From contig NC_086373.1 of assembly GCF_036588685.1 (NCBI RefSeq), positions 41,664,001 through 41,728,000 on the forward strand: a stretch of 64,000 bases of DNA. Reading direction: 5' to 3'. The notes beneath the pieces are model-generated. The model did no database searches and was not told the origin of the DNA. It saw only the letters and a list, made by a program, of their open reading frames with translations. Source of the stretch: Mytilus trossulus (lineage: Eukaryota). Positions 1 to 64,000 of the stretch are shown here, piece after piece; positions within the stretch are counted from its first letter, which is position 1, and every line of letters begins with the position of its first letter. A program made the position numbers and the translations under genes.

Positions 1-551
1 TGTGTATACGTAGTATGTTTATGGTATCTAGCTGTCTGTCTTAAAAAAGATTAAGAAAATTAGATTTATAAAGTTTAAAGCGTTATGCATATTTCAATAT
101 TTTGGTATTGATCTCAGTAAATTAAATTAAGATACAGTAACACAATACAGCTACAAAGTATAATTAATTTTCATAACTGATGTCCACTGTGATTTAAAAT
201 TTTTTGAATATATAATTTGAAATGAAATTATAATTTGAAATTTTCAAGTTATCAATCATTCGAATAAATGTTTGTTTTTAAGTTTAAATACTGTAAAAGT
301 AAATATATATATTATACTTATACTTGACAATCAATGAAATTGATGAAAGTTCCTTTTTCTGCAGTTGTTAAGTCGTGAATATACATCCTATGTATCTTTC
401 TTATTTGTGATGTGAACCTAATTTCTCTGTAAAATCATATTGCATTTAAAGATTGAAACTTTATTTGCACGATTTACATATTTCGTATTAAATTGTTTGA
501 CCTGCTATTTTGTTAATAACGATATTTTGCCTCTAAATTGAAGACTTAGAA

Positions 552-1079
552 ATGATGAGATTTCCGACCATTTTCGTTTTGATTGCATTGATAACAATAA
601 CAGTAGCCGGTAAGAAAAGTGTTCAATGTGTTTTTCTCGAAATTTATAAACTGTATCAAATAAAAGTGTGTTCAGTGTGTAAATAACATTTGAATGTCCT
701 ACTAGAGAATGTTCTTTAAAACAGCTGATATTTGCAAAACCGAACAGTCTCTTCCATTCGCTTGATGTGTTTTATCATTTTAATTTGCCATTTGAATAGT
801 GACTTTCGGTTTTGAATTTTCTTCGGAGTTCAGTACTTTTCTTTAGAATTGCTTACAACATCTTCCCTTTGCATAGCATGTGTAGTTGTTTTATTGAAGA
901 TAACACTTGAAATCATTGTAATGTTCAATAAAAATAAAATACAAGTTCTTTTTTTTTCCTAAATTAATCATTACTTAATTCATAAATATAACTTAAATTG
1001 TCAGATCTTTAATTTTACAGTATATGCATTAGATAGACAAACTAACAACTATCTGCACAAAAATTACCTTCAACAATGA
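552..1079 (+). pseudogene. Truncated paralog (copy 0) of the secreted Gly/Ser-rich, WAP-like-domain gene family
   Basis: Signal-peptide exon 552-609 (MMRFPTIFVLIALITITVA|GTAAG); acceptor TTTACAG at 1020. The next exon has an 18-nt in-frame deletion (PSDKHA lost), loses homology after LDR and stops at 1077-1079. Bases 1-540 match intron 1 of copies 1 and 3 in inverted orientation. Confidence 0.8.
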
Positions 1080-3292
1080 TTGAAATCTATATCACATAGT
1101 TAGATACAAATTAGTTCATATGCCCTTCTTTATTAAGGACCGACCATATGAATGTATACATATAACAATTTATAAATAAACATATTATTTCTATGGCTAA
1201 CAATTTTTGCAATTAAAATATATCCTCATACTTTTTTATTTTTTAATTCAGGTTCATTGTATACCTCTTTTTATAATCAAAGATTTCTATTCTAATATCT
1301 TTCGCTTAATCTGTTTTTGTAACGAAAATCGTTATTTTTCTGTGTTGTCTAGCTATCAGCACGTATCCAACATAAAAATTCTAAGAATGTTTTTAGTTAT
1401 TTCAGAATTCCAATCAATGTAGAACTTGACCAGGAATTGTCTTTGCTCTGGCAAAAAAAGTTTTTAATTGTTTTTGTTATGTTTTGTGTGTGTTACGAGT
1501 TACTGTAAAAAAACAAATCACCGAAAAAAAATTTCAACTGCTGTATGCTTTTTTTTTCTTTAGTCATATTTGTAATTATGACAATTAATTCGTCCATTTC
1601 TTAACAAAAGAAGAAAGGTGAACAAAAATGTAAGAATTAGATGTACATATTTCGACATTTCAAGGAAAAATATATTCACCCAAGGCCAAATATATAAGGT
1701 TGACTGTTTGTGTTGGAGATATCAGGTATTGAAAGCAATGTGTTTAATAGATATCGAAAGATGTGGTATGAGTGCCAATGATACAACTATCCGTCCAAAT
1801 AACAAATCAATTTATAAAAATAGACCATTAGAGGTCAAGGTACGGTCTTCAACACGGAAACTTGGCTCACATCAAACAGCAAGCTGTAAAGGGTCCCAAA
1901 AATTACTGATGTTAAACCAATGGTCTAATATATATAAAAATAGGTATGCAAAATACATATTTTATTTCAACTTGTTTGAACAATGTTATTTTGTTCTTCG
2001 GCTTAACCCCAATTAAACAAAACTTTTTTTTATATCCGTAAAGCCTTTTGATGGACGAGGTTGTTTTTTTTATCGATGATAAACAAAGCACACAATATAC
2101 ACCATATGCATTGATATTTATCGAAGACTGCAGCTTCAAATATGATTTTATGCTCTACAGTAAAATAGAATCAGAAGATTATCGTATATTTCATAACATA
2201 AAATAATAGAAGCGTATCTTAATTTTGAAGCGCTATTCTATTTTCATGATATGAAAGACTATATGTATGTTTTCTTACACATACAATAATGAATACTATG
2301 ACATTTCAAAAAAAAAGTGTTCGGGTAAGGTAAGGTAGTAATCAAACACGAGACCTTAATGAGTGCTTCTGGAAGACTTTTACCTGTCTAATTAACAAAG
2401 ATATAAGATGTGGAATGATTCCAATAAAACAATTATCTATCACACACGTAATAATGTTAATTTACCACTATATGTAATAGAATCACCTTCAACAATGATC
2501 GAAACATATATGTCATAGTAAGGTATAAAATAGTTCATATGTGTTTTATATTAAGGACTGACCATATGAATGTATACATATAATTATAAAGACATAAACA
2601 TGTTATTTCCCAAGGTAAACATGGTTAACAATTTTGGCAATTAAAATATATCCTCATACTTTTTATGTTATAATTCAGGTTTCATGTATACCTCTTTTCA
2701 TAATCAAAGATTTCTATGCTAATATCTTTCCCTTAATCTGTTTTTGTTAAGAAAATTGTTAGTTGTCCGTATTGTCTAGATATCAGCACGTATCAAGCAT
2801 TAACATAACTATAGTTATTTCAGAATTCAAATCAATGTAGAACTTGACAAAGAATTGTCTTTGCTTTTGCGATTTTGTTTTATAAATTTGAGAAAGGAAA
2901 TGGGGAATGTGTAAGAGCGACAACAACCCGACCATAGAACAGACAACAGCCGAAGGCCACCAATGGGTCTACAATGTACCGAGAAACTCCGTAAGCGTCC
3001 TACATATGGCCCTTTAAAAACTAAGTATACTAGTACAGTGATTATGTTATGGTTTTTGTGCGTTACGGTTTACTATAATTTAATCAAATCATCATTTTTT
3101 CCCCCAATAGCTGTATGATTTTGTTATCTTTATTTATATCTGTATTTCAGTCTGTATGTTGTTATAATATATGATTAGTTTGTTTTGATGAAATAACAGA
3201 AAATCTATACAATAACAAAAACTTAATGCAATATTTTATTTTAAAAAAAATATCAAAAAGTGTTCTTAGTATGGATTTCGGTGATAGGCTTT

Positions 3293-4310
3293 TCATGGTG
3301 AATATCCATTAGACAGTCTTCTTCTACAAATTCTGTGACAATTAACATTGGCACAGTATCTATTTGTTGGACAATCTCCATCACCAAAACAGTCATTTTT
3401 GCAATCAGTTTTTCCTCCTTCCACTGACTGAAAAACTACTCCTGAACCAGAAGTACGACCTGATCCACTACGTCTTGAAGAAACATTGTCTAGTACAACA
3501 CGCCCACCTCGTCTAGAACTGATTGAGTCAAGAATATCGGCACCTGTATGACCAGACCCTCCTCGGCCACTACCAATAGTGTCCAAATGAGAATTTCTGG
3601 ACAGACCCACATTTCTAGCCAGACCAGATGAACCAATTCGTCTAGAGGTGAAATGATCATCATCGTCAGATAAAACTCGGGACAAACCAATTGAAGAGCC
3701 TCTAATTACTCCAGATACAGAGGTCCTGCCACCAACAGAGGCACCAGATAATCCTCTACCGGAAGATGACCCGTGTGTAATGAATTCACTGCCTATTCCA
3801 TGAGATGTTCCAACATTTCTTGATCCTGTTCGTCTATTTGCATCGATAACATCCAGTACAGAAAGAGATCCGTCACTACGACGCCTGTTTATGTTTCTAC
3901 CAACTGTGTTTTCGACCAGTAAAACCTTTTCCACTCCATGTCTATCTAATGCATGCTTATCTGAGGGTGCATATACTGTAAAAATAAATATCTGACAATT
4001 TATGTGATTTTTATGAATTGATTAATTGGAGAAAAAATAATATAGGTGATTTTTTTTTATTAAACAATATAATGATAGCAAGTATTATCGGCAATAAAAG
4101 GACTACACACCATTAGCAAAGGGACGTTGTTGCAAGCAATAGCAGAGACTGTTCGGTTTATAAAATATCAGCTGTTTTAAAGAACATTCTGTGGAAGGAT
4201 ATTCAAATGTTATTTCGAGAAAAAACATACATGTAATGAACGTTTTTCTTACCGGCTACTGTTATTGTGGTCAATGCCATCAACACGAAAATGGTCTGAA
4301 ATTCCATCAT
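3293..4310 (-). CDS. Secreted Gly/Ser/Arg-rich protein with C-terminal 6-Cys WAP-like domain (copy 1, 246 aa)
   Basis: Coding exons 4253-4310 (MMEFQTIFVLMALTTITVA, phase-1 GT donor) and 3293-3975 (TACAG acceptor), joined frame open. C-terminus CKNDCFGDGDCPTNRYCANVNCHRIC. AATAAA at 3235-3240 on the minus strand. Confidence 0.9.
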
Positions 4311-4418
4311 TTCTTAGTCTGAAATTTAGAGGAAAAATATCGTTACTTACAAAATAGCAGTTCAAATGATTTAATAAGAATTATGTAAATCGTGAAAATA
4401 AAACTTCAATCTATAAAT

Positions 4419-5433
4419 TAGTGGTTTCAACGGTTAACCGATCAACCTAATACCGAATACAAAACTGGCTAACTGGTTAACTGGACTTTTTTTCAATTTG
4501 GTAGATTTGATTTAAATTTTAATTAAAATCATTAATAGTTTTATTTAAAAATTGTCGTTGTGGTAATTAATTAGAAAACTCAATTGTCCAGTATATTGAT
4601 TTTAATTAGAAGTTGTCTCCCAGCTCGGGGCAGGATCTTAAAGAAACACAATAAGTATACATATCTTTAAACAGTAACTTTGAAGCAGTAATGCGATTAA
4701 ATTTTGCGATTTATTTCATGCATTCGTTTTTTATCTAATTTTGGGTAAACCTACTTTTAAATGGGTAACCTTCGTCGTGTAAGGTTTAGTTTTACTTTAA
4801 ACGAAATGCTAGCTCAAAAATTGTGAAATGCAAACCAATGTGAATGTACTCAATGTATACGTAATAGTACGAGTAACATGCTTAAAGAAACAAGCAAACG
4901 AAGCAAAGAAAAAGAGTGCGGTGACCCATAGTTGTTAATTTCTGTGTCATTTTGGTCTCTTGTGGAGAATTGTCTTATTTGCAATCATATCACAGCTTCT
5001 TTTTTTATAATTAATCATTTAAAATTGAAACACTTCACATGTTTTTTAAAGACAACAAGAGAAAAGGAAAGAATAATCGGTTTCAGATATATTCAATTCT
5101 ACAAAATAAAGAAGTTTGTTTTTTTAATCTGAAGTTGTTACAGACGCTGTAGTTGATACGGTGTATTTGATTATTAAAAGTCAAACTTCGCCAGGAATCC
5201 TAAAAAACAAGCCTCATAATGCCAAAGGACAATATTCATTTCTAAAAGCGTAAATTTATGACATGGATGAGAGGTTGTCAAATTGACACTCATACCACAT
5301 CTTATATCTATGTGTAGAGTGCTAACGATAAGGATTTCAAACCCGAATTTAAACTATACCGGTTAACCGATTAATCGGTCGAACGATTATCCGAATAACC
5401 GGTTAGGCAAAATTGTACGATTTGACAACACTA
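4419..5433. mobile_element. Non-autonomous hAT-type element in intron 1 of copy 1
   Basis: 8-bp TSD CTATAAAT (4411-4418, 5434-5441); imperfect TIR TAGTGGTTTCAA/TTGACAACACTA; GGTTAACC subterminal repeats; empty site in copy 3 at ~22793. Confidence 0.85.
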
Positions 5434-5901
5434 CTATAAATGCAATAGGTTTTTCAAAGAAATTAGGATCACTTTACGAATTAGAAAGATACATATGATG
5501 CATATTCACGAATAAACAAATGCAGAAAAAGAAATTTTCACAACTTACATTGATTGTCAAGTATAAGTTTAAGATATGCATTTACTATTACAGTATTTAA
5601 ACTTAAAAAACAAACATTACTTCGAATGATTATTCACTTTAATATCTCAAATAAATATTTCATTTCGAATTAAACTTCCGATGTATTATAAAACACAGTA
5701 AACATCAGTACTTATACTTTAAAGAATTATGTTGCTACTGTATTTTTATTTTTATTACTAAAATCAATACTAAAATGCTAAACAATGCACAACGCTTTAA
5801 AAATTTTAAAGCCTTTTTACTCAATCTTTAACGACGTATTTCTATCTTTGTTTATATGGCATTTAATATAATTGTTTATAACTGCTTTAATATTTTCCTA
5901 C

Positions 5902-6075
5902 CTTTGTTTGGAACAATTCGAGTTATTGCTAATGAATAATGTTTCACTGCCTCCAAATCGTTCTTTTATACCGTTTTCAAATATATATTGTTTATAATAC
6001 ACATGTACACAAGGAAAGTTTATGTTTAACCGCAAATGATGAATGCGTTGATCATAGTTGCACTTTCAAATGTCA
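5902..6075 (-). promoter_or_regulatory. Core promoter and non-coding first exon of copy 1
   Basis: TATAAAA at 5964-5970; donor CAAAG|GTAGG at 5902/5901; conserved ATTCATCATTTGCGGT at 6029-6044. Same layout in all four intact copies. Confidence 0.7.
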
Positions 6076-9000
6076 CACTGTCGTAGTACTAAGAAACTTC
6101 AATAAATGTCTAAGTACGAAAGTTTTCTCAGGGTCAATGACACATTTTGTTTCCTCCTACAATCTACACAGTTTTTATTACGTCATAATACATGTACTTG
6201 TTATGAAATATTGTTTTGACCTATTATTAATTTTCTCAAATAAATTTATGGTATATTTGGTAGTAACCAGAGACTTGTGCAATATAAAAAAAAATTAAAC
6301 TGAAGACTTTTATTTCCTTTAAGACGATAATTTTATTTTCTTTCAATTGTTTGGAAAACCGCTGCGTAAAGGTTATATAGCTGACGTTGGAAAACTCTTC
6401 TAAGTTTTTGTTAGGACTTTAAACGTATATGCAATACTAGCGATTTGTCTGCATATGGTTTACTAGTATCAAATACACAGGGCTCAGTCAAATATGAGTT
6501 ACAAGTTTTATGAAATAGAAAACTAAGAATTGAAAAAAAAAGTTGTGTCAAATCTTGGCACCGTTAGTTTTGTCTTGGGTTAAAAAAAAATATGTCCTGA
6601 TTCGTTGCCTTTCGAAATGTTGTATTGAATGTAAAAATTCAGACAATTATCTTTCTCCTCACATTCAATTTTACTCTGAACTTCATTATAAAAGATTTAC
6701 AAAACAGACTTGTTCTTTCGTTCCGTATTAATATTTTGTGTTAATTTTTTTAGGGGGATAAAACGTCTCTGAAGCCCCTTATCCCATGGCAAAATCCAAA
6801 TCTCATACACATCAAACGAAATGATATCAAATGGTATATTACTGACATGGTACAAGCATTTTCTTATGCAGACAATGGTGAATAAAAACATGTTGCATAG
6901 CTAGCTAAACCTTTCACTTGTTTGACAGTAACATCAAATTCCATTATATTGACAACGATGGGTGAACAAAACAAAGAAACGCAATAGGTAAAAATGTCAG
7001 AAAAAAGGGTATAGCAATACAAAATTGTGTCATTATCTTTATTACCGTAGAAACAAGCAAATATGTAACATAGAAGCACAAAACGTGATATAGGCAGAGC
7101 ACATTAGCAAAATGAAAGACAAGAACACAAACATTTATAAGAGCACACTTACGGGATGTATAAGTATAGATTGACGCAGAGGTTGAAATAAGCGCTAGCA
7201 CCAATTTGCGTCTGACCAGTAGAGTTTGTCAGCTTGTGGTTTGGTGAACCAGTAGAAGTTTGTCGATAAAAAAATATATGATTGCATTGCAATCTCGTTT
7301 GGTTTTCGAAATCGATAACGGAGTACCGGAGATCTTAGTATTACAATTGATCAAGTTTATTGATATATCGGATGGGCGTTCTTCACAACACAAAATTTGA
7401 AAACTTTTGGAATGGTTTAAATCGCAGGACAGTAAAAAATAAGTGACATTAGAAGGAAGATCAAAATTAAAGTTGATGAAACTGACTAAATATAATGTAA
7501 AAATCCTAGGGAAAAGATCTCGAATAGTCGATTGTCATGCAATGAATAGATAAGAAATTGATTTTTGTATCGGTATCTTCAAATCTTAAGTCAGATTATG
7601 TACATGTCATGAACAATCAGAACAGCACAAAAAAATCTACGGGAATAAAGGAGAGAAAAAATAATGTGGAAAGAAAAGCAAAGTTTATTATAGAACAATA
7701 ACACAATGATGGGAAGAAAAAGTACAGAGCCACGTCATATGAATCAAAGTAAAACAAAAAGGCATATAGACCAAACAAATTAGCAAAGATAAAAGACAAG
7801 AATTCAAAAATTATAATAGAACAATAACACGATGCCGGTATGTTTAAGTACAGAGCCACGTCATAAGTATTACAAAAACTCTAAAAGGGCATATAGACAA
7901 AAGACATAAGCAAAAATAAAAGACAATTATACACAATTTATCACAAAAAGTACAATGCATAACACATTGACGGAATGTTAAAGTACTGAGTCACGTCAAA
8001 TAGATATCACCAAAAACAGACTAAATAGTTTAAAAGTAATCATTTGATGTTCTATCTGGACATCTGTATGAATATTATATAACATGTCTCTATAAAAAAC
8101 AATATTGACATAATTTATAACATGCCTGTTTATAAATTTAGATATTGTAATATTATAAATAATAAGGTTTCAACTCTCTTAGAAATTTTGACCAAAAAGG
8201 GATTTTACTATTATTTCATGTCCTTTTTTGTAATGGAGGTCATCAATTGTTACGATTTATGTACTTTCCTGGTTTGAAATATTCGGCTTCAGCGTACATG
8301 AGAAAGGCAAATGCGTTTGAAAGCATTCAATTTGTAAAGCAATGAATACATACTTTTGGAAATGTCAATAAATTCTCGACTCTTCAATAGATAGCCAGAC
8401 ACGATATAGAATGGATAATGGTAACTCTTAAAAAAACATAGGTTCTTCGAATAAAGTTATGTATTTATTGGTGTTTAGATCGATAACTGTAAAATCTTCT
8501 TTCAATAGAATAAAAAAGCCGTCAGTTTATTTTTCGACTTATGGTTGTGAATGTCCCTTTAAATAGAAGTAAACAATTGAAAAAAACAAAAAATACCCAA
8601 GTGAGAGCGACAAAATCATGACATGAAAAATGAAAATGGATGAAAAGACAAATAGTAGTCCATAAAATTAGGAAAAGAATTAGTAGTGAGAGGACATTAT
8701 CAAGGTAGTGATAGGTAGCTCTTGCATCTTTACAGTTTTCTCGAGAAGCGACTGTCTGGTGTCTGCTTCATATGAATGAAGAAAAAACCCAGTCATTAGA
8801 AAATTTGGCTTCCTTTCGATTGGCAAACACAAATTAAAAAGGGGAGATGGCAATTATTTTGAAAATGCCAAAGGTATAAAGAACAGAAAATAACCAAAAT
8901 GAAAAAAATATTTTTTTAGGAAGATGTTAAACCTGTTCATAGTATTTGGTTTACAATAACAATTTCAAGAATTTAAATAAAACTATCACACCACTTTTAC

Positions 9001-9737
9001 ATATATAGATTTAAACCTTGTGTTGAAGTAACATTGATAAATGGAATGCACTATAAATATTTTGTTCAACAGTTTTGTGTATTCCATAATTGTTAGCCTG
9101 AAGTTCTCTCTTTCTAATCAGTGTAAAATAGACAGTGTGCACACTTAAGATGTATAAGGTGTTTTAAACAGTTGTTAGTAGTACCAAACAAGAAAATTGA
9201 ACCAGGTCTAAAGTAATTTTATAATCGTTGATATATAACATAGAGATACATGAAAAATGTAATAGATATTTATTATTTCAAATCGGAGTTCATTTAGGAG
9301 TTTTTATATTTTAACTATTTTTACTTTAATTTTCTTATATAACTTATATTTGTTTGTATTTTTCTTTATACAAAAAAGTCAATAATCTTTCAATAAATGC
9401 AAAAGTTAGAATAGAATCAAGTGCAAGCAAATTTTGTGTCATAATTTAGTTTATTTTTAATCTACTCAGATTAGTTAGAGTAGTTTTCACCTGAGATCGC
9501 CCCGGGGTATAACAGGTTCTGTGCTGCAATTTGTATAGTTTTCTAGGTTTTGTTTTGTATACTGTTGTCTTTTCAGTGTTTTTTTTTTAAATTTTTGCCG
9601 CGAGTCCTTTGCGTATTTTTCTCTCTTTGTAGATAAAAAACATAAAAAGAAGTGACCATTCTATCAAAACCAAAAATTATCCAACAGCCAAAAGATATTG
9701 CGAAACTACGCTTATTTAAGAGTATACTTATATATCA

Positions 9738-10316
9738 TTTAATTTCGGATGTAACGCGTCTTCTGATTGGCTGACATTATTTTGTTATCAGCCCATAGAC
9801 AAAATTTAGTATTGTGACCGTGACCTCATCAACGTTTTTTCATGGTTGTCTACGGTTTAAGGTGGTACCTAACACTACAGGGAGATAACTCTGTAAAATC
9901 GGCTAAACGTTTTAATTACGTTGTGTTGTTAAGGGAATATTAAGCTTCTCCATGATCAAAATTAGTGTTTGTCAAACTGCTATATAACCAGTGTAATATT
10001 TATGATAAATTGGTTGGTTTAATTTTTTGGAAATTTTTATATTTTTGTTTAAGGGTCAAAGTAAATATTTTGTCAAAATTTTATGAAAATTAAACGAGCC
10101 AAATAAATTTTAGTCAAGGTGTTGGGTACCACCTTAAAATGGAAATTAGAATTAAATTATAAGAAATGACTGTAATATTTTTTCTGTCTATTCGAAATTA
10201 CATAAAAGAATGTGGTGCACACTGTTAAAATAACCCGCTACGTACGTTATTCAGTGTGCACCAAATATTTTATGTTATTTCGAATAGACAGAAAAAATAT
10301 GACAGTCATTCCTTAA
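9738..10316. mobile_element. Element ending in a ~160-bp imperfect palindrome
   Basis: Inverted arms 10159-10224 and 10252-10316; absent from the paralogous upstream region of copy 4. Confidence 0.6.
9861..10133. mobile_element. MITE with TTAA TSD (Kolobok-like), nested in a hairpin-ended element
   Basis: TTAA-GGTGGTACCTAACAC...GTGTTGGGTACCACC-TTAA. Confidence 0.8.
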
Positions 10317-10899
10317 GTAGATTATATATAAACAATACTTATAAGAATTAATGTTTTGTAAATTAGAGCCTAACACTGTGATGATAATTCCTTTTCAATT
10401 TGAAGATTGACGATTATAATCTTAAGGTAATTTGACCATTGATGACGGGGTAAGAAGAGATACTATACAAAATATATGCGAATTGATTTTTTAAAATAAT
10501 TCAATAGTTTGGTTTTTAATGAGGATGGTTCTCGTCCTTTTTGTAAGCATATGTTCAAACTTTGTAAAATCAGATACGTCTTAATAATTGTTGTGTTTCC
10601 AACAACATTTCAACAACATGTCAGGCAGTGGTTTTCAAGTTATTTCAATTAAACGAGAAAAAACACGTCCAAACCATGAGGTTATACAATGCGTTTAGTT
10701 AATTTATAAACAGTACAAGTCTTTGATTACAACTAAATTAATAACATTAATATTTAACCATATTATAAGAAAGTCAGAATAATATTTCGTAATAACTACA
10801 TGTATTATGACATAATGACAAATGTTGGAAGAAAAAGAAATGACCCTGAGCACACTTTTTCTTTAAATAAGCATAATCCAAAACTACACAAAACATGAC

Positions 10900-11075
10900 G
10901 GAGTGACATTTAAAAGTTAAAAAAAAGTTAAAAACAATAATTAATTCATCATTTGCGGTGCAGTTACACACTTCCTTGTGTGTATGTCATTTAAGAGAAA
11001 AATAACCAAAATGGTATAAAAGAATGATTCTGAAGCAGTATTTATCATATACTATTACGACTGCTTTGAACAAAG
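10900..11075 (+). promoter_or_regulatory. Core promoter and non-coding first exon of copy 2
   Basis: GTGACATTTAAAAGT, then ATTCATCATTTGCGGT (~10944-10959), TATAAAA 11015-11021, donor CAAAG|GTAAG 11075/11076; acceptor TTTCAG at 11754. Confidence 0.7.
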
Positions 11076-11217
11076 GTAAGAAATTATTTAAACAAACGTA
11101 AATATTGAAAAAATATCGTAGATAAACAAAACATTAAGTATGAAAAATAGTCAAGAAATAATTCATTGAAGAAAATGAAAAGCTTAAATTAAGTTTCACA
11201 TACTTAAAGGTACAATG

Positions 11218-11532
11218 AACTCATCATAGATACCAGGACTAAATTTAGTATATACGCCAGACGCGCGTTTTGTCTACAAAAGACTCATCAGTGACGTTCG
11301 AATCCAAAAAACTTAAAAAGGCCAAATAAATTACGAAGTTGAAGAGCATTGAGGACCAAAATTCCTAAAAGTTTTGCCAACTACAGCTAAGGTAATCTAT
11401 GCCTGAGGTCGAAAATCCTTAGTATTTCAAATAATTCATAAATTTGTAAACGGTAAATTTATAAATATAAACTTATCAATGACAATTCATGTCAGCACAA
11501 AAAATACTGACTACTGGGCTTGTAATACCCTC
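11218..11532 (-). mobile_element. Solo retrozyme monomer (variant subfamily) in intron 1 of copy 2
   Basis: Reverse-complement homology to the 357-bp unit; hammerhead at 11254-11297 with GAAA mutated to AAAA. Confidence 0.8.
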
Positions 11533-11765
11533 ATTTATCCAATACTAATTAAAGTTTCTGTATGGTAAAACATGTAATTTAAGTGACAGCAAATTAAAGC
11601 AAACATAGAAATTGTAAGAAAGAAGCATTCTTCAAAAACTTAATTAAGAATGGTTTATCACAAAGTGGATTGCTTTGCACAGTAACTGAAAATCAAGAGA
11701 CATATACACTTCTTCATTCCAGTAACATATAATATTAATTGTGTTTTTTTTCAGAATTTCTAAAG

Positions 11766-13330
11766 ATGATGAGATTCCAGACCTTTTTCTTTTTGATGGC
11801 ATTGACCACCATGGCAATAGCCGGTAAGTAAACTATTTAACTTGCTTTCTTCAAGTTTACAGACTGTTTTAACGGAAGTGTTTTGGGTGTCAATATACAA
11901 AAAATTAAATACCTTACTATTAACAAATTTCAAAAATATAATTTCAGTACTTATTATTTTATTATTTGTATATTCTTGAAGAAAATTTAACAAAAGGTTT
12001 TCTTTTTGAATTGAATCAGATTTGTCATATGGAGTCTTGTATATCTTACAATACTGTATGGCGTAATCCGTACGTTCACTGTAGCTGTTAACGTCCTAGG
12101 CATTTCATCTATAGGGAATAGCCATCTAATTGGCAAACATATAAGATATCCTTACATTTATAAGAGAGACGAAGGATACCAGAGGGAGAATCAAACTCAT
12201 AGGTGGAAAATAAAAGACTAAGCAACACGAACCCAACCAAACACTAGGGGTGATCGCGGTGCTCTAGAAGGGTTAGCAGATCCTGCTCCATATGTGGCAC
12301 CCCTCATGTTGCTTAAGTCATTATAAATTCAGTAAATAGTCTTATTCAGTAGGTCATATTCGTGAAAAGGGAAAGGTATTGTAGTTACGACATAAGGAAC
12401 ATCCGATAGCATCTGTGAATCCTACATATACACAAGAAATAACTTTTTTTTTTTTTTATATTACTAGAATTCTGAAAGTTATATAAAATGTCAGACCTTA
12501 ATTTTACAGTTTATGCACCAACTGAAAAACATGCATTAGATAGACATGGAGTGGAAAAGGTTTTGCTGGTCGAGAACCAAGATGGAAGAAACATCAACAG
12601 GCGTCGAGGTCGCGAATCTCTTTCTGTACTGGATGTTATTGATGCAGGTAGACGAGCAGGATCAAGAGCTGGAGCTGTTGGAACATCTCATGGAATAGGA
12701 AATGAATTTCTAACACACGGGTCATCAGCCAGTATAGGATTGTCTGGTGGTTCTCTTGGAAGTAGGACCTCTGTATCAAGAGGCACTTTAGCTGGTTTGT
12801 CTCGTGCTTTATCTGACGATGACAGTATCAGTAATTGTCATTATGGGTGTGGAGAAGACAAGTTATGTCGTTTAGGACATAAATGTGTACATGATGGTTG
12901 TAGCAGTTACTGCGTCGAAATTTCTTCTAGCAGGTCATCATCTGGCTTGACCAGAGTTTCAAGTAATGATGGTCATATATCATCTGGCAGCAGAATTGGT
13001 ACATCTGGTTTGGCTAGAAATTTTGATCTCTCTCGCAGTTCTCGTTTGGAAACCATAAGTAGTGGCCGTGGAGTGTCTGGTCATTCGGGTTCTGATATTC
13101 TTGACGCAATCAGCTCTGGACGTGTTGGACTAGACATAGTTGATTCCAGACGCAGTGGATCAGGCCGTATCTCTGGTTCGAGACTCGTTTCTAGGTCAGT
13201 AGTAGGAGGCAAAACTGATTGCAAAAATGACTGTTTTAGTGATGGAGATTGTCCAACGAGCAAATACTGTGCATCTGTAAATTGTCACATGATTTGTAGA
13301 AGACGACCGTCTAAAGGATACACAGGGTGA
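11766..13330 (+). CDS. Secreted Gly/Ser/Arg-rich protein with two 6-Cys WAP-like domains (copy 2, 292 aa)
   Basis: Coding exons 11766-11823 (MMRFQTFFFLMALTTMAIA) and 12510-13330. Internal CHYGCGEDKLCRLGHKCVHDGCSSYC and terminal CKNDCFSDGDCPTSKYCASVNCHMIC. AATAAA 13382-13387. Confidence 0.9.
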
Positions 13331-16300
13331 AAAGCCTATCACCGAAATCCAGACTTGAAAATCTTATTTATATTTTTTTACAATAAAATATTACATTCAG
13401 TTTGTGTCATAGTAAGAATTTTCCGTACTACATCATAAAATGTCGGTAACTCAGGCGTAATAATAACCTTTTTACTAATCAGAAAAAAATATAACAACAT
13501 ACAGACTTAACCAAAGATACGAAGAAACGATAATAAAACTCAAACAATAATTGACAACAAAACATTAAAAAAAAACAAATTATAAGTTAAACCCTCCTAG
13601 CCAAAATTCTTGCTAATATAACAGTGTTTAGCATGCCGCTTAAATGCCTACATGGCAGGGTTCAAGTACAAACAACAATAAGAAACACCGGTACAGAGAA
13701 ATAATCAAATATATATTAAAAAAATACATTTCAATTTGGAAACCGCAGCTTTCCCACGCGACGATTACCATGAATGGACGACGAAAAAAAAACAGTTATG
13801 AAAGAATGTAGAGTTATGCCTGATATATAAACACAAAGCCTTATCAAGTTTTAAATTGATCTGCATTCTAAAATAAGTACTAAACTTTTTTCTATTGGAT
13901 ACGTGGTTATAGCTAGTTAAATCGGAAAACTAAAGAATCTTAAAAAAGAACCAGCGAAAGACAAAAAACAAAAGTAAATTTGCAACGATACTGAACTCCG
14001 AGAAAATTCAAAATGAAAAGTCACTAATCAAATGGCAAAATCAAATGATAAAACACATCAAACGAATGGATAACAACTGTCATATTCAAAACTTCACTGG
14101 GGAGGAGGGGGAGCAGCTATCCGTAACTTCTGTTACGGACCGCCCAATATGGAAGTATCGGTAAGATTTTATATTTTCCAAATACTTTTGATCGAAAGAA
14201 TTGTTTGGAGATTAGTATGCCGTCCATTATCACTCAACTTCAGCTGCTCTATGGTCGGGTTGTTGTCTCTTTGACACATTTCCCATTTCCATTCTTAGTT
14301 TTATTTATTGAGAAAATTAGTAATTGTCCGTTTAGTATATACAACAACACGAATATCAAGTGTTCTGGAGAGAAAATAACGATAAAATGGTTTTATATGA
14401 CTTTAATAGAATTAAAACGGCTATTCGTAACGGATTTTTTTAAACACTGTAGACACCAACAATGGTATATGCAAATTGAAAAGCCGATATTTGAAATCTA
14501 TTTAATTAAAACCGATCATGAACAGTTAATTCTTTCATTTATTAACACACAAAAAACGGGAAAACGAAAATATATGAACTGGAAGTAAATATTTCGTTAT
14601 TTCAAGGAAAATTCCATTCAACCAAGAAAGCCGAGGAAAGTTTGAGCGTTTAAACTTTTTCAAATTTGTAGGTATTAAAAGCAACGTATTTGATATGCAA
14701 AATACATATTTTCGTTTCAGCTTGTATGAACACTGTTATACTGTTCTCATGCTAAATCCCAATTAAACAAAACTCCGTATGTTATATCATTAAGGGGGGT
14801 ACATAACACCTTAGAAAAGATAACTCTTACTCCTTGTCTAATTCATTGCTACGTTTTAAAATCATTTTTAATAAGCTTTTAAAAGAACAGAATCAGAATG
14901 TTTTCATTGCTGCATCTTTAAATTCATTTATAGTTAGATATTTACAATAAGTTAATCTTCAAAGAGTCATAATATGAAAATTTCAAAGTGAAATACATTT
15001 ACAAAAGAATACCAGGAGGTTAACAGAAAGGACCATAACTGTTTTTAGTTTTTTAACCTAGACCTTTCATATAAGAAATAAAATATATCTTATCTTAAAT
15101 CATCTTATAATAAAATAAAGTTCCAAAAATCAAAAGTATTAGGGAGCTATCATCTGATTTTAGGAAAGGGTGGGGGAGCGTAGGATAACAAATTGTGTCT
15201 GGCATTTTTCTAATTGTAATCATTGTCCTTCATTTTGATTTTTAACTCTTTTCGGACTTGACGTTTTTTTACTTGTTTATCCTGACATTTTTAACATTAA
15301 ACATAAATTGTCTTCCCGCTTGTTTCGCCATGTTGCCTGTCATCAGTGTCATGCCTTATTATTTTTTAACTCAACCTCCTGTTCTGCCTTTTTTGCAATG
15401 TCATCATCCAATCCTCCCTACTTAAATGGTACCTCTCTCTGACAATAAAATGCTAACCAAATAAATAAATAAACTAGGTACCTATGTCAAAAGAAGTAGG
15501 AGTACGAAAAAAATAACAACATTAAGTTGACCATAAGGTTATATGTAAAGTTCATAAGAAGGTCATCATGCAAGACACTTAATCTCATGATGATACATCC
15601 ACATGCCAAATATCTAAGGTCTAGTTAGAAAGACGACACATTTATGACCATTATGTACTATCAGAATGGATTTTGCTCTCATTTAATGAACCAATTTGAG
15701 TTAAAGGCGTATTTTAAACTTTTACGAAAAAATCAGGTGATTGAATTAAAAATATTTGCGAGAACAACCGATTAGTTCAGCACTAAAATGGTTAGCTTTT
15801 ATGAAAAAAAATTAAAGGACACGTTTTTTTTATTCAAAAAAAATTTTCTTCTTCAATTACTAAAACCATCACATTCAATTGTCAGGGCGGGCTCTGATTC
15901 CCCCACTTTTTTTTTATAGCTTAGACAAAATTTGTAATCCATATTAAAAAAAATACTTACAAGTAAAGGGTATCAGTGATCTAGTATTAGCCTCAGTTAT
16001 AAGTATTAGCTATATTTTTTTTTAATATTACCAATTATACCCCTATACCTATATTTCTGAAACTTCGAAATTTGACCGATATTATCATGTAAAAGATGTC
16101 ATATTTGAGTTGCGAAAGCTTTTAAACCTATTGTTTTCAAACATTTTACAAGATGTTAAGCTTGGCAAAATGTATCAATGAGAGAAAAAATAATAATACT
16201 ACAGTTTTTTTTTTTTTGGGGGGGGGGGGGGGGGTATAGTGCATAAACAAAACACACAATCTTAAACATATTTTCATTTATTTAGATCAATTTGTTTTTA

Positions 16301-17717
16301 GCCTGAATCTTCACATATGATTAAATATTCTCTACAGTGAAATAAAATCTGAAAGTATGTTTCATACATTGTACCATAAAATAAAATAATAATAGAAGCG
16401 CATCCTAATTGTAAAGCTCTATTATTTTCATGTTATACAAGACAGCATGTAGTTTTCTTACAAATACAAACACGAAATTTTAGTATAAAAAAGTGTTCGG
16501 GTCAGGTAGAGAAGTGATCAAACATGAGACATCGAAGAGTGCGTCTGTAAGCCTTTTACCTGTCTTTTGAATATAGAAATAAGATATTGCATGATAGTTA
16601 ATAAGACAATTATCTATCACACACGTACCAATGTTGAAATTTCAAACTTTAGTTCACAGAACTACCTTCAACAATTATTGAAACCCATACCACATAGTTA
16701 GCTAAACAATAGTTCGTATATCTTTTTATCTTATTGACCGACGATGTGATTTAGATACAATGGATAAGCGTTTATTCTTGAAAAAGAAACCATGAGCCCG
16801 GAGGGCGAATGGTTTGTTTTTCATGAATCAACGCTTATCCACTGTATCTATATCTTAAACTATTGTGTTAATGTCTTTTGAAAATTAACGCCTATTCTTA
16901 ATTAAAAGGTATTGTAAGGGAGTTTAAATAACCATGTAATCGTGTTACACGAACCATTACAGTTAATAAATATCACAATCAAATGGTTAAAAAATTCAAA
17001 TTATAACACAACACGTCAACCAGTAAAGATCTTCATACTTTAAGGCATCTGAATGTTATCTGCTATTACAAAATAAGATATATTGAGTTCGAACTTATTT
17101 CTAATAAAATTGAAAATGGAAATGGAGACTGTGTAAAAGGGAAAACAACCCGACAAAGAACATATATATAGTGCATATCCTAAGTATTTGTCCGAAATTT
17201 CTCACAAAAGCCTACAATGTAATTATAGTAACATTACGATTTTCTAGCATAGAAATTTGCGAATTAACAGTGATAAAATTATGTAGTAAAACAGACGGAA
17301 TCATATTAGATTAATTTATAAAACAAAAAAGGACAAATAAAATGTAGTCATTTTTGTTTCAAACATGTGGAATAGTCAACAATAATTCGATAATGAACGA
17401 CCAAACTCTCTTTTATTACACAAAATATCCACAATAACATACAAAGCAAGAACAAAAACTAGAAAACTAGAGAAAAGGGACAGCAAAGAGAATTCAGGGA
17501 TTCTAACCTTAACAGATAAGTCCGTACCTTATATCACTTATATTAACCATTTTTTTTATCATTATCTTATATTAACCATGAAACCTCGTGGCTACCAATT
17601 CGTACTATACGTTTGCCTATTATGTTTATATAAAGGTACAAGCCATGTTTGTATATTGTACCGATGTATATCATATATTCATTTATGTATATAAAATAGA
17701 CATTTAAATCGTAACCG

Positions 17718-17790
17718 ATTGGTAGCCCAGAGGTTTCGTCAGTTGCACGGTACAGAATTCATGGACAGGTTCGATTCCCAGTGAAGGCAT
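17718..17790 (+). promoter_or_regulatory. tRNA-like Pol III internal promoter (probable SINE head)
   Basis: A box TAGCCCAGAGG 17723-17733; B box GGTTCGATTCCC 17768-17779. Confidence 0.5.
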
Positions 17791-17820
17791 ATAGAAATTA
17801 CAAAAATGTAAGGACAGTTT

Positions 17821-19554
17821 TCACCAGCCCAGTAGTCAGCACTTCGGTGTTGACATGAATATCAATTATATGGTCATTTCTATAAATTTTCTGTTTACAA
17901 AACTTTGAATTTTTCGAAAAACTAAGGATTTTCTTACGTCCAGGAGTAGATTACCTTAGCCGTATTTGGCACAACTTTTAGGAATTTTTGGGTCCTTAAT
18001 GCTCTTCAACTTTGTATTTGTTTGGCATATTAACTGTTTTGATCTGAGCGTCACTGATGAGTCTTATGTAGACGAAACGCGCGTCTGGCGTATTAAATTA
18101 TAATCCTGGTACCTTTGATAACTATTTACACCACTGGGTCGATGCCACTGCTGGTGGACGTTTCGTCCCCGAGGATATCACCAGCCCAGTAGTCAGCACT
18201 TCGGTGTTGACATGAATATCAATTATATGGTCATTTCTATAAATTTTCTGTTTACAAAACTTTTAATTTTTCGAAAAACTAAGGATTTTCTTACGTCCAG
18301 GAGTAGATTACCTTAGCCGTATTTGGCACCTTTTTTCGGAATTTTTGGGTCCTCAATGCTCTTCAACTTTGTATTTGTTTGGCATATTAACTGTTTTGAT
18401 CTGAGCGTCACTGATGAGTCTTATGTAGACGAAACGCGCGTCTGGCGTATTAAATTATAATCCTGGTACCTTTGATAACTATTTACACCACTGGGTCGAT
18501 GCCACTGCTGATGGACGTTTCATCCCCGAGGGTATCACCAGCCCAGTAGTCAGCACTTCGGTGTTGATATGAATATCAATTATATGGTCATTTCTATAAA
18601 TTTTCTGTTTACAAAACTTTTAATTTTTCGAAAAACTAAGGATTTTCGTACGTCCAGGAGTAGATTACCTTAGCCGTATTTGGCACAACTTTTAGGAATT
18701 TTTGGGTCCTCAACGCTCTTCAACTTTGTATTTGTTTGGCATATTAACTGTTTTGATCTGAGCGTCACTGATGAGTCTTATGTAGACGAAACGCGCGTCT
18801 GGCGTATTAAATTATAATCCTGGTACCTTTGATAACTATTTACACCACTGGGTCGATGCCACTGCTGGTGGACGTTTCGTCCCCGAGGGTATCACCAGCC
18901 CAGTAGTCAGCACTTCGGTGTTGACATGAATATCAATTATATGGTCATTTCTATAAATTTTCTGTTTACAAAACTTTTAATTTTTCAAAAAACTAAGGAT
19001 TTTCTTACGTCCAGGAGTAGATTACCTTAGCCGTATTTGGCACAACTTTTAGGATTTTTTAGGTCTTCAATGCTCTTCAACTTTGTATTTGTTTAGCATA
19101 TTAACTGTTTTGATCTGAGCGTCACTGATGAGTCTTATGTAGACGAAACGCGCGTCTGGTGTATTAAATTATAATCCTGGTACCTTTGATAACTATTTAC
19201 ACCACTGGGTCGATGCCACTGCTGGTGGACGTTTCGTCCCCGAGGGTATCACCAGCCCAGTAGTCAGCACTTCGGTGTTGACATGAATATCAATTATATG
19301 GTCATTTCTATAAATTTTCTGTTTACAAAACTTTTAATTTTTCGAAAAACTAAGGATTTTCTTACGTCCAGGAGTAGATTACCTTAGCCGTATTTGGCAC
19401 AACTTTTAGGAATTTTTGGGTCCTCAATGCTCTTCAACTTTGTATTTGTTTAGCATATTAACTGTTTTGGTCTGAGCGTCACTGATGAGTCTTATGTAGA
19501 CGAAACGCGCGTCTGGCGTATTAAATTATAATCCTGGTACCTTTGATAACTATT
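17821..19554 (+). mobile_element. Non-LTR retrozyme array: 357-bp unit x ~4.9, one hammerhead ribozyme per unit
   Basis: Units start at 17821, 18178, 18535, 18892 and 19249 and are near identical. Each contains GCGTCA-CTGATGA-GTCT-TATGT-AGAC-GAAA-CGCGC-GTC-TGGCGT. Confidence 0.9.
18048..18091 (+). ncRNA. Minimal type I hammerhead ribozyme (also at 18405-18448, 18762-18805, 19119-19162, 19476-19519)
   Basis: CUGAUGA and GAAA core; stem II GUCU/AGAC; stem I GCGUCA/UGGCGU; palindromic stem III ACGCGCGU; GUC cleavage triplet ending at 18085. Confidence 0.9.
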
Positions 19555-19740
19555 CATAAGTGAACAAAAATCAGTAAATTAGTCAATTCAAACTTAATGT
19601 AAATATGCACACAAAGGAAACAAAAGAATATACAATGTGGAGTCCATTTCAGAGACAGATTTAGGAAGCGTTGATTCTAGAAAAAGAATCCACCGTAAAT
19701 GAAAGGCCGACGTCACCACACTGGTTTAAATGAATGTATA

Positions 19741-21341
19741 TGTTACAGTAAATAGGTGAAATTAGGAATTACATGTAATTATTAAAATTTAGGAATTACA
19801 GGTAATTACCGATGCACTTAGTTAATACAAGTAATTCCTGAAACGGCCCAGTTATTACCAGTAATTACTAATTTTAAAATGAGTTTTTACACCTATTTAC
19901 TGACTGATAAAACAATGTTGTATTATGGTCAGATGATCAAAAGTTATGGTAATACTAACTAGAAGATTAGTTAGTACTCTTAAAAATGTGAATGGTTGAT
20001 TTGTATTCAAAATATCCTGAATAAATATGGACTTTCAAATATTTGGTTAAATCAGAGTAACTTTAGTTTTAATCCAAAATGGTTAAAGTTGGGCATTATG
20101 CAGATATTTTTTTACCAATTTCAGCATACATGGAAATCAGAAATGAAAAATTCTCCCAAAGCATTATGTTTTAACTTTTTTCAAAAAAAAATTGAGTTTG
20201 AAGAATATTTAGACTTATTACCTTATAAAGATCAGATAACGTTGTGAAGGTTAAGAACTGGAATGAACTGTTAAGTGCATTAGCTTCGAGATATCAAAAA
20301 AAAAAAAATATATTTGTTTTGGTTAAATCATTAATAAAAATTATATAGTGAAATTATAATTCACTGTTAGTAGCTAATATAGTTCTATTTTGTTAAATAT
20401 GCTGAGAAACAAGGTTGATGAGTTGTGCACTTGCTATAGTGAATATTTGGACCTTATTGAATACGTATTCATGTGACCTTCAATTCAACCCCTAGAGCTC
20501 TGAAGACGGGTTATCAATGTATTAAGCTATTAAAATTGTAAGAGTTTTGCAGAACAAATAGTCTCGCCTACTTTTTCTGTTAATCGCAGGCTCAACAAAA
20601 ATGAGGAAAAAATATTAAAATTAACCTCTAGATACTATCTTTTGACTAGTACTATAAGAAGCTTCTGTCAAAATTGGGTAAAAATCCAGGATGGTTTTTA
20701 AAATCTAATGTTTTAAACTTTAACTGCAGAGTGTATGTAATGTTAACTGGGGAAAAAACTAGTCCATTTATCATGTTTATAAGTAATAAAGGAAAAAAAG
20801 TGGGTTTTTTTACAATCTTTACTTTCGGAAATATCTTATGATCATCAACATTTAGCTTCTGCCCAAGTTTGATAGAAATCCAAGATATTTGGAGAAAGTT
20901 ATTTTAAAGTTTTAAAACACAGTGCATGATTGAGATTTTAGTTTAACAAAATTATGAAAATCAATTTTGGATCGATACTTTTGTCTTGCATGTATCTACT
21001 TCAAGACCTATAAAACAACCATTTTCCAGTTTCAATTCTGAAACACTAAAGAGTATGCAATTTTGGTGAGCCTAATATTCCTACATCCTCAAGTCAGCTC
21101 CCTTAAAATCCCTACCCCTTTACTTTGTTATTTGGTATCTTGAGTTATGTTTTTAATTTTAAAACAAAAACATCAAGTTAGTAAATAGCTGTAAAAATGA
21201 CCAAAAAAATCAGTAATTACCAGTAATCACTGAAACAACTAGTAAATACATGTAATTACTAAATTGGCTAGTAATTACAGGTATTTACTGAAGTGTTTAG
21301 TAATTACGTGTAATTCCTAATTTCACCTATTTACTGTAACA
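19741..21341. mobile_element. Non-autonomous Ginger-like DNA element
   Basis: TGTTACAGTAAATAGGTGAAATTAGGAATTACA TIRs; TGT..ACA termini; 4-bp TSD TATA confirmed by the empty site ATGAATGTATACATA at ~2566; GTAATTAC subterminal repeats. Confidence 0.75.
19915..20270 (+). pseudogene. Degenerate non-LTR retrotransposon ORF2 C-terminal fragment
   Basis: W..I..IL...GLSNIWL.Q...QF...W.S.....K...F..F....EFEEYL...L*RLRTG pattern resembling the post-RT region of LINE ORF2; in-frame stop. Confidence 0.6.
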
Positions 21342-21646
21342 TATACATACAACAATAAACAAATAAACATATTATATCCCAAGGTAGATATGGTAAACAG
21401 TTTTCGCAATTGAAATATATCCTCATACTTTTTATGTTATAATAAAGAATTCGTTTATACCTCTTTTTATAATCTAAGATTTCTATGCTTATACCATTCT
21501 GTTTTATAAAGAAAATCGTTACTTTTCCGTATTGTCTAGCTATCAGCACGTATCCAGCATTAACATAACAAAAACTTAATACAATATTTTATTTTAGAAA
21601 GGATATCAAAAAGTGTTCATAATATAGGATTTCGGTGATAGGCTTT

Positions 21647-22693
21647 TCATGGTGAGTATCCATTAGACGGTCTTCTTCTACAAATCCTGTGACAGTTAAC
21701 AGTGGCACAGTATCTGTTTGTTGGACACTCACCGTCACTAAAACAGTCGTTTTTGCAATCAGTTTTTCCTCCTAACACTGACTGAGAAATTAGTCCTGAA
21801 CCAGAAGTACGACCTGACCCACTACGTCTGGAAGAAACAGTGTCTAGAACAACACGCCCACCTCGTCCAGAACTGATTGCATCAAGAATATCTGCACCTG
21901 AATGACCAGACACTCCATGGACACTACCAATAGTTTCCAAATGAAAATTTCTGGACAGATCCGCATTTCTAGCCAGACCAGATGAACCAATTCGGCCGCC
22001 AGAGGTGAAATGATCATCATCGTCAGATAAACCACGGGACAAACCAATTGAAGAGCCTCTTATGATTCCAGATTTAGAGGTCCTGCCACCAACAAAAGCC
22101 CCAGACAATCCTCTACCGGAAGATGACCCGTGTGTAATAAATTCACTGTCTGTTCCATGAGATGTTCCAACATTTCTTGATCCTGCTCGTCTATTTGCAT
22201 CAATAACATCCAGTACAGAAAGAGATCCTTCACCACGACGCCTGTTTATGTTTCTTCCACCTGTGTGTTCGACCAGTAAAACCTTTTCCACTCCATGTCT
22301 ATCTAAAGCATGCTCATCCGAGGGTGCATATACTGTAAAATAAATATCTGACAATGAATATGATTTTCATGAATTGATTCATTCGAAAACAAATACTGGG
22401 GAATTATTTTTATTTAACAATGCAATGATATAAGGTATTATTGCCAATAAAATAGTTACACACTCTAGGCAAAGGGACGTTGTTTTAAAAAATTGAAGAG
22501 ACTGTTCGATTTTGTAAATATAAGCTGTTTTAAGAACATTCTGTGATAGGATAATCAAATATTATCTACACACTGAAAACACCTTTATTTAATACATTAC
22601 AAATTTTGAGAAAAACACTTGAACATTTTTCTTACCGGCTACTGTTATTGTGGTCAATGTCATCAACACGAAAATGGTCTGGAATCTCATCAT
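21647..22693 (-). CDS. Secreted Gly/Ser/Arg-rich protein with C-terminal 6-Cys WAP-like domain (copy 3, 247 aa)
   Basis: Coding exons 22636-22693 (MMRFQTIFVLMTLTTITVA) and 21647-22332; canonical splice sites; AATAAA 21588-21593 on the minus strand. Confidence 0.9.
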
Positions 22694-23020
22694 TTTTAGT
22701 CTGAAATTTAGAGGAAAAATATCTTTACTTACAAAATAGCTGTTCAAATAATGTAATACGAATTATAATGATAGTGAAAATAAAGTTTCAATCTATAAAT
22801 GCAATACGATTTTAAAGAAAAATTAGGTTCACATTACAAAAATTTGCATAACTTACATTGATTGTCAAGTATAATTATAAGATATACATTTACTTTTACC
22901 GTATTCAAACTTAAGAAACAAACATTACTTCGAATGATTAATATCTTGAATAAATGAAATAATTATTTAATTCTGAATTAAACTTCCGATGGATTTTAAA
23001 ACTCAGTAAACATCAGTTAA

Positions 23021-23466
23021 AGGTTGCACTATGTAAATACAGCTGTTTCTCAAAACACGCCTCTTTTGGGGAGATCTTGAATATTCATAGAAAATTAATT
23101 TTGATTACGTACTGGTTCCCAGTATGCTCTCTGTGTTCCATATCACAGAGACATAACTTTGGAATGTTACCAGTAAAAAAATATGTGCATATTGTTTACA
23201 TTGAAATCTGTGGTAACCCTTCGTTCGAGGTAGGGGTAGTGAAGAAAATTAGTGGTAGTTTAAACCCTGAGAAGTTCAGGGCATACAAACGTTCAAAATA
23301 TGCCGCACAACCCTATATTTTGACCTTTGAAAAATTGTGATGCATATGAACTTTCAATTCTAGGTTAAGATTTTTTTAAAACTTCATAGTAACAGTGGTA
23401 CAGTTTTAGCCATAAAAAGAGTTCCTATGGGAAGTTGCATAGTCAATATTTACAGAAATGCAACCT
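23021..23466. mobile_element. MITE (Kolobok-like) in intron 1 of copy 3
   Basis: TTAA-AGGTTGCACTATGTAAAT...ATTTACAGAAATGCAACCT-ATAA; absent in copies 0 and 1. Confidence 0.7.
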
Positions 23467-23725
23467 ATAACAATTAATAAAACTTTGAAGCAGTATGTTA
23501 CTTCTGTATTTATGTTTAATAACTTAAATCATTACTAAAATCAATACAAAAATGTATAACAATGCACCACGCTTTAAACTTGATAAATCGTTCTTTACTA
23601 AATCTTTAACGTCTTATTTCTATTCTTAATACTATGGCGTTAAATATCATTCTTATATCTTTCATATTTATGTTAAGTAAACCAAATAGTTAAAAATGTA
23701 TCATTCTGCTTTAATAATTTCTTAC

Positions 23726-23900
23726 CTTTGATTGGAACAATTCGAATTGTTTCTAATGAATAATGTTTTACTGCCTCCAAATCGTTCTTTTATACAGTTT
23801 TCAATTATATTGTTTATAATACACATGTACACATGGATAGTTTTAATTTAACCGCAAATGATGAATTTGTTGATTGTAGGTGCACTTTTAAATGTCCCAC
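23726..23900 (-). promoter_or_regulatory. Core promoter and non-coding first exon of copy 3
   Basis: TATAAAA 23788-23794, donor CAAAG|GTAAG 23726/23725, conserved motif at 23851-23866. Confidence 0.7.
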
Positions 23901-24467
23901 TGTCGTAGTACTAAGGAATTGTAATGTATGTCTATGGAAATAACACATTGTGTTTCCTTCTACAATCGATGTTGTTTTCATGACGTCATATTGCATGTAC
24001 GTGTTTTAAACTATTGTTTAACCTATAAGTAATGTTTTCAAATAAATAAATTTTATATTTGGTAGTAGCCAGAGACTTGTACAGTTTAAAAAAAAAAAAT
24101 GAAGTCCTTTATTTCCTTATAGACGATATTATAAATTCTTTGGATTGCTTGGAAAACTGCTGCTTAAAGGTTACACAGTTGACATTTGAAGAAGCTTTTC
24201 TAAGTAATTATAAGGATTTCATTTCAATCTAATACACAATACTAGCAATTTGTCTGCATTTAATTTACAAGTCTAATGTTAATATGCCTCAAATAAAATC
24301 AGGTTTGGATTTAAAAAGAAAAGGTAATCTAAGAATTCAAACAAAGTTGAGTCAAATCTGGGCTATGTCAATTTTGTCTTGGGATTACAAAAAAGGTCCT
24401 GTTTCGTTGCGTGTCAACATTTTTTGTCTGATGAAAATTTTCAAACAATTACTTTTCATCTTAACTA

Positions 24468-24900
24468 AGATAGATATAGGAAGATGTGGTGTGAGTGCCA
24501 ATGAGACAACTCTCCATCCAAATAACAATTTAAAAATTAAACCATTATAGGTTAAAGTACGGCCTTCAACACGGAGCCTTGGCTCACACCGAACAACAAG
24601 CTATAAAGGGCCCCAAAATTACTAGTGTAAAACCATTCAAACGGGAAAACCAACGGTCTAATCTATATAAACAAAACGAGAAACGAGAAACACGTATATA
24701 CTACATAAACAAACGACAACTACTGTACATCAGATTCCTGACTTAGGACAGGTGCAAACATTTGCAGCGGGATTAAACGTTTTAATGGGCCCAAACCTTC
24801 TCCCTTTTTCTGAAACAATAGCATAACATCACAACATATAAAAACATACGAAAAAATATCAATTAGCAGACTTAACTCAATCAAAAAACGTATGATTAAG
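24468..24900 (+). repeat. Interspersed repeat family beginning AAGATGTGGTRTGAGTGCCAATGAGACAACTCTCCA
   Basis: Related copies at ~1747-1935, 5265-5310, 32390-32790, 37680-37745 and 52315-52485 in both orientations. Confidence 0.75.
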
Positions 24901-25613
24901 AGCATGCCTTGAGATTTAAAAAAATGTTTTTTTCTTTCCGAATTAACATTTTGTGTTAAATTTAAATATTCAGGGAGACAAAACATCTCCATAGCAGTGA
25001 CTTTGATCTAATTGTTTTGATGATGGATTTTGTGAAAGGTTTTGATGTTATTCTTTCATTTTTTTGGTTTGTAATCGTGAGTTGTATTTCAATGCAATGT
25101 TACCTTGGATAAACTGTTTTGCTGCCATTATTAAGCCATAATCTATCATAAACTACAAACTAAATATTAAGGAAGCTGCCTCATTTTGACAAAAATGACC
25201 AAAGACACCATGGGTACATGAATATCTTAAATAGTTTGAAAAAGTGACAGCGCAATTCAATAAGATTATTTAAAAAGACGACGAAAAGTTTATAAGATAT
25301 TACTAAAACTTAAACCTCCTAATTATATGGAAAGTTTTTTATAATGAAAAAAAAAGTAAAATAACACAAAAACTACTGATTTAAAACAGAAAGTTCCTTA
25401 TCAAATGGCAAATGAAAAGATCAAACACATCAAACGGATCCCGGATAGACACAACTGTCATACTTCTGTCTTGGAACAGACATTTTCTGATGTAAATAAT
25501 GGTGGATTAAACCTTGTTTCATAGCTAGCTTAACTTCTTACTTGTATGACAGTTTCATTAAATTTCTTGGTATTGACAACAATGTATGAACAAAACAAAC
25601 AGGCAAAACACGG

Positions 25614-26217
25614 GTTATGTTCTTCTCATATTTGTCATGATGGTATGATACTTAACCCCTAACAGAAAGGACTGTGCATGATATTCATATGATGCAATTA
25701 TAATCTTTCAATCAGTTTAATTGAAGTCTGGAGCTTGCATGTCTTTTAACTGCTAGTAGTCTGTTGTTATCTATGTATTATTGTCATTTTGTTTATCTTC
25801 TTTGGTTACATTTTTTGACATCAGACTAGGACATCTCTTGAACTGAATTTTAATGTGCGTTTAGTTATGCCTTTACTTTTCTAGTTACTTTGGCTAGAGA
25901 TAAAGGGGGAGTGTTGAGATCTCATAAACATGTTTAACCCTGCCGCATTTTTGTGCCTGTTCCAAGTCAGGAGCCTCTGGCCTTTGTTAGTCTTGTATTA
26001 TTTTAATTTTAGTTTCTTGTGTACAATTTGGAGTTTAGTATGGCGTTCATTTATCACTGAACTAGTATATATTTGTTTAGGGGCCAGCTGAAGGACGCCT
26101 CCGGGTGAGGGAATTTCTCGCTACATTGAAGACCTGTTGGTGACCTTCTGCTGGGTTTTTTTCTATGGTCGGGTTGTTGTCTCTTTGACACATACCTATT
26201 TCCATTCTCAATTTTAT
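25614..26217. repeat. Interspersed repeat ending GGGTTGTTGTCTCTTTGACACA..TTCCATTCTCAATTTTAT
   Basis: The same terminus recurs at ~2882-2940, 14249-14307 and 17103-17160. Confidence 0.65.
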
Positions 26218-26630
26218 TATAGGTATAACCTTAAAAAAAAACCGGGTACATCAGTCAGCAGTGTTTTATAATCTTAATCACTTTAAAAACAAAACAAATA
26301 TGTATCACAGAAGCACAACAAAAAGAGATAAAACAGTTAAAGTCATTCTGTATACCAACTTATTTTCGTGGATAATTTATTTTGCTTTTGCTGTTCTAAA
26401 ATTTACCTGATGAAGATAAATAATGAAAAATGTAATGCTTGCATGTATATCCGCGACGATTTATATTTGCGTTATTTTTCTTCTCGCAAAAATTGCAAAA
26501 ATAAGTTGATATACAGTATTCATAAAGACAAGTAGAAGAATATACAAACACGTTATTAAGATTATAAACAACGTCAGTATCCAGATTCTATTCTTAAAGA
26601 CCATCGGTTATTATTTTATAGTATTTATTT

Positions 26631-26700
26631 TGATGAGTCTTATGAGGACGAAACACGCGTCTTGCGTACTAAATTATAATGCTGGTACCTTTGATAACTA
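26631..26700 (+). mobile_element. Retrozyme fragment with broken hammerhead
   Basis: TGATGAGTCTTATGAGGACGAAACACGCGTC...GGTACCTTTGATAACTA; the 5' strand of stem I is missing. Confidence 0.75.
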
Positions 26701-26833
26701 CATGTATTTAGAAGTTGATACGGAATATTTATCAATTAGGTTTTGGTAAACAGTTATTCGTTTACCAAAGAACAAATCAGCGAGCGAGCAAATTACAGAT
26801 TGCAGAAGGGCCTTCAACGTTAAGCATTGTTGA

Positions 26834-27453
26834 GGGCATACAATAAATTTTTATCCAGTATTTAAAAATATCTATGAAAACTGGCATGTAGGCTATTTTT
26901 TATCTGATTAAATCAAATATGTAATAAAAGATATACCTTCATGTGCTACTTTTTGAGTAAATTGAGGTTAAAATTTCAGATTTTCCCTCAAATTACGGAA
27001 TTGTAGACGTATTTTTCCTTTTGATAGAAATGCACAACTTTTTTGTTTTAAAAGATAAACACGATTTGTTTTTTATTAAATTATTTGTAATTGATGTGTT
27101 ATATAAATATTACATAAATTTGTACATTTATTTTTACAAATAACTCAAATGTATCAAATGATCATGAATGTAGGAAACAACCGTTATTTTTGGATGTATA
27201 TTAATCAAATTTAAAAAAAATGCACTATTTACGTTTTTAAGAAAATTAGTACCCATAATCTTCTTACGTAATCAAACCAAATGTCATTTTTAAAAAGAGG
27301 GGTCTATGAATTTGTTTTCAAGTTTAATCAGTTTGAATGATAAAAATCAGACGAAAACTGCATCTTTTCCCGATAAGTCACCGTTTGACGTTGTAAAAAT
27401 AACAATTTACGTTAGCCACGTTATTATCCCCCCTGTAACTGTTGTGTATGCCC
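26834..27453. mobile_element. MITE with 4-bp TSD TTGA
   Basis: TTGA-GGGCATACA...TGTATGCCC-TTGA. Confidence 0.65.
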
Positions 27454-29179
27454 TTGAAACCGACCAGGTTGCTAAATAAATTACAGGACTCTAAAACCAA
27501 ACAAGCGAAAGTAGATAGACTCTTCATGTAATAGTTTTGTGTAAATCATCATTGTTAGGTTCGCGTTCTTTTCTAGTCAATGGTCAATAATTTGTTTGCA
27601 TGAAAATTTGAAAAATATTTTTAAAAGGTATGATGTTTAAGACAGTTATTTGAAGTTCTTATCCTATAAATTGGACCAGGTCAAACGTATCTACGCCATC
27701 GGTGATAAATATATAGATACATGAGAAATGTAATCGATATTTGGTATTTTAATCGGACTTTATATAGGAGTTTCAATATTTCTTAGTATTTCAAATTTCA
27801 TTTCATTGACCTTATATATCTTATAACTGTTTGTATTTTTGTAAAGTAAACAACGTGAATCATCTACTAATAAATGCAATAGTACAAATAGGTTTAAAGT
27901 GCAAGCATGTTCTGTCTCAAAATTAAGTTTTATAATAAACCTACACAGATTATTTAGAAATAGTTTTTTTTTTTATCTGCGAGCGCTCCGTCGCCACGGT
28001 GTTTGGTGTGTTTCCTGTTTTAATTTGTGTAGTTTTCTAGTCCTGGTTGTTTTCTGCAAACTGTTGTCCTTATTGGTTATTTTTGTAATTTTTGCCGAAA
28101 TGTTCTTTAGTTAATTCTTTTTCTGTGGATGAAAACATAAAAAGAAGTGACCATTCTATTATGTAACCCAAACATTATCTCACAGCCAAAAGAAGATTAA
28201 ACAAATGGTACAGTTGGCTTTTAACCCGGATTTGTAATCTTTCAATCGATTAATGACTTTGGAATAGCGGTATACTACTTTTGCCTTTATTTGTAACTTA
28301 AAACCTAACACAGTGATTTTAATTCCTTTTCAAATTTCAGATTGTCGATAACAATCATAATATACATTATCGCACCGCGGGTAAAATATCAAGTTGTGAT
28401 TGGTTTAACGTATGAGAACGTATGGGGTTAGTAAATTCCATAGGGGTTCATGACGCGTTAATGGTGACGTAATCTATTAATGTTGTTGTGTTTCATTGTA
28501 AATTATTCAACAAAACGCAGCAAAAAAAGTCCAGCGTGCGATAAATTCGTTATACGGTTAACTACTGACCCCCTACGGATCCATAGATGGTGAATAAACT
28601 CCATAGGGAACACGGCCGCCCGCCTCACCCCTATTGAATTTACTAACCCTCTTTGGATCCGTAAGGGGGTCAGTAGCGAACCATATAACTCATAATGACA
28701 GAGGATGAACAGGGGATATGCAAAATACATGTACATGAGAACTGATTTTTTAAAATTGTTCAATTGTTTGGTTTTGAATGAGGCTGGATCTCGTCCTTTT
28801 TGTAAGCATCTTCCTATATCTATAAACTCATACTTTGTTAAATCAGATACGTTCTATTGAGTACTGCGTTTCAAAAAACCATTCGAACAAAATGTCAAGC
28901 AGTGTTTTTTAAGTAATTTCAACTTGAAGATAAAAAAAAATCCCTACCATGAGGCAATAAAAAAACGTTTGGACAATTTTTAAACAGTAAAAGTCTCTGA
29001 TAACAACGAAATTAATTATAACGTGCAAATTTAACCATACTGAAGATAAGTCAAAATAATATTTCATAATAACTACATAACGTTATGATAAATGTGTGTA
29101 GTAGAAGTAAGAAAACGCAATGACCCTGTGTACAGTTGCTTTTATGAATAAGCATAATCCAAAAACTGCATAGAAGAAT

Positions 29180-29356
29180 GCAGGTGACATTTAAAAGTTT
29201 GATCCATAATTAACAAATTCATCATTTGCGGTTTATTTACAAATTTCCTTATGTGTATGTCAACTATTAAAAAACTATTTGAAATGGTATAAAAGAACGT
29301 TTATACAGCAGTACAACAATATTCATTACAAATCAATCCAATTGAGTTAAACAAAG
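29180..29356 (+). promoter_or_regulatory. Core promoter and non-coding first exon of copy 4
   Basis: GTGACATTTAAAAGT, ATTCATCATTTGCGGT (~29217-29232), TATAAAA 29288-29294, donor CAAAG|GTAAG 29356/29357. Confidence 0.7.
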
Positions 29357-29517
29357 GTAAGACATATTTTAAAAATACATAATTATTATGAAAAAGAATG
29401 ATAAATATTCACAACAATAGTTATGCTATTTTGACAAAGATCAACAAGAAATATTTCATTGAGAATAAGAAAAAGATATAAATCAAGTAATACATATTTT
29501 TAGGGTAAAAATGATTC

Positions 29518-29914
29518 AATAGACCACTTTCGAGTTCATCCGTCACCGGAAAAAAACTCGTCAATTATACGCGCCTTTATCATCGTCATTTGTGCGTTTA
29601 GGGGCGTCGTCACTTCCTTCCAATGATGAGCGAGTGGTTGGAAAACTATAATTCTATATTGTACGAATTATTCGGCAAATTGAATTCTCAAAATTGACAA
29701 TCAACACTGCTTTCATTAGGGAAATGTCAGTAAGTACCTACAGAGCAACCATTATTTCTAGTTTATCCTGCACAAAGACGATCACTAAGACGCTTGATGA
29801 ACGTAAATAGTGCAGGGATACATGCGAGCCCCTCTATCTGGTAAATGACGTCATAAAGGCGTGTATAATTGACGAGTTTTTGCCGGTGACGGATGAACTC
29901 GAAAGTGGTCTATT
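29518..29914. mobile_element. MITE with ~60-bp TIRs in intron 1 of copy 4
   Basis: AATAGACCACTTTCGAGTTCATCCGTCACCGG...CCGGTGACGGATGAACTCGAAAGTGGTCTATT; TSD unclear. Confidence 0.8.
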
Positions 29915-30120
29915 CTATTTTCTGTATTTGAAAAAATGCAATTTCAGTGATTTAAAGCAAATTAAGAAAATGTTAGAAAGAAACAATGTAGCGCAAGTTA
30001 ATTAAGAATGGTAAATCAAAAAGTGTGCAAACTTTTCTCAACATTTCTTTCTTTATTTAAATATATGAAAATCCCAGTAAAATATTATATTAATTCTGTT
30101 GTTTTTCAGAATTTCTAAAG

Positions 30121-31099
30121 ATGCTGAGATTCCAGACCATTTTCTTTTTGATTGCATTGACCACAATGACAGTAGCCGGTAAGTACACTGTCAAATTTGT
30201 GCTTCTGCAAGTTTACAGGCTGTTTTAATAGAAGTGTTAAGGGTGTTAAGATACAAACATCTGAATGCCTTACTATCGATAAATCTTCAAAAAATTACGA
30301 TTTCAGTACTTATAAAGTTTATTTACTGAATTTACATTTTTGTCATTTTTGTTGTTTTTGCATTACTTAATTTGTGAACGTTATATAAAATGTCAGATAT
30401 ATTTATTTTACAGTCTATGCACCCACGGAAAAACATGCATTAGATAGACATGGACTGGAAAGGGTTTTGCTGGTCGAAAACACAGTTGGAAGAAACATAA
30501 ACAGGCGTCGTGGTGAGGGATCTCTTTCTGTACTGGATGTTATTGATGCAAATAGACGAGCAGGATCAAGAGGAGTTGGAACATCTCATGCAATAGGCAG
30601 TGAATTTATTACACACGGGTCATCTTCCGGTAGAGGATTGTCTGGGGCGTCTGTTCGAGGCAGGAACTCTGTATCTGGAATCATTAGAGGCTCTTCAACT
30701 GGTTTGTCTCGTGATTTATCTGACGATGATGATCATTTCACCTCTGGCAGCCGAATTGGTTCATCTGGTCTGGCTAGAAATGTGGATCTGTCTGGAAATT
30801 CACATTTGGAAACTATTGGTAGTGGCCATGGAGTGACTGGTCATTCAGGTGCAGATATTATTGACGCAATCAGTTCTGGACGAGGTGGGCGTGTTGTACT
30901 AGACACCGTTTCTGCCAGACGTAGTGGATCAGCACGTACTTCAGGTTCAGGGTTCGTTTCTCAGTCAGTGGTAGGAGGAAAAACTAATTGCAAAAATGAC
31001 TGTTTTATTGATGGAGATTGTCCAACAAACAGATACTGTGCCACCGTTAACTGTCACAGGATTTGTAGGAGAAGACTGTCTAATGGATACACACCATGA
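30121..31099 (+). CDS. Secreted Gly/Ser/Arg-rich protein with C-terminal 6-Cys WAP-like domain (copy 4, 247 aa)
   Basis: Coding exons 30121-30178 (MLRFQTIFFLIALTTMTVA) and 30414-31099; AATAAA 31152-31157. Confidence 0.9.
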
Positions 31100-33058
31100 A
31101 CAGCATATCACTGAAATCCAGACTTTACACTCACAGTATTTGTTTTTATAAAATAAAATGTTTAAAACAATTTTTGTTATTGTATAGATGTTATACTTCT
31201 TATAGAAAATGTATTTAAAAAATTGAAAAAAAAAATAATACATAGCGTAAATTTCAAGGAAACAGCTGCCAACCAGCACAATACAATATTCTTTTGATGG
31301 ATGTGCGTGAGTGTCTGGAAGTTATGACAACCAATTACAAAGTAAAGAAAAATATCCTTTGCATCTGCATATAGTTCAAATATTTTGTTTTTACATCTAG
31401 CTTGACAAAAGGTGTTCTTTTTTACATTTAAACCCTTTAAAAAATAATAAAATATTTATAAACAGTTGAAATTATTATAACGCAATCATCATGAAAATGT
31501 GGGATAATTGATTCCATTCCTTAAATTGTAAACATATTTGAACCAGACATTTCATGGGGATTCGTAAATGTCTAAACTCTTAACCGTGTCTTGCTTTATG
31601 TGCTTGTAATTTCCATTGATATCACTTTGAACTTGTGGCTATAAGTCACATCAATTTTTTTACTAAGTATTGAATTGTATAGAAAACAACATTTTTTCAA
31701 AACAATATTTTGGGGTCACTTTTGGTTTGATTTTAAGCAACTTGGTACCAATAGAAGCAGAATTGTCACAGTTTTTGTTTTGTTTATATGGTTATTTTTT
31801 ATTTGGTGGATCATTTTCATTCACAAGATAAACACAAATTTTATGTTCTATTCAGAAATTCGCAATATATTCAACCAAATTAAACAATAAATAATTATTG
31901 TATGTGTTTAAATCAGGAAAAAACAAAAACAACTAAAGACAAAACTACTACAAAATTAACAAACATACTTTTAAACAACTCTACGTCTTTTAAGGCATTA
32001 TAGATAGATAAAAATCCAACCATTAATGCTCTCGAAAATTTTTAAACGAAAATGTGTTTTTATATGAAATAAAAGCAAAAAAAATGCAGGTGACGAAAAC
32101 ATTTGGCCAGGTTATGTAATTCAATACGTACATTTTTTTTATAGCTAACACTATCCTGGCTTTATATAAGAACATGCAGACATTCAATGTTATTTTTACG
32201 TAAAACAAACTAATTTACCTGGTAAAATAACAATCGAAACTTCCATGAGTTAAGACGTCGAAGATGTTAGGAATGAAGTTACTAGTTCATAGTTAAAATC
32301 TGCAATGTAAAGTGTTTAAAGCTGCTTTATATAAAGATACAAATTAAGAGACAGTGTCATGTCAATATCATGTCGAAACTGTAAATTATCCTGAAGACTG
32401 AGTACCAATGAGATCACTCGCCGTCGAATTCACAATTTGTAAAAGTAAACCATTATAGATCAAAGTATCATCTTTGATTGAGAGCATTGGCTCACACCGA
32501 ACAGCAAAATGTAAATGGCACCAATAATGACCAGTGTAAAACCATAAAAACTGAAAACCAACGGTTTTTATTTCTATATTAAAAACGAGTAACATTCATA
32601 AACCAAATCAACAAACGACAAGCACTGAGCTTTAAACTCTTGACTAAGGACAATTGCAAGCAAATGAACGGGTTTCAACATTTTAGCATGTACAAACCGT
32701 CACCCTCACCTTATACAATAGTGTAACATCACAATATAGAGAGACACACAATAAAATATCAATTGAAAAGGCTTAACTGAATCAAATTTTAACACATACA
32801 TTTGTACAAGTGAACATACACTATATACTAAACGAATAAATTTTATCTACGACACAATGCACATATAAATATATCAAATAAGGAGTGAATGTTAAACAAT
32901 ATCAGAAAGACAAGACAACATCGGACAAAATGCCGGCAAAATGTTTCATGTACACCGGTAAATGAAAATAATCTTGTTGTAACATGATGTGTAAGGTATG
33001 CAGTAATATAATACGGAACATATTGTTTACGAAATAAATAATTTTGTTGTTATTGTAC

Positions 33059-35018
33059 AACCAGATGCTCCGCAGGGCGTAGCTTTATACGACCGCAGAG
33101 GTTGAACCCTGAACGGTTGGGGCAAGTATGGACACAACATTCAAGCTGGATTCCGCTCTAAATTTGGATTGTGATTAAATAGTTGACACAGCATAGGTTT
33201 CTGACACAGAATGAATGTATTCAAATGAACTTAAATTTTTTGTTTTCTCTTAGAGCAATTCACTATGCTGTTGAATATTAATCCTCTCAAAAAAATGTTT
33301 GAAGAAATTTTCTTTTTATTTATGAAATTTCAAATGAGAAAAATTTAACCCAATTTTTTATTCACATCCCCCTTTCCCTTATTCCAAAACTATGATTTCA
33401 ATTAAAATATTCTAATGGAGTTTGCAACAATTACTACTCATTTAAATACATGATGTAAAAAAAAACTGCTTGTTATCACTGAATGGTAAAGATTATTTAA
33501 ATTTATCAGTTGGTAGTAAAAAGTGAATATACATTGTATATTGTATATAACAAAGAATTAAGTTGATTGTGGACAAAGAAAGATAACTCCAATTAAAAAA
33601 AATTCTTGCAGATATTTCTTGCTTACTATACTGGACAAAGAAAGATAACTCTTAATTAAAAAAAAAATTGCTATTTCACAATATTGTGAAATTAGATATT
33701 TCTTGCCATTGCACAATACTGTGCAATTGAAAAGACTTGCTATTGCACAATACTTAATATAATAATTTTAGATCCTGATTTGGACCAACTTGAAAACTGG
33801 GCCCATAATCAAAAATCTAAGTACATGTTTAGATTCAGCATATCAAAGAGGCCTAAGAATTTAATTTTTGTTAAAATCAAACTTAGTTTAATTTTGGACC
33901 CTTTGCACTTTAATTTAGACCAATTTTAAAACTGGACCAAAAATTAAGAATCTACATACACAGTTAGATTTGGCATATCAAAGAACCCCAATTTTTCAAT
34001 TTTTGATGAAATCAAACAATGTTTAATTTTGGACCCCGATTTGGGCCAACTTGAAAACTGGGCCAATAATCAAAAATCTAAGTACATTTTTAGATTCAGC
34101 ATATCAAAGAACCCCAAGGTTTCAATTTTTGTTAAAATCAAACTAAGTTTAATTTTGGACCCTTTGGACCTTAATGTAGACCAATTTGAAAACGGGACCA
34201 AAAATTAAGAATCTACATACACAGTTAGATTCGGCATATTAAAGAACCCCAATTATTCAATTTTGATGAAATCAAACAAAGTTTAATTTTGGACCCTTTG
34301 GGCCCCTTTTTCCTTAACTGTTGGGACCAAAACTTCCAAAATCAATACCAACCTTCCTTTTATAGTCATAAACCTTGTGTTTAAATTTCATAGATTTCTA
34401 TTTACTTATACTAACGCTATGGTGCGAAAACCAAGAAAAATGCTTATTTGGGTCCCTTTTTGGCCCCTTAATTCCTAAACTGTTGGGACCGAAACTCCCA
34501 AAATCAATACCAACCTTCCTTTTGTGGTCATAAACATTGTGTTTAAATTTCATAGATTTCTATTTACTTTAACTAAAGTTATTGTGCGAAAACCAAGAAT
34601 AATGCTTATTTGGGCCCTTTTTTGGCCCCTTATTCCTAAACTGTTGAAAATAAAACTCCCAAAATCAATCCCAACCTTTATTTTGTGGTTATAAACCTTG
34701 TGTCAAAATTTCATAGATTTCTATTAATTTAAACTAAAGTTATAGTGCGAAAACCAAGAAAATGCTTATTTGGGCCCTTTTTGACCCCTAATTCCTAAAA
34801 TGTTGGGACCAAAACTCCCAAAATCAATACCAGCCTTCCTTTTATGGTCATAAACCTTGTGTTAAAATTTCATAGATTTCTATTCACTTTTACTAAAGTT
34901 AGAGTGCGAAAACTAAAAGTATTCGGACGACGACGACGACGACGACGACGACAACGACGACGACGACGACGCCAACGTGATAGCAATATACGACGAAAAT
35001 TTTGCGGTCGTATAAAAA
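33059..35018 (+). mobile_element. Non-autonomous Helentron-associated element (HINE/DINE-1-like) with internal tandem repeats
   Basis: Subterminal IR TTTATACGACCGCA (33084-33097) / TGCGGTCGTATAAA (35003-35016); 3' stem-loop; (GAC)n at 34926-34970; ~261-bp and ~161-bp internal arrays. Confidence 0.8.
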
Positions 35019-35142
35019 CAGAAGAGAAAATCAGTAGTCATACCAAACACGTATCAAAGCTGGTATATATCAAAAATAGAAAGACCAGAATTAAAGCTAA
35101 GTATTTACATAAGTAAACATAAAATAACAAAAAAGCATTACA

Positions 35143-35410
35143 AAAGAGAGACGAAAGATACCAAAGGGACAGTCAAACTCATAAATCTAATACAAACTGA
35201 CAACGCCATGGCTAAAAATGAAAAAGACTAACAGAAAAACAATAGTACACATGACACAACAAAGAAAACTAAAGAATAAACAACACGAACCCCACCAAAA
35301 ACTAGGGGTGATCTCAGGTACTCCGGAAAGGTAAGCAGATCCTGCTCCACATGTGGCACCCGTCGTGGTGCTTATGTGATTACAAGTCCGGTAAATAGTA
35401 TAATTCGGTA
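35143..35410. repeat. Interspersed repeat (second copy 12162-12420 in intron 2 of copy 2)
   Basis: Shared AAGAGAGACGAA..GCAGATCCTGCTCCA.ATGTGGCACCC core. Confidence 0.7.
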
Positions 35411-37118
35411 CAAATTATATCAACAGGTTAATATAACACGAAAGTAGAATTTCAGGGTAATCGCAGTAAAGTATAGCTAAAAACAAATAATGATAAAAAA
35501 AGAATGCATCAGAGACTAAGATTAACTGAGTCACATCTTAGGGATTGAGTACTTTAACATGATGGACAGTCAAAGAGTACATGACTTGTGCAATGCCAAA
35601 AAAAAAAGTATCAACATGCGGTAGGAAAAATAGAAGTTAAAAGTTTAATGTTTTAATTTGCTGATGACCAATTCGATATTTGTGCCAATGATAACTATAT
35701 TCAAAGATATAATTGAAACACTGGTAAGATTACCTTTATTAATAAGCTTGTCAAAAGGTTAGATGAGTTTACAAACACCATGGCGATGCTACTCCTAGTA
35801 GAGATTTGCTTACCTAGTTCAGTAATCAGCACCTCTATGTTGACATAAATTATTATTGATATTGTCATAATTATAAACTAAATGTTTTAAAATCTTTGAA
35901 TTGTTAAGCTTTTTAGCCATAGTAATATAACCACCCTTTACATAGCCCCATTGAATAGGCTAGCAATTTTAAAAATCATTAGATAGCGATTCTATTGTAC
36001 CTGTGTTCCATAGGAATGAATGGGAAGTTGTTTTTCTTCATCTCTATAGCTCTAAGTTATGGCAACACTAGTTTATTGATTTTCATGGATGGTTCGAAAT
36101 CATACAGAATCAATTGAAAAAAGGAGAACGATTCAACAATAGAAATTCAATTCTATATAAATGATGCGGGTGAGAGTCGTCTAAAGTAGTTTTTATCCAT
36201 AAATTTGCATATGAAGCCTCAAAATCTGCAACATGGAAAACTATGGCGAGATGTTTGAGAAAACAGAGCACTGAAAACTACTGATTTTGCTCGCAGGAAA
36301 TAGATTGTGTTTCAGTTCCTTCCGTGCAGCACATTATATGGTACTAAGAATTATTAATTTTTTTTTTTTTGATACTTGAACTTATTTTGATATTTTTCTT
36401 CGCTTCGAAATTGCCACCCCGTGTCGAACATAGCCGACACTCCGCATGTGGCGTTCTACACGGTGATATAGTTAATACCATTATGCGAGTAAATGGTTTC
36501 GCAGTAATTCAAACGACCCTTTTTAAGAGCGCACATAGTTATTGACAATCTAAAGGACAATTTTTGTTGAACATCCAGATGAGACGGTCATTACCATTTG
36601 TGAAGATTATGTATCGATTAAGAACAAGGTAAGTCCTCAGATTTGCAGATCATAATAATGTATCTTGAAGCCTTGACGGACTTAAAGATACGTCAAATTT
36701 TACCCTCAGCAAATATTGTTTTTGTGAGATTGAATTGATGATATTTTAAATATACAATAGTAAACAAATTAATCAATAAACTCAATTTCTGACTCATTTT
36801 TGTGTGCATATAAATCGGAATTTATTTAAATATTTATTTAAAGAAAAGAAAAAGTAAGAAATGTTTTAATGTTTCTATTCGACAAATTAAGGTTTTGATT
36901 AATTTGTAAGGCAATGTTTGAATATCACATAATTTATCAGAATGTGTAAGTCTTTGGTGGGATTCGTGTTGCTCAGTAATTGAGTTTTTCTAAGAAGTGT
37001 ATTGTAAACTTGTTTGTCCTTCCGTCATATGACATGTTTATTATGTCGTTGTCGTGTGATATCGACTTATGCATTTTGGGTGTCCCTATGGTAATATCTA
37101 CCTTTAAGTTATTCCTTT

Positions 37119-39891
37119 CCCAGACAACATGAGTATGTTGGCCCAACATTGGCACAACGTATATCATTGCATTGGCCCATCGTTGTATTTTAACGTTGGC
37201 CCAACGTATAAGTGCAAAGTGGGCCTACGTTGGCCCAACATGATCGCTTCATGTTGGCCCAACGTTGTACGGTTATATGCAATACATAGAGCCAACGTTG
37301 GCCCATTGTATGAAAAACGAAATCCATGTTGGCACAACGTTGGACCAACGTAGAAATATCTTCTCTTATGTTGGCACTATGTTGGTCCAAGGTAGGTATT
37401 TCTCATTTTTATGTTGGCAATACGTTGGTCTATTGTTTCAACCAAATTACAATGGATGCTGCATGAGGGGCTGTATATGATAAATACTCCGGAGAACTTT
37501 GATCTTTTTTAATTGTGTTCCAAACTGCCAAAGTTTAAGGTAGCATTTCTGTATTTTTGTATAACCCATTGTTGTTACTGTCCTTGTTTTTTTCATGAAC
37601 TTTGCCTCTTTAATTTTATTTATTGTGTGACGCCAAGATATTTCTTTGGCAATGTTTGATGGATCGACCAGATAAACTCTGTGTCATTTGCTGTCTTGTA
37701 AAGAGTTGTCTCATTAGCAATCATACCACATCTTCTTTTTTCATATCAATTTCATTTATTTCTTTAACAGAACAAATGACGTATGGCTTATGGTTAGGCG
37801 ATCATACAAATAGTTTTTTTTCGGAGATGTAATTTTAGTTGTATTGTTTCCAGATCCAGAATGAAAATTAAATAATTCAGAAGATGAAACATTATTTATT
37901 TTAAATTTGATATCATTGGTCGTCACCACGAGTAGTGTCATCCTCAATTTGAACTTCAACAGTGTCATTATAATTTATATATGTTATTCGTTTTTCCCTT
38001 CTCTGTTTCTTGACACCTTCTCTGTCAAGGCTTAAGCGCCGCCAATCTTTAGCTGCATCATCCATCTCCTAATCCGAAGACTCTTTGCAGCTATGTTTTT
38101 TTTCTAACCGAATCTGTAATAAAGTTATAAGTAAACTTGAATTGCGTATTTGTCTAATGCATGCGTGCGTAATCTCCCTTCTAGATATGTAATATAAATT
38201 AATGTATATTCTAAATAGTTTAAATACTATTTAATACAAATTAAATCTTAAATAACCATTTTTGTATATTGGTTATTTGTCTAATGGTCAGAAATTCATT
38301 AGTATTAGACGGATTTGTGGGTATAACAAACCCTTATTTACTATTATTTCAGAATTCGGTATCATACTTTGTATATTCGTAATATACATGATATATAAAG
38401 AATAATTCAGATGTGTATTAATGAACAGTTATATATTTGATATATAAAAACACTGTTACACATTTAAGTGTGTATATGATCAGGTTTCACAAATATATCG
38501 TATCTGTTTGCATGCGATTTAGAAATACAATAAAACTAACAAATTCATTTATATTTCAATGAAGTAGCAATCATTATACCACATTTTTGAAACATTACGG
38601 AATAAGGTACATCTTAAGACAATTTTATTCCATTAACTTCAGTAATGATCATACATGTTGTGGTTAAAGATTGATATAAGTTTACCATTTATTTGAAGAT
38701 ACTTATGTTCAGTGGCAAATATTTCATGATAATTAATAGGATTGAAATGATTTAAAATTTAGAAAATATTTCGCCCGAAACGTATAAACTTCAAGATCAG
38801 CATTATAAAATGATAGAAATTAATATATGTTTTGATTTTTAACAACATCCCTCAGATTAAAAAATCATATTGTATTTGTCATTCTAAATCGTATATTTAT
38901 CAGATTTTTTAAAGTTATAACTTACATGTTACTATCTTTCTCTTTGAATCCCAGATGACATGATTTTCTCTTTTTGTTTTCTTCGTATCACTGATTTCTT
39001 ACAAATACACAACAGGAAATAATCACAAAAGTGACCATCCCATTACATTCAGATTTCCTATAAACTTAATTACCATAGCAACTATCTTTGAAATTTGTCG
39101 AACACATGGTCAACCTTATCAGAATGGGCTTGATTAACAGACTGGCTGTATCAAATATCACTCTGCATATAATTGCTATTATTATGTTTCACAAAGTTTA
39201 ATGAATAAAGTTATTATAAATAATTGCAATAATTTTTAATTTTTAACCAGGCAATCTATGTTTACGATATACATTTTTTTTTATTACAGTAATGATATTC
39301 CAGTATAAATTTTGCCTGACTTATATATAGAGTATTATATATGATCACGCAACGTTGGGCCAGCAATGGCCCAACATAGAGTTGTAAATGTATTTTCAGT
39401 TGATAAACACTTTCAGCATAACATTAACTTTTCATAAAGCCTGCTGCAATTGAAATTATCCGCATCCCAAGAGAAATAAAGCGTAAAATATTATATGATC
39501 AATTCCATTAACAAAATTTCATATCGGCCCTATGTTGCTACTAACATAATGCCAACATTTGCCCGATTATTTATAACCAACATGAGATAATAATATGAAT
39601 TTACAACAACAGACCAACGTTGGGCCAATGTTGTGCAGCCGACACCAACGTGCGACCAATGTACCGACAATTTGCCAACGTTGGGCCAATGTTGTGCAGC
39701 CAACATAAAATTGCGACCAACGGACCTACAATTTGCCAACGTTGAGCCAATGTTGTGCAGCCAACATAAACTTGCGACCAACGGACCGACAATTTGCCAA
39801 CGTTGGGCCAATGTTGTAAAGCCAACACCAACGGTCGACCAACGGGCCGACCATTTGCCAACGTTGGCCCACTGTTAGTCTGCTGACTGGG
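37119..39891. mobile_element. Non-autonomous CMC/EnSpm-like element with CCAACGTTGG subterminal arrays
   Basis: TT-CCCAG...CTGGG-TT; many CCAACGTTGG palindromes at both ends; 61-bp tandem units at 39614, 39675, 39736, 39797 and 39858. Confidence 0.75.
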
Positions 39892-42477
39892 TTGTAAGAT
39901 ATCAAAATATTTTGATTCATATTTTTTTTGATTTTTTTTTTGGTCTTAAATGACTTTTTTATCAGTTTAAATCTTTCAATGAAACTAATTAAATCGACTG
40001 AATAATCTTTCATCAGATGAACCTGTGGTTTGAGGCAAAAATTGGTCCTTATCGGACCTACTCCTTTGTAAACAAAATAAGGCATGCGTTTCGTTTACAA
40101 AGACTCATGTAAACATCAGACATTCCGACAGACAGCATTCAGAGAGGTCAAACTTATAAGTTGTATTATAATACAAGCACTCAGTAATGGCAAAGTATTA
40201 TGTATAGGGAAACATTAGTAAAATTCGAAATATTTGTAACCCTCACTGTGCAATTTGTGTTGCCATACACACTTTTGATTTTAATCATTACGGCATGCTA
40301 AGAAGGTCTAGTGCATACGGAATCCGTATGAGAGTTTTATATACCACTACTTAGGTTTTAAAGCTAAAATATACTACTGATATAGTATATGTTTCCTAGA
40401 AGAGAAACACATATGTGACCGCTTTTTTTTTATTCAAACCTGGATTCCTTTGATAAGGAACATTGGTGAACAAGGACATTACTAAGCTCACTTACTTCAT
40501 GGACAGATTTATTCGAACTAAAATATGATTGGATTAAAATCATCCAGAAGATAACAGATGAACAGCAAACTTGCATCTTCCAAACACTCAATGGCGCCGG
40601 CCCATTTTTTATGACTTGTCATCAATCAAAGTGATGGATATCACTCATGGAAAGATTAGAACAGTAGTTTGAATTATTTCATATTCAGGTATGGTGGGGA
40701 AAAATGAACATTTATAAAACACTATTGCTGAAAATTGCATTTACAGCAGGTCTTTAGAAGGAAACTTGCTTTTCCAGTATGTGAATAAAGGTGCTCAAAT
40801 TAAATTATATGGGTCTCTAAATTTGCACAATTTTATTTAAACTGCAGTTTATATCTAATCAAAATTATGTTGCAGGTTCTGAACATGTTTCAAAAAAACA
40901 AAAAATGCAAAAATTCTTCTAGTAAATGTTACCAAATAGCCTTGTAAGACATAAATTTAGACCAACAGCTAAAAGCTTTAAAGTGCCAACAAAAATAATC
41001 TAAAAAATGTTGTTTTGGGGCATTTTGTAAGTTGAAACAGAGGTTATATGGCATTGAAAATTAAAAGTTTTAGAGTGCCTTTTGATCAAATTTTAATGTA
41101 TTTTTCAACACAGGGCATTTTCAATTCTATTTTTCAACGTAAACTAATTAAAAAACTAATGTTATTGAAATGTGGATTCTTTCTTGATTGCAAAAATATA
41201 TATTTACTTCTAATAAAAATTAAAATGACTAAAATAGACATAATGATTGATGGGAAATAAACTAATAAACAATGTTTTTTTATAATTAAAAGTTTATAAA
41301 TTTTAAAACTGTTTCAAGCCAATTCCTGATAAACTAGTGAACTAATCTAAATTGTTGATTAATTACAGATGATTATTGGAAATTTATCAAGTACATTATA
41401 GGCCATACTTGAATACCTTTTAAATATTCATATTTATATTCATATTTCATTTTTTTAAGATCTTGCTAATCCATTAATCATTTATCTTTCAGATATAATT
41501 TACAGAATTACTTTATGTAATGTAGATCAAAAGTAATTGGCAATAAATAAATCTATCATCCTTATAAATATCAAAGAAATAATACACACATTTGTGTAAT
41601 CAATTATGATTTTAAATACTTGTGTATTAAGAATTAGATGCATATTGGAGTGGTCTACAATTATGTAAGACTGATGTAGATAGGTAATGTGGTCAATTTG
41701 ATTGGCATTTTAGGAGGTGGGGCATTGTAATTAAAAGTCCACCTTGTCTCTGATTGTTTAGTGATAATGACAGTGGTCAATCATACTAGTTGAATCAATA
41801 CCCACTTACCTAATCAAAATGTTTTTAAAAAAGCCTGCACATCAACACACATAATGACATACATTCTTGAATGAACTGCTCCAATAATATACCCAGTTTT
41901 TTCAGTTTATTTGTGTATTATGTGCACATACATGAGAACTATAGGGAACTATATTTTAGTGTGAATACATTTATTAACAGTAGCTAACCTGTCCTGTTGT
42001 TAGGGTGGGCGGTGCCTAAGTAAAGATTTAGAACAAGTTCTAATCTTTCAAAAAACTGGAATAAATGGATATTTACATGTCTGAAACACGACGTCTAAAC
42101 ACAGAAAAGTTGCAAACGTTCGTGTATTACTTTAATGCAAAGCAGGATATGCTTACCATTTCCTTCACATTTGAGGTCATCCGAATATTAGCTGGGTGAC
42201 AGTGTATGCCTTTCGTGTGTGTTAGTGTAAATTTTTGTTATTAAACATTGTTTGTTTAGAATTGTAGTTCAATGATTGCCTCAACTAATCTGTATTTCTT
42301 TTTACCGGTAATCAATTGTGTTGTAACGTTTGATTGGTCGTAGGTTTTGTCTTCTTTTATACAAAAAGGTCCTTGGTTTCATCATAAAAAAATCAACAGT
42401 GACCACTGTAGACAACAATGTTTTTTTTTAAGTTAGTGCAAAATCTTAAGTAATTGCAAAATCGAACTATTTTAATC

Positions 42478-42552
42478 AGAGCGTCACTGATGAGTCTTAT
42501 CTAGACGAAACGTGCGTCTGTTGTATTAAATAATAATCATGGTACCTTTGGT
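42478..42552 (+). mobile_element. Retrozyme fragment with hammerhead core
   Basis: GCGTCACTGATGAGTCTTATCTAGACGAAACGTGCGTC; 3' strand of stem I degenerate. Confidence 0.75.
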
Positions 42553-43120
42553 AGCAATTTACTGGTAGCGCGAAGAGCAAATCCATTACTTAATGAAATT
42601 GGAACATAAAATTCAAAAACGTTGCTTCAAATTTGGCATGTTTGGCGGGACCTATAGTTGTTAATTTCTGTGTCATTTATTCTAATTAGCAATTATACCA
42701 GATTTTTTTTTTATAACATTCTAAATATTCAGTTATCTTTGTGTAGAACATCTTTAGTTTATTTTGAAACACGATAATAATTTGTTCGTTGAATTGTTGA
42801 GAAAATGTTGCTGGGTATTGTGTAAGTATGAGTTTCCATGTGTTTAGTCTGGTAGTCTGGTGTCACTAAACTATTTATCACATACAACACATATGCGAGG
42901 TTGTTTTCTCTAGTATGAGTTCTCATGTGTCTTTCATATAGTTTCTTGTGTTTACCACATACATTACGTGTGCGAGGTGTCACTTAATTGTCTACCACAT
43001 ACAACACGTATGCAAGGTTTTTACAAGTATGAGTTCACATGTGTCTATCATAGAAGTCTGGTGTCACTAAACTGTTTACCACATACATCACATGTGCGAG
43101 GTTTTCACTAGTATGTGTTA

Positions 43121-44689
43121 TCATGTGTTTATTATAGTGTCTGGTGTCTCTAAACTGTCTACCACATACACAGCATTGGTAAGATATTCACCTGCATGAG
43201 TCAGTTTCATGTGTAAAAGACAGGTACTATTGAGGCTAAACTCTTTCCCACAAACACTACATTTATAAGGTTTCTCATTTGTTAGAGTATTATGAGTACA
43301 ACTTTGAGTTTTCATGTGTATACGGACGGTGCTCTTGTCCCTAAACCCTTTTCCACATACATCACATGTGTAAGGTTTTTCATCTGTATGAGTTATCATG
43401 TGTATATGAAGGGATCTGATACTTCTAAAACCTTTACCACATACATCACATTTGTAAGGTGTTTCACCTGTATGTATTCTAATGTGTGTGATTAAATCCT
43501 GATTTGATTTAAACCCTTTACCACATGCATCACAAATGTAAGGTCTGTGTTGCTCACCAGTATGAGTTCTCATGTGTCTAAGACATGAACTGTTCTTGCC
43601 AAACTCCTTACCACATACATCGCATTTGTAAGGCTTATCTCCTGTATGAGTTCTCATGTGTCTAAGAAAAGAACTATTGTTGCCAAACTCTTTACCACAC
43701 ACATCGCATTGGTAAGGTTTATCACAAGTTTGAATTTTCGTGTGTGTATCAAAGTTACATTTGTCGCTTAATCCTTTATCACACGCTTCTCTGGTATTCA
43801 GATTTTCATCAGTATGAGTTTTCATGTGTCTATTATGGGAAGTGATGTCACTAAACCCTTTTTCACATACATCACATTTGTAAAATTCGTCACCAGTATG
43901 AGTTCGCATGTGTTTGTGGAAATCACTGTTGTTGTCAAATTCTCTACCACATATATCACATGTGTAACGTTTATTATATTTATAACCAGTATGAATTGTC
44001 ATGTGTTTATTGCAGTCACTTTTTCTACCAAAATGTTTACCACAAACATCACATGTGTAAGGTTTTTCACCGGTATGCATTCTTGTGTGTGCCGTTAAGG
44101 AACTGCAGATATTGAACCCTTTACCACATACATCACATATGAAAGGTTTTACACTAGTATGAGTTTTTGTATGTTTCTTATATGATTTATAGTAACCAAA
44201 TCCTTTACCACAAAAATCACATGTGTAAGGTTTTTCACGCTTATCACCTGTGTGAATTCTCATGTGTCTTATCAAGTTACTTTTGTGATTAAACCTTTGA
44301 CCACATAATTCACATGTTGTGTTACGTTTTTCATCAGTATGATTTCTTTTATGTTTTGTACAGTTTCTGGAGTTAGTAAACCCTTGACCACATACATCAC
44401 ATGTATAAAGCTTATTACCAGTATGAGTTTGTGTGTGTTTTGTTAAGGTTTTATCGAACCTAAAACTTTTACCACACACATCACATTTATAAGGTTTATC
44501 CTGTTTATCAACACTATGAATAATCATGTGTTGAAGGAAGCCTTTTTTGTCACTAAATCCTTTAACACACACATCACATGTGTAAGGTTTATCAGCAGTA
44601 TGGGTCCTTGTATGTATCGTATGAGATCTGAAGTTACTGACATCTATACCACAGACATCACATGTGTAAGTTTTTTCACCCGTATCCAT
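43121..44689 (-). CDS. Poly-C2H2 zinc-finger protein (~15 canonical + 2 degenerate fingers), copy A, 522 aa
   Basis: Repeated CxxC-x12-HxxxH with TGEKPY-type linkers; splice acceptor TTTTCAG at 44763; no effector domain visible. Confidence 0.85.
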   Translation of the reverse strand: MDTGEKTYTCDVCGIDVSNFRSHTIHTRTHTADKPYTCDVCVKGFSDKKGFLQHMIIHSVDKQDKPYKCDVCGKSFRFDKTLTKHTQTHTGNKLYTCDVCGQGFTNSRNCTKHKRNHTDEKRNTTCELCGQRFNHKSNLIRHMRIHTGDKREKPYTCDFCGKGFGYYKSYKKHTKTHTSVKPFICDVCGKGFNICSSLTAHTRMHTGEKPYTCDVCGKHFGRKSDCNKHMTIHTGYKYNKRYTCDICGREFDNNSDFHKHMRTHTGDEFYKCDVCEKGFSDITSHNRHMKTHTDENLNTREACDKGLSDKCNFDTHTKIQTCDKPYQCDVCGKEFGNNSSFLRHMRTHTGDKPYKCDVCGKEFGKNSSCLRHMRTHTGEQHRPYICDACGKGFKSNQDLITHIRIHTGETPYKCDVCGKGFRSIRSLHIHMITHTDEKPYTCDVCGKGFRDKSTVRIHMKTQSCTHNTLTNEKPYKCSVCGKEFSLNSTCLLHMKLTHAGEYLTNAVYVVDSLETPDTIINT

Positions 44690-45139
44690 TCTGAAGAGTG
44701 ATTTTTTTTTAATTGGCGTGTACGTCTTACAGACTGGTCATGTATCACATAAATGTAGATATCTGAAAACACGAAAAAATATCATTTTAACTGCAGTTAA
44801 AACAGATAAACAGAATAAACGTGTATACAAATATAAACTGCAACTGCCTGCGTTTATTTCATAAATAGAGTAACATAGCTATATTTTGTATAATGTCAGT
44901 AGCATGGGTTCGAATGAACAAAAAATTTGCGAAAGCAAATTTACAGATCTAACATTGTTGGGTTGATGTTTAGACGAGTTATATATATATATATATATAT
45001 GCAATATGCAAACATATTAAAACATAGATAGGACTAGTGATTCCGATATCGCTGATCTGTATTATCGACAATTTGTATGTATTTTTACTTTTATTGTACC
45101 GCCCTTGCGTTCCATACATTTATATAAAAGAGCCACGAC

Positions 45140-46230
45140 CACAGGTATTTGGGGAATGGACCCCCTTCTTTTTTGGACCTCACTAAAATAAAATTTTGGC
45201 GGTTTTTTTATTCATTTACAATCTTCTACAATGTATAAACATATATCAAGTCTCAACAATCCATTGCTAGTCGATTACAATAATTTTTTACTATCCATAC
45301 GAGCCCCAAGTGAAAAAAGAAGAAGGTAATTACCTTTGATGAATGACCTACTTTCACTTTGGAGGATCAGGTCAGGAAATCGATAAAAAAATCATATAAA
45401 AACTCACTTACTTTTCATATAAATTACATCCCTAGATTCCTGAGACATTTTTCTCCACGTTTAAATAGGTCACATGGTGATCTGCGGAGGTTTTGTGTTG
45501 TTTTCTGAGTTTGTTCTACAATTGTCGTCCGTTTGAACCTCAATTCACGGAAGTGAAAATACAGCGACATCTGTGTGGTCTTTTGCTATGTTGAAATAAC
45601 TCCGTTTGACTAAACTGTTCCCTGTTAACTGTTTTTTCTTTAATTTGTAAAAGACCGGCAAAACTACTTTTTTCGAATATCTCTTACCTTTTCTTATAGC
45701 TACATTGCATTCGGAACCCATCTATAAAACTGGTAAACAAAAAAAGGGAACAGTTTAGTCATACGGAGTTATTTCAACATAGCAAAAGACCACACAGATG
45801 TCGCTGTATTTTCACTTCCGTGAATCGAGGTTCAAACGGACGACAATTGTAGAACAAACTCAGAAAACAAGACACAAAACCTCCGCAGATCACCATGTGA
45901 CCTATTTAAACGTGGAGAAAAATGTCTCAGGAATCTAGGGATGTAATTTATATGAAAAGTAAGTGAGTTTTTATATGATTTTTTTATCGATTTCCTGACC
46001 TGATCCTCCAAAGTGAAAGTAGGTCATTCATCGAAGGTAATTACCTTCTTCTTTTTTCACTTGGGACTCGTATGGATAGTAAAAAAATTATTGTAATCGA
46101 CTAGCAATGGATTGTTGAGACTTGATATATGTTTATACATTGTAGAAAATTGTAAATGAATAAAAAAACACCAAAATTTTATTTTAGTGAGGTCCAAAAA
46201 AAAGGGGGGTCCATTCCCCAAATACCTGTG
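45140..46230. mobile_element. Foldback element, ~485-bp inverted arms, 8-bp TSD
   Basis: TSD GCCACGAC (45132-45139, 46231-46238); arms 45140-45623 and 45745-46230; empty site at ~57563. Confidence 0.9.
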
Positions 46231-47734
46231 GCCACGACATATCCCAGGTAACACGCATATTTATGACATTTATTGAGTATTCTTGCTTTAATTATAGCCT
46301 GGGTGTCTATATTGACACCGATAGAAATAATATAATATCTTAACATTATTGACTTACACATTTACTTGTTTCATGTAGAGATTGATATAATTAGCAATTT
46401 TTCGAACGAGTTCACAACTTGTCCTTCTATTGGTATCAAAGGCCGATAACCACAAATTTTATACCTATGGAACGTCTAAGAAATAAAACCGAAAATCATA
46501 AAAATTCCATTTTGCGTCGCAGTTATTTTGTCCATAGCAGATAAGATTGAAAAATGATGAAACAATCTAATCATCAAGAAACAAATATTTTTTATCAATG
46601 TTTTCAGTTGTCAACTGGATTTTGAACCTCCGTTCGACAGATGTTGCATGTACAGTATACACATGGATCGACATTTATAGAAAGGTTGACTTTATTAAAT
46701 AGTTTAAGCCTTGACCACTTTCATTATTTGGAAATAAAAATAGGTAATTGTTGATGAAAGTTCTATCGATTTTTTAGAGATTTGATACAGAAAAATGTAT
46801 CAAAATGACGTATTTTGTTTATGAATTTGATATACCGTGGCCATGATATATTTCGATAAAAAAAAATAACAATAGGATATATACATTCAAAACCAATGTT
46901 ATGTCAATTTACCAAAATTAGGAAGACTTAATTTAAATACACATACGAGATATCATGTGTCATAATAAAATTATATCTCGGTGAGCAATTTAAAACTATT
47001 AGAGTTTTTATAAAAAATTCTTTAACAACTTAGGTTATCATGGTTATCTCTAGGAAATGTCCAATATTCTTGAACCTGTCACAGTGTTGATCAGAGTTGC
47101 ATTTATATAACGTACGATTAGTCATTAAAGTTCAAATAGCAGTGAAATACTGAACTATGATCCCTTACACTGTAAAAACAGCGTTTAGATGTTAAACGGA
47201 TCTAAAACATGTTTAGGTCTAAACGTGTTTAGGAAAGCGTTTAGGATGAATCCCATCTAAACGGATATTTATCTAAACACATAAAACCCTAAACGTGTTT
47301 AGAATTTAAACGTGTTGCAGGGTTATTATCAGTGAATGATATCATTAAGCTAAACATTAAATGGCATCTAAACACTTCTGAAACACTTTCCTAAACACCT
47401 AAACACTTTATAATATTTCAGTACTGGTTTCACCTCAAGTTGCGATGTTTCTACATATTCAAACATATTCTGTGAAACTATGATATCTTAGATGTCTTGA
47501 AATTAACATTATTTTCAAACTTCAGTCCAACGTATGCGGAGCTTCTTTCTTAATGAGAACAAATCATATCATCTTCCCCAAATGAGTTTCCCTTTTTTGT
47601 GTTGTAAGATTATACAATTACTTTCAATTATTTTCTTATAAGTTAAGCAATTAACTGTTTATACCAGAGACATATTATATAAAAAAATCTTTTATAGTAT
47701 GTGAGTGTATTTCTCTAATTTCCGGAGTCGTTGT

Positions 47735-48202
47735 GGTGTCATACCACCAATTAAAAGTCCCTATCTGTTCAACCAAATTTTGCAAATTTCACAGCTTTCT
47801 AAATATTTTACCTTAAGTTTAACTTCATAGAAACTAGGTATATCCTGAATCGTACAGATGTCACCTTTCTGCATGCAAAATTTCAGCATACATTCAAAAT
47901 CATATAAGAAAGAAGAGAGCTTCCGAAAGGAGGTACCCCTAAAAATAACCCCTGGTTTTCGGAAATCTTAAATTAGTATACTATGGAGCGCATTAATCCT
48001 CAATTTTTAATGAAAACTCATTGACAGGTAAATTTTGGCTCAAAATGGTCTTAATATATTTCTCTTTTGACAAAAGTTTCATTTCTGTAAATTTGTTGGT
48101 TAGTTTAGGTGAACGATGACATCAAATGCACTATTTTTTGTCCGAGTAGACCTATTTTCACATACGTTCTAAATTTGAAGGAGTAATTGGTGGTATGACA
48201 CC
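47735..48202. mobile_element. Nested MITE, 19-bp perfect TIR, TSD TTGT
   Basis: TTGT-GGTGTCATACCACCAATTA...TAATTGGTGGTATGACACC-TTGT. Confidence 0.85.
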
Positions 48203-48797
48203 TTGTCCGAATGTGGTCTTATATTAATTAACGAACAGAGTTATCTATCGTTGTAATTTGATACGGACGCCTTCGGACCCGCCAAAGACAAACAACATTT
48301 AAAACAATGGATCATATCTATCAAGCATATATATATATCTTTTGACGATGCAACAGATACAGAACTTCATATTAGAATATTGACGGAATCAAAAGCCATC
48401 TTAACAGTTATTTTAGCAGCGGAAGGTAAGCCATATCCAGATTTCGTAAAAAGGGGGAGGGGCACAAACCATAATTTAACAGACTAATTAAAGGAATATG
48501 TGCGTTAAACTGTTAACCTATGCTATTTCAAGTCCACTATTGTGGTATGAATCATATAATATACACACATACTCAGTCGCAAGGACCAAGCATAAAATAA
48601 GAATGAGCTAGTTCGGAAATTTAAAATGAGATTGAATAGTCTAAACTGTGACTGTACACAGGAACATATATGTTAGATATACTGTTCCCTGCTTTACACA
48701 ATGTCATAAAAGCATAGTTTCAAGTATTCTATCTTTGCAAGGAATAATTTCCCAATGGCTTATACTGCAACATCCTTTACACAAAGTAACACTGAAA

Positions 48798-48856
48798 CTG
48801 AGACTACTATAACACATGTTATAGGACTACTATAACACATGTTATAGTAGTCTCAG
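48798..48856. mobile_element. 59-bp hairpin mini-element with 7-bp TSD
   Basis: ACTGAAA-CTGAGACTACTATAAC...GTTATAGTAGTCTCAG-ACTGAAA. Confidence 0.7.
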
Positions 48857-51771
48857 ACTGAAATTATAGTTTCACTTCACCTTGTCAAAGAAAAACAAAG
48901 AATACCAAAAGGACATTCAAACTCATTACTTGAAAATAAACTGACCACGTCATGGCTAAAAAGTTGAAAATAAACTGAAATTCAAACTCCAATGTCAAAA
49001 ATAAAGTGTCAAGTTGTTCTTTTTTATTTAAACCTATTATAATTATTTGTATGTATGCATTTATAGGACTGTGACACTGAAGTGGGAATGAAATTTTAAG
49101 AGCTAGAATAAATCCATACCATAGATCAAATTGAAGAACAGATTAGGAAGAGAGGAAAGGATGACTTAATTTCAAGAGCAGATGTAAGTAAAAATATTAG
49201 AGTATATTATTAAGTTGCCAACAGAACTATAATATGATTGAAATAGTTATCAAGGGTACCAGGATAATAATTTAGTTTTGAAAAATGGAGGTTAAATCAT
49301 TCTCTTATATTTATCCTGTTGAATAGGTAAAAAATGGTCAATTTAAAAAAAAAATATTCATAATATTACTATTAGGATAGAATAGGAAAAACAGGCTGCA
49401 GTTCTCAGAAATCAAGGATTTTGTTTTATAATATAAAAAAAAACTTGCATGCTTGTTTGCTCTATATATTGTTCCCTTTGATTTATTTGTCTTTTGATGT
49501 ATACATTTGTACAAGGTGAAAAGTATTGTCTTTTTAACTACAATTTGTATTTTTCTTTTGTAAAAATCTTTTTCAAGAAGCTTGTTTAATGTTTTTTAAT
49601 AAACATGATCTAAGAATAAGTGACTGTTGCATACAATTGTACATGAAGGTTTAATTTTTTCATTTCAGGATACAAAAGTTCACCTGACAACTGAAAAGAA
49701 ACTGCACACCAAGAGCCTTTATCATTCAAAAGAAGATTGTTCCGCAATGAAAAATTCCTGTATGATAGGAGATGGACTAACAATTTCTATTTGTTGAGGA
49801 TAAAAATCATAAAATTTTATAATTGTATTTTTTGTTTGCTTTAGTGAGACTTAGAAAAATAAATTATTGAACTAATTTGAATAGATTGTATGTTATGTTT
49901 AACTAAGACTGGATCAGAAAAAAACAAAAGAACCAGACTCTAAGTTGTATAAAAGGTGGAAGGTCCATAAAACGTTAAAAAAATCAAACACTTGACTACA
50001 TAAACAATCAAAAGGAACGGGAAAAAAAGTCATATTCCTGACTTGGTACAGGCTTTTCCTTTATAAATAATGGAGGATTAAACTTTGTCTAATTGTTTAC
50101 AGACTTTTCAAAACTTGGTCCAATTGTTTACAGACTTTACTGAACTTGGTCGTATTGTTTACAAACTTTTCTTTGGTCTCCAGGAAAAATAAAATATGTA
50201 AACCTATTATTGTTAATATTATTATTATCATTACTGAAGTTTTCCAGCTTTAATATACTATATAGACAAGTCAAAATGTTTTATGATGGTAAAAATCATT
50301 GCAAGAACATGAAAGCAGAAATATTCACGTGTATTATATATTCTACAATACAGTGTGGACTAATCAACCTGTAGTGCTGTACCACACAAGTAGTTCCTGT
50401 GAAATCAAAGTACTAGTAGGTTTACCGTTGGAAGGTCTAAACACAATATATTTCTAAACATATAACATCTAAACACTTGTTAAAATCTAAACATGTTTAG
50501 ATGCTAAACGCGTTTCAAAACGTACACAGAAAAAGTGTTTAGATAGGTGTTTAGGATCTAAATACTGTTTTTGTAATACATAAACCGAGTGGTCGCTGCC
50601 CTTCCCTTTTAATTTCTATTTTACTCCAAACTGATCGTGTCGTAGATTTATCTATAAGTCAAATATACATACATATATATACTATTAATGACAACAATAG
50701 AGCAGTATGCAGAAAGTCTATAATTATTATGTATGCATGGTACATTTTTAGGCAGCTAAGCTGTCTTATGCGAGCACCCTTGTGTTCTACCCAATTAAAT
50801 GCTGAAATATGTGCCATAATGATTGTTATTATCTAGCATGATCATGTTATGTTATTTATAACTAATTGGACAGCTTTTTCATACTTTTAATTCTTGATTA
50901 CAAAAAATATGACCAGAAAAACCTTAAATGATCGTCGATTTATCCCAAAGTTTTGAAGTTGCACATAGGAAGAAGGGCACATTAGGAATCTTTATGTAGT
51001 TTATTATCCCCTGAGATTTTGGCTAAGCTGTCAAAGAACAAATGTATGAAATGTTTAATCGCCGAAAATCTCTAAAGACGAGTAGTTAAGATTTCCAAAA
51101 TGGCAAAAGTCGTAGGAATATTGTTCGTCGTCAACTGCGTCAGTAGTCTTAAAATAAGTTCCACTGTTCATCATGTTCATGCTGTTGGCGGCAATTTTAA
51201 CTTATTAGACGACATTTTTGTATCTTTTCAATTTGGTGGCAGGGGTTCAAATTAGCGGTTGTCCGAGGTCTGCGACCTTCCACTTTTGCAGTCGGACTTT
51301 CGACTTGGTAAATAGCTACGCTCGACATGCCCGACTTTAGAGGAAATAAAAAAAAAACTTTGCAAATCTTTTTACAAGTCTCCTAAAAAACGATCTCAAA
51401 ACTTTTGTTTTGCATAATTATTCATGACAGCGACGTTCATTTGGTTCAACCGCTAGTTTTATACAGAAAATCGCCGACAAATAATGTGTAAATTCGAGTA
51501 AAATCGTATCTGACTTGAACCTTTAGTGAAATTGTAAGGGGGGCCCAACAAATCAGTAGGGTAAAATTAGGATTGTTACAACAGTTTTCGCCCTTCGTTT
51601 AACGTTAGACAGAAAATGTATCCGCAAAACAACGTTTCCAATACGTACCAGTAATTTGTTTACTCGACTGTGACCAATTAATATACACGTCAATTGAATT
51701 GCATAATGATCATTCTAACTAGTTCATCGAAACTAAAATGACATCACGACAGGAATCTATTGAAAAACGCC

Positions 51772-52134
51772 CATATATCATCTGGCAGCAGAATTATAAC
51801 ATCTGACCTGAGAAGAAATTATGATATCTCTCGCAGTTCTTATTTGGAAACCATAGGTAGTGGCCGTGGAGTGTCTTGTTATTTCGGTTTTTATATTCTA
51901 GACGCATTCAGCTCTGGACGAGGTGTGCGTGTTGAACTAGACACTGTTTCTGCCAGACGTAGTGTATCAGGTCGTACTTCTGGTTCAGGACTCGTTTCTC
52001 GGTCAGTATTAGATGGTAAAACTGATTGCAAAAATGACTGTTTTAGTGATGGAGATTGTCTAACGATTAAAAATTGTGCTTCTCTTAATTGTCACATGAT
52101 TTTTAGAAGAAGACCGTCTAATTGCACAGGATGA
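51772..52134 (+). pseudogene. 3' fragment of a copy-2-type gene (copy 5)
   Basis: Homology starts abruptly at HISSGSRI. The last Cys is lost (HMIF). No signal exon or acceptor nearby. Similarity to the copy 2 3' flank continues to ~52310. Confidence 0.85.
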
Positions 52135-53417
52135 AAAGCCTTTCTCCGAAATCCAGACTTTGAAATCTTATTTATATCTTTTATACAATAAAATTTTGCA
52201 ATCATTTTGTGTTACTAGTGAGAATTTCGTAAATACATCATAAAATATTGATAATTCAGGCTGAAAAACAAACTTTTAAGTAATCAGAAAAAAATGCAAC
52301 AACAAACAGACATATTCCCGTTTGAATGCTTTTATACTAGTAAATTTGGGGCCCTATATAGCTTGTTGTTTGGTGTGAGCCAAGGCTTCGTGTTGAAGGC
52401 GGTACATTGACATATAATGGTTTGCTTTGATAAATTGTTATTTGGATGGAGAGTTGTCTCATTGGCACTCATACCACATCTTCATATATATATATAAAAA
52501 CGTAAACATAAAATAACTACTAGCAAAAAAAATAAAGAAAAATAGAAAGTTAAATGGCAAGCAAAACCTCCTGCTTATATAACCTCGTTTCCGTCTAAAA
52601 TTGAAGTGACCGCAATTGTGTTCAGTCTTAATATTTGAATGTAAGTAGTATTTGATGATGGTTGCTAGTGAACACGGATGCGGCTACTTTCATTTTTGAC
52701 AAAACCATATAAAAGTGACATATTACATGTATTTTGTCATATTTGATAAATTTGACATATTTAAGCTTGGATTTGATCGTCTTAAATGACTACATCAGTT
52801 TAAATCTTTCAATTAATTAATTTAATCGACTGAAGAATCCATAATCCTTAATCTTTCATCAGATGAACCTGTAGTTTGAGGCCAACATTGTAAAGAAAGA
52901 CTCGCTCATGTTACCATCAGACATTCCGACAAAAAAAGAATTCAGAGAGTTCAAACTAATTATCATTTTGATACAGGCACTCATTAATGGCAAAGGATTA
53001 TGAACAGGGAAACATTTATATAATTGGCCATATTTTTAACACTCACTGTGCAATTTGTGTTGCCATACACACTTTTAATTTTAATCATTATGACACATAT
53101 GTCAGCGCTTTTTATTCAAACCACTATTCCCTTGATAAGGAACATTGGTGAACAAGGATGTTACTAAGCTCACATCCTTCAATGAAGTTCATGAAGTCAA
53201 TGAAATTCATAGCGAAATTATTTTATATTTATAAAAGAAGACCTCGAATGGTTATTAATTACCGAGGTGAAATAAATATAATTTTCAATTTTCTTTAAAT
53301 AATTCATCTAGGTAACCAGTAAATTTTACATAATCCTATCTGAACCAGTAACATGCAGAGTTATCGAACGTTATAATGACTGTAATAGTTGCATATGTAT
53401 ATTTTTGGTATTATATA

Positions 53418-53585
53418 AACTCATCATAGATACCATAAACTTTATATATACGCCAGACGCGCGTTTCGTCTACAAAAGAATCATCAGTGACGCTCGAATC
53501 AACATATGTTAACAGGCCAAATAAAGTACGAATTTAGTTGAAGACCATTGAGGAACAACAATTCATAAATGTTTTGCAAAATACA
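53418..53585 (-). mobile_element. Retrozyme fragment (variant subfamily) with hammerhead
   Basis: Minus strand GCGTCACTGATGATTCTTTTGTAGACGAAACGCGCGTCTGGCG at ~53450-53493; first stem II pair broken. Confidence 0.75.
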
Positions 53586-53629
53586 CATTGTTTGTTTAGA
53601 ATTTTATTTCAATGATTGCCTGAACTAAT

Positions 53630-54258
53630 CATGCGTGTCTATTTCAGTGTCTGGTGTCACTGAACTATTTACAACATACAACACATTTGTGAGATTTTCT
53701 ATAGTATGAGTTTTTATGTGTCTATTTCAGTGTCTGGTGTCACTAAACGACTAACCACGTACAACACATTTGCGAGCTTTACACCAGTATGAGTTCTCAT
53801 GTGTCTATTTCAGTGTCTGGTGTCACTAACCTATTCACCACATACAACGCATTAGCGAGGTTTTCTATATTATGAGTTCTCATATATGTCTTTCATATAG
53901 TTTCTTGTGTTGACCACATACATCACATATGCGAGGTGTCCGGTGTCACTCAAGTTGCAACTGTCTACCACATACAACACATGTGCAAGGTTTTTACCAG
54001 ATTGAGTTTACATGTGTCTATCATAGAGTCTGGTGTCACTTAACTGTTTACAACACAAACACTGTCAGATGCAAGGTTTTCACCAGTAAGAGTTCTCATG
54101 CGTCTATCATAGTGTCTGGCGTCACTGAACTGTTTACCCAAACAACACATGTGCGAGGTGTTCACAAGTATGAGCCCTTATGAGTGTATCATAGTGTCCG
54201 GTGTCACTAAACTATTTACCGTTACAACACATGTGCGAGTTTTCATTAGTGTGAGTTA
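53630..54258 (-). repeat. ~83-bp tandem repeat derived from frameshifted zinc-finger units (paralog ~42830-43120)
   Basis: GTGTCTGGTGTCACT recurs at 53647, 53730 and 53813; each unit retains CxxC/HTxE-like codons out of frame. Confidence 0.75.
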
Positions 54259-55827
54259 TCATTTGTCTTTTATCTTGTCTGGCGTCACTAAACTGTCTAC
54301 CACATACACAGCATTGGTAAGATATTCACCTGCATGAGTCAGTTTCATGTGTAAAAGACAGGTACTATTGAGGCTAAACTCTTTCCCACAAACACTACAT
54401 TTATAAGGTTTCTCATTTGTTAGAGTATTATGAGTACAACTTTGAGTTTTCATGTGTTTACGGACGTTGCTCTTGTCCCTAAATCCTTTTCCACATACAT
54501 CACATGTGTAAGGTTTTTCATCTGTATGAGTTATCATGTGTATATGAAGGGATCTGATACTTCTAAAACCTTTACCACATACATCACATTTGTAAGGTGT
54601 TTCGCCTGTATGTATTCTAATGTGTGTGATTAAATCCTTATTTGATTTAAACCCTTTACCACATGCATCACAAATGTAAGGTCTGTGTTGCTCACCAGTA
54701 TGAATTCTCATGTGTCTAAGACATGAACTGTTCTTGCCAAACTCCTTACCACATACATCGCATTTGTAAGGCTTATCTCCTGTATGAGTTCTCATGTGTC
54801 TAAGAAAAGAACTATTGTTGCCAAACTCTTTACCACACACATCGCAGTTGTAAAGTTTATCACAAGTTTGAATTTTCGTGTGTGTATCAAAGTTACATTT
54901 GTCGCTTAATCCTTTATCACACGCTTCTCTGGTATTCAGATTTTCATCAGTATGAGTCTTCATGTGTCTATTATGGGAAGTTATGTCACTAAACCCTTTT
55001 TCACATACATCACATTTGTAAAATTCGTCACCAGTATGAGTTCGCATGTGTTTGTGGAAATCACTGCTGTTGTCAAATTCTCTACCACATATATCACATG
55101 TGTAACGTTTATTATATTTATAACCAGTATGAATTGTCATGTGTTTATTGCAGTCACTTTTTCTACCAAAATGTTTACCACAAACATCACATGTGTAAGG
55201 TTTTTCACCGGTATGCATTCTTGTGTGTGCCGTTAAGGAACTGCAGATATTGAACCCTTTACCACATACATCACATATGAAAGGTTTTACACTAGTGTGA
55301 GTTTTTGTATGTTTCTTATATGATTTGTAGTAACCAAATCCTTTACCACAAAAATCACATGTGTAAGGTTTTTCACGTTTATCACCTGTGTGAATTCGCA
55401 TGTGTCTTATCAAGTTACTTTTGTGATTAAACCCTTGGCCACATAATTCACATGTTGTGTTACTCTTTTCATCAGTATGATTTCTTTTATGTTTTGTACA
55501 GTTTCTGGAGTTAGTAAACCCTTGACCACATACATCACATGTGTAACGCTTATTACCAGTATGAGTTCGTGTGTGTTTTGTTAAGGTTTTATCGAACCTA
55601 AAACTTTTACCACACACATCACATTTATAAGGTTTATCATGTTTATCAACACTATGAATAATCATGTGTTGAAGGAAGCCTTTTTTATCATTAAATCCTT
55701 TAACACACACATCACATGTGTAAGGTTTATCAGCAGTATGGGTTCTTGTGTGTATCGTATGTGATCTGAAGTTACTGAAATCTATCCCACATACATCACA
55801 TGTGTAAGTTTTTTCACCCGTATCCAT
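54259..55827 (-). CDS. Poly-C2H2 zinc-finger protein, copy B, 522 aa from the MDTGEK ATG
   Basis: Near-identical paralog of 43121-44689. Acceptor at 55902, so the ORF-track start at 55911 lies in the intron. Confidence 0.85.
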   Translation of the reverse strand: MDTGEKTYTCDVCGIDFSNFRSHTIHTRTHTADKPYTCDVCVKGFNDKKGFLQHMIIHSVDKHDKPYKCDVCGKSFRFDKTLTKHTRTHTGNKRYTCDVCGQGFTNSRNCTKHKRNHTDEKSNTTCELCGQGFNHKSNLIRHMRIHTGDKREKPYTCDFCGKGFGYYKSYKKHTKTHTSVKPFICDVCGKGFNICSSLTAHTRMHTGEKPYTCDVCGKHFGRKSDCNKHMTIHTGYKYNKRYTCDICGREFDNSSDFHKHMRTHTGDEFYKCDVCEKGFSDITSHNRHMKTHTDENLNTREACDKGLSDKCNFDTHTKIQTCDKLYNCDVCGKEFGNNSSFLRHMRTHTGDKPYKCDVCGKEFGKNSSCLRHMRIHTGEQHRPYICDACGKGFKSNKDLITHIRIHTGETPYKCDVCGKGFRSIRSLHIHMITHTDEKPYTCDVCGKGFRDKSNVRKHMKTQSCTHNTLTNEKPYKCSVCGKEFSLNSTCLLHMKLTHAGEYLTNAVYVVDSLVTPDKIKDK

Positions 55828-56036
55828 TCTGAAGAGTGATCTTTTTTTAAATTGGCGTGTACGTCTTACAGACTGGTCATGTATCACATAAATGTAGATA
55901 TCTGAAAACACGAAAAAATATCATTTTAATTGCAGTTAAAACAGATAAACAGAATAAACGTGTTTACAAATATAAAAACTGCAACTGCCTGCGTTTATTT
56001 CATAAATAGAGTAACATAGCTATATTTTGTATAATG

Positions 56037-56147
56037 TCAGTAGCATGGGTTCGAATCCCGGAGAGGGATGAACAAAAAATTTGCGAAAGCAAATTTACAG
56101 ATCTAACATTGTTGGGTTGATGTTTAGACGAGTTGTATATATATATA
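56037..56147 (+). mobile_element. 5'-truncated tRNA-related SINE with (TA)n tail (paralog 44896-45000)
   Basis: B box GGTTCGAATCCC at ~56048-56059; ends in TA repeats; the paralog has a short deletion through the B box. Confidence 0.55.
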
Positions 56148-57408
56148 CCTGTATATTGACACCGAAGGTTTGTGGCACAACATCCTGTCCACAAGTTAAC
56201 ATTTTTTTTTCTTTCTGTGACGTATTAAATTTATATGAGAATCCATTTTGTTACATCTTGTGATCAATTTTATTTGGCAATCGCCAATGGCAGTCAGCAG
56301 GGTTAAAGAACATCAGTTGTTCGACCTGTTAGTCAAATGCGTTTTGTTTAAATATACTTTTTCACTCTTTTGGTCTTTAGGAAAATGTTGTTTGTGCTGT
56401 TTTTAGACCCTTCTACAACGAAATTTGTTTGACATGCACACGTATAAAAATTGCGGTTTTTATCCAACGCAATCATAGGTTTGAACGTAGTTTTCAATTT
56501 AGACTCGTTTATATATATATATAAAAAAAAAATTTCTTTCTGTGACGTATTAAATTTATATGAGAATCCATTTTGTTACATCTTGTGATCAATTTTATTT
56601 GGCAATCGCCAATGGCAGTCAGCAGGGTTAAAGAACATCAGTTGTTCGACCTGTTAGTCAAATGCGTTTTGTTTAAATATACTTTTTCACTCTTTTGGTC
56701 TTTAGGAAAATGTTGTTTGTGCTGTTTTTAGACCCTTCTACAACGAAATTTGTTTGACATGCACACGTATAAAAATTGCGGTTTTTATCCAACGCAGTCA
56801 TAGGTTTGAACGTAGTTTTCAATTTAGACTCGTTTATATTTTTTGTTTGGGCATGTATCATATTTTCCCTCCGGTTTATATGATCCGTTCATCCTATATA
56901 TTGACTCTTAAAATTCAAGAGTTAATCTAAAAATGAGGGTACTTTCTCTAAAATTGAGGGTACTTTTTATATGGCCTTCCAAATACCGTTTCGATCCTTA
57001 ACATCACTGAAGAGACATTTATTGTCGAAATCCGGATATGGTGTACTAAAGAAATATTGACACCGAATGTTTGTGGCACAACATCCTGTCCACAAGTTAA
57101 CAATTTTTTTTCTTTCTGTGACGTATTAAATTTATATGAGAATCCATTTTGTTACATCTTGTGATCAATTTTATTTGGCAATCGCCAATGGCAGTCAGCA
57201 GGGTTAAAGAACATCAGTTGTTCGACCTGTTAGTCAAATGCGTTTTGTTTAAATATACTTTTTCACTCTTTTGGTCTTTAGGAAAATGTTGTTTGTGCTG
57301 TTTTTAGACCCTTCTACAACGAAATTTGTTTGACATGCACACGTATAAAAATTGCGGTTTTTATCCAACGCAGTCATAGGTTTGAACGTAGTTTTCAATT
57401 TAGACTCG
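56148..57408 (+). mobile_element. Partially tandem, hammerhead-bearing insertion in a (TA)n tract (Penelope-like terminal repeat or second retrozyme family)
   Basis: Absent from the paralogous (TA)n site at ~44980-45000. Three ~300-350-bp direct repeats (~56153-56509, 56533-56838, 57054-57408), each ending AGACTCGT followed by TA-rich sequence. Confidence 0.75.
57001..57044 (+). ncRNA. Second-family minimal type I hammerhead ribozyme
   Basis: ACAUCA-CUGAAGA-GACA-UUUAU-UGUC-GAAA-UCCGG-AUA-UGGUGU: 6-bp stem I, 4-bp stem II, palindromic stem III AUCCGGAU, NUH triplet AUA. Confidence 0.75.
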
Positions 57409-60400
57409 TATATATATATATATATATATATATGCAATATGCAAACATATTAAAACATAGATAAGACTAGTGATTCCGATATCGCTGATCTGTATTATCG
57501 ACAATTTGTATGTATTTTTACTTTTATTGTACCGCCCTTGCGTTCCATACATTTATATAAATAGCCACGACATATCCCAGGTAACAAGCATATTTATTGA
57601 GTATTCTTGCTTTAATTATAGCCTGGGTGTCTATATTGACACCGATATAAATAATATAATATCTTAACATTATTCACTTACTAATTTACTTGTTTCATGT
57701 AGAGATTGATATAATTAGCAATTTTTCGAACGAGTTCACAACTTGTCCTTCTATTGGTATCAAAGGCCGATAACCACAAATTTTATACCTATGGAACGTC
57801 TGAGAAATAAAACCGGTAACGAAAATCATAAAAATTCCATTTTGCGTCGCAGTTATTTTGTCCATAGCAGATAAGATTGAAAAATGATGAAACAATCTAA
57901 TCATCAAGAAACAAATATTTTTTATCAATGTTTTCAGTTGTCAACTGGATTTTGAACCTCCGTTCGACAGATGTTGCATGTACAGTATACACATGGATCG
58001 ACATTTATAGAAAGGTTGACTTTATAATAGTTTAAGCCTTGACCACTTTCATTATTTGGAAATAAAAATAGGTAATTGTTGATGAAAGTTCTATCGATTT
58101 TTTAGAGATTTGATACAGAAAAATGTATCAAAATGACGTATTTTGTTTATGAATTTGATATACCGTGGCCATGATATATTTCGAGAAAAAAAAATTAACA
58201 ATAGGATATATACATTCAAAACCAATGTTATGTCAATTTACCAAAATTAGGAAGACTTAATTTAAATACAAATACGAGATATCATGTGTCATAATAAAAT
58301 TATATCTCGGTGAGCAATTTAAAACTATCAGAGTTTTTATAAAAAATTCTTTAACAACTTAGGTTATCATGGTTATCTCTAGGAAATGTCCAATATTCTT
58401 GAACCTGTCACAGTTTTGATCAGAGTTGCATTTATATAACGTACGATTAGTCATTAAAGTTCAAATAGCAGTGAAATACTGAACTATGATCCCTTAATAC
58501 ATAAACCGAGTGGTCGCTGCCCTTCCCTTTTAATTTCTATTTTACTCCAAATTGATCGTGTCGTAGATTTATCTATCAGTCAAATATACATACATTTATA
58601 TACTATTAATGACAACAATAGAGAAGTATGCAGAAAGTCTATAATTATTATGTATGCATGGTACATTTTTAGGCAGTTAAGCTGCCTTATGCGAGCACCC
58701 TTGTGTTCTACCCAATTAAATGCTGAAATATGTGCCATTGTTATTATCTAGCATGATGTTATGTTATTTATAACTAATTGGACAGCTTTTTCATACTTTT
58801 AATTCTTGATTACAAAAAATATGACCAGAAAAACCTTAAATGATCGTCGATTTATCCAAAAGTTTTGAAGTTGCACATAGGAAGTAGGGCCCATTAGGAA
58901 TCTTTATGTAGTTTATTATCCCCTGAGATTTTGGCTAAGCTGTCAAAGAACAAACGTATGAAATGTTTAATCGCCGAAAATCTCTAAAGACGAGAAGTTA
59001 AGATTTCCAAAATGGCAAAAGTCATAGGAATATTGTTTGTCGTCAACTGCGTAGGTAGTCTTAAAATAAGTTCCACTGTTCATCATGTTCATGCTGTTGG
59101 CGGCAATTTTAACTTATTAGACGATTTTTTGTATCTTTTCAATTTGGAGGCAGGGGTTCAAATTAGCGGTTGTCCGAGGTCTGCGACCTTCCACTTTTGC
59201 AGTCGGACTTTCGACTTGGTAAATAGCTACGCTCGACATGCCCGACTTTAGAGGAAATAAAAAAATAACTTTGCAAATCTTTTTACCAAAGTCTCCTAAA
59301 AAACGATCTCAAAACTTTTGTTTTGCATAATTATTCATGACAGCGACGTTCATTTTGTTCAACCGCTAGTTTTATACAGAAAATCGCCGACAAATAATGT
59401 GTAAATTCGAGTAAAATCGTATCTGACTTAAACCTTTAGTGAAATTGTAAGGGGGGCCCAACAAATCATTGATGTAACTTTCTCATATTGAAATGAAAAA
59501 ACTAAAAATCAATCCCCAATTTTTTTTTAATAAAATTAGATTGAAGTTAAATGGTTGCTCCCTATAATTTTTTTTAGAACGTTTATGTAATATTTACATG
59601 TATATATAATACATAAAGTGTTAATTGAAATTTCTATGACTATTTAACAGTATTCTCATGAAATATAAATATACTTAGTCTAGTAAATAGATATAGACGT
59701 AAAGTTTACACAAGGACAGTCTATAATGTGTATAGACGTTGTTTTTCCTCTATTATCTCTACTACAATTCGAGTAAATAACAAATTCAGATCTCGAGTGT
59801 GTTCGTTTTGGACATGTTTCTGTTTTTTATTTTCTAAAAACTGATTAACTGTGAATTGATTGATTTTCCCCAATTTTAGTAAGTCTTTCATTTAGAGTTG
59901 CATTATTTTTGCAAGAGACTGATCTGTAGTTACTGGAACGATTGTCTAAAATTTGTGCAATGGTCTTACAATGATTTTCTCCATGTTTTGGGGTTATTTT
60001 CCTGTTTCCTGTGAAGCGGAAAAGAAGTTATATGAAAACGTTTATTATAGCTAGAAAGATACTTCTCTAATTTTTGTGCTATTTTCACATTAATTTTTCC
60101 TTACCGGTGTGAGCAAAATATTTCTCCTCAGTAGTGAAAAAACTTTTCTCGGCAAATGATTGATTGAAATTTCATTGTGACGTTAAATTTTCTTGTTTGC
60201 TTCTGAATTTTTTACTGTGACGTCATAAAACAAAGGCGACTATGCCTGATGACGTCACATCAAAAGTTCACAGCTTTCCTCAAATCTTTGAAAAGGAAGA
60301 TAAAATCATAAGAGAAACAGATTATACCACAGTGACTGTAACTCGTGTATTACGATATTTCTCCTCTCAACAGTTAAATTTTAAGTATTTAAAAAGCTCG

Positions 60401-60613
60401 GCAAGCCTCGCGCTTTAAATATTAAAATTTATCTGTCTCCAGTGGATAAATGTCGTAATATACTTGTTGCAGTTGTGGAATCTATAATATATCTTTCAGT
60501 TGGGCATAAAATGCGAATTGTAATAATTCATCTTTGAATTAGCTGATTTTGCAGTTATTGAACTTATTCTCATCTTTATTTTCTTTTGATTAGACTCAAA
60601 GCAACTGACAGAA

Positions 60614-61879
60614 ATGAAAAGTGAAGACGCCTGTACAGGAGCAAATGAAATTTCCTGCAACGGAATATCAACTTCTTCTACGAGTGTCTCCCTTGATCGG
60701 GCAACCGGTCCAATAATGGAGGATCGCTTAGTTAGCTGTTATGACAAAGGAATTAACTATATATGTAAAGTGTGTGACAAGGAGTGTAGAAACAATGCTG
60801 ATCTAGAGGAACATATAATAACTCATACTACTGGAAATCAAGCTTTCAAATGCAAAAAGTGTAAAAAAGAGTTTGGCGCTTATAGTGTGCTACAGATGCA
60901 TTTAAAGACACACGCTAGGAGTCATATATGTGAAAAATGTGGTACAGGTTTTCGTAAGGATGATGACTTAAAGACACACTTGAAAAGTCACTCTGAAAAT
61001 AGGCCTAATGTATTTACATTTGATGTATGTGATAGAGGGTTTAATGTGTATAGGTATCTACAGACCCACATGAGAACACATACTGGAGAAAAACCTTATA
61101 AATGTGATGTATGTGGTAGAAGATTTGCTTGCAGTAATTTCAAACGAACTCACATGAGAACGCACACCGGTGAAAAACCTTATGTTTGTGATGTATGTGG
61201 AAAAAGTTGTAGCCAGCTTAGTAGTATACAGAGCCACATGAGAACACATACAGGTGATAAATCTTTTAAATGTGATGTATGTCGTAAAGTGTTTACTAAC
61301 AAATGCTGCTTGAGGAGACACACAAAAATACACACTGGGGAAAGACCTTTCAGATGTGATGTATGTGGTCATGGGTTTATTCAGAATTGTGACCTGCAGA
61401 AACATATGAGAATACATACTGGTAACGAAGATAAACTGTATAAATGTGATGTTTGTGGGAAAGGATTTACTAACAAATGGTACTTGAAGAACCACACAGC
61501 AACTCACATTGGTGAAAGACCTTCTATATGTGATATATGTGGTAATGGGTTTAGAAAAAAATGCGACATAATGAGACACATGAAAATACATACTGGTCAT
61601 GTGGATAAACAGTATAAATGTGAAATATGTGATAAAAGGTTTAGTAAGAAACAGCACTTAACAACTCACATGAGAACACATACTGGTGATAAACCGTATA
61701 CATGTGATGTATGTGGGAGAGGGTTTACTACCAGTTGGTGCTTGAAGAGACACACAACAACACACACTGGTGAAAGACCTGTCAATTGTGATATATGTGG
61801 TAAAGGTTTCATTCAGAATTGTGACTTACAAAAACACATGAGAATACATACGGGTGAAAAACCGTTTAAATGTGATTAA
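60614..61879 (+). CDS. Poly-C2H2 zinc-finger protein (12 canonical + 1 degenerate finger), 421 aa
   Basis: Tandem C2H2 fingers with TGEKP/TGERP linkers; pyrimidine tract and TAG acceptor at 60593; stop truncates a further finger (KCD*). Confidence 0.85.
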   Translation: MKSEDACTGANEISCNGISTSSTSVSLDRATGPIMEDRLVSCYDKGINYICKVCDKECRNNADLEEHIITHTTGNQAFKCKKCKKEFGAYSVLQMHLKTHARSHICEKCGTGFRKDDDLKTHLKSHSENRPNVFTFDVCDRGFNVYRYLQTHMRTHTGEKPYKCDVCGRRFACSNFKRTHMRTHTGEKPYVCDVCGKSCSQLSSIQSHMRTHTGDKSFKCDVCRKVFTNKCCLRRHTKIHTGERPFRCDVCGHGFIQNCDLQKHMRIHTGNEDKLYKCDVCGKGFTNKWYLKNHTATHIGERPSICDICGNGFRKKCDIMRHMKIHTGHVDKQYKCEICDKRFSKKQHLTTHMRTHTGDKPYTCDVCGRGFTTSWCLKRHTTTHTGERPVNCDICGKGFIQNCDLQKHMRIHTGEKPFKCD

Positions 61880-63640
61880 TATTATACATGTTATAAATGG
61901 TTTAGACAGAATATAAAATAGGATCAGAATTTACTGTATAGTTTGATAGTAAGTAGAAATACTTTCCGAGACACAAGATCATGATACGTACAATTATACC
62001 TTTTGCATGTTTTACAAATATCAATGGTTCTTTAATGGCCATGAGTAGCAGTTGGATTTTTTAAAAATTCGATGCCACTTCGATCATACAACATGTGTAC
62101 ACAACAATGTATTTATAGGCACATACAGCATTGCCGCATGTGTTCATCACATTTGTGTTTATAGGCTCCAACGTGTGCCCAATGGATCAGAGGCGGATCC
62201 AGGGATTGGTGAGGGGAAGGGCTCCAGAGTTTTGACCTGCCCATTTAAGACGAACAAATCTTGTAAATTGGGACTTATTGTTTGAACCCCTCTTAATCCT
62301 GGATTGCAACCCCCTTTTAAAAACGGCTGAATCCGCATCTTTGGATCAAATTATATATATATTTACACCTTCGGTACATTATATCATGTTTATATTCTTC
62401 ATATTGGTTTTTTACAGGACATGAATTTTAGATAAGTCTGTGCATACATGTAGCATGTGTATTGAATTGTAAAAAATAATGTTCCATATTTACTCGTATT
62501 TGCTATTTAATGTTACCTTAGCTACTTGTCATTTTCTATTATAACACATGTACATATCACACAAATATAAATAAGTGTATATAAGCAATTAATTACACGT
62601 CGTCGTATGGACTTCAACAATGAGAAAAGCATGCAATTAGTACCGTATATATAGTTGGATATAAAAAGGCCGAACATATATAAACTTTAGGTTCTAAAGA
62701 GCTGTTCGCCTATAATTGCCTCCATCTACTTCATTTTAACTTTGGATAGTTTTCTCTTGCTGTAATTATAGTCTGTAGGTTTTCTGTTCCTAAAAGCCTC
62801 ATTTGTGGACTGCTATTGACTCTTTGCAAGTAGATTTTATATTTACTTACATACAGTACTGGTGGAATTACCACCAACACCATCAATGTCCTCAGCAGCA
62901 AAGCCAACTGTCATCATGTGGTCCGACCCCTAGCTCGGTACGTATACACTCTCAGGACTTGATAAGGGTCCACAGTGGTGACATACATGTACAATTATAG
63001 TTATAAATGGTACAGTTTCGTCTGCAGAATACAGGCGTCAAACATCAGCGTATAGGTCCGACGTACGCCGGGCGTGGGAATAAAATCATGTACGCTGCCA
63101 ATTCGCTAGTAATTTTGGATGCATTCAACCTGTCAATCATATCTGTATCGTGTGCACAACGAGCTTGAAGCGTGTATTTGTCGTAGGAGAAGCGTACCTA
63201 ACGTTTATCGGGCGTTGGCGTATGCCTGGCGTTTGTCTAACGTAGATGAAAATGCACGCTACGAAGGAAAAAAAGTCATTTGATTGTATTTGAGACTCGT
63301 CTCGGTCGTATCTGGGACAATAATCCGTGCTTTCGGCGTGTTTTCGACGTTTTATTATGGGGAGTTTGTGACAAACACACCCGCAAATGATTTAGTTAAA
63401 GTCGAACTATTTTGAAGCGTATACAACGTGCCCTAAATGTGTCTAAAACTTATCTGTAGCGTTTTCAACGCGCTTGTAGCGTATGTATTACGTGCGTGTA
63501 GCGTACTGGTATACGCTACACAAACGCTTGATCTGAATGAAAATTGTTATGCTGCATAAAAAGTTCCTGGAGTTATAGCGTTCACCAAGCGTATACCTTT
63601 GCATTTCGACGTACTTCAAACGTATGTAACGTGCGTTTAA

Positions 63641-64000
63641 GCCCCAGTCCCACTAGACCACGATCGCACCACGCTCACTGCGATCTAAAATAAATTCAGA
63701 TCGTAGTGAGGTCGCGGTATGAGCGGCATTAAAATGTTAATTTTCGTTGCTTTCGCGATGATGCTACGTCCTCAGTACGATTCTACAACGATCCCGCTAC
63801 GATTATACCACGTTCTCACCGCGCTTATTCTGCGACCTCACTACGCTTATCAAGATTTTTCTACGCTCATCACGTTTTCACTACGACCATACCACGAGTT
63901 ATCCGATTGCAACACCATCGTACCACGCTTCTACTGCGATTATAGCACGTTCTTACCACGATTATACTACGTCCATACCGATCTTACCACGTTCTCAGCA
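63641..64000 (+). mobile_element. Left end of a probable PIF/Harbinger-like element, running off the window
   Basis: TAA followed by GCCCCAGTCCCACT and dense CCACG/CTACG subterminal repeats; other end not visible. Confidence 0.45.

What the first reader, a model, noticed from the sequence alone, without database searches (positions are those of the whole stretch)
3293..31099. Expanded family of secreted Gly/Ser/Arg-rich proteins capped by a three-disulfide 'reduced WAP' domain
Seen: four intact three-exon genes with a 19-aa signal peptide, a ~190-aa G/S/R-rich low-complexity body and a C-x3-C-x5-C-x5-C-x4-C-x3-C tail containing DGDCP (DGECP in copy 3). Established: WAP four-disulfide cores pair C1-C6, C2-C7, C3-C5 and C4-C8, and Gly/Ser-rich plus WAP architectures occur in abalone lustrin A and type II crustins. 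Inference: these domains retain C2, C3, C4, C5, C7 and C8 and lack exactly the C1-C6 pair (the CC doublet is CA or CV), a coherent paired loss. I do not recognise the family. It is a candidate lineage-specific extracellular matrix (shell, periostracum or byssus) or defence system. Tyr is scarce, so it does not look like a DOPA-rich foot protein.
Basis: partly seen in the sequence, partly recalled or inferred. Interest (0 to 1): 0.85.

Follow-up and report, generated by a model that had tools for sequence, protein, structure and literature searches.

The report
Mussel secreted proteins with reduced WAP knot
This stretch of a Mytilus trossulus chromosome holds four working copies of a roughly 30-gene mussel family; each encodes a secreted, floppy Ser/Gly/Arg-rich protein ending in a small three-disulfide knot that is a WAP domain minus one disulfide, and the genes are already annotated but their function is unknown.

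Summary
The window holds four intact three-exon genes: a 5' exon, a 19-aa signal-peptide exon and one large exon. It also holds a truncated pseudogene and an orphan signal-peptide exon.

The window is Mytilus trossulus. Copies 1, 3 and 4 are identical to RefSeq 'uncharacterized protein' models. Relatives in four other Mytilus species carry the automatic UniRef name 'WAP domain-containing protein'.

The WAP reading holds:
- The six Cys align with WAP C2, C3, C4, C5, C7 and C8.
- WAP is the only Pfam family hit consistently.
- The four best structural matches among 48,161 chains are all WAP domains.
- Longer paralogues carry a canonical 8-Cys WAP in front of the same modules (hhalign P 2.8e-7).

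The knot is under strong purifying selection (dN/dS 0.10). The body is predicted disordered (dN/dS 0.40) but carries conserved motifs.

The one-module genes form a single clade, seen only in the M. edulis species complex. Six-Cys WAP domains were already described in whipworms.

My best guess is a secreted matrix or coat protein, not a canonical protease inhibitor.

This scan has already reported the same family on neighbouring windows.

The parts
5902..5970 (-). Copy 1: TATA box (5970-5963) and 5' exon ending at donor CAAAG|GT
   Evidence: Alignment of the four promoters; mapping of the RefSeq N-terminus and of copy 2's exon 1. The transcription start itself is not mapped.
4253..4310 (-). Copy 1: signal-peptide exon, coding part (ATG at 4310, 19 codons plus 1 base, GT donor)
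   Evidence: tblastn with family signal peptides; splice context
3293..3975 (-). Copy 1: large exon (mature 227 aa, stop at 3295-3293); AATAAA at 3240. Identical to M. trossulus RefSeq protein P0013 (LOC134708004)
3326..3403 (-). Copy 1: C-terminal six-Cys WAP-derived module
11015..11075 (+). Copy 2: TATA box (11015-11022) and 5' exon
11766..11823 (+). Copy 2: signal-peptide exon, coding part
12510..13330 (+). Copy 2: large exon (mature 273 aa, two modules); AATAAA at 13382
12836..12913 (+). Copy 2: internal six-Cys module, absent from the one-module copies
   Evidence: AF2 pLDDT 58-71
13220..13297 (+). Copy 2: C-terminal six-Cys module
   Evidence: (pLDDT 86-87, beta-hairpin)
23726..23794 (-). 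Copy 3: TATA box (23794-23787) and 5' exon. The RefSeq model XP_063424334.1 starts further upstream, at 23826
22636..22693 (-). Copy 3: signal-peptide exon, coding part
21647..22332 (-). Copy 3: large exon (mature 228 aa); AATAAA at 21593. Identical to XP_063424334.1 (P0001)
21680..21757 (-). Copy 3: C-terminal six-Cys module (DGECP variant). This is the sequence modelled on its own
29288..29356 (+). Copy 4: TATA box (29288-29295) and 5' exon
30121..30178 (+). Copy 4: signal-peptide exon, coding part
30414..31099 (+). Copy 4: large exon (mature 228 aa); AATAAA at 31152. Identical to M. trossulus RefSeq protein P0008 (LOC134708030)
30989..31066 (+). Copy 4: C-terminal six-Cys module
51742..52134 (+). 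Truncated pseudogene: C-terminal half only, no signal-peptide exon found, last Cys changed to Phe
552..608 (+). Orphan signal-peptide exon with an intact GT donor and no large exon in the 2.7 kb downstream

Best explanation
What it is: four functional paralogues of a single-locus Mytilus gene family. Each gene makes a secreted protein of about 228-273 residues. The protein is cationic (pI 9-10) and has a mostly disordered Ser/Gly/Arg-rich body that carries conserved short motifs: three [IVL]LDx[IV][SD][SA] motifs, several conserved RR/RRR sites and a VSQSV-GGK motif. It ends in a 26-residue three-disulfide knot followed by a basic RRR-x-S-x-G-Y tail.

The knot is a WAP domain that has lost the C1-C6 disulfide together with the N-terminal segment that carried C1. 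The ancestral architecture is still present in longer paralogues: signal peptide, canonical 8-Cys WAP, then Ser/Gly linkers alternating with six-Cys modules. The 3-, 2- and 1-module forms lack the canonical WAP. The 1-module clade arose once inside the 2-module clade, then amplified in alternating orientation in the M. edulis species complex.

How it most likely works (inferred, about 45%): it is an abundant extracellular matrix or coat protein secreted by foot or mantle. The knot would be a stable, protease-resistant terminal binding or cross-linking node. The disordered cationic body would be a flexible tether that uses its conserved motifs to bind endogenous partners or to self-assemble. 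High gene dosage would supply bulk product.

It is probably not a canonical elafin/SLPI-type protease inhibitor. The C1-tethered segment is gone, and the C2-C3 loop is 3 residues long, as in waprins, instead of the 8-residue loop that forms the binding site in SLPI.
For: Shown here:
- Intact ORFs, splice sites, TATA boxes and poly(A) signals in all four copies.
- Copies 1, 3 and 4 are identical to RefSeq models.
- The module spacing is invariant in 324 modules from the family and its relatives.
- Pfam WAP is the only family hit consistently, always at profile positions 9/10 to 39/41. The window copies score 13.8-20.1 bits, all 13 three-module proteins match (best E 4.6e-6), and proteins built only of six-Cys modules score 58-59 bits, E about 1e-15.
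- Omwaprin, elafin and nawaprin align with the Cys in register, and Ala sits at the C6 position.
- In the AF2 model the body has pLDDT below 50 and the C-terminal module 86-87, with a beta-hairpin. The module modelled alone has pLDDT 78.
- VIA-align against 48,161 chains: the top four are all WAP domains. They are omwaprin (Z 4.2, rmsd 2.0 over 35 residues), half-SLPI (4.1), elafin (3.8) and nawaprin (2.9). The next, unrelated chains score 2.4 or less. With the whole model, the only three chains at Z 2 or more are WAP domains. The Foldseek top ranks are also WAP domains.
- Paralogues P0075 and P0079 carry a canonical WAP (30-51 bits, profile 1-41/41) followed by 4-8 six-Cys modules.
- hhalign of 102 unique modules against the family's own canonical WAP domains: probability 93%, P 2.8e-7, aligned to C2 through C8.
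- dN/dS is 0.095 in the module, 0.40 in the body and 0.34 overall.
- Between paralogous loci only the genes (85-91% identity) and promoters (75-82%) are still alignable.
- The one-module genes form one clade (SH-aLRT 99) nested among the two-module genes.

Inferred:
- The matrix or coat role rests on gene dosage, on motif conservation across five species, on the alternating hydrophobic/polar stretches, and on published foot- and mantle-specific expression of WAP-like proteins in another mussel (PMC5549309).
- In the SLPI structural alignment, the module's first Cys falls inside SLPI's C2-C3 loop. That fits a 3-residue loop against SLPI's 8-residue loop. The SLPI numbering comes from established knowledge, not from a tool.
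Against: - No expression, tissue or proteomic evidence could be obtained. Accession and peptide searches of the literature found nothing.
- Each single-module WAP score is below Pfam's gathering threshold.
- Every structural score is weak in absolute terms (Z 4.2 or less, Foldseek E 0.05 or more), as expected for a 35-residue domain.
- The disulfide pairing is inferred from the alignment register. It was not measured, and no model coordinates were available.
- A cationic WAP-derived protein from an amplified gene family fits a defence role about as well.
Confidence: 0.6

Rival explanations
1. Host-defence effector. The protein is a cationic, WAP-derived antimicrobial or surface-protecting protein, analogous to type II crustins (signal peptide, Gly-rich region, C-terminal WAP) or to snake waprins. 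It would be secreted into mucus or haemolymph and would act on microbial envelopes rather than on proteases.
For: - Net charge is +6 to +11 and pI 9.2-10.1.
- The best structural match is omwaprin.
- The C2-C3 loop is short, as in waprins.
- The topology (signal peptide, Gly/Ser-rich region, C-terminal WAP-type knot) is the same as in type II crustins (my own knowledge).
- Large lineage-specific tandem families are typical of mussel antimicrobial peptides.
Against: - There is no sign of diversifying selection (dN/dS 0.34 overall, 0.10 in the knot).
- Body motifs are conserved across five species, which suggests a conserved endogenous partner rather than an arms race.
- A 190-residue conserved body is unusual for an antimicrobial peptide.
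- No expression data are available.
Confidence: 0.25
2. Polyprotein precursor. The conserved di- and tribasic sites (NRRR, NRR, SRR, CRRR) are cut by proprotein convertases, releasing several peptides and a free knot domain with signalling or antimicrobial roles.
For: Four RR/RRR sites per protein are conserved across architectures and species.
Against: - None of the sites matches the furin R-x-[KR]-R consensus.
- No Gly-dibasic amidation signals are present.
- The stretches between sites are long and Ser/Gly-rich rather than peptide-like.
- The RR sites are weaker or missing in the remote relatives P0085 and P0090.
- Processing was not tested.
Confidence: 0.08
3. Canonical serine-protease inhibitor of the elafin/SLPI kind that protects secreted material or tissue from proteolysis.
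For: - The domain is homologous to WAP.
- Protease inhibitors, WAP-like proteins among them, are enriched in mussel foot and mantle transcriptomes (PMC5549309 and PMC7971044).
Against: - The module lacks C1 and the whole segment in front of C2.
- It has 3 residues between C2 and C3, where elafin and SLPI carry the 8-residue P1'-side binding loop. The elafin profile alignment starts only at C3, and the SLPI structural alignment puts the first Cys inside the loop.
Confidence: 0.05
4. The six-Cys module is not derived from WAP. It is an unrelated small disulfide knot, for example related to the Dumpy DPY module or another knottin, that happens to share WAP's Cys spacing.
For: - The Dumpy DPY module gives the single best PDB profile hit (E 0.066) and weak Pfam hits (E 0.25-2).
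- All WAP scores for single modules are sub-threshold.
Against: - DPY covers only four of the six Cys.
- WAP is hit by every family member, always in the same register.
- Proteins made only of six-Cys modules pass the WAP threshold at 59 bits.
- The top four structural matches are WAP domains.
- A canonical WAP sits in the same proteins and aligns at P 2.8e-7.
Confidence: 0.05

Closest known systems
WAP four-disulfide core domain (Pfam PF00095), especially the non-inhibitory waprins (omwaprin 3NGG, nawaprin 1UDK)
   Same: - C2-x3-C3-x2-[DN]-x2-C4-x5-C5 ... C7-x3-C8 is in register.
- The model has a central beta-hairpin.
- These are the best structural matches (Z 4.2 and 2.9).
- The C2-C3 loop is short and the protein is cationic.
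   Different: - C1 and C6 are absent (Ala or Val at the C6 position), so there are three disulfides rather than four.
- There is one residue fewer between C5 and C7 than in the family's own canonical WAP.
- The module is attached to a 190-residue disordered body.
Six-cysteine WAP domains of trichocephalid nematodes (Trichuris, Trichinella; Foth et al. 2014, PMC5012510)
   Same: - The WAP domains have exactly six Cys.
- They occur in expanded families of secreted proteins with 1-9 domains.
- Only a few canonical 8-Cys WAP domains are kept alongside them.
   Different: - The phylum is different, so the origin is presumably independent.
- The text I read does not say which Cys pair is missing.
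- The nematode proteins are described as SLPI-like arrays without a long Ser/Gly/Arg body.
Type II crustins of decapod crustaceans
   Same: Signal peptide, then a Gly-rich region, then a C-terminal WAP-type domain; cationic and secreted.
   Different: - Crustins keep the full 8-Cys WAP plus four further Cys.
- Their Gly-rich region is short.
- There is no detectable sequence relationship outside the WAP core (comparison from my own knowledge).
Abalone lustrin A and perlwapin (shell matrix WAP proteins)
   Same: They are molluscan secreted matrix proteins. Lustrin A combines a Gly/Ser-rich domain with a C-terminal WAP-like domain, and perlwapin is built of three WAP domains.
   Different: - The window copies give no Lustrin_cystein hit.
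- There are no Pro-rich modules.
- Those proteins have canonical 8-Cys WAP domains.
- No shell-proteome evidence exists for this family.
Trappin / pre-elafin
   Same: Signal peptide, then a disordered anchoring region, then a C-terminal WAP domain. A conserved Gln and Lys sit just before the knot (VSQSV-GGK).
   Different: There are no GQDPVK transglutaminase-substrate repeats, the domain has six Cys, and the inhibitory loop is absent.

Membership tests
WAP four-disulfide core (PF00095 / PROSITE PS51390) | Eight conserved Cys forming four disulfides | tested here: not met
   There are exactly six Cys per module in all 324 modules examined. C1 has no counterpart and C6 is Ala or Val.
WAP four-disulfide core (PF00095 / PROSITE PS51390) | Score at or above Pfam's gathering threshold (20.8 bits) | tested here: not met
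   The window copies score 13.8, 20.1, 15.6 and 15.0 bits. Relatives built only of six-Cys modules reach 58-59 bits by summing modules.
WAP four-disulfide core (PF00095 / PROSITE PS51390) | Core motif C-x2-[DN]-x2-C-x5-C-C | tested here: inconclusive
   C-x2-[DN]-x2-C-x5-C is present in all three module types. Only the second Cys of the doublet is missing.
WAP four-disulfide core (PF00095 / PROSITE PS51390) | WAP fold (spiral with a central beta-hairpin) | tested here: met
   In the AF2 module model the top four of 48,161 chains are WAP domains, Z 4.2-2.9, with 34-35 residues aligned. The absolute scores are low because the domain is small.
WAP four-disulfide core (PF00095 / PROSITE PS51390) | Common descent with canonical WAP domains | tested here: met
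   A canonical WAP and six-Cys modules occur in the same proteins (P0075, P0079, P0090, P0094). hhalign gives probability 93%, P 2.8e-7.
WAP four-disulfide core (PF00095 / PROSITE PS51390) | Disulfide pairing C2-C7, C3-C5, C4-C8 kept | not testable with these tools
   Model coordinates are not returned. The pairing is inferred from the alignment register only.
Elafin/SLPI-type inhibitory WAP | Exposed protease-binding loop around C2, tethered by C1-C6, with an 8-residue C2-C3 loop | tested here: not met
   There is no C1 segment and the C2-C3 spacing is 3 residues. The loop lengths of elafin and SLPI come from established knowledge.
Type II crustin | Gly-rich region plus 4-Cys region plus 8-Cys WAP (12 Cys in all) | tested here: not met
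   The one-module proteins have six Cys in total.
Lustrin A-like | Lustrin cysteine-rich repeats (PF14625) with Pro-rich spacers | tested here: not met
   The window copies give no PF14625 hit. One partial M. coruscus relative (P0078) gives a single hit at E 0.012.
Dumpy DPY module (PF21164) | Four-Cys module of about 24 residues scoring at or above 27 bits | tested here: not met
   The scores are 8.9-11.8 bits. The PDB profile hit has E 0.066 and covers four of the six Cys.
Trichocephalid six-Cys WAP | The same Cys pair missing | not tested
   The paper's text gives only the count of six. The figure and supplement were not available.

The most novel reading that the evidence does not exclude
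The family is a mytilid-specific, self-assembling extracellular material protein, for example of byssus, periostracum or a mucus coat. A WAP remnant with three disulfides has been co-opted as a terminal cross-linking or anchoring knob. The conserved [IVL]LDx[IV][SD] and dibasic motifs of the disordered body are the assembly or cell-binding sites; they resemble the LDV/IDA/LDT integrin-type motifs.
Probability: 0.25. Interest if true: 0.6.

Novelty: new variant of a known kind. Interest (0 to 1): 0.4.

Why it matters
Mussels are models for underwater materials and for invertebrate innate immunity. This is one of the larger single-locus secreted-protein families in the Mytilus genome. It is conserved in five species and strongly amplified in the M. 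edulis complex, yet it has no assigned function.

It also gives a clean natural series for studying how a classic disulfide domain is simplified and redeployed. The series runs from a canonical 8-Cys WAP plus many six-Cys modules, through 3-, 2- and 1-module forms. It parallels the six-Cys WAP expansion in whipworms.

If the proteins turn out to be abundant in byssus, shell or mucus, they would add a new component class to those materials. If they are antimicrobial, they would add a new mussel effector family.

Tried and rejected
That part (41.73-41.87 Mb) was studied only through database proteins.
All searches used the large exon by reference, or database proteins.
- PDB profile search with the whole three-module alignment gave only noise.
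- ESM Atlas gave no usable hit for P0002. For P0083 it gave only a weak WAP lead at 0.78.
- Literature: no paper in the library mentions family accessions or tryptic peptides, and a byssus proteome supplement lacks them. Searches on Mytilus plus WAP, byssus, shell or hornerin gave only generic statements.
- Pseudogene or chance ORF: rejected, because of the dN/dS values, the intact splice and promoter signals, and the RefSeq identity.
- DOPA-type foot protein: rejected, because Tyr is 1.3%.
- Mucin: rejected, because Pro is scarce.
- The NCBI names 'hornerin-like' and 'probable GH family 25 lysozyme 3' are treated as artefacts of composition.

Full report
**1. What is in the sequence**

The six-frame ORF list shows four long ORFs of 210-280 aa, at 3293-3934 (-), 12488-13330 (+), 21647-22354 (-) and 30467-31099 (+). 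They are 58-86% identical to one another.

Each ends in C-x3-C-x5-C-x5-C-x4-C-x3-C followed by RRR-x-S-x-G-Y. Copy 3 reads DGECP where the others read DGDCP. The residue after the fourth Cys is Ala in the tail modules.

Upstream of each ORF lies a 19-codon signal-peptide exon, with ATG at 4310, 11766, 22693 and 30121. Each ends in a phase-1 GT donor. The large exons start after an AG at 3975, 12510, 22332 and 30414. An AATAAA signal follows each stop codon.

A third, 5' exon ends at CAAAG|GT. It is preceded in all four copies by an invariant GTATAAAAGAA box and by an invariant ATTCATCATTTGCGGT element.

Three features add to it:
- Copy 2 has an internal second module at 12836-12913.
- A truncated pseudogene lies at 51742-52134, with the last Cys changed to Phe.
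- An orphan signal-peptide exon lies at 552-608, with nothing downstream of it.

**2. Organism and public status**

The window is G000:C1:41664001-41728000 of a 1.30-Gb genome.
- Copy 3 is identical to Mytilus trossulus XP_063424334.1.
- Copies 1 and 4 are identical to two further M. trossulus RefSeq proteins, LOC134708004 and LOC134708030.

All 64-66 homologues in the 5.8-billion-protein collection that carry a source name come from five Mytilus species: M. trossulus, M. edulis, M. galloprovincialis, M. coruscus and M. californianus; two carry no name. Many have the automatic UniRef name 'WAP domain-containing protein'. No characterised family matches full length.

**3. Size and shape of the family**

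A six-frame search of the whole genome gives 46 exon-level matches. All lie between 41.56 and 41.85 Mb of this chromosome.

In the 173 kb I could fetch there are 21 large-exon copies, mostly in alternating orientation. Sixteen are intact one-module genes of 225-230 mature residues. Three more are two-module genes, one is frameshifted and one is truncated.

Family proteins come with one, two or three modules, and the Cys spacing never varies.

A maximum-likelihood tree gives these results:
- The three-module proteins separate from the rest (SH-aLRT 100).
- All genuine one-module proteins fall in one clade of 37 rows (SH-aLRT 99).
- That clade is nested among the two-module genes and contains only M. 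trossulus, M. edulis and M. galloprovincialis sequences.

So the one-module form arose once, by loss of the internal module, and then amplified.

Between paralogous loci only the genes (85-91% nucleotide identity) and the promoter/5'-exon region (75-82%) can still be aligned. The intergenic DNA cannot.

**4. Is the module a WAP domain?**

Five lines of evidence agree.

a. *Pfam.* WAP is the only family hit consistently, always at profile positions 9/10 to 39/41, which is from C2 onward.
   - The window copies score 13.8-20.1 bits, against a threshold of 20.8.
   - All 13 three-module proteins match, best E 4.6e-6.
   - Two unnamed proteins made of 9-10 tandem six-Cys modules, with no CC doublet, score 58-59 bits, E about 1e-15.

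b. *PDB profile search.* A profile of 18 modules finds elafin, omwaprin and nawaprin at E 0.14-1.3. The Cys are in register, and Ala lies opposite the second Cys of the CC doublet.

c. *Structure.*
   - AlphaFold2 models the C-terminal module at pLDDT 86-87 within the whole protein, and at 78 on its own, with a beta-hairpin.
   - Aligned against 48,161 representative chains, the four best matches are all WAP domains. They are omwaprin (Z 4.2, rmsd 2.0 Å, 35 residues), half-SLPI (4.1), elafin (3.8) and nawaprin (2.9). Unrelated knottins follow at 2.4 or less.
   - With the whole-protein model, the only three chains at Z 2 or more are WAP domains.
   - Foldseek ranks WAP domains first, but at non-significant E-values of 0.05-0.6.

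d. *Canonical WAP in the same proteins.* Longer family members start with a canonical 8-Cys WAP, followed by four to eight six-Cys modules and the usual C-terminal module.
   - These are P0075 (M. trossulus LOC134724726) and P0079 (M. californianus). Their WAP scores 30-51 bits over profile 1-41/41.
   - Two unnamed non-Mytilus relatives, P0090 and P0094, have the same layout.

e. *Profile against profile.* hhalign of 102 unique six-Cys modules against the family's own canonical WAP domains gives probability 93% and P 2.8e-7. The aligned stretch runs from C2 to C8.

The missing Cys are therefore C1 and C6. In WAP domains these pair with each other (established knowledge from the elafin and SLPI structures).

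The pairing of the remaining six Cys is inferred, not measured. The tools return no model coordinates.

**5. Selection and anatomy**

Across the 16 intact one-module paralogues, dS is 0.16. dN/dS is 0.34 overall, 0.40 in the body, 0.095 in the module and 0.16 in the tail.

The genes are therefore maintained by selection. There is no pairwise signal of diversifying selection.

The mature proteins are about 16% Ser, 16% Gly, 11-12% Arg and 7% Asp. Tyr is 1.3% and Trp is absent. pI is 9.2-10.1 and net charge +6 to +11.

AF2 gives pLDDT below 50 for the whole body. The body is nevertheless not plain low complexity. Dozens of its positions are invariant or nearly so across 53 proteins from five species. 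They include:
- the N-terminal VYAP..KH.LD.HG motif;
- three [IVL]LDx[IV][SD][SA] motifs;
- four RR/RRR sites;
- a VSQSV-GGK motif just before the knot.

**6. Range outside Mytilus, and precedent**

An exhaustive profile search of 1.84 billion representative proteins found only 19 hits at E 0.001 or better.

Besides Mytilus proteins, these include unnamed transcript-sized contigs from ENA and Logan. They share the architecture, with or without the canonical N-terminal WAP. There are also two to three proteins from unidentified organisms that consist of tandem six-Cys modules.

[quoted passage not shown] A reduced WAP is therefore not a new concept.

**7. How it probably works**

What is shown: the protein is secreted and cationic, its body is predicted to be disordered, and its terminal knot is conserved.

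What is inferred: the knot is unlikely to inhibit proteases in the canonical way.
- The segment carrying C1 is absent.
- The C2-C3 loop has 3 residues, as in waprins. The elafin alignment starts only at C3, and the SLPI structural alignment places the module's first Cys inside SLPI's 8-residue loop.

I favour an abundant extracellular matrix or coat protein, at about 45%. The reasons are:
- the high gene dosage;
- conserved motifs that point to endogenous partners;
- alternating hydrophobic and polar stretches that are compatible with assembly;
- the reported foot- and mantle-specific expression of WAP-like proteins in another mussel (PMC5549309).

The alternatives are a crustin- or waprin-like defence role (about 25%), a processed precursor (about 8%) and a canonical inhibitor (about 5%).

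**8. What could not be done**

Expression and splicing therefore rest on the RefSeq models and on the sequence signals alone. Every search used the large exon by reference, or database proteins.

**9. Earlier findings of this scan**

Follow-up notes on neighbouring windows of the same locus (s1-823539 and s1-823540) and on a related cluster 308 kb upstream (s1-826627) reach the same reading. I saw them only after my own analysis had reached it. They are not independent evidence.

**10. Verdict**

This is a real, well-preserved and already annotated gene family that has never been characterised. I class it as a new variant of a known kind, of moderate interest.

Noticed in passing
window 552-608 (+): An orphan family signal-peptide exon with an intact GT donor. 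No large exon follows within 2.7 kb. It is probably a relic of a lost copy.
   Followed up: partly
window 43121-44689 (-), 54259-55911 (-), 60614-61879 (+): Three multi-finger C2H2 zinc-finger ORFs. The first two are near-identical duplicates that flank the truncated family pseudogene at 51742-52134. They interrupt the gene cluster.
   Followed up: no
window 23726-23826 (-): The RefSeq model XP_063424334.1 starts at an in-frame ATG upstream of the conserved TATA box. This puts 36 residues in front of the signal peptide. The real start is more likely the MMRFQ Met used by the other family models.
   Followed up: partly
window 5885-6120, 10860-11095, 23710-23945, 29140-29375: All four promoters share an invariant GTATAAAAGAA box and an invariant ATTCATCATTTGCGGT element about 55 bp upstream of it. 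Copy 4's promoter resembles copy 2's, although its coding body belongs to the one-module clade.
   Followed up: partly
P0083, P0084, P0088 (unnamed ENA/JGI/Logan proteins): Proteins from unidentified organisms built wholly (P0083, P0084: 9-10 tandem modules) or partly (P0088) of six-Cys WAP-type modules without a CC doublet. P0083 and P0084 score 58-59 bits against Pfam WAP; P0088 only 11.8. So the reduced module is not confined to mussels.
   Followed up: partly
G000:C1:41651767-41652528 and 41655464-41656225 (outside the window): Two large exons that encode identical proteins, 3.7 kb apart. No intact signal-peptide exon was found for the second one. This looks like a very recent tandem duplication.
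   Followed up: no
P0025, P0079: The NCBI names 'probable GH family 25 lysozyme 3' and 'hornerin-like' given to family members look like artefacts of Ser/Gly-rich composition. They are not functional annotation.
   Followed up: no
window 17821-19554: The 8-kb gap between the convergent 3' ends of copies 2 and 3 is where another first-stage note places a hammerhead retrozyme array. I did not examine it.
   Followed up: no

What the first reader, a model, noticed from the sequence alone, without database searches (positions are those of the whole stretch)
17821..19554. Young retrozyme array with five hammerheads sitting between two convergent genes
Seen: exact 357-bp period, few substitutions and five intact catalytic cores. 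Established: minimal type I hammerheads with palindromic stem III occur in Penelope-like elements and in metazoan non-LTR retrozymes (reported for Mytilus galloprovincialis), can cleave as dimers and give circular monomer RNAs. Inference: transcription would release four 357-nt monomers. The array is sense to copy 2, so readthrough could feed it and be cleaved by it. The class is known but usually annotated as plain satellite.
Basis: partly seen in the sequence, partly recalled or inferred. Interest (0 to 1): 0.75.

Follow-up and report, generated by a model that had tools for sequence, protein, structure and literature searches.

The report
Mussel retrozyme array with fixed end
This is a real five-hammerhead tandem repeat that most likely belongs to the mobile RNA-circle family already published for mussels (retrozymes); the one addition is that many copies of the family stop about 41 bases past the ribozyme's predicted cut site, which likely marks where a borrowed Penelope-type reverse transcriptase starts copying.

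Summary
Observation confirmed: 17821-19554 is 4.86 x 357 bp. It has five intact type I hammerhead cores, and the units differ by 1.3-3.4%. The flanking proteins are Mytilus WAP-like paralogues, so this is most likely one locus of the mussel non-LTR retrozyme family. Monomer cleavage and circular RNAs of that family are published (PMC7229834). Corrections: the hammerhead is canonical, not minimal; a dimer is possible but not required. Read-through from the upstream gene is unsupported: an AATAAA lies 52 nt after its stop, and the array is 4.5 kb away. Added here: 11 of 14 copies with a visible 3' end stop 39-44 nt after the cut site, while 5' ends vary. In public contigs the same position is the commonest listed loose end (772 and 547 contigs). 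This pattern fits target-primed reverse transcription from a fixed internal site, as shown for a lizard Penelope-like element (PMC11167929); a circle or uncut multimer would then be the template. No autonomous partner, empty allele or transcript of this locus was found. This scan has noted similar arrays in other animals. Verdict: known family, modest mechanistic clue.

The parts
17821..19554 (+). Retrozyme array, 4.86 head-to-tail units of 357 bp (units start 17821, 18178, 18535, 18892, 19249; the last ends at unit position 306)
18048..18091 (+). Type I hammerhead 1, predicted cut after 18085
18405..18448 (+). Type I hammerhead 2, predicted cut after 18442
18762..18805 (+). Type I hammerhead 3, predicted cut after 18799
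19119..19162 (+). Type I hammerhead 4, predicted cut after 19156 (one G-C to G-U change in stem I)
19476..19519 (+). Type I hammerhead 5, predicted cut after 19513
18086..18442 (+). First of four predicted 357-nt monomers (others 18443-18799, 18800-19156, 19157-19513)
   Evidence: release is inferred
19514..19554 (+). 41-nt segment from the last cut site to the family's recurrent 3' end (inferred start of reverse transcription at its 3' edge)
   Evidence: (equivalent place 18126)
18127..18211 (+). Short AC-rich linker, GC-rich stem-loop (18133-18190) and UUCG hairpin (18192-18211) just 3' of the recurrent end; repeated at each unit junction; candidate RT docking site
   Evidence: fold (z -2.3 on the sense strand for this domain); outer-stem pairing probability 0.70-0.98 in the four circles at 37 C; function inferred
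19228..19255 (-). Degenerate hammerhead-like core on the opposite strand (one core mismatch, no stem III loop, stem II not closed); weak
   Evidence: 674 of 20000 shuffles give such a hit; not scored by Rfam at E<=10
12476..13330 (+). Last exon of the upstream Gly/Ser/Arg-rich WAP-like gene (copy 2); AATAAA at 13382
21647..22366 (-). Last exon of the downstream WAP-like paralogue (copy 3); AATAAA on the minus strand at 21588-21593
17723..17778 (+). A-box/B-box-like (Pol III, tRNA-like) motif just upstream of the array; not a tRNA by ARAGORN
11210..11523 (-). Older dispersed near-monomer copy, second subfamily, same 3' end
26631..26700 (+). 5'-truncated copy, same 3' end
42465..42562 (+). 5'-truncated copy, same 3' end
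49241..49274 (-). 34-nt copy of only the segment between cut site and recurrent 3' end
53414..53584 (-). 5'-truncated copy, second subfamily, same 3' end

Best explanation
This is a tandem array of five intact type I hammerhead motifs, most likely one insertion of the Mytilus non-LTR retrozyme family, and likely pasted in by a borrowed Penelope-like reverse transcriptase that starts at a fixed site about 41 nt after the cut site. Shown here: the array, the cores, the genus of the neighbouring genes, the high copy number, the common 3' end and the variable 5' ends of the family. Shown by others for the M. galloprovincialis family: self-cleavage of a single repeat, RtcB circularisation in vitro and abundant circles in tissues. 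Inferred steps: (1) some genomic array was transcribed, cut to 357-nt monomers and ligated into circles; (2) a PLE RT/endonuclease bound the GC-rich stem-loop, nicked AT-rich DNA and began cDNA at +41; (3) a cut linear monomer has only 41 nt upstream of that site, so longer insertions need a circle or an uncut multimer; about 4.9 rounds on one template would give this array; (4) the units then diverged by about 1.15% each. This locus is most likely a passenger between two genes, not a device that cuts their transcripts.
For: Array and cores. Mytilus: all named hits of the flanking protein are Mytilus, best 97% to M. trossulus. Match to the published family: 350-390-bp repeats, about 5000 type I HHRs, two similar HHR families; two 3'-flank subfamilies are visible; GC 39%. 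High copy: 101172 and 58192 contigs laid in two DNA data sets, depth in the unit far above the flanks. Fixed 3' end: 11 of 14 copies with a visible 3' end stop at unit position about 304-309, 5' ends scattered. In one search the loose end at 18126 is the largest listed row in X1 (772 contigs) and X2 (547), with about 250-nt loose parts that disagree (agreement 0.38-0.39, AT-rich). Summed depth rises towards 18126 and falls 3- to 22-fold after it in 4 of 4 runs. Precedent: the anole PLE RT initiates inside its RNA, downstream of the HHR, in an AC-rich stem-loop and nicks AT-rich DNA (PMC11167929); no TSD or poly(A) tail is seen at this array. One founder: all five units share letters at 17880, 18027, 18029 and 18036 where most laid contigs differ.
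Against: No autonomous PLE with this terminus was found; no PLE ORF was recognised among the window's ORFs by reading (only five were scanned with Pfam). The published mussel sequences (MN642551-76; supplement) could not be read, so identity to that family is not tested base by base. Rfam scores are 1-3 bits under the gathering score. RNAfold puts the active fold about 7 kcal/mol above the minimum, and circular monomer 2, the one tested, is no more stable than shuffles (z +0.25), against the 'highly self-paired circle' description. In Xenopus 8 of 9 predicted retrozyme dimers did not cleave in vitro. 3 of 14 copies do not end at the common site. Units 4 and 5 share a change at position 204, which one pass round one circle would not produce, so later DNA-level duplication or conversion is possible. 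The offset differs from the anole element (about 85-92 nt after its cut site, calculated). No PLE-type inverted head or extra tail was seen at this array. RNA contigs mostly carry family-majority letters, not this array's.
Confidence: 0.7

Rival explanations
1. One monomer (a PLE terminal-repeat remnant) was inserted and then amplified locally as a satellite by unequal crossing-over; no circle was copied round and round.
For: Proposed for vertebrate retrozymes. Shared change in adjacent units 4 and 5. One-founder pattern fits this too.
Against: Exact period with no indels and mostly private changes (18 of 19 variable columns). The array's 3' end is the family's insertion end, and tandem joints are common across the family (table 5), which suggests arrays arrive ready-made.
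Confidence: 0.15
2. The fixed 3' end is the natural end of a linear transcript copied by a LINE RT, or the terminus of a DNA rolling-circle (Helitron-type) element, not an internal PLE start.
For: A fixed 3' end with 5' truncation is generic for target-primed elements (established knowledge). No partner element was identified.
Against: No poly(A), simple-repeat tail or TSD at the array. Tandem units read straight through the site. Type I HHR plus tandem layout is the PLE pattern. Helitron termini were not tested.
Confidence: 0.1
3. The array is fed by read-through from gene copy 2 and acts as a co-opted terminator or cutter between the convergent genes.
For: The array is sense to copy 2. Read-through is the published guess for retrozyme transcription in general (PMC7761336).
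Against: AATAAA 52 nt after the stop and 11 more in the 4.5 kb before the array. Eight family pieces in 64 kb make a position between two genes unremarkable; intergenic enrichment is the norm in Xenopus.
Confidence: 0.05
4. The unit descends from a viroid-like RNA with hammerheads in both polarities; the minus-strand motif is a decayed second ribozyme or a lock on the plus-strand one.
For: Minus-strand core-like motif with the same 13-nt spacer; core-to-rest duplex -24.3 kcal/mol, reached by 34 of 2000 shuffles.
Against: Post hoc; 674 of 20000 shuffles give such a motif and 611 of 5000 reach the alignment score. Rfam does not score it. Lock pairing probability is at most 0.21, and 0.00 in three of four circles.
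Confidence: 0.04

Closest known systems
Mytilus galloprovincialis non-LTR retrozyme (Cervera & de la Pena 2020, PMC7229834)
   Same: Genus; unit length inside 350-390 bp; type I HHR once per unit; low GC; non-coding; thousands of copies; two HHR subfamilies.
   Different: Nothing shown to differ. Sequence identity to MN642551-76 could not be tested. The text read does not describe a fixed 3' end or 5' truncation.
Vertebrate non-LTR retrozymes as PLE derivatives (Li, Clavereau & Pollet 2026, 10.64898/2026.07.22.740005)
   Same: Tandem type I HHR units, few repeats, intergenic, proposed PLE dependence.
   Different: That work rests on co-occurrence and pLTR similarity in Xenopus, has no mollusc, and does not map junctions. 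Here the link rests on insertion ends; no homologous pLTR was found.
Poseidon PLE of Anolis carolinensis (PAc; Frangieh et al. 2024, PMC11167929)
   Same: HHR followed by a fixed downstream end in an AC-rich stem-loop context; AT-rich targets; tandem copies.
   Different: PAc encodes RT and endonuclease, has two start sites about 85-92 nt after the cut and a protein-assisted HHR; this unit is non-coding and shows one dominant end at +41.
Minimal HHRs in PLE pseudo-LTRs (PMC4209133)
   Same: Type I, palindromic stem III region, dimer-capable.
   Different: Those have long stem II (6-8 bp), short stem I and often an extra base after A9; this one has the canonical 6/4/2-bp layout.
Schistosoma Sm-alpha SINE-like repeats and newt satellite 2
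   Same: Tandem repeats with canonical type I HHR (PMC6765202 passages).
   Different: Those carry their own promoters; this unit has seven T4+ runs and no full A/B-box pair was found inside it.

Membership tests
Metazoan non-LTR retrozyme | Head-to-tail repeats of 150-450 bp | tested here: met
   357 bp x 4.86
Metazoan non-LTR retrozyme | Canonical type I HHR in every unit (at least two consecutive) | tested here: met
   5 of 5
Metazoan non-LTR retrozyme | Low GC (<50%), non-coding, no LTR layout | tested here: met
   GC 0.39; longest stop-to-stop frame 64 aa; PBS and PPT were not searched for separately
Metazoan non-LTR retrozyme | Dispersed, multi-copy family | tested here: met
   7 more pieces in the window, 5 metagenome loci, tens of thousands of contigs
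Metazoan non-LTR retrozyme | Self-cleavage of this sequence | not testable with these tools
   published for a M. galloprovincialis repeat; active fold is not the MFE here
Metazoan non-LTR retrozyme | Expression as linear and circular monomers | tested here: inconclusive
   family sequence is in two RNA runs' contigs, but contigs cannot show circles, strand or locus
Metazoan non-LTR retrozyme | Stable, highly self-paired circle | tested here: inconclusive
   MFE -72 to -79 kcal/mol, but z +0.25 against 100 shuffles for monomer 2; only the GC domain stands out
M. galloprovincialis retrozyme family | Sequence identity to the deposited circles MN642551-76 | not testable with these tools
   supplement unreadable; records not held
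Non-autonomous PLE derivative | Fixed 3' end with 5' truncation | tested here: met
Non-autonomous PLE derivative | Homology to the pLTR of an autonomous PLE | not testable with these tools
   no host genome held; two 3-kb RNA contigs with partial units could not be read
Non-autonomous PLE derivative | Inverted 5' head or 30-40-bp optional tail | tested here: inconclusive
   none at this array; these features are optional in PLEs
PLE minimal HHR (min-HHR) | Long stem II, short stem I, no or tiny loop 3, extra base after A9 | tested here: not met
   6-bp stem I, 4-bp stem II, 4-nt loop 3, no extra base

The most novel reading that the evidence does not exclude
Mussel retrozymes carry a dedicated landing site for a Penelope-like reverse transcriptase: the GC-rich stem-loop positions cDNA synthesis 41 nt after the hammerhead cut. 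Because that site sits near the 5' end of a cut monomer, only the ligated circle (or an uncut multimer) can be copied in full, which makes circularisation a required step and gives a genomic footprint that names the mobilising enzyme of animal retrozymes.
Probability: 0.4. Interest if true: 0.55.

Novelty: already known. Interest (0 to 1): 0.3.

Why it matters
The locus itself is one of thousands of a published family. The recurrent 3' end matters modestly: how animal retrozymes are reverse-transcribed is an open question, and the 2020 review says their repeats show no conserved motif that points to the partner (PMC7761336). A fixed end at +41 turns that into a direct test (find the Mytilus PLE with the same end; prime its RT on circle versus linear monomer). 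It would also explain why the circle is needed.

Tried and rejected
Host genome not held, so no genome-wide count, empty-site check or PLE search. Pattern scans found nothing in viral contigs or genome contigs. TSD search: best direct match is an 8-mer that does not touch either junction; rejected. 'Lock' pairing of the antisense-like motif with the hammerhead: not predicted in circles. Second ribozyme on the minus strand: no Rfam hit at E<=10 in 18820-19100. Pol III feeding from the upstream A/B-box-like motif: a T4 run sits at the array edge and seven T4+ runs lie in each unit, so Pol III would likely stop before the first core; ARAGORN finds no tRNA. RNA contigs of X19 and X20 have essentially no cover at 17686-17811; lack of cover in contigs of small runs is not evidence of absence and is not counted. 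No empty allele appeared among the listed loose ends (1986 rows not shown). A rough p-value for end clustering left out the three misses and is not used. In one search the local aligner ran on to positions 311, 316 and 324 for L004, L001 and one L003 copy; their ends were set from BLAST (L004, L003) and by eye (L001). L loci were selected for holding the core, so their ends must lie beyond position 265. Bacterial promoter scan was irrelevant. Earlier-finding look-ups by place and sequence were empty.

Full report
Observation. The array is as described: 17821-19554, period 357, 4.9 copies, 97% matches, no indels. Rfam Hammerhead_1 matches five times on the + strand at 31-33 bits, E about 1e-4 to 3e-5, just under the gathering score of 34. 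The catalytic core and stems II and III are identical in all five units. C17 lies at 18085, 18442, 18799, 19156 and 19513, so cleavage at all five would free four 357-nt RNAs. Units differ by 1.3-3.4% pairwise, or 1.15% from the column majority. No target-site duplication touches the junctions.

Context. The flanking exons (12476-13330 on +, 21647-22366 on -) belong to a local cluster of Gly/Ser/Arg-rich proteins with a weak C-terminal WAP match. All named homologues are Mytilus, the best 97% identical to an M. trossulus protein. The genes converge on the array but end 4.5 kb and 2.1 kb away. Each has an AATAAA about 50 nt past its stop, and 12 AATAAA lie on + between copy 2 and the array. Read-through is therefore not excluded but has nothing in its favour beyond orientation. 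Seven more fragments of the same family lie in the 64 kb, so a position between two genes is unremarkable.

Known family. Cervera and de la Pena 2020 (PMC7229834; parts 1-4 of 6 read; supplement not readable) report about 5000 type I hammerheads in M. galloprovincialis, in two similar families, in repeats of 350-390 bp. They show co-transcriptional cleavage of a cloned repeat at about 0.1/min, abundant circles on northern blots, and RtcB ligation. Genus, unit length, GC of 39% and the two subfamilies seen match. I could not compare sequences with their deposits. By the definitions in PMC4209133 (parts 1-2 of 4 read) the motif is canonical, not minimal. The 8-nt palindrome allows dimer pairing (-13.3 kcal/mol), but the published mussel repeat cut without being built as a dimer. 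Caution on activity: RNAfold places the active fold 7 kcal/mol above the minimum (it ignores tertiary contacts), and 8 of 9 predicted Xenopus dimers did not cleave (10.64898/2026.07.22.740005; parts 1-3 of 5 read; supplements closed).

What the tools added. The copies have a polarity. Of 14 copies with a visible 3' end (8 in the window, 6 pieces in L001, L003, L004 and L005; L002 ends inside the repeat), 11 stop at unit position about 304-309, that is 39-44 nt after the cut site, in both subfamilies. The other three, all decayed or partial, do not. The 5' ends are scattered. Laying public contigs on the left flank plus unit 1 gave the same result at scale. The loose end at 18126 (+41) is the largest listed row in both DNA data sets (772 and 547 contigs; 16 in one RNA run; not among the rows shown for the other). 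Its loose parts are long, AT-rich and disagree with each other. Summed depth climbs towards 18126 and drops after it in 4 of 4 runs. Depth there is not a copy number, counts were incomplete for X1 and X2, most rows were not shown, and the runs may be other Mytilus species. All five units share letters where most laid contigs differ, so they likely come from one founder. The RNA contigs mostly carry the majority letters, so nothing shows that this locus is transcribed.

Mechanism. A fixed 3' end with variable 5' ends is the mark of target-primed reverse transcription (established knowledge). In the one PLE studied in vitro, the RT starts inside its RNA, downstream of the hammerhead, in an AC-rich stem-loop, on AT-rich targets, and genomic ends fall on those sites (PMC11167929; parts 1-2 of 4 read). 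Here the common end is followed by a short AC-rich linker and the only strongly folded part of the unit (z -2.3; outer stem probability 0.70-0.98). I infer that a PLE protein docks there and starts at +41. A cut linear monomer has only 41 nt upstream of that point, so anything longer must be copied from a circle or an uncut multimer. The 34-nt copy at 49241-49274 is what a linear monomer would give, though plain truncation explains it too. Against this: no partner PLE was found, the offset differs from the lizard element, no inverted head or extra tail is present, and the change shared by units 4 and 5 points to some later DNA-level exchange.

Novelty. The family, its cleavage and its circles are published, and PLE dependence has been proposed. 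I did not find the fixed end of mussel retrozymes described in eight literature searches or in term look-ups in the two key papers; unseen supplements and figures may show it. PMC8557442, PMC7761336 and PMC6765202 were seen as passages only. Earlier notes of this scan report similar arrays and PLE-type ends in other animals; one gave the lead to the 2026 preprint.

Side findings. A hammerhead-like core on the minus strand is borderline (about 2-12% of shuffles, depending on the test) and has no Rfam support. An A/B-box-like motif just upstream is the only such match in the window, but T-runs argue against Pol III feeding the array.

Verdict. Observation confirmed; interpretation partly supported; already known family; interest 0.3, owed to the testable fixed-end clue.

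Noticed in passing
window 17723-17778 (+): Only A-box/B-box-like pair in the 64-kb window (both strands) lies 43 nt upstream of the array, inside a moderately repeated flank (depth); possibly a tRNA-derived SINE head into which the array inserted.
   Followed up: partly
window 19228-19255 (-), repeated at each unit junction: Degenerate hammerhead-like core on the opposite strand with the same 13-nt spacer as the sense ribozyme; borderline against shuffles.
   Followed up: yes
table 8, X20 record 28 and X19 record 16: RNA contigs of 3327 and 3170 nt hold part of the unit near one end (unit 5-171; unit 252-354); candidates for an autonomous Penelope-like partner or for mRNAs with an inserted copy; sequences could not be read.
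   Followed up: no
table 7, place 17821: Many contigs (367 in X2, median loose length 255) match only a short way into the preceding GC-rich stem and then diverge, suggesting frequent 5' truncation after about one round, within the stem.
   Followed up: no
window 3293-4021, 12476-13330, 21647-22366, 30389-31099, 51742-52134: Cluster of five Mytilus-specific Gly/Ser/Arg-rich paralogues with a C-terminal WAP-like Cys domain in alternating orientation; copy 2 carries an extra internal Cys-rich module.
   Followed up: partly
window 43121-44737, 54259-55920, 60590-61879: C2H2 zinc-finger genes; the first two are a recent 96-98% duplicate 11.1 kb apart.
   Followed up: partly
window 33763-34913: Adjacent 135/261-bp and 162-bp tandem repeats ending near a GAC microsatellite; resembles a Helitron/MITE-type mussel repeat (recalled, not tested).
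   Followed up: no
window 45186-46185: Long inverted repeat (arms 93-99% complementary, about 115-nt loop), MITE-like.
   Followed up: no
window 56153-57353: 325-bp near-identical tandem (99%) with a third partial copy; a decayed hammerhead-like fragment lies at about 56985-57050 between them.
   Followed up: no
L004 1-227: Mussel-like retrozyme sequence joined to what look like bacterial genes in a marine metagenome contig, probably a chimeric assembly; the join is at the family's usual 3' end.
   Followed up: no

Follow-up and report, generated by a model that had tools for sequence, protein, structure and literature searches.

A (TA)n-flanked insertion of a 576-bp hammerhead tandem repeat in Mytilus trossulus, a likely non-LTR retrozyme probably copied by a Penelope-type reverse transcriptase

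Described relatives and the nature of the insertion

Retrozymes are known from animals, and their mobilisation (circular template, Penelope-like element (PLE) helper and priming) is still a model. In this published model (PMC7229834, PMC7761336 and preprint 10.64898/2026.07.22.740005; here and below, sources are cited as far as their text was available), tandem repeats with hammerhead ribozymes (HHRs) give rise to circRNA and to cDNA of more than unit length, and a PLE is the candidate partner. Most invertebrate hammerhead motifs work as monomers (review, PMC7761336). The 350-390 bp non-LTR retrozymes of the mussel Mytilus galloprovincialis cleave at about 0.1/min and give circles (PMC7229834). 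Li, Clavereau & Pollet 2026 (bioRxiv 10.64898/2026.07.22.740005) argue that non-LTR retrozymes derive from the pseudo-LTRs (pLTRs) of PLEs and report that just one of nine Xenopus dimers tested showed cleavage. Among the PLEs, Naiad and Neptune elements (Craig et al. 2021, PMC8557442) share with the locus described here a (TA)n or microsatellite target, partial tandems, 5' truncation and unclear target-site duplications (TSD). This general insertion pattern is confirmed in PMC8969392, and the available text of the killifish Neptune paper PMC12602865 contains nothing on targets.

The window analysed here comprises 64,000 nt of Mytilus trossulus (NC_086373.1, positions 41,664,001 to 41,728,000). 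Its insertion at 56148-57408 lies between (TA)n tracts and is best explained as part of a 576-bp hammerhead tandem repeat, present as 1.5 units and one truncated piece. This repeat is likely a non-LTR retrozyme that entered the microsatellite through a reverse transcriptase (RT) of Penelope type. Like the M. galloprovincialis elements (PMC7229834), the unit has a canonical type I hammerhead with a 6-bp stem I, a 4-bp stem II and a short palindromic stem III, and both are low-GC, ORF-less tandem units with sense transcription and more-than-unit insertion. It differs from them in its length of 576 bp, its unrelated body and the AUA triplet of its expressed subfamily. The unit size exceeds the 150-450 bp given in PMC7229834 and falls within the range of the 2026 preprint, 51-972 bp; against the retrozyme reading, the unit is longer than the mussel 350-390 bp and not unusually structured. 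The retrozymes of the preprint are likewise tandem repeats with a type I hammerhead per unit and with dispersed monomer-type copies, including intronic ones, and its available text has no mollusc among its classes and reports no microsatellite targeting. What the preprint terms 'active' applies to the metagenome contig L001 described below and not to the insertion locus, because the latter has one ribozyme; at the family level (L001), consecutive units of the tandem repeat each bear a hammerhead. In the literature searched, with subscription journals and repeat databases mostly outside its scope, no ~576-bp or (TA)n-targeted mussel retrozyme is described, and the supplements of PMC7229834 and the 2026 preprint may list one. 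The unit represents a further retrozyme family, with a real and young copy here, within a class of mobile elements already described from animals. Its distinctive points are a ribozyme module on an unrelated body, a TA-set insertion register and a rare expressed AUA subfamily.

Table 1 Coordinates of the features in the window.
Feature	Position	Strand	Remark
Left (TA)6 of target microsatellite	56136-56147		
Extra bases at 5' junction	56148-56152	+	5 bases, absent from unit and from empty site
Piece A, 5'-truncated copy	56153-56514	+	Unit 57054-57408 plus next 7 unit bases TTTATAT
Internal (TA)7 then 9-base A run	56510-56532		Between two inserted pieces; (TA)7 at 56510-56523
Piece B, partial upstream unit	56533-56832	+	Equals 57109-57408, 0 differences in 300
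Complete 576-bp unit (piece D)	56833-57408	+	97.7% identical to L001 573-bp tandem unit
21-bp x2 internal repeat inside unit	56926-56966	+	
Type I hammerhead motif	57001-57044	+	Own type I descriptor; predicted cut 57038/57039
Stem I	57001-57006 with 57039-57044	+	6 bp, one G-U
CUGAAGA core	57007-57013	+	
Stem II	57014-57017 with 57023-57026	+	4 bp, 5-nt loop
GAA core	57027-57029	+	
Stem III, 8-nt palindrome	57030-57037	+	
A17 (triplet AUA)	57038	+	
Right (TA)12	57409-57432		Putative priming end
Empty (TA)10 site in duplicated region	44980-44999		Matching flanks
C2H2 zinc-finger reading frame	54259-55920	-	Insertion antisense to frame
Splice-acceptor-like AG of zinc-finger frame	55902-55903	-	Insertion 246 nt upstream of it
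Dispersed family-1 copies	11229-11314(-), 26609-26689(+), 42465-42546(+), 53429-53509(-)		Array end 19554
Members of Gly/Ser/Arg-rich family	3293-4021(-), 12476-13330(+), 21647-22366(-), 30389-31099(-), 51772-52314		

The hammerhead motif and its relatives

The type I descriptor gave five matches in the window, four in copies of the first hammerhead family (named family 1) and one at 57001-57044, and the same descriptor gave no match in 300 Markov shuffles, which upholds the hammerhead of the initial annotation and places it on the plus strand. The core is complete (C3 U4 G5 A6 N7 G8 A9, G12 A13 A14, A15.1-U16.1, H17 and three helices). Judged by its sequence, the motif is a canonical 6/4/2+tetraloop hammerhead of the retrozyme type with predicted self-cleavage. 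The AUA triplet is a permitted yet slower one, and the size of this effect is disputed between PMC8879150 and PMC3138052. Rfam (Hammerhead_1) matches family 1 seven times in the window and gave no match to 57001-57044, also when the local stretch was searched at E<=10. By construction, the motif is recovered with a model of 11 aligned motifs, which added the degenerate family-1 copies at 11229-11314 and 26609-26689. The folding energy of 57001-57044 by itself is ordinary (z -0.6 versus shuffles), and MFE folding did not recover stem III, with an energy not above shuffles. The stem III palindrome is able to pair between two copies of the motif (self-duplex -10.9 kcal/mol).

Furthermore, an alignment of 10 distinct hammerheads from three families shows 97% of cells paired and 6 of 14 pairs altered on both sides. 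Its covariation score was reached by 0/500 shuffles, and slid controls pair 12-48%. The count of pairs altered on both sides, taken alone, is not significant (75/500 shuffles), and independent covariation events are few because the rows come from three related families. Across the families, the stem III palindrome is preserved via a double change.

A pattern scan of metagenome contigs identified four loci (L001-L004), to none of which Rfam gave a match. L001 is 1221 bp long and consists wholly of 2.1 tandem 573-bp units, and each of two units has the identical motif, AUA included. L002-L004 form a 350-bp family whose motif is identical at 38/44 positions to 57001-57044 and at 32/44 to family 1. 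Pattern scans of viral contigs gave no match, and four bacterial matches in genome contigs (another scan gave 0) were rejected as chance, with no hammerhead core upstream. In L003, a 1.35-unit insertion of the 350-bp family at 736-1208 lies between frames that look non-mussel, and this contig may be chimeric.

The motif at 57001-57044 and that of family 1 have equal length and spacing and are identical at 29/44 positions, and a 66-nt match at 70% has E 3e-6. For the bodies, the observed score of the 576-bp body against the family-1 body was reached by 36/100 shuffles, and that against the L003 body by 7/100. In contrast, no shuffle in 100 reached the score between the family-1 and L003 bodies, which are homologous. 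Since the motif is related and the body scores match shuffles, the ribozyme with about 15-25 flanking bases is a module common to the families, with the 576-bp body alone unrelated. The initial description of the family as unrelated in sequence to family 1 is thus right for the bodies and wrong for the ribozyme. Family 1 also occurs as dispersed, truncated hammerhead copies, some with broken cores, which seem to end 30-40 nt past the cut and in this resemble the PLE 'tail'.

Anatomy, target site and age of the insertion

The insertion has a repeat period of 576 and holds one hammerhead only. Over 56153-56507, piece A repeats 57054-57408 of piece D with 3 differences in 355; it begins 15 nt past the predicted cut and is without ribozyme. 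The 3' junctions of the two inserted pieces differ, since piece A ends with the seven next-unit bases and the long piece with one T. Pieces A, B and D share allele A at 57280, where T is present in 330/330 sense reads of run X21 and 99% of the depth of run X3 (see below), and therefore come from one source lineage. The unit has a GC content of 33.7% (<50%), its longest stop-free frame is 74 aa in the doubled unit, and ARAGORN found no tRNA. Self-pairing of the unit (z -1.3 linear, -1.4 circular) is uninformative, because family 1 of the window scores -0.1 in the same test, which does not discriminate. The inverted 5' copy of Naiad and Neptune PLEs is absent at the insertion, save for the 9-base A run, which may have arisen from the T run of the unit by micro-inversion.

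The filled site has (TA)6 and (TA)12 around the insertion and the empty site has (TA)10, so that any TSD is hidden in the TA tract. The paralogous flanks differ by 2/216 and 10/926 substitutions, a divergence so low that the empty-site region may be a young paralog or an allele. With 0/300 differences between B and D against these flank values, the insertion appears to be young. Collectively, these data bear out the partially tandem, TA-bounded and recent insertion, absent from the paralogous site, that had been proposed from the sequence at the outset. It is improbable that the empty site arose when TA tracts recombined and lost the insertion, or that it is a tandemly assembled allele, with the insertion no younger than the duplication. 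Recombination between the TA tracts would leave an identical empty site, and the flank divergence of ~1%, like that of A versus D (3/355), also fits allelic haplotypes. On the other hand, about 3 differences between B and D would be expected at 1.1% (an estimate, P ~0.04), the insertion matches the subfamily expressed in X21, and an allelic empty site would also imply a recent insertion.

The segments 42829-51555 and 54003-59468 are tandem duplicates of the zinc-finger region with ~1% flank substitution divergence. The two copies differ in insertions, with for example 45140-46230 and 47168-50573 in the left copy only, and the duplication could be young or represent two alleles assembled in tandem. 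A third zinc-finger frame at 60590-61879(+) is head to head with the minus-strand gene, and the 5' regions of both therefore fall in 57500-60500. The insertion was initially placed in a zinc-finger intron. The splice-acceptor-like site in the minus-strand frame is present and points to an intron, and reading of 57400-60700 identified no upstream exon of the gene. The claimed antisense orientation holds, and no hammerhead lies on the strand of the zinc-finger gene at the insertion. The single ribozyme and the antisense orientation suggest that the copy is probably inert. With one ribozyme it would be a probable dead end, unable to release a monomer, the zinc-finger pre-mRNA would not be cut, and for this host gene the copy is probably neutral.

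Both the filled site (56040-56135) and its paralog (44900-44979) have a motif like a tRNA B box, and the next ~80 nt lead up to the (TA)n target. This stretch probably represents the 3' part of a SINE-like repeat, with the target as its tail. In the paralog, 13 bases are missing behind the B-box-like motif. The end of this repeat and that of the 576-bp unit both read TTTAGAC at a similar distance from the TA tract, possibly by chance. Elsewhere in the window, Gly/Ser/Arg-rich frames with a cysteine-rich tail form a dispersed multi-copy gene family in both orientations.

Transcripts, predicted ribozyme activity and proposed mobilisation

We compared four of 24 listed runs (X3, X16, X21 and X24) with 56833-57408 at 88% likeness. 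In the DNA-type run X3, 20,854 contigs fit the unit; copy number and target statistics are indirect estimates here. At 57038, C (AUC) accounts for ~68% of the family depth in X3 after subtraction of the 350-bp family, a summed contig depth and not a copy number; in these terms AUC is the prevalent triplet, as the initial annotation had asked of other copies. In the RNA run X21, 2257 of 8.7 million reads fit the unit, ~370 of them from the ribozyme of the 350-bp family. In family-specific bins, the depth is 370-487 with the first mate on the minus strand and 3-28 on the plus strand. X21 was called stranded by its read pattern, with the library orientation assumed from the usual stranded protocol, and under this protocol its RNA is the ribozyme (sense) strand and covers the whole unit. 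Furthermore, 159 X21 reads (70 starts) join 57408 to 56833. The other RNA run, X24, shows low depth, no strand bias and two joint reads, so strong expression is seen in one of two raw RNA runs; its triplet is mostly C17 (about 6 A versus 20 C, ~20/26). Run X16 has one 519-nt contig that crosses the joint and the ribozyme, with AUA. Tandem units elsewhere, and one RNA run that reads the unit in sense and over its joints, are thus shown.

In X21, A17 is present in about 316/364 family sense reads (~87%). An explanation of AUA as private decay of the insertion was rejected, as AUA is also found in both L001 units, the X16 contig and these X21 reads; AUA is a subfamily trait. The form expressed in X21 is rare in X3 DNA, which comes from a different sample: 56962 G is found in 325/391 sense reads versus 0.9% of DNA depth, and 57157 A in 218/360 versus 0.25%. 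The alleles of most X21 sense reads are of the L001 type, which accounts for <=1% of X3 depth and hardly occurs in opposite-strand reads. RNA-RNA replication, considered because of this rarity in DNA, was rejected at the present depth, with just 1/11 and 2/40 opposite-strand reads carrying those alleles. At 57295, 28 X21 molecules start with the first mate on the plus strand (opposite-strand RNA), possibly at a host transcript boundary in one truncated copy.

About 364-384 family reads in X21 span the cut site. Among the ends listed, there is no pile of read ends at 57038, and the depth goes from 474 at 56998 to about 370 past the cut site, compatible with partial cutting or none. The unit joint is also present in X3 DNA, and the joined reads therefore equally fit uncut array transcripts. 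One could propose that the ribozyme is silent: transcription of the 576-bp repeat would give long multimers that stay uncut, and the repeat would retropose, or spread as a satellite, with no self-cleavage. We consider this unlikely. It would account for the missing end pile and the lack of a clear dip at 57038 and would agree with the slower AUA triplet of the expressed form, and 8/9 predicted Xenopus elements did not cleave in the 2026 preprint. However, ligated circles would likewise show no ends, the core is intact with its stem III palindrome kept through a double change, and a closely similar mussel motif does cleave (~0.1/min) and gives circles (PMC7229834).

Loose ends after 57406, among those listed, comprise 66 reads in X21, 24 in X24 and 70 contigs in X3. 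They open with TTTATAT and then diverge, with an agreement of 0.56-0.63, and in X21 and X24 the consensus continues with ATA and not with unit sequence. This suggests that a TA-like 3' end at TTTATAT is a family trait. Here, the 3' end lies at the internal TTTATAT joined to (TA)n, 370 nt past the cut, whereas copies of the family-1 and L003 types end 25-40 nt past the cut.

As a non-LTR retrozyme, the element could be mobilised as follows. The hammerhead would cut multimers into 576-nt monomers, and a host ligase would close them to circles, as in published relatives. A PLE endonuclease would nick (TA)n, and the DNA end would prime on the internal UUUAUAU of the unit, so that this stretch about 370 nt downstream of the cut, and not the ribozyme, would fix the 3' end of the copies. 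The RT would then have copied 876 nt (1.52 units), reading across the ribozyme site and beyond the point where it had started, for which the template must be circular or an uncut multimer. Piece A may stem from another priming event on this tract, with a template of the same lineage. A wider scenario is advanced tentatively and could well be wrong: a ~80-nt hammerhead module may have moved from a 350-bp mussel-type family onto an unrelated body, changing helper and target. The insertion end would be set by pairing of UUUAUAU with nicked (TA)n and would not lie beside the ribozyme, and the 1.52-unit piece would directly record how a 576-nt circRNA was reverse-transcribed by a rolling-circle route, from a rare master subfamily in which the slower AUA favours template survival. 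The family offers a test case for retrozyme mobilisation, with a matched empty site and a microsatellite-like priming register; further assets are an insertion longer than one unit whose overlapping parts are identical, a subfamily that is expressed yet rare in DNA, and ribozyme variants with AUA and AUC that occur naturally.

The original assignment to a non-autonomous retroelement in the Penelope orbit fits the lack of an ORF, the tandem arrangement, the 5'-truncated pieces and the shared 3' end. The companion claim of a hammerhead as in Penelope terminal repeats fails: the minimal hammerheads of PLE pseudo-LTRs (Cervera & de la Pena 2014, PMC4209133) are also type I with a palindromic stem III, but in them stem II is 7-8 bp long, stem I is 4-5 bp long and stem III is very short or absent, against 6/4/2+tetraloop here. 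Because the unit is in tandem with itself and its motif is canonical and not minimal, non-LTR retrozyme is the more exact name. The expected link to an RT plus GIY-YIG ORF was not found beside the unit in the window, in L001 or in the loose ends listed, and by its sequence the unit does not appear to be an autonomous PLE, differing in this from Naiad and Neptune. It is quite improbable that an autonomous PLE of the Neptune type, itself with a hammerhead, has the unit as its pseudo-LTR, the insertion then being its 5'-truncated ends and not an independent retrozyme. Partial tandems, 5' truncation and microsatellite bias are PLE features, the last linked to Neptune. Unstranded and antisense reads contain an excess of the 3' 300 nt of the unit, and the 2026 preprint matches Xenopus retrozymes to pLTRs. 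Set against this are the head-to-tail joining of the unit with itself (L001, X16, X3 and the joint reads of X21), the canonical motif and the absence of any RT-like frame of at least 150 aa in the window. The sole frequent high-agreement loose ends among those listed lead into the 350-bp family and not into an ORF.

For the partner of the non-LTR retrozyme, a Neptune-like helper is at least as likely as a Naiad on published features: Naiads are without canonical hammerheads, no preference is listed for the mytilid ones, and Neptune too has a link to microsatellites. A Naiad as the mobilising partner is doubtful. The hint at Naiad in the initial annotation stands in that a preference for (TA)n is frequent among Naiads, which abound in mussels (PMC8557442), and the ribozyme of a parasite need not occur in its helper. 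It falls short in that, in the available text of PMC8557442, Naiads have no canonical hammerheads and four mytilid Naiads have no listed target preference. Compared by eye, the unit is unlike the 3' UTR of Naiad_Mgal, Naiad_Bpla and Naiad_Mphi, and the Naiad 5' end is resembled by family 1 and not by the 576-bp unit. Two unit motifs were unmatched in the available supplement of PMC8557442, where line breaks may hide matches and where the matches listed for two other motifs lie in ORF sequence.

The stretch ~18128-18190, its counterpart in each family-1 unit and L003 ~860-925 resemble by eye the first ~90 nt of four published mytilid Naiad consensuses. This Naiad-like stretch starts just past the 3'-end register of the family-1 and L003 units, and the 576-bp unit seems to be without it. 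If true, the likeness would implicate Naiad as helper or source of the 350-bp retrozymes, despite the lack of hammerheads in Naiads.
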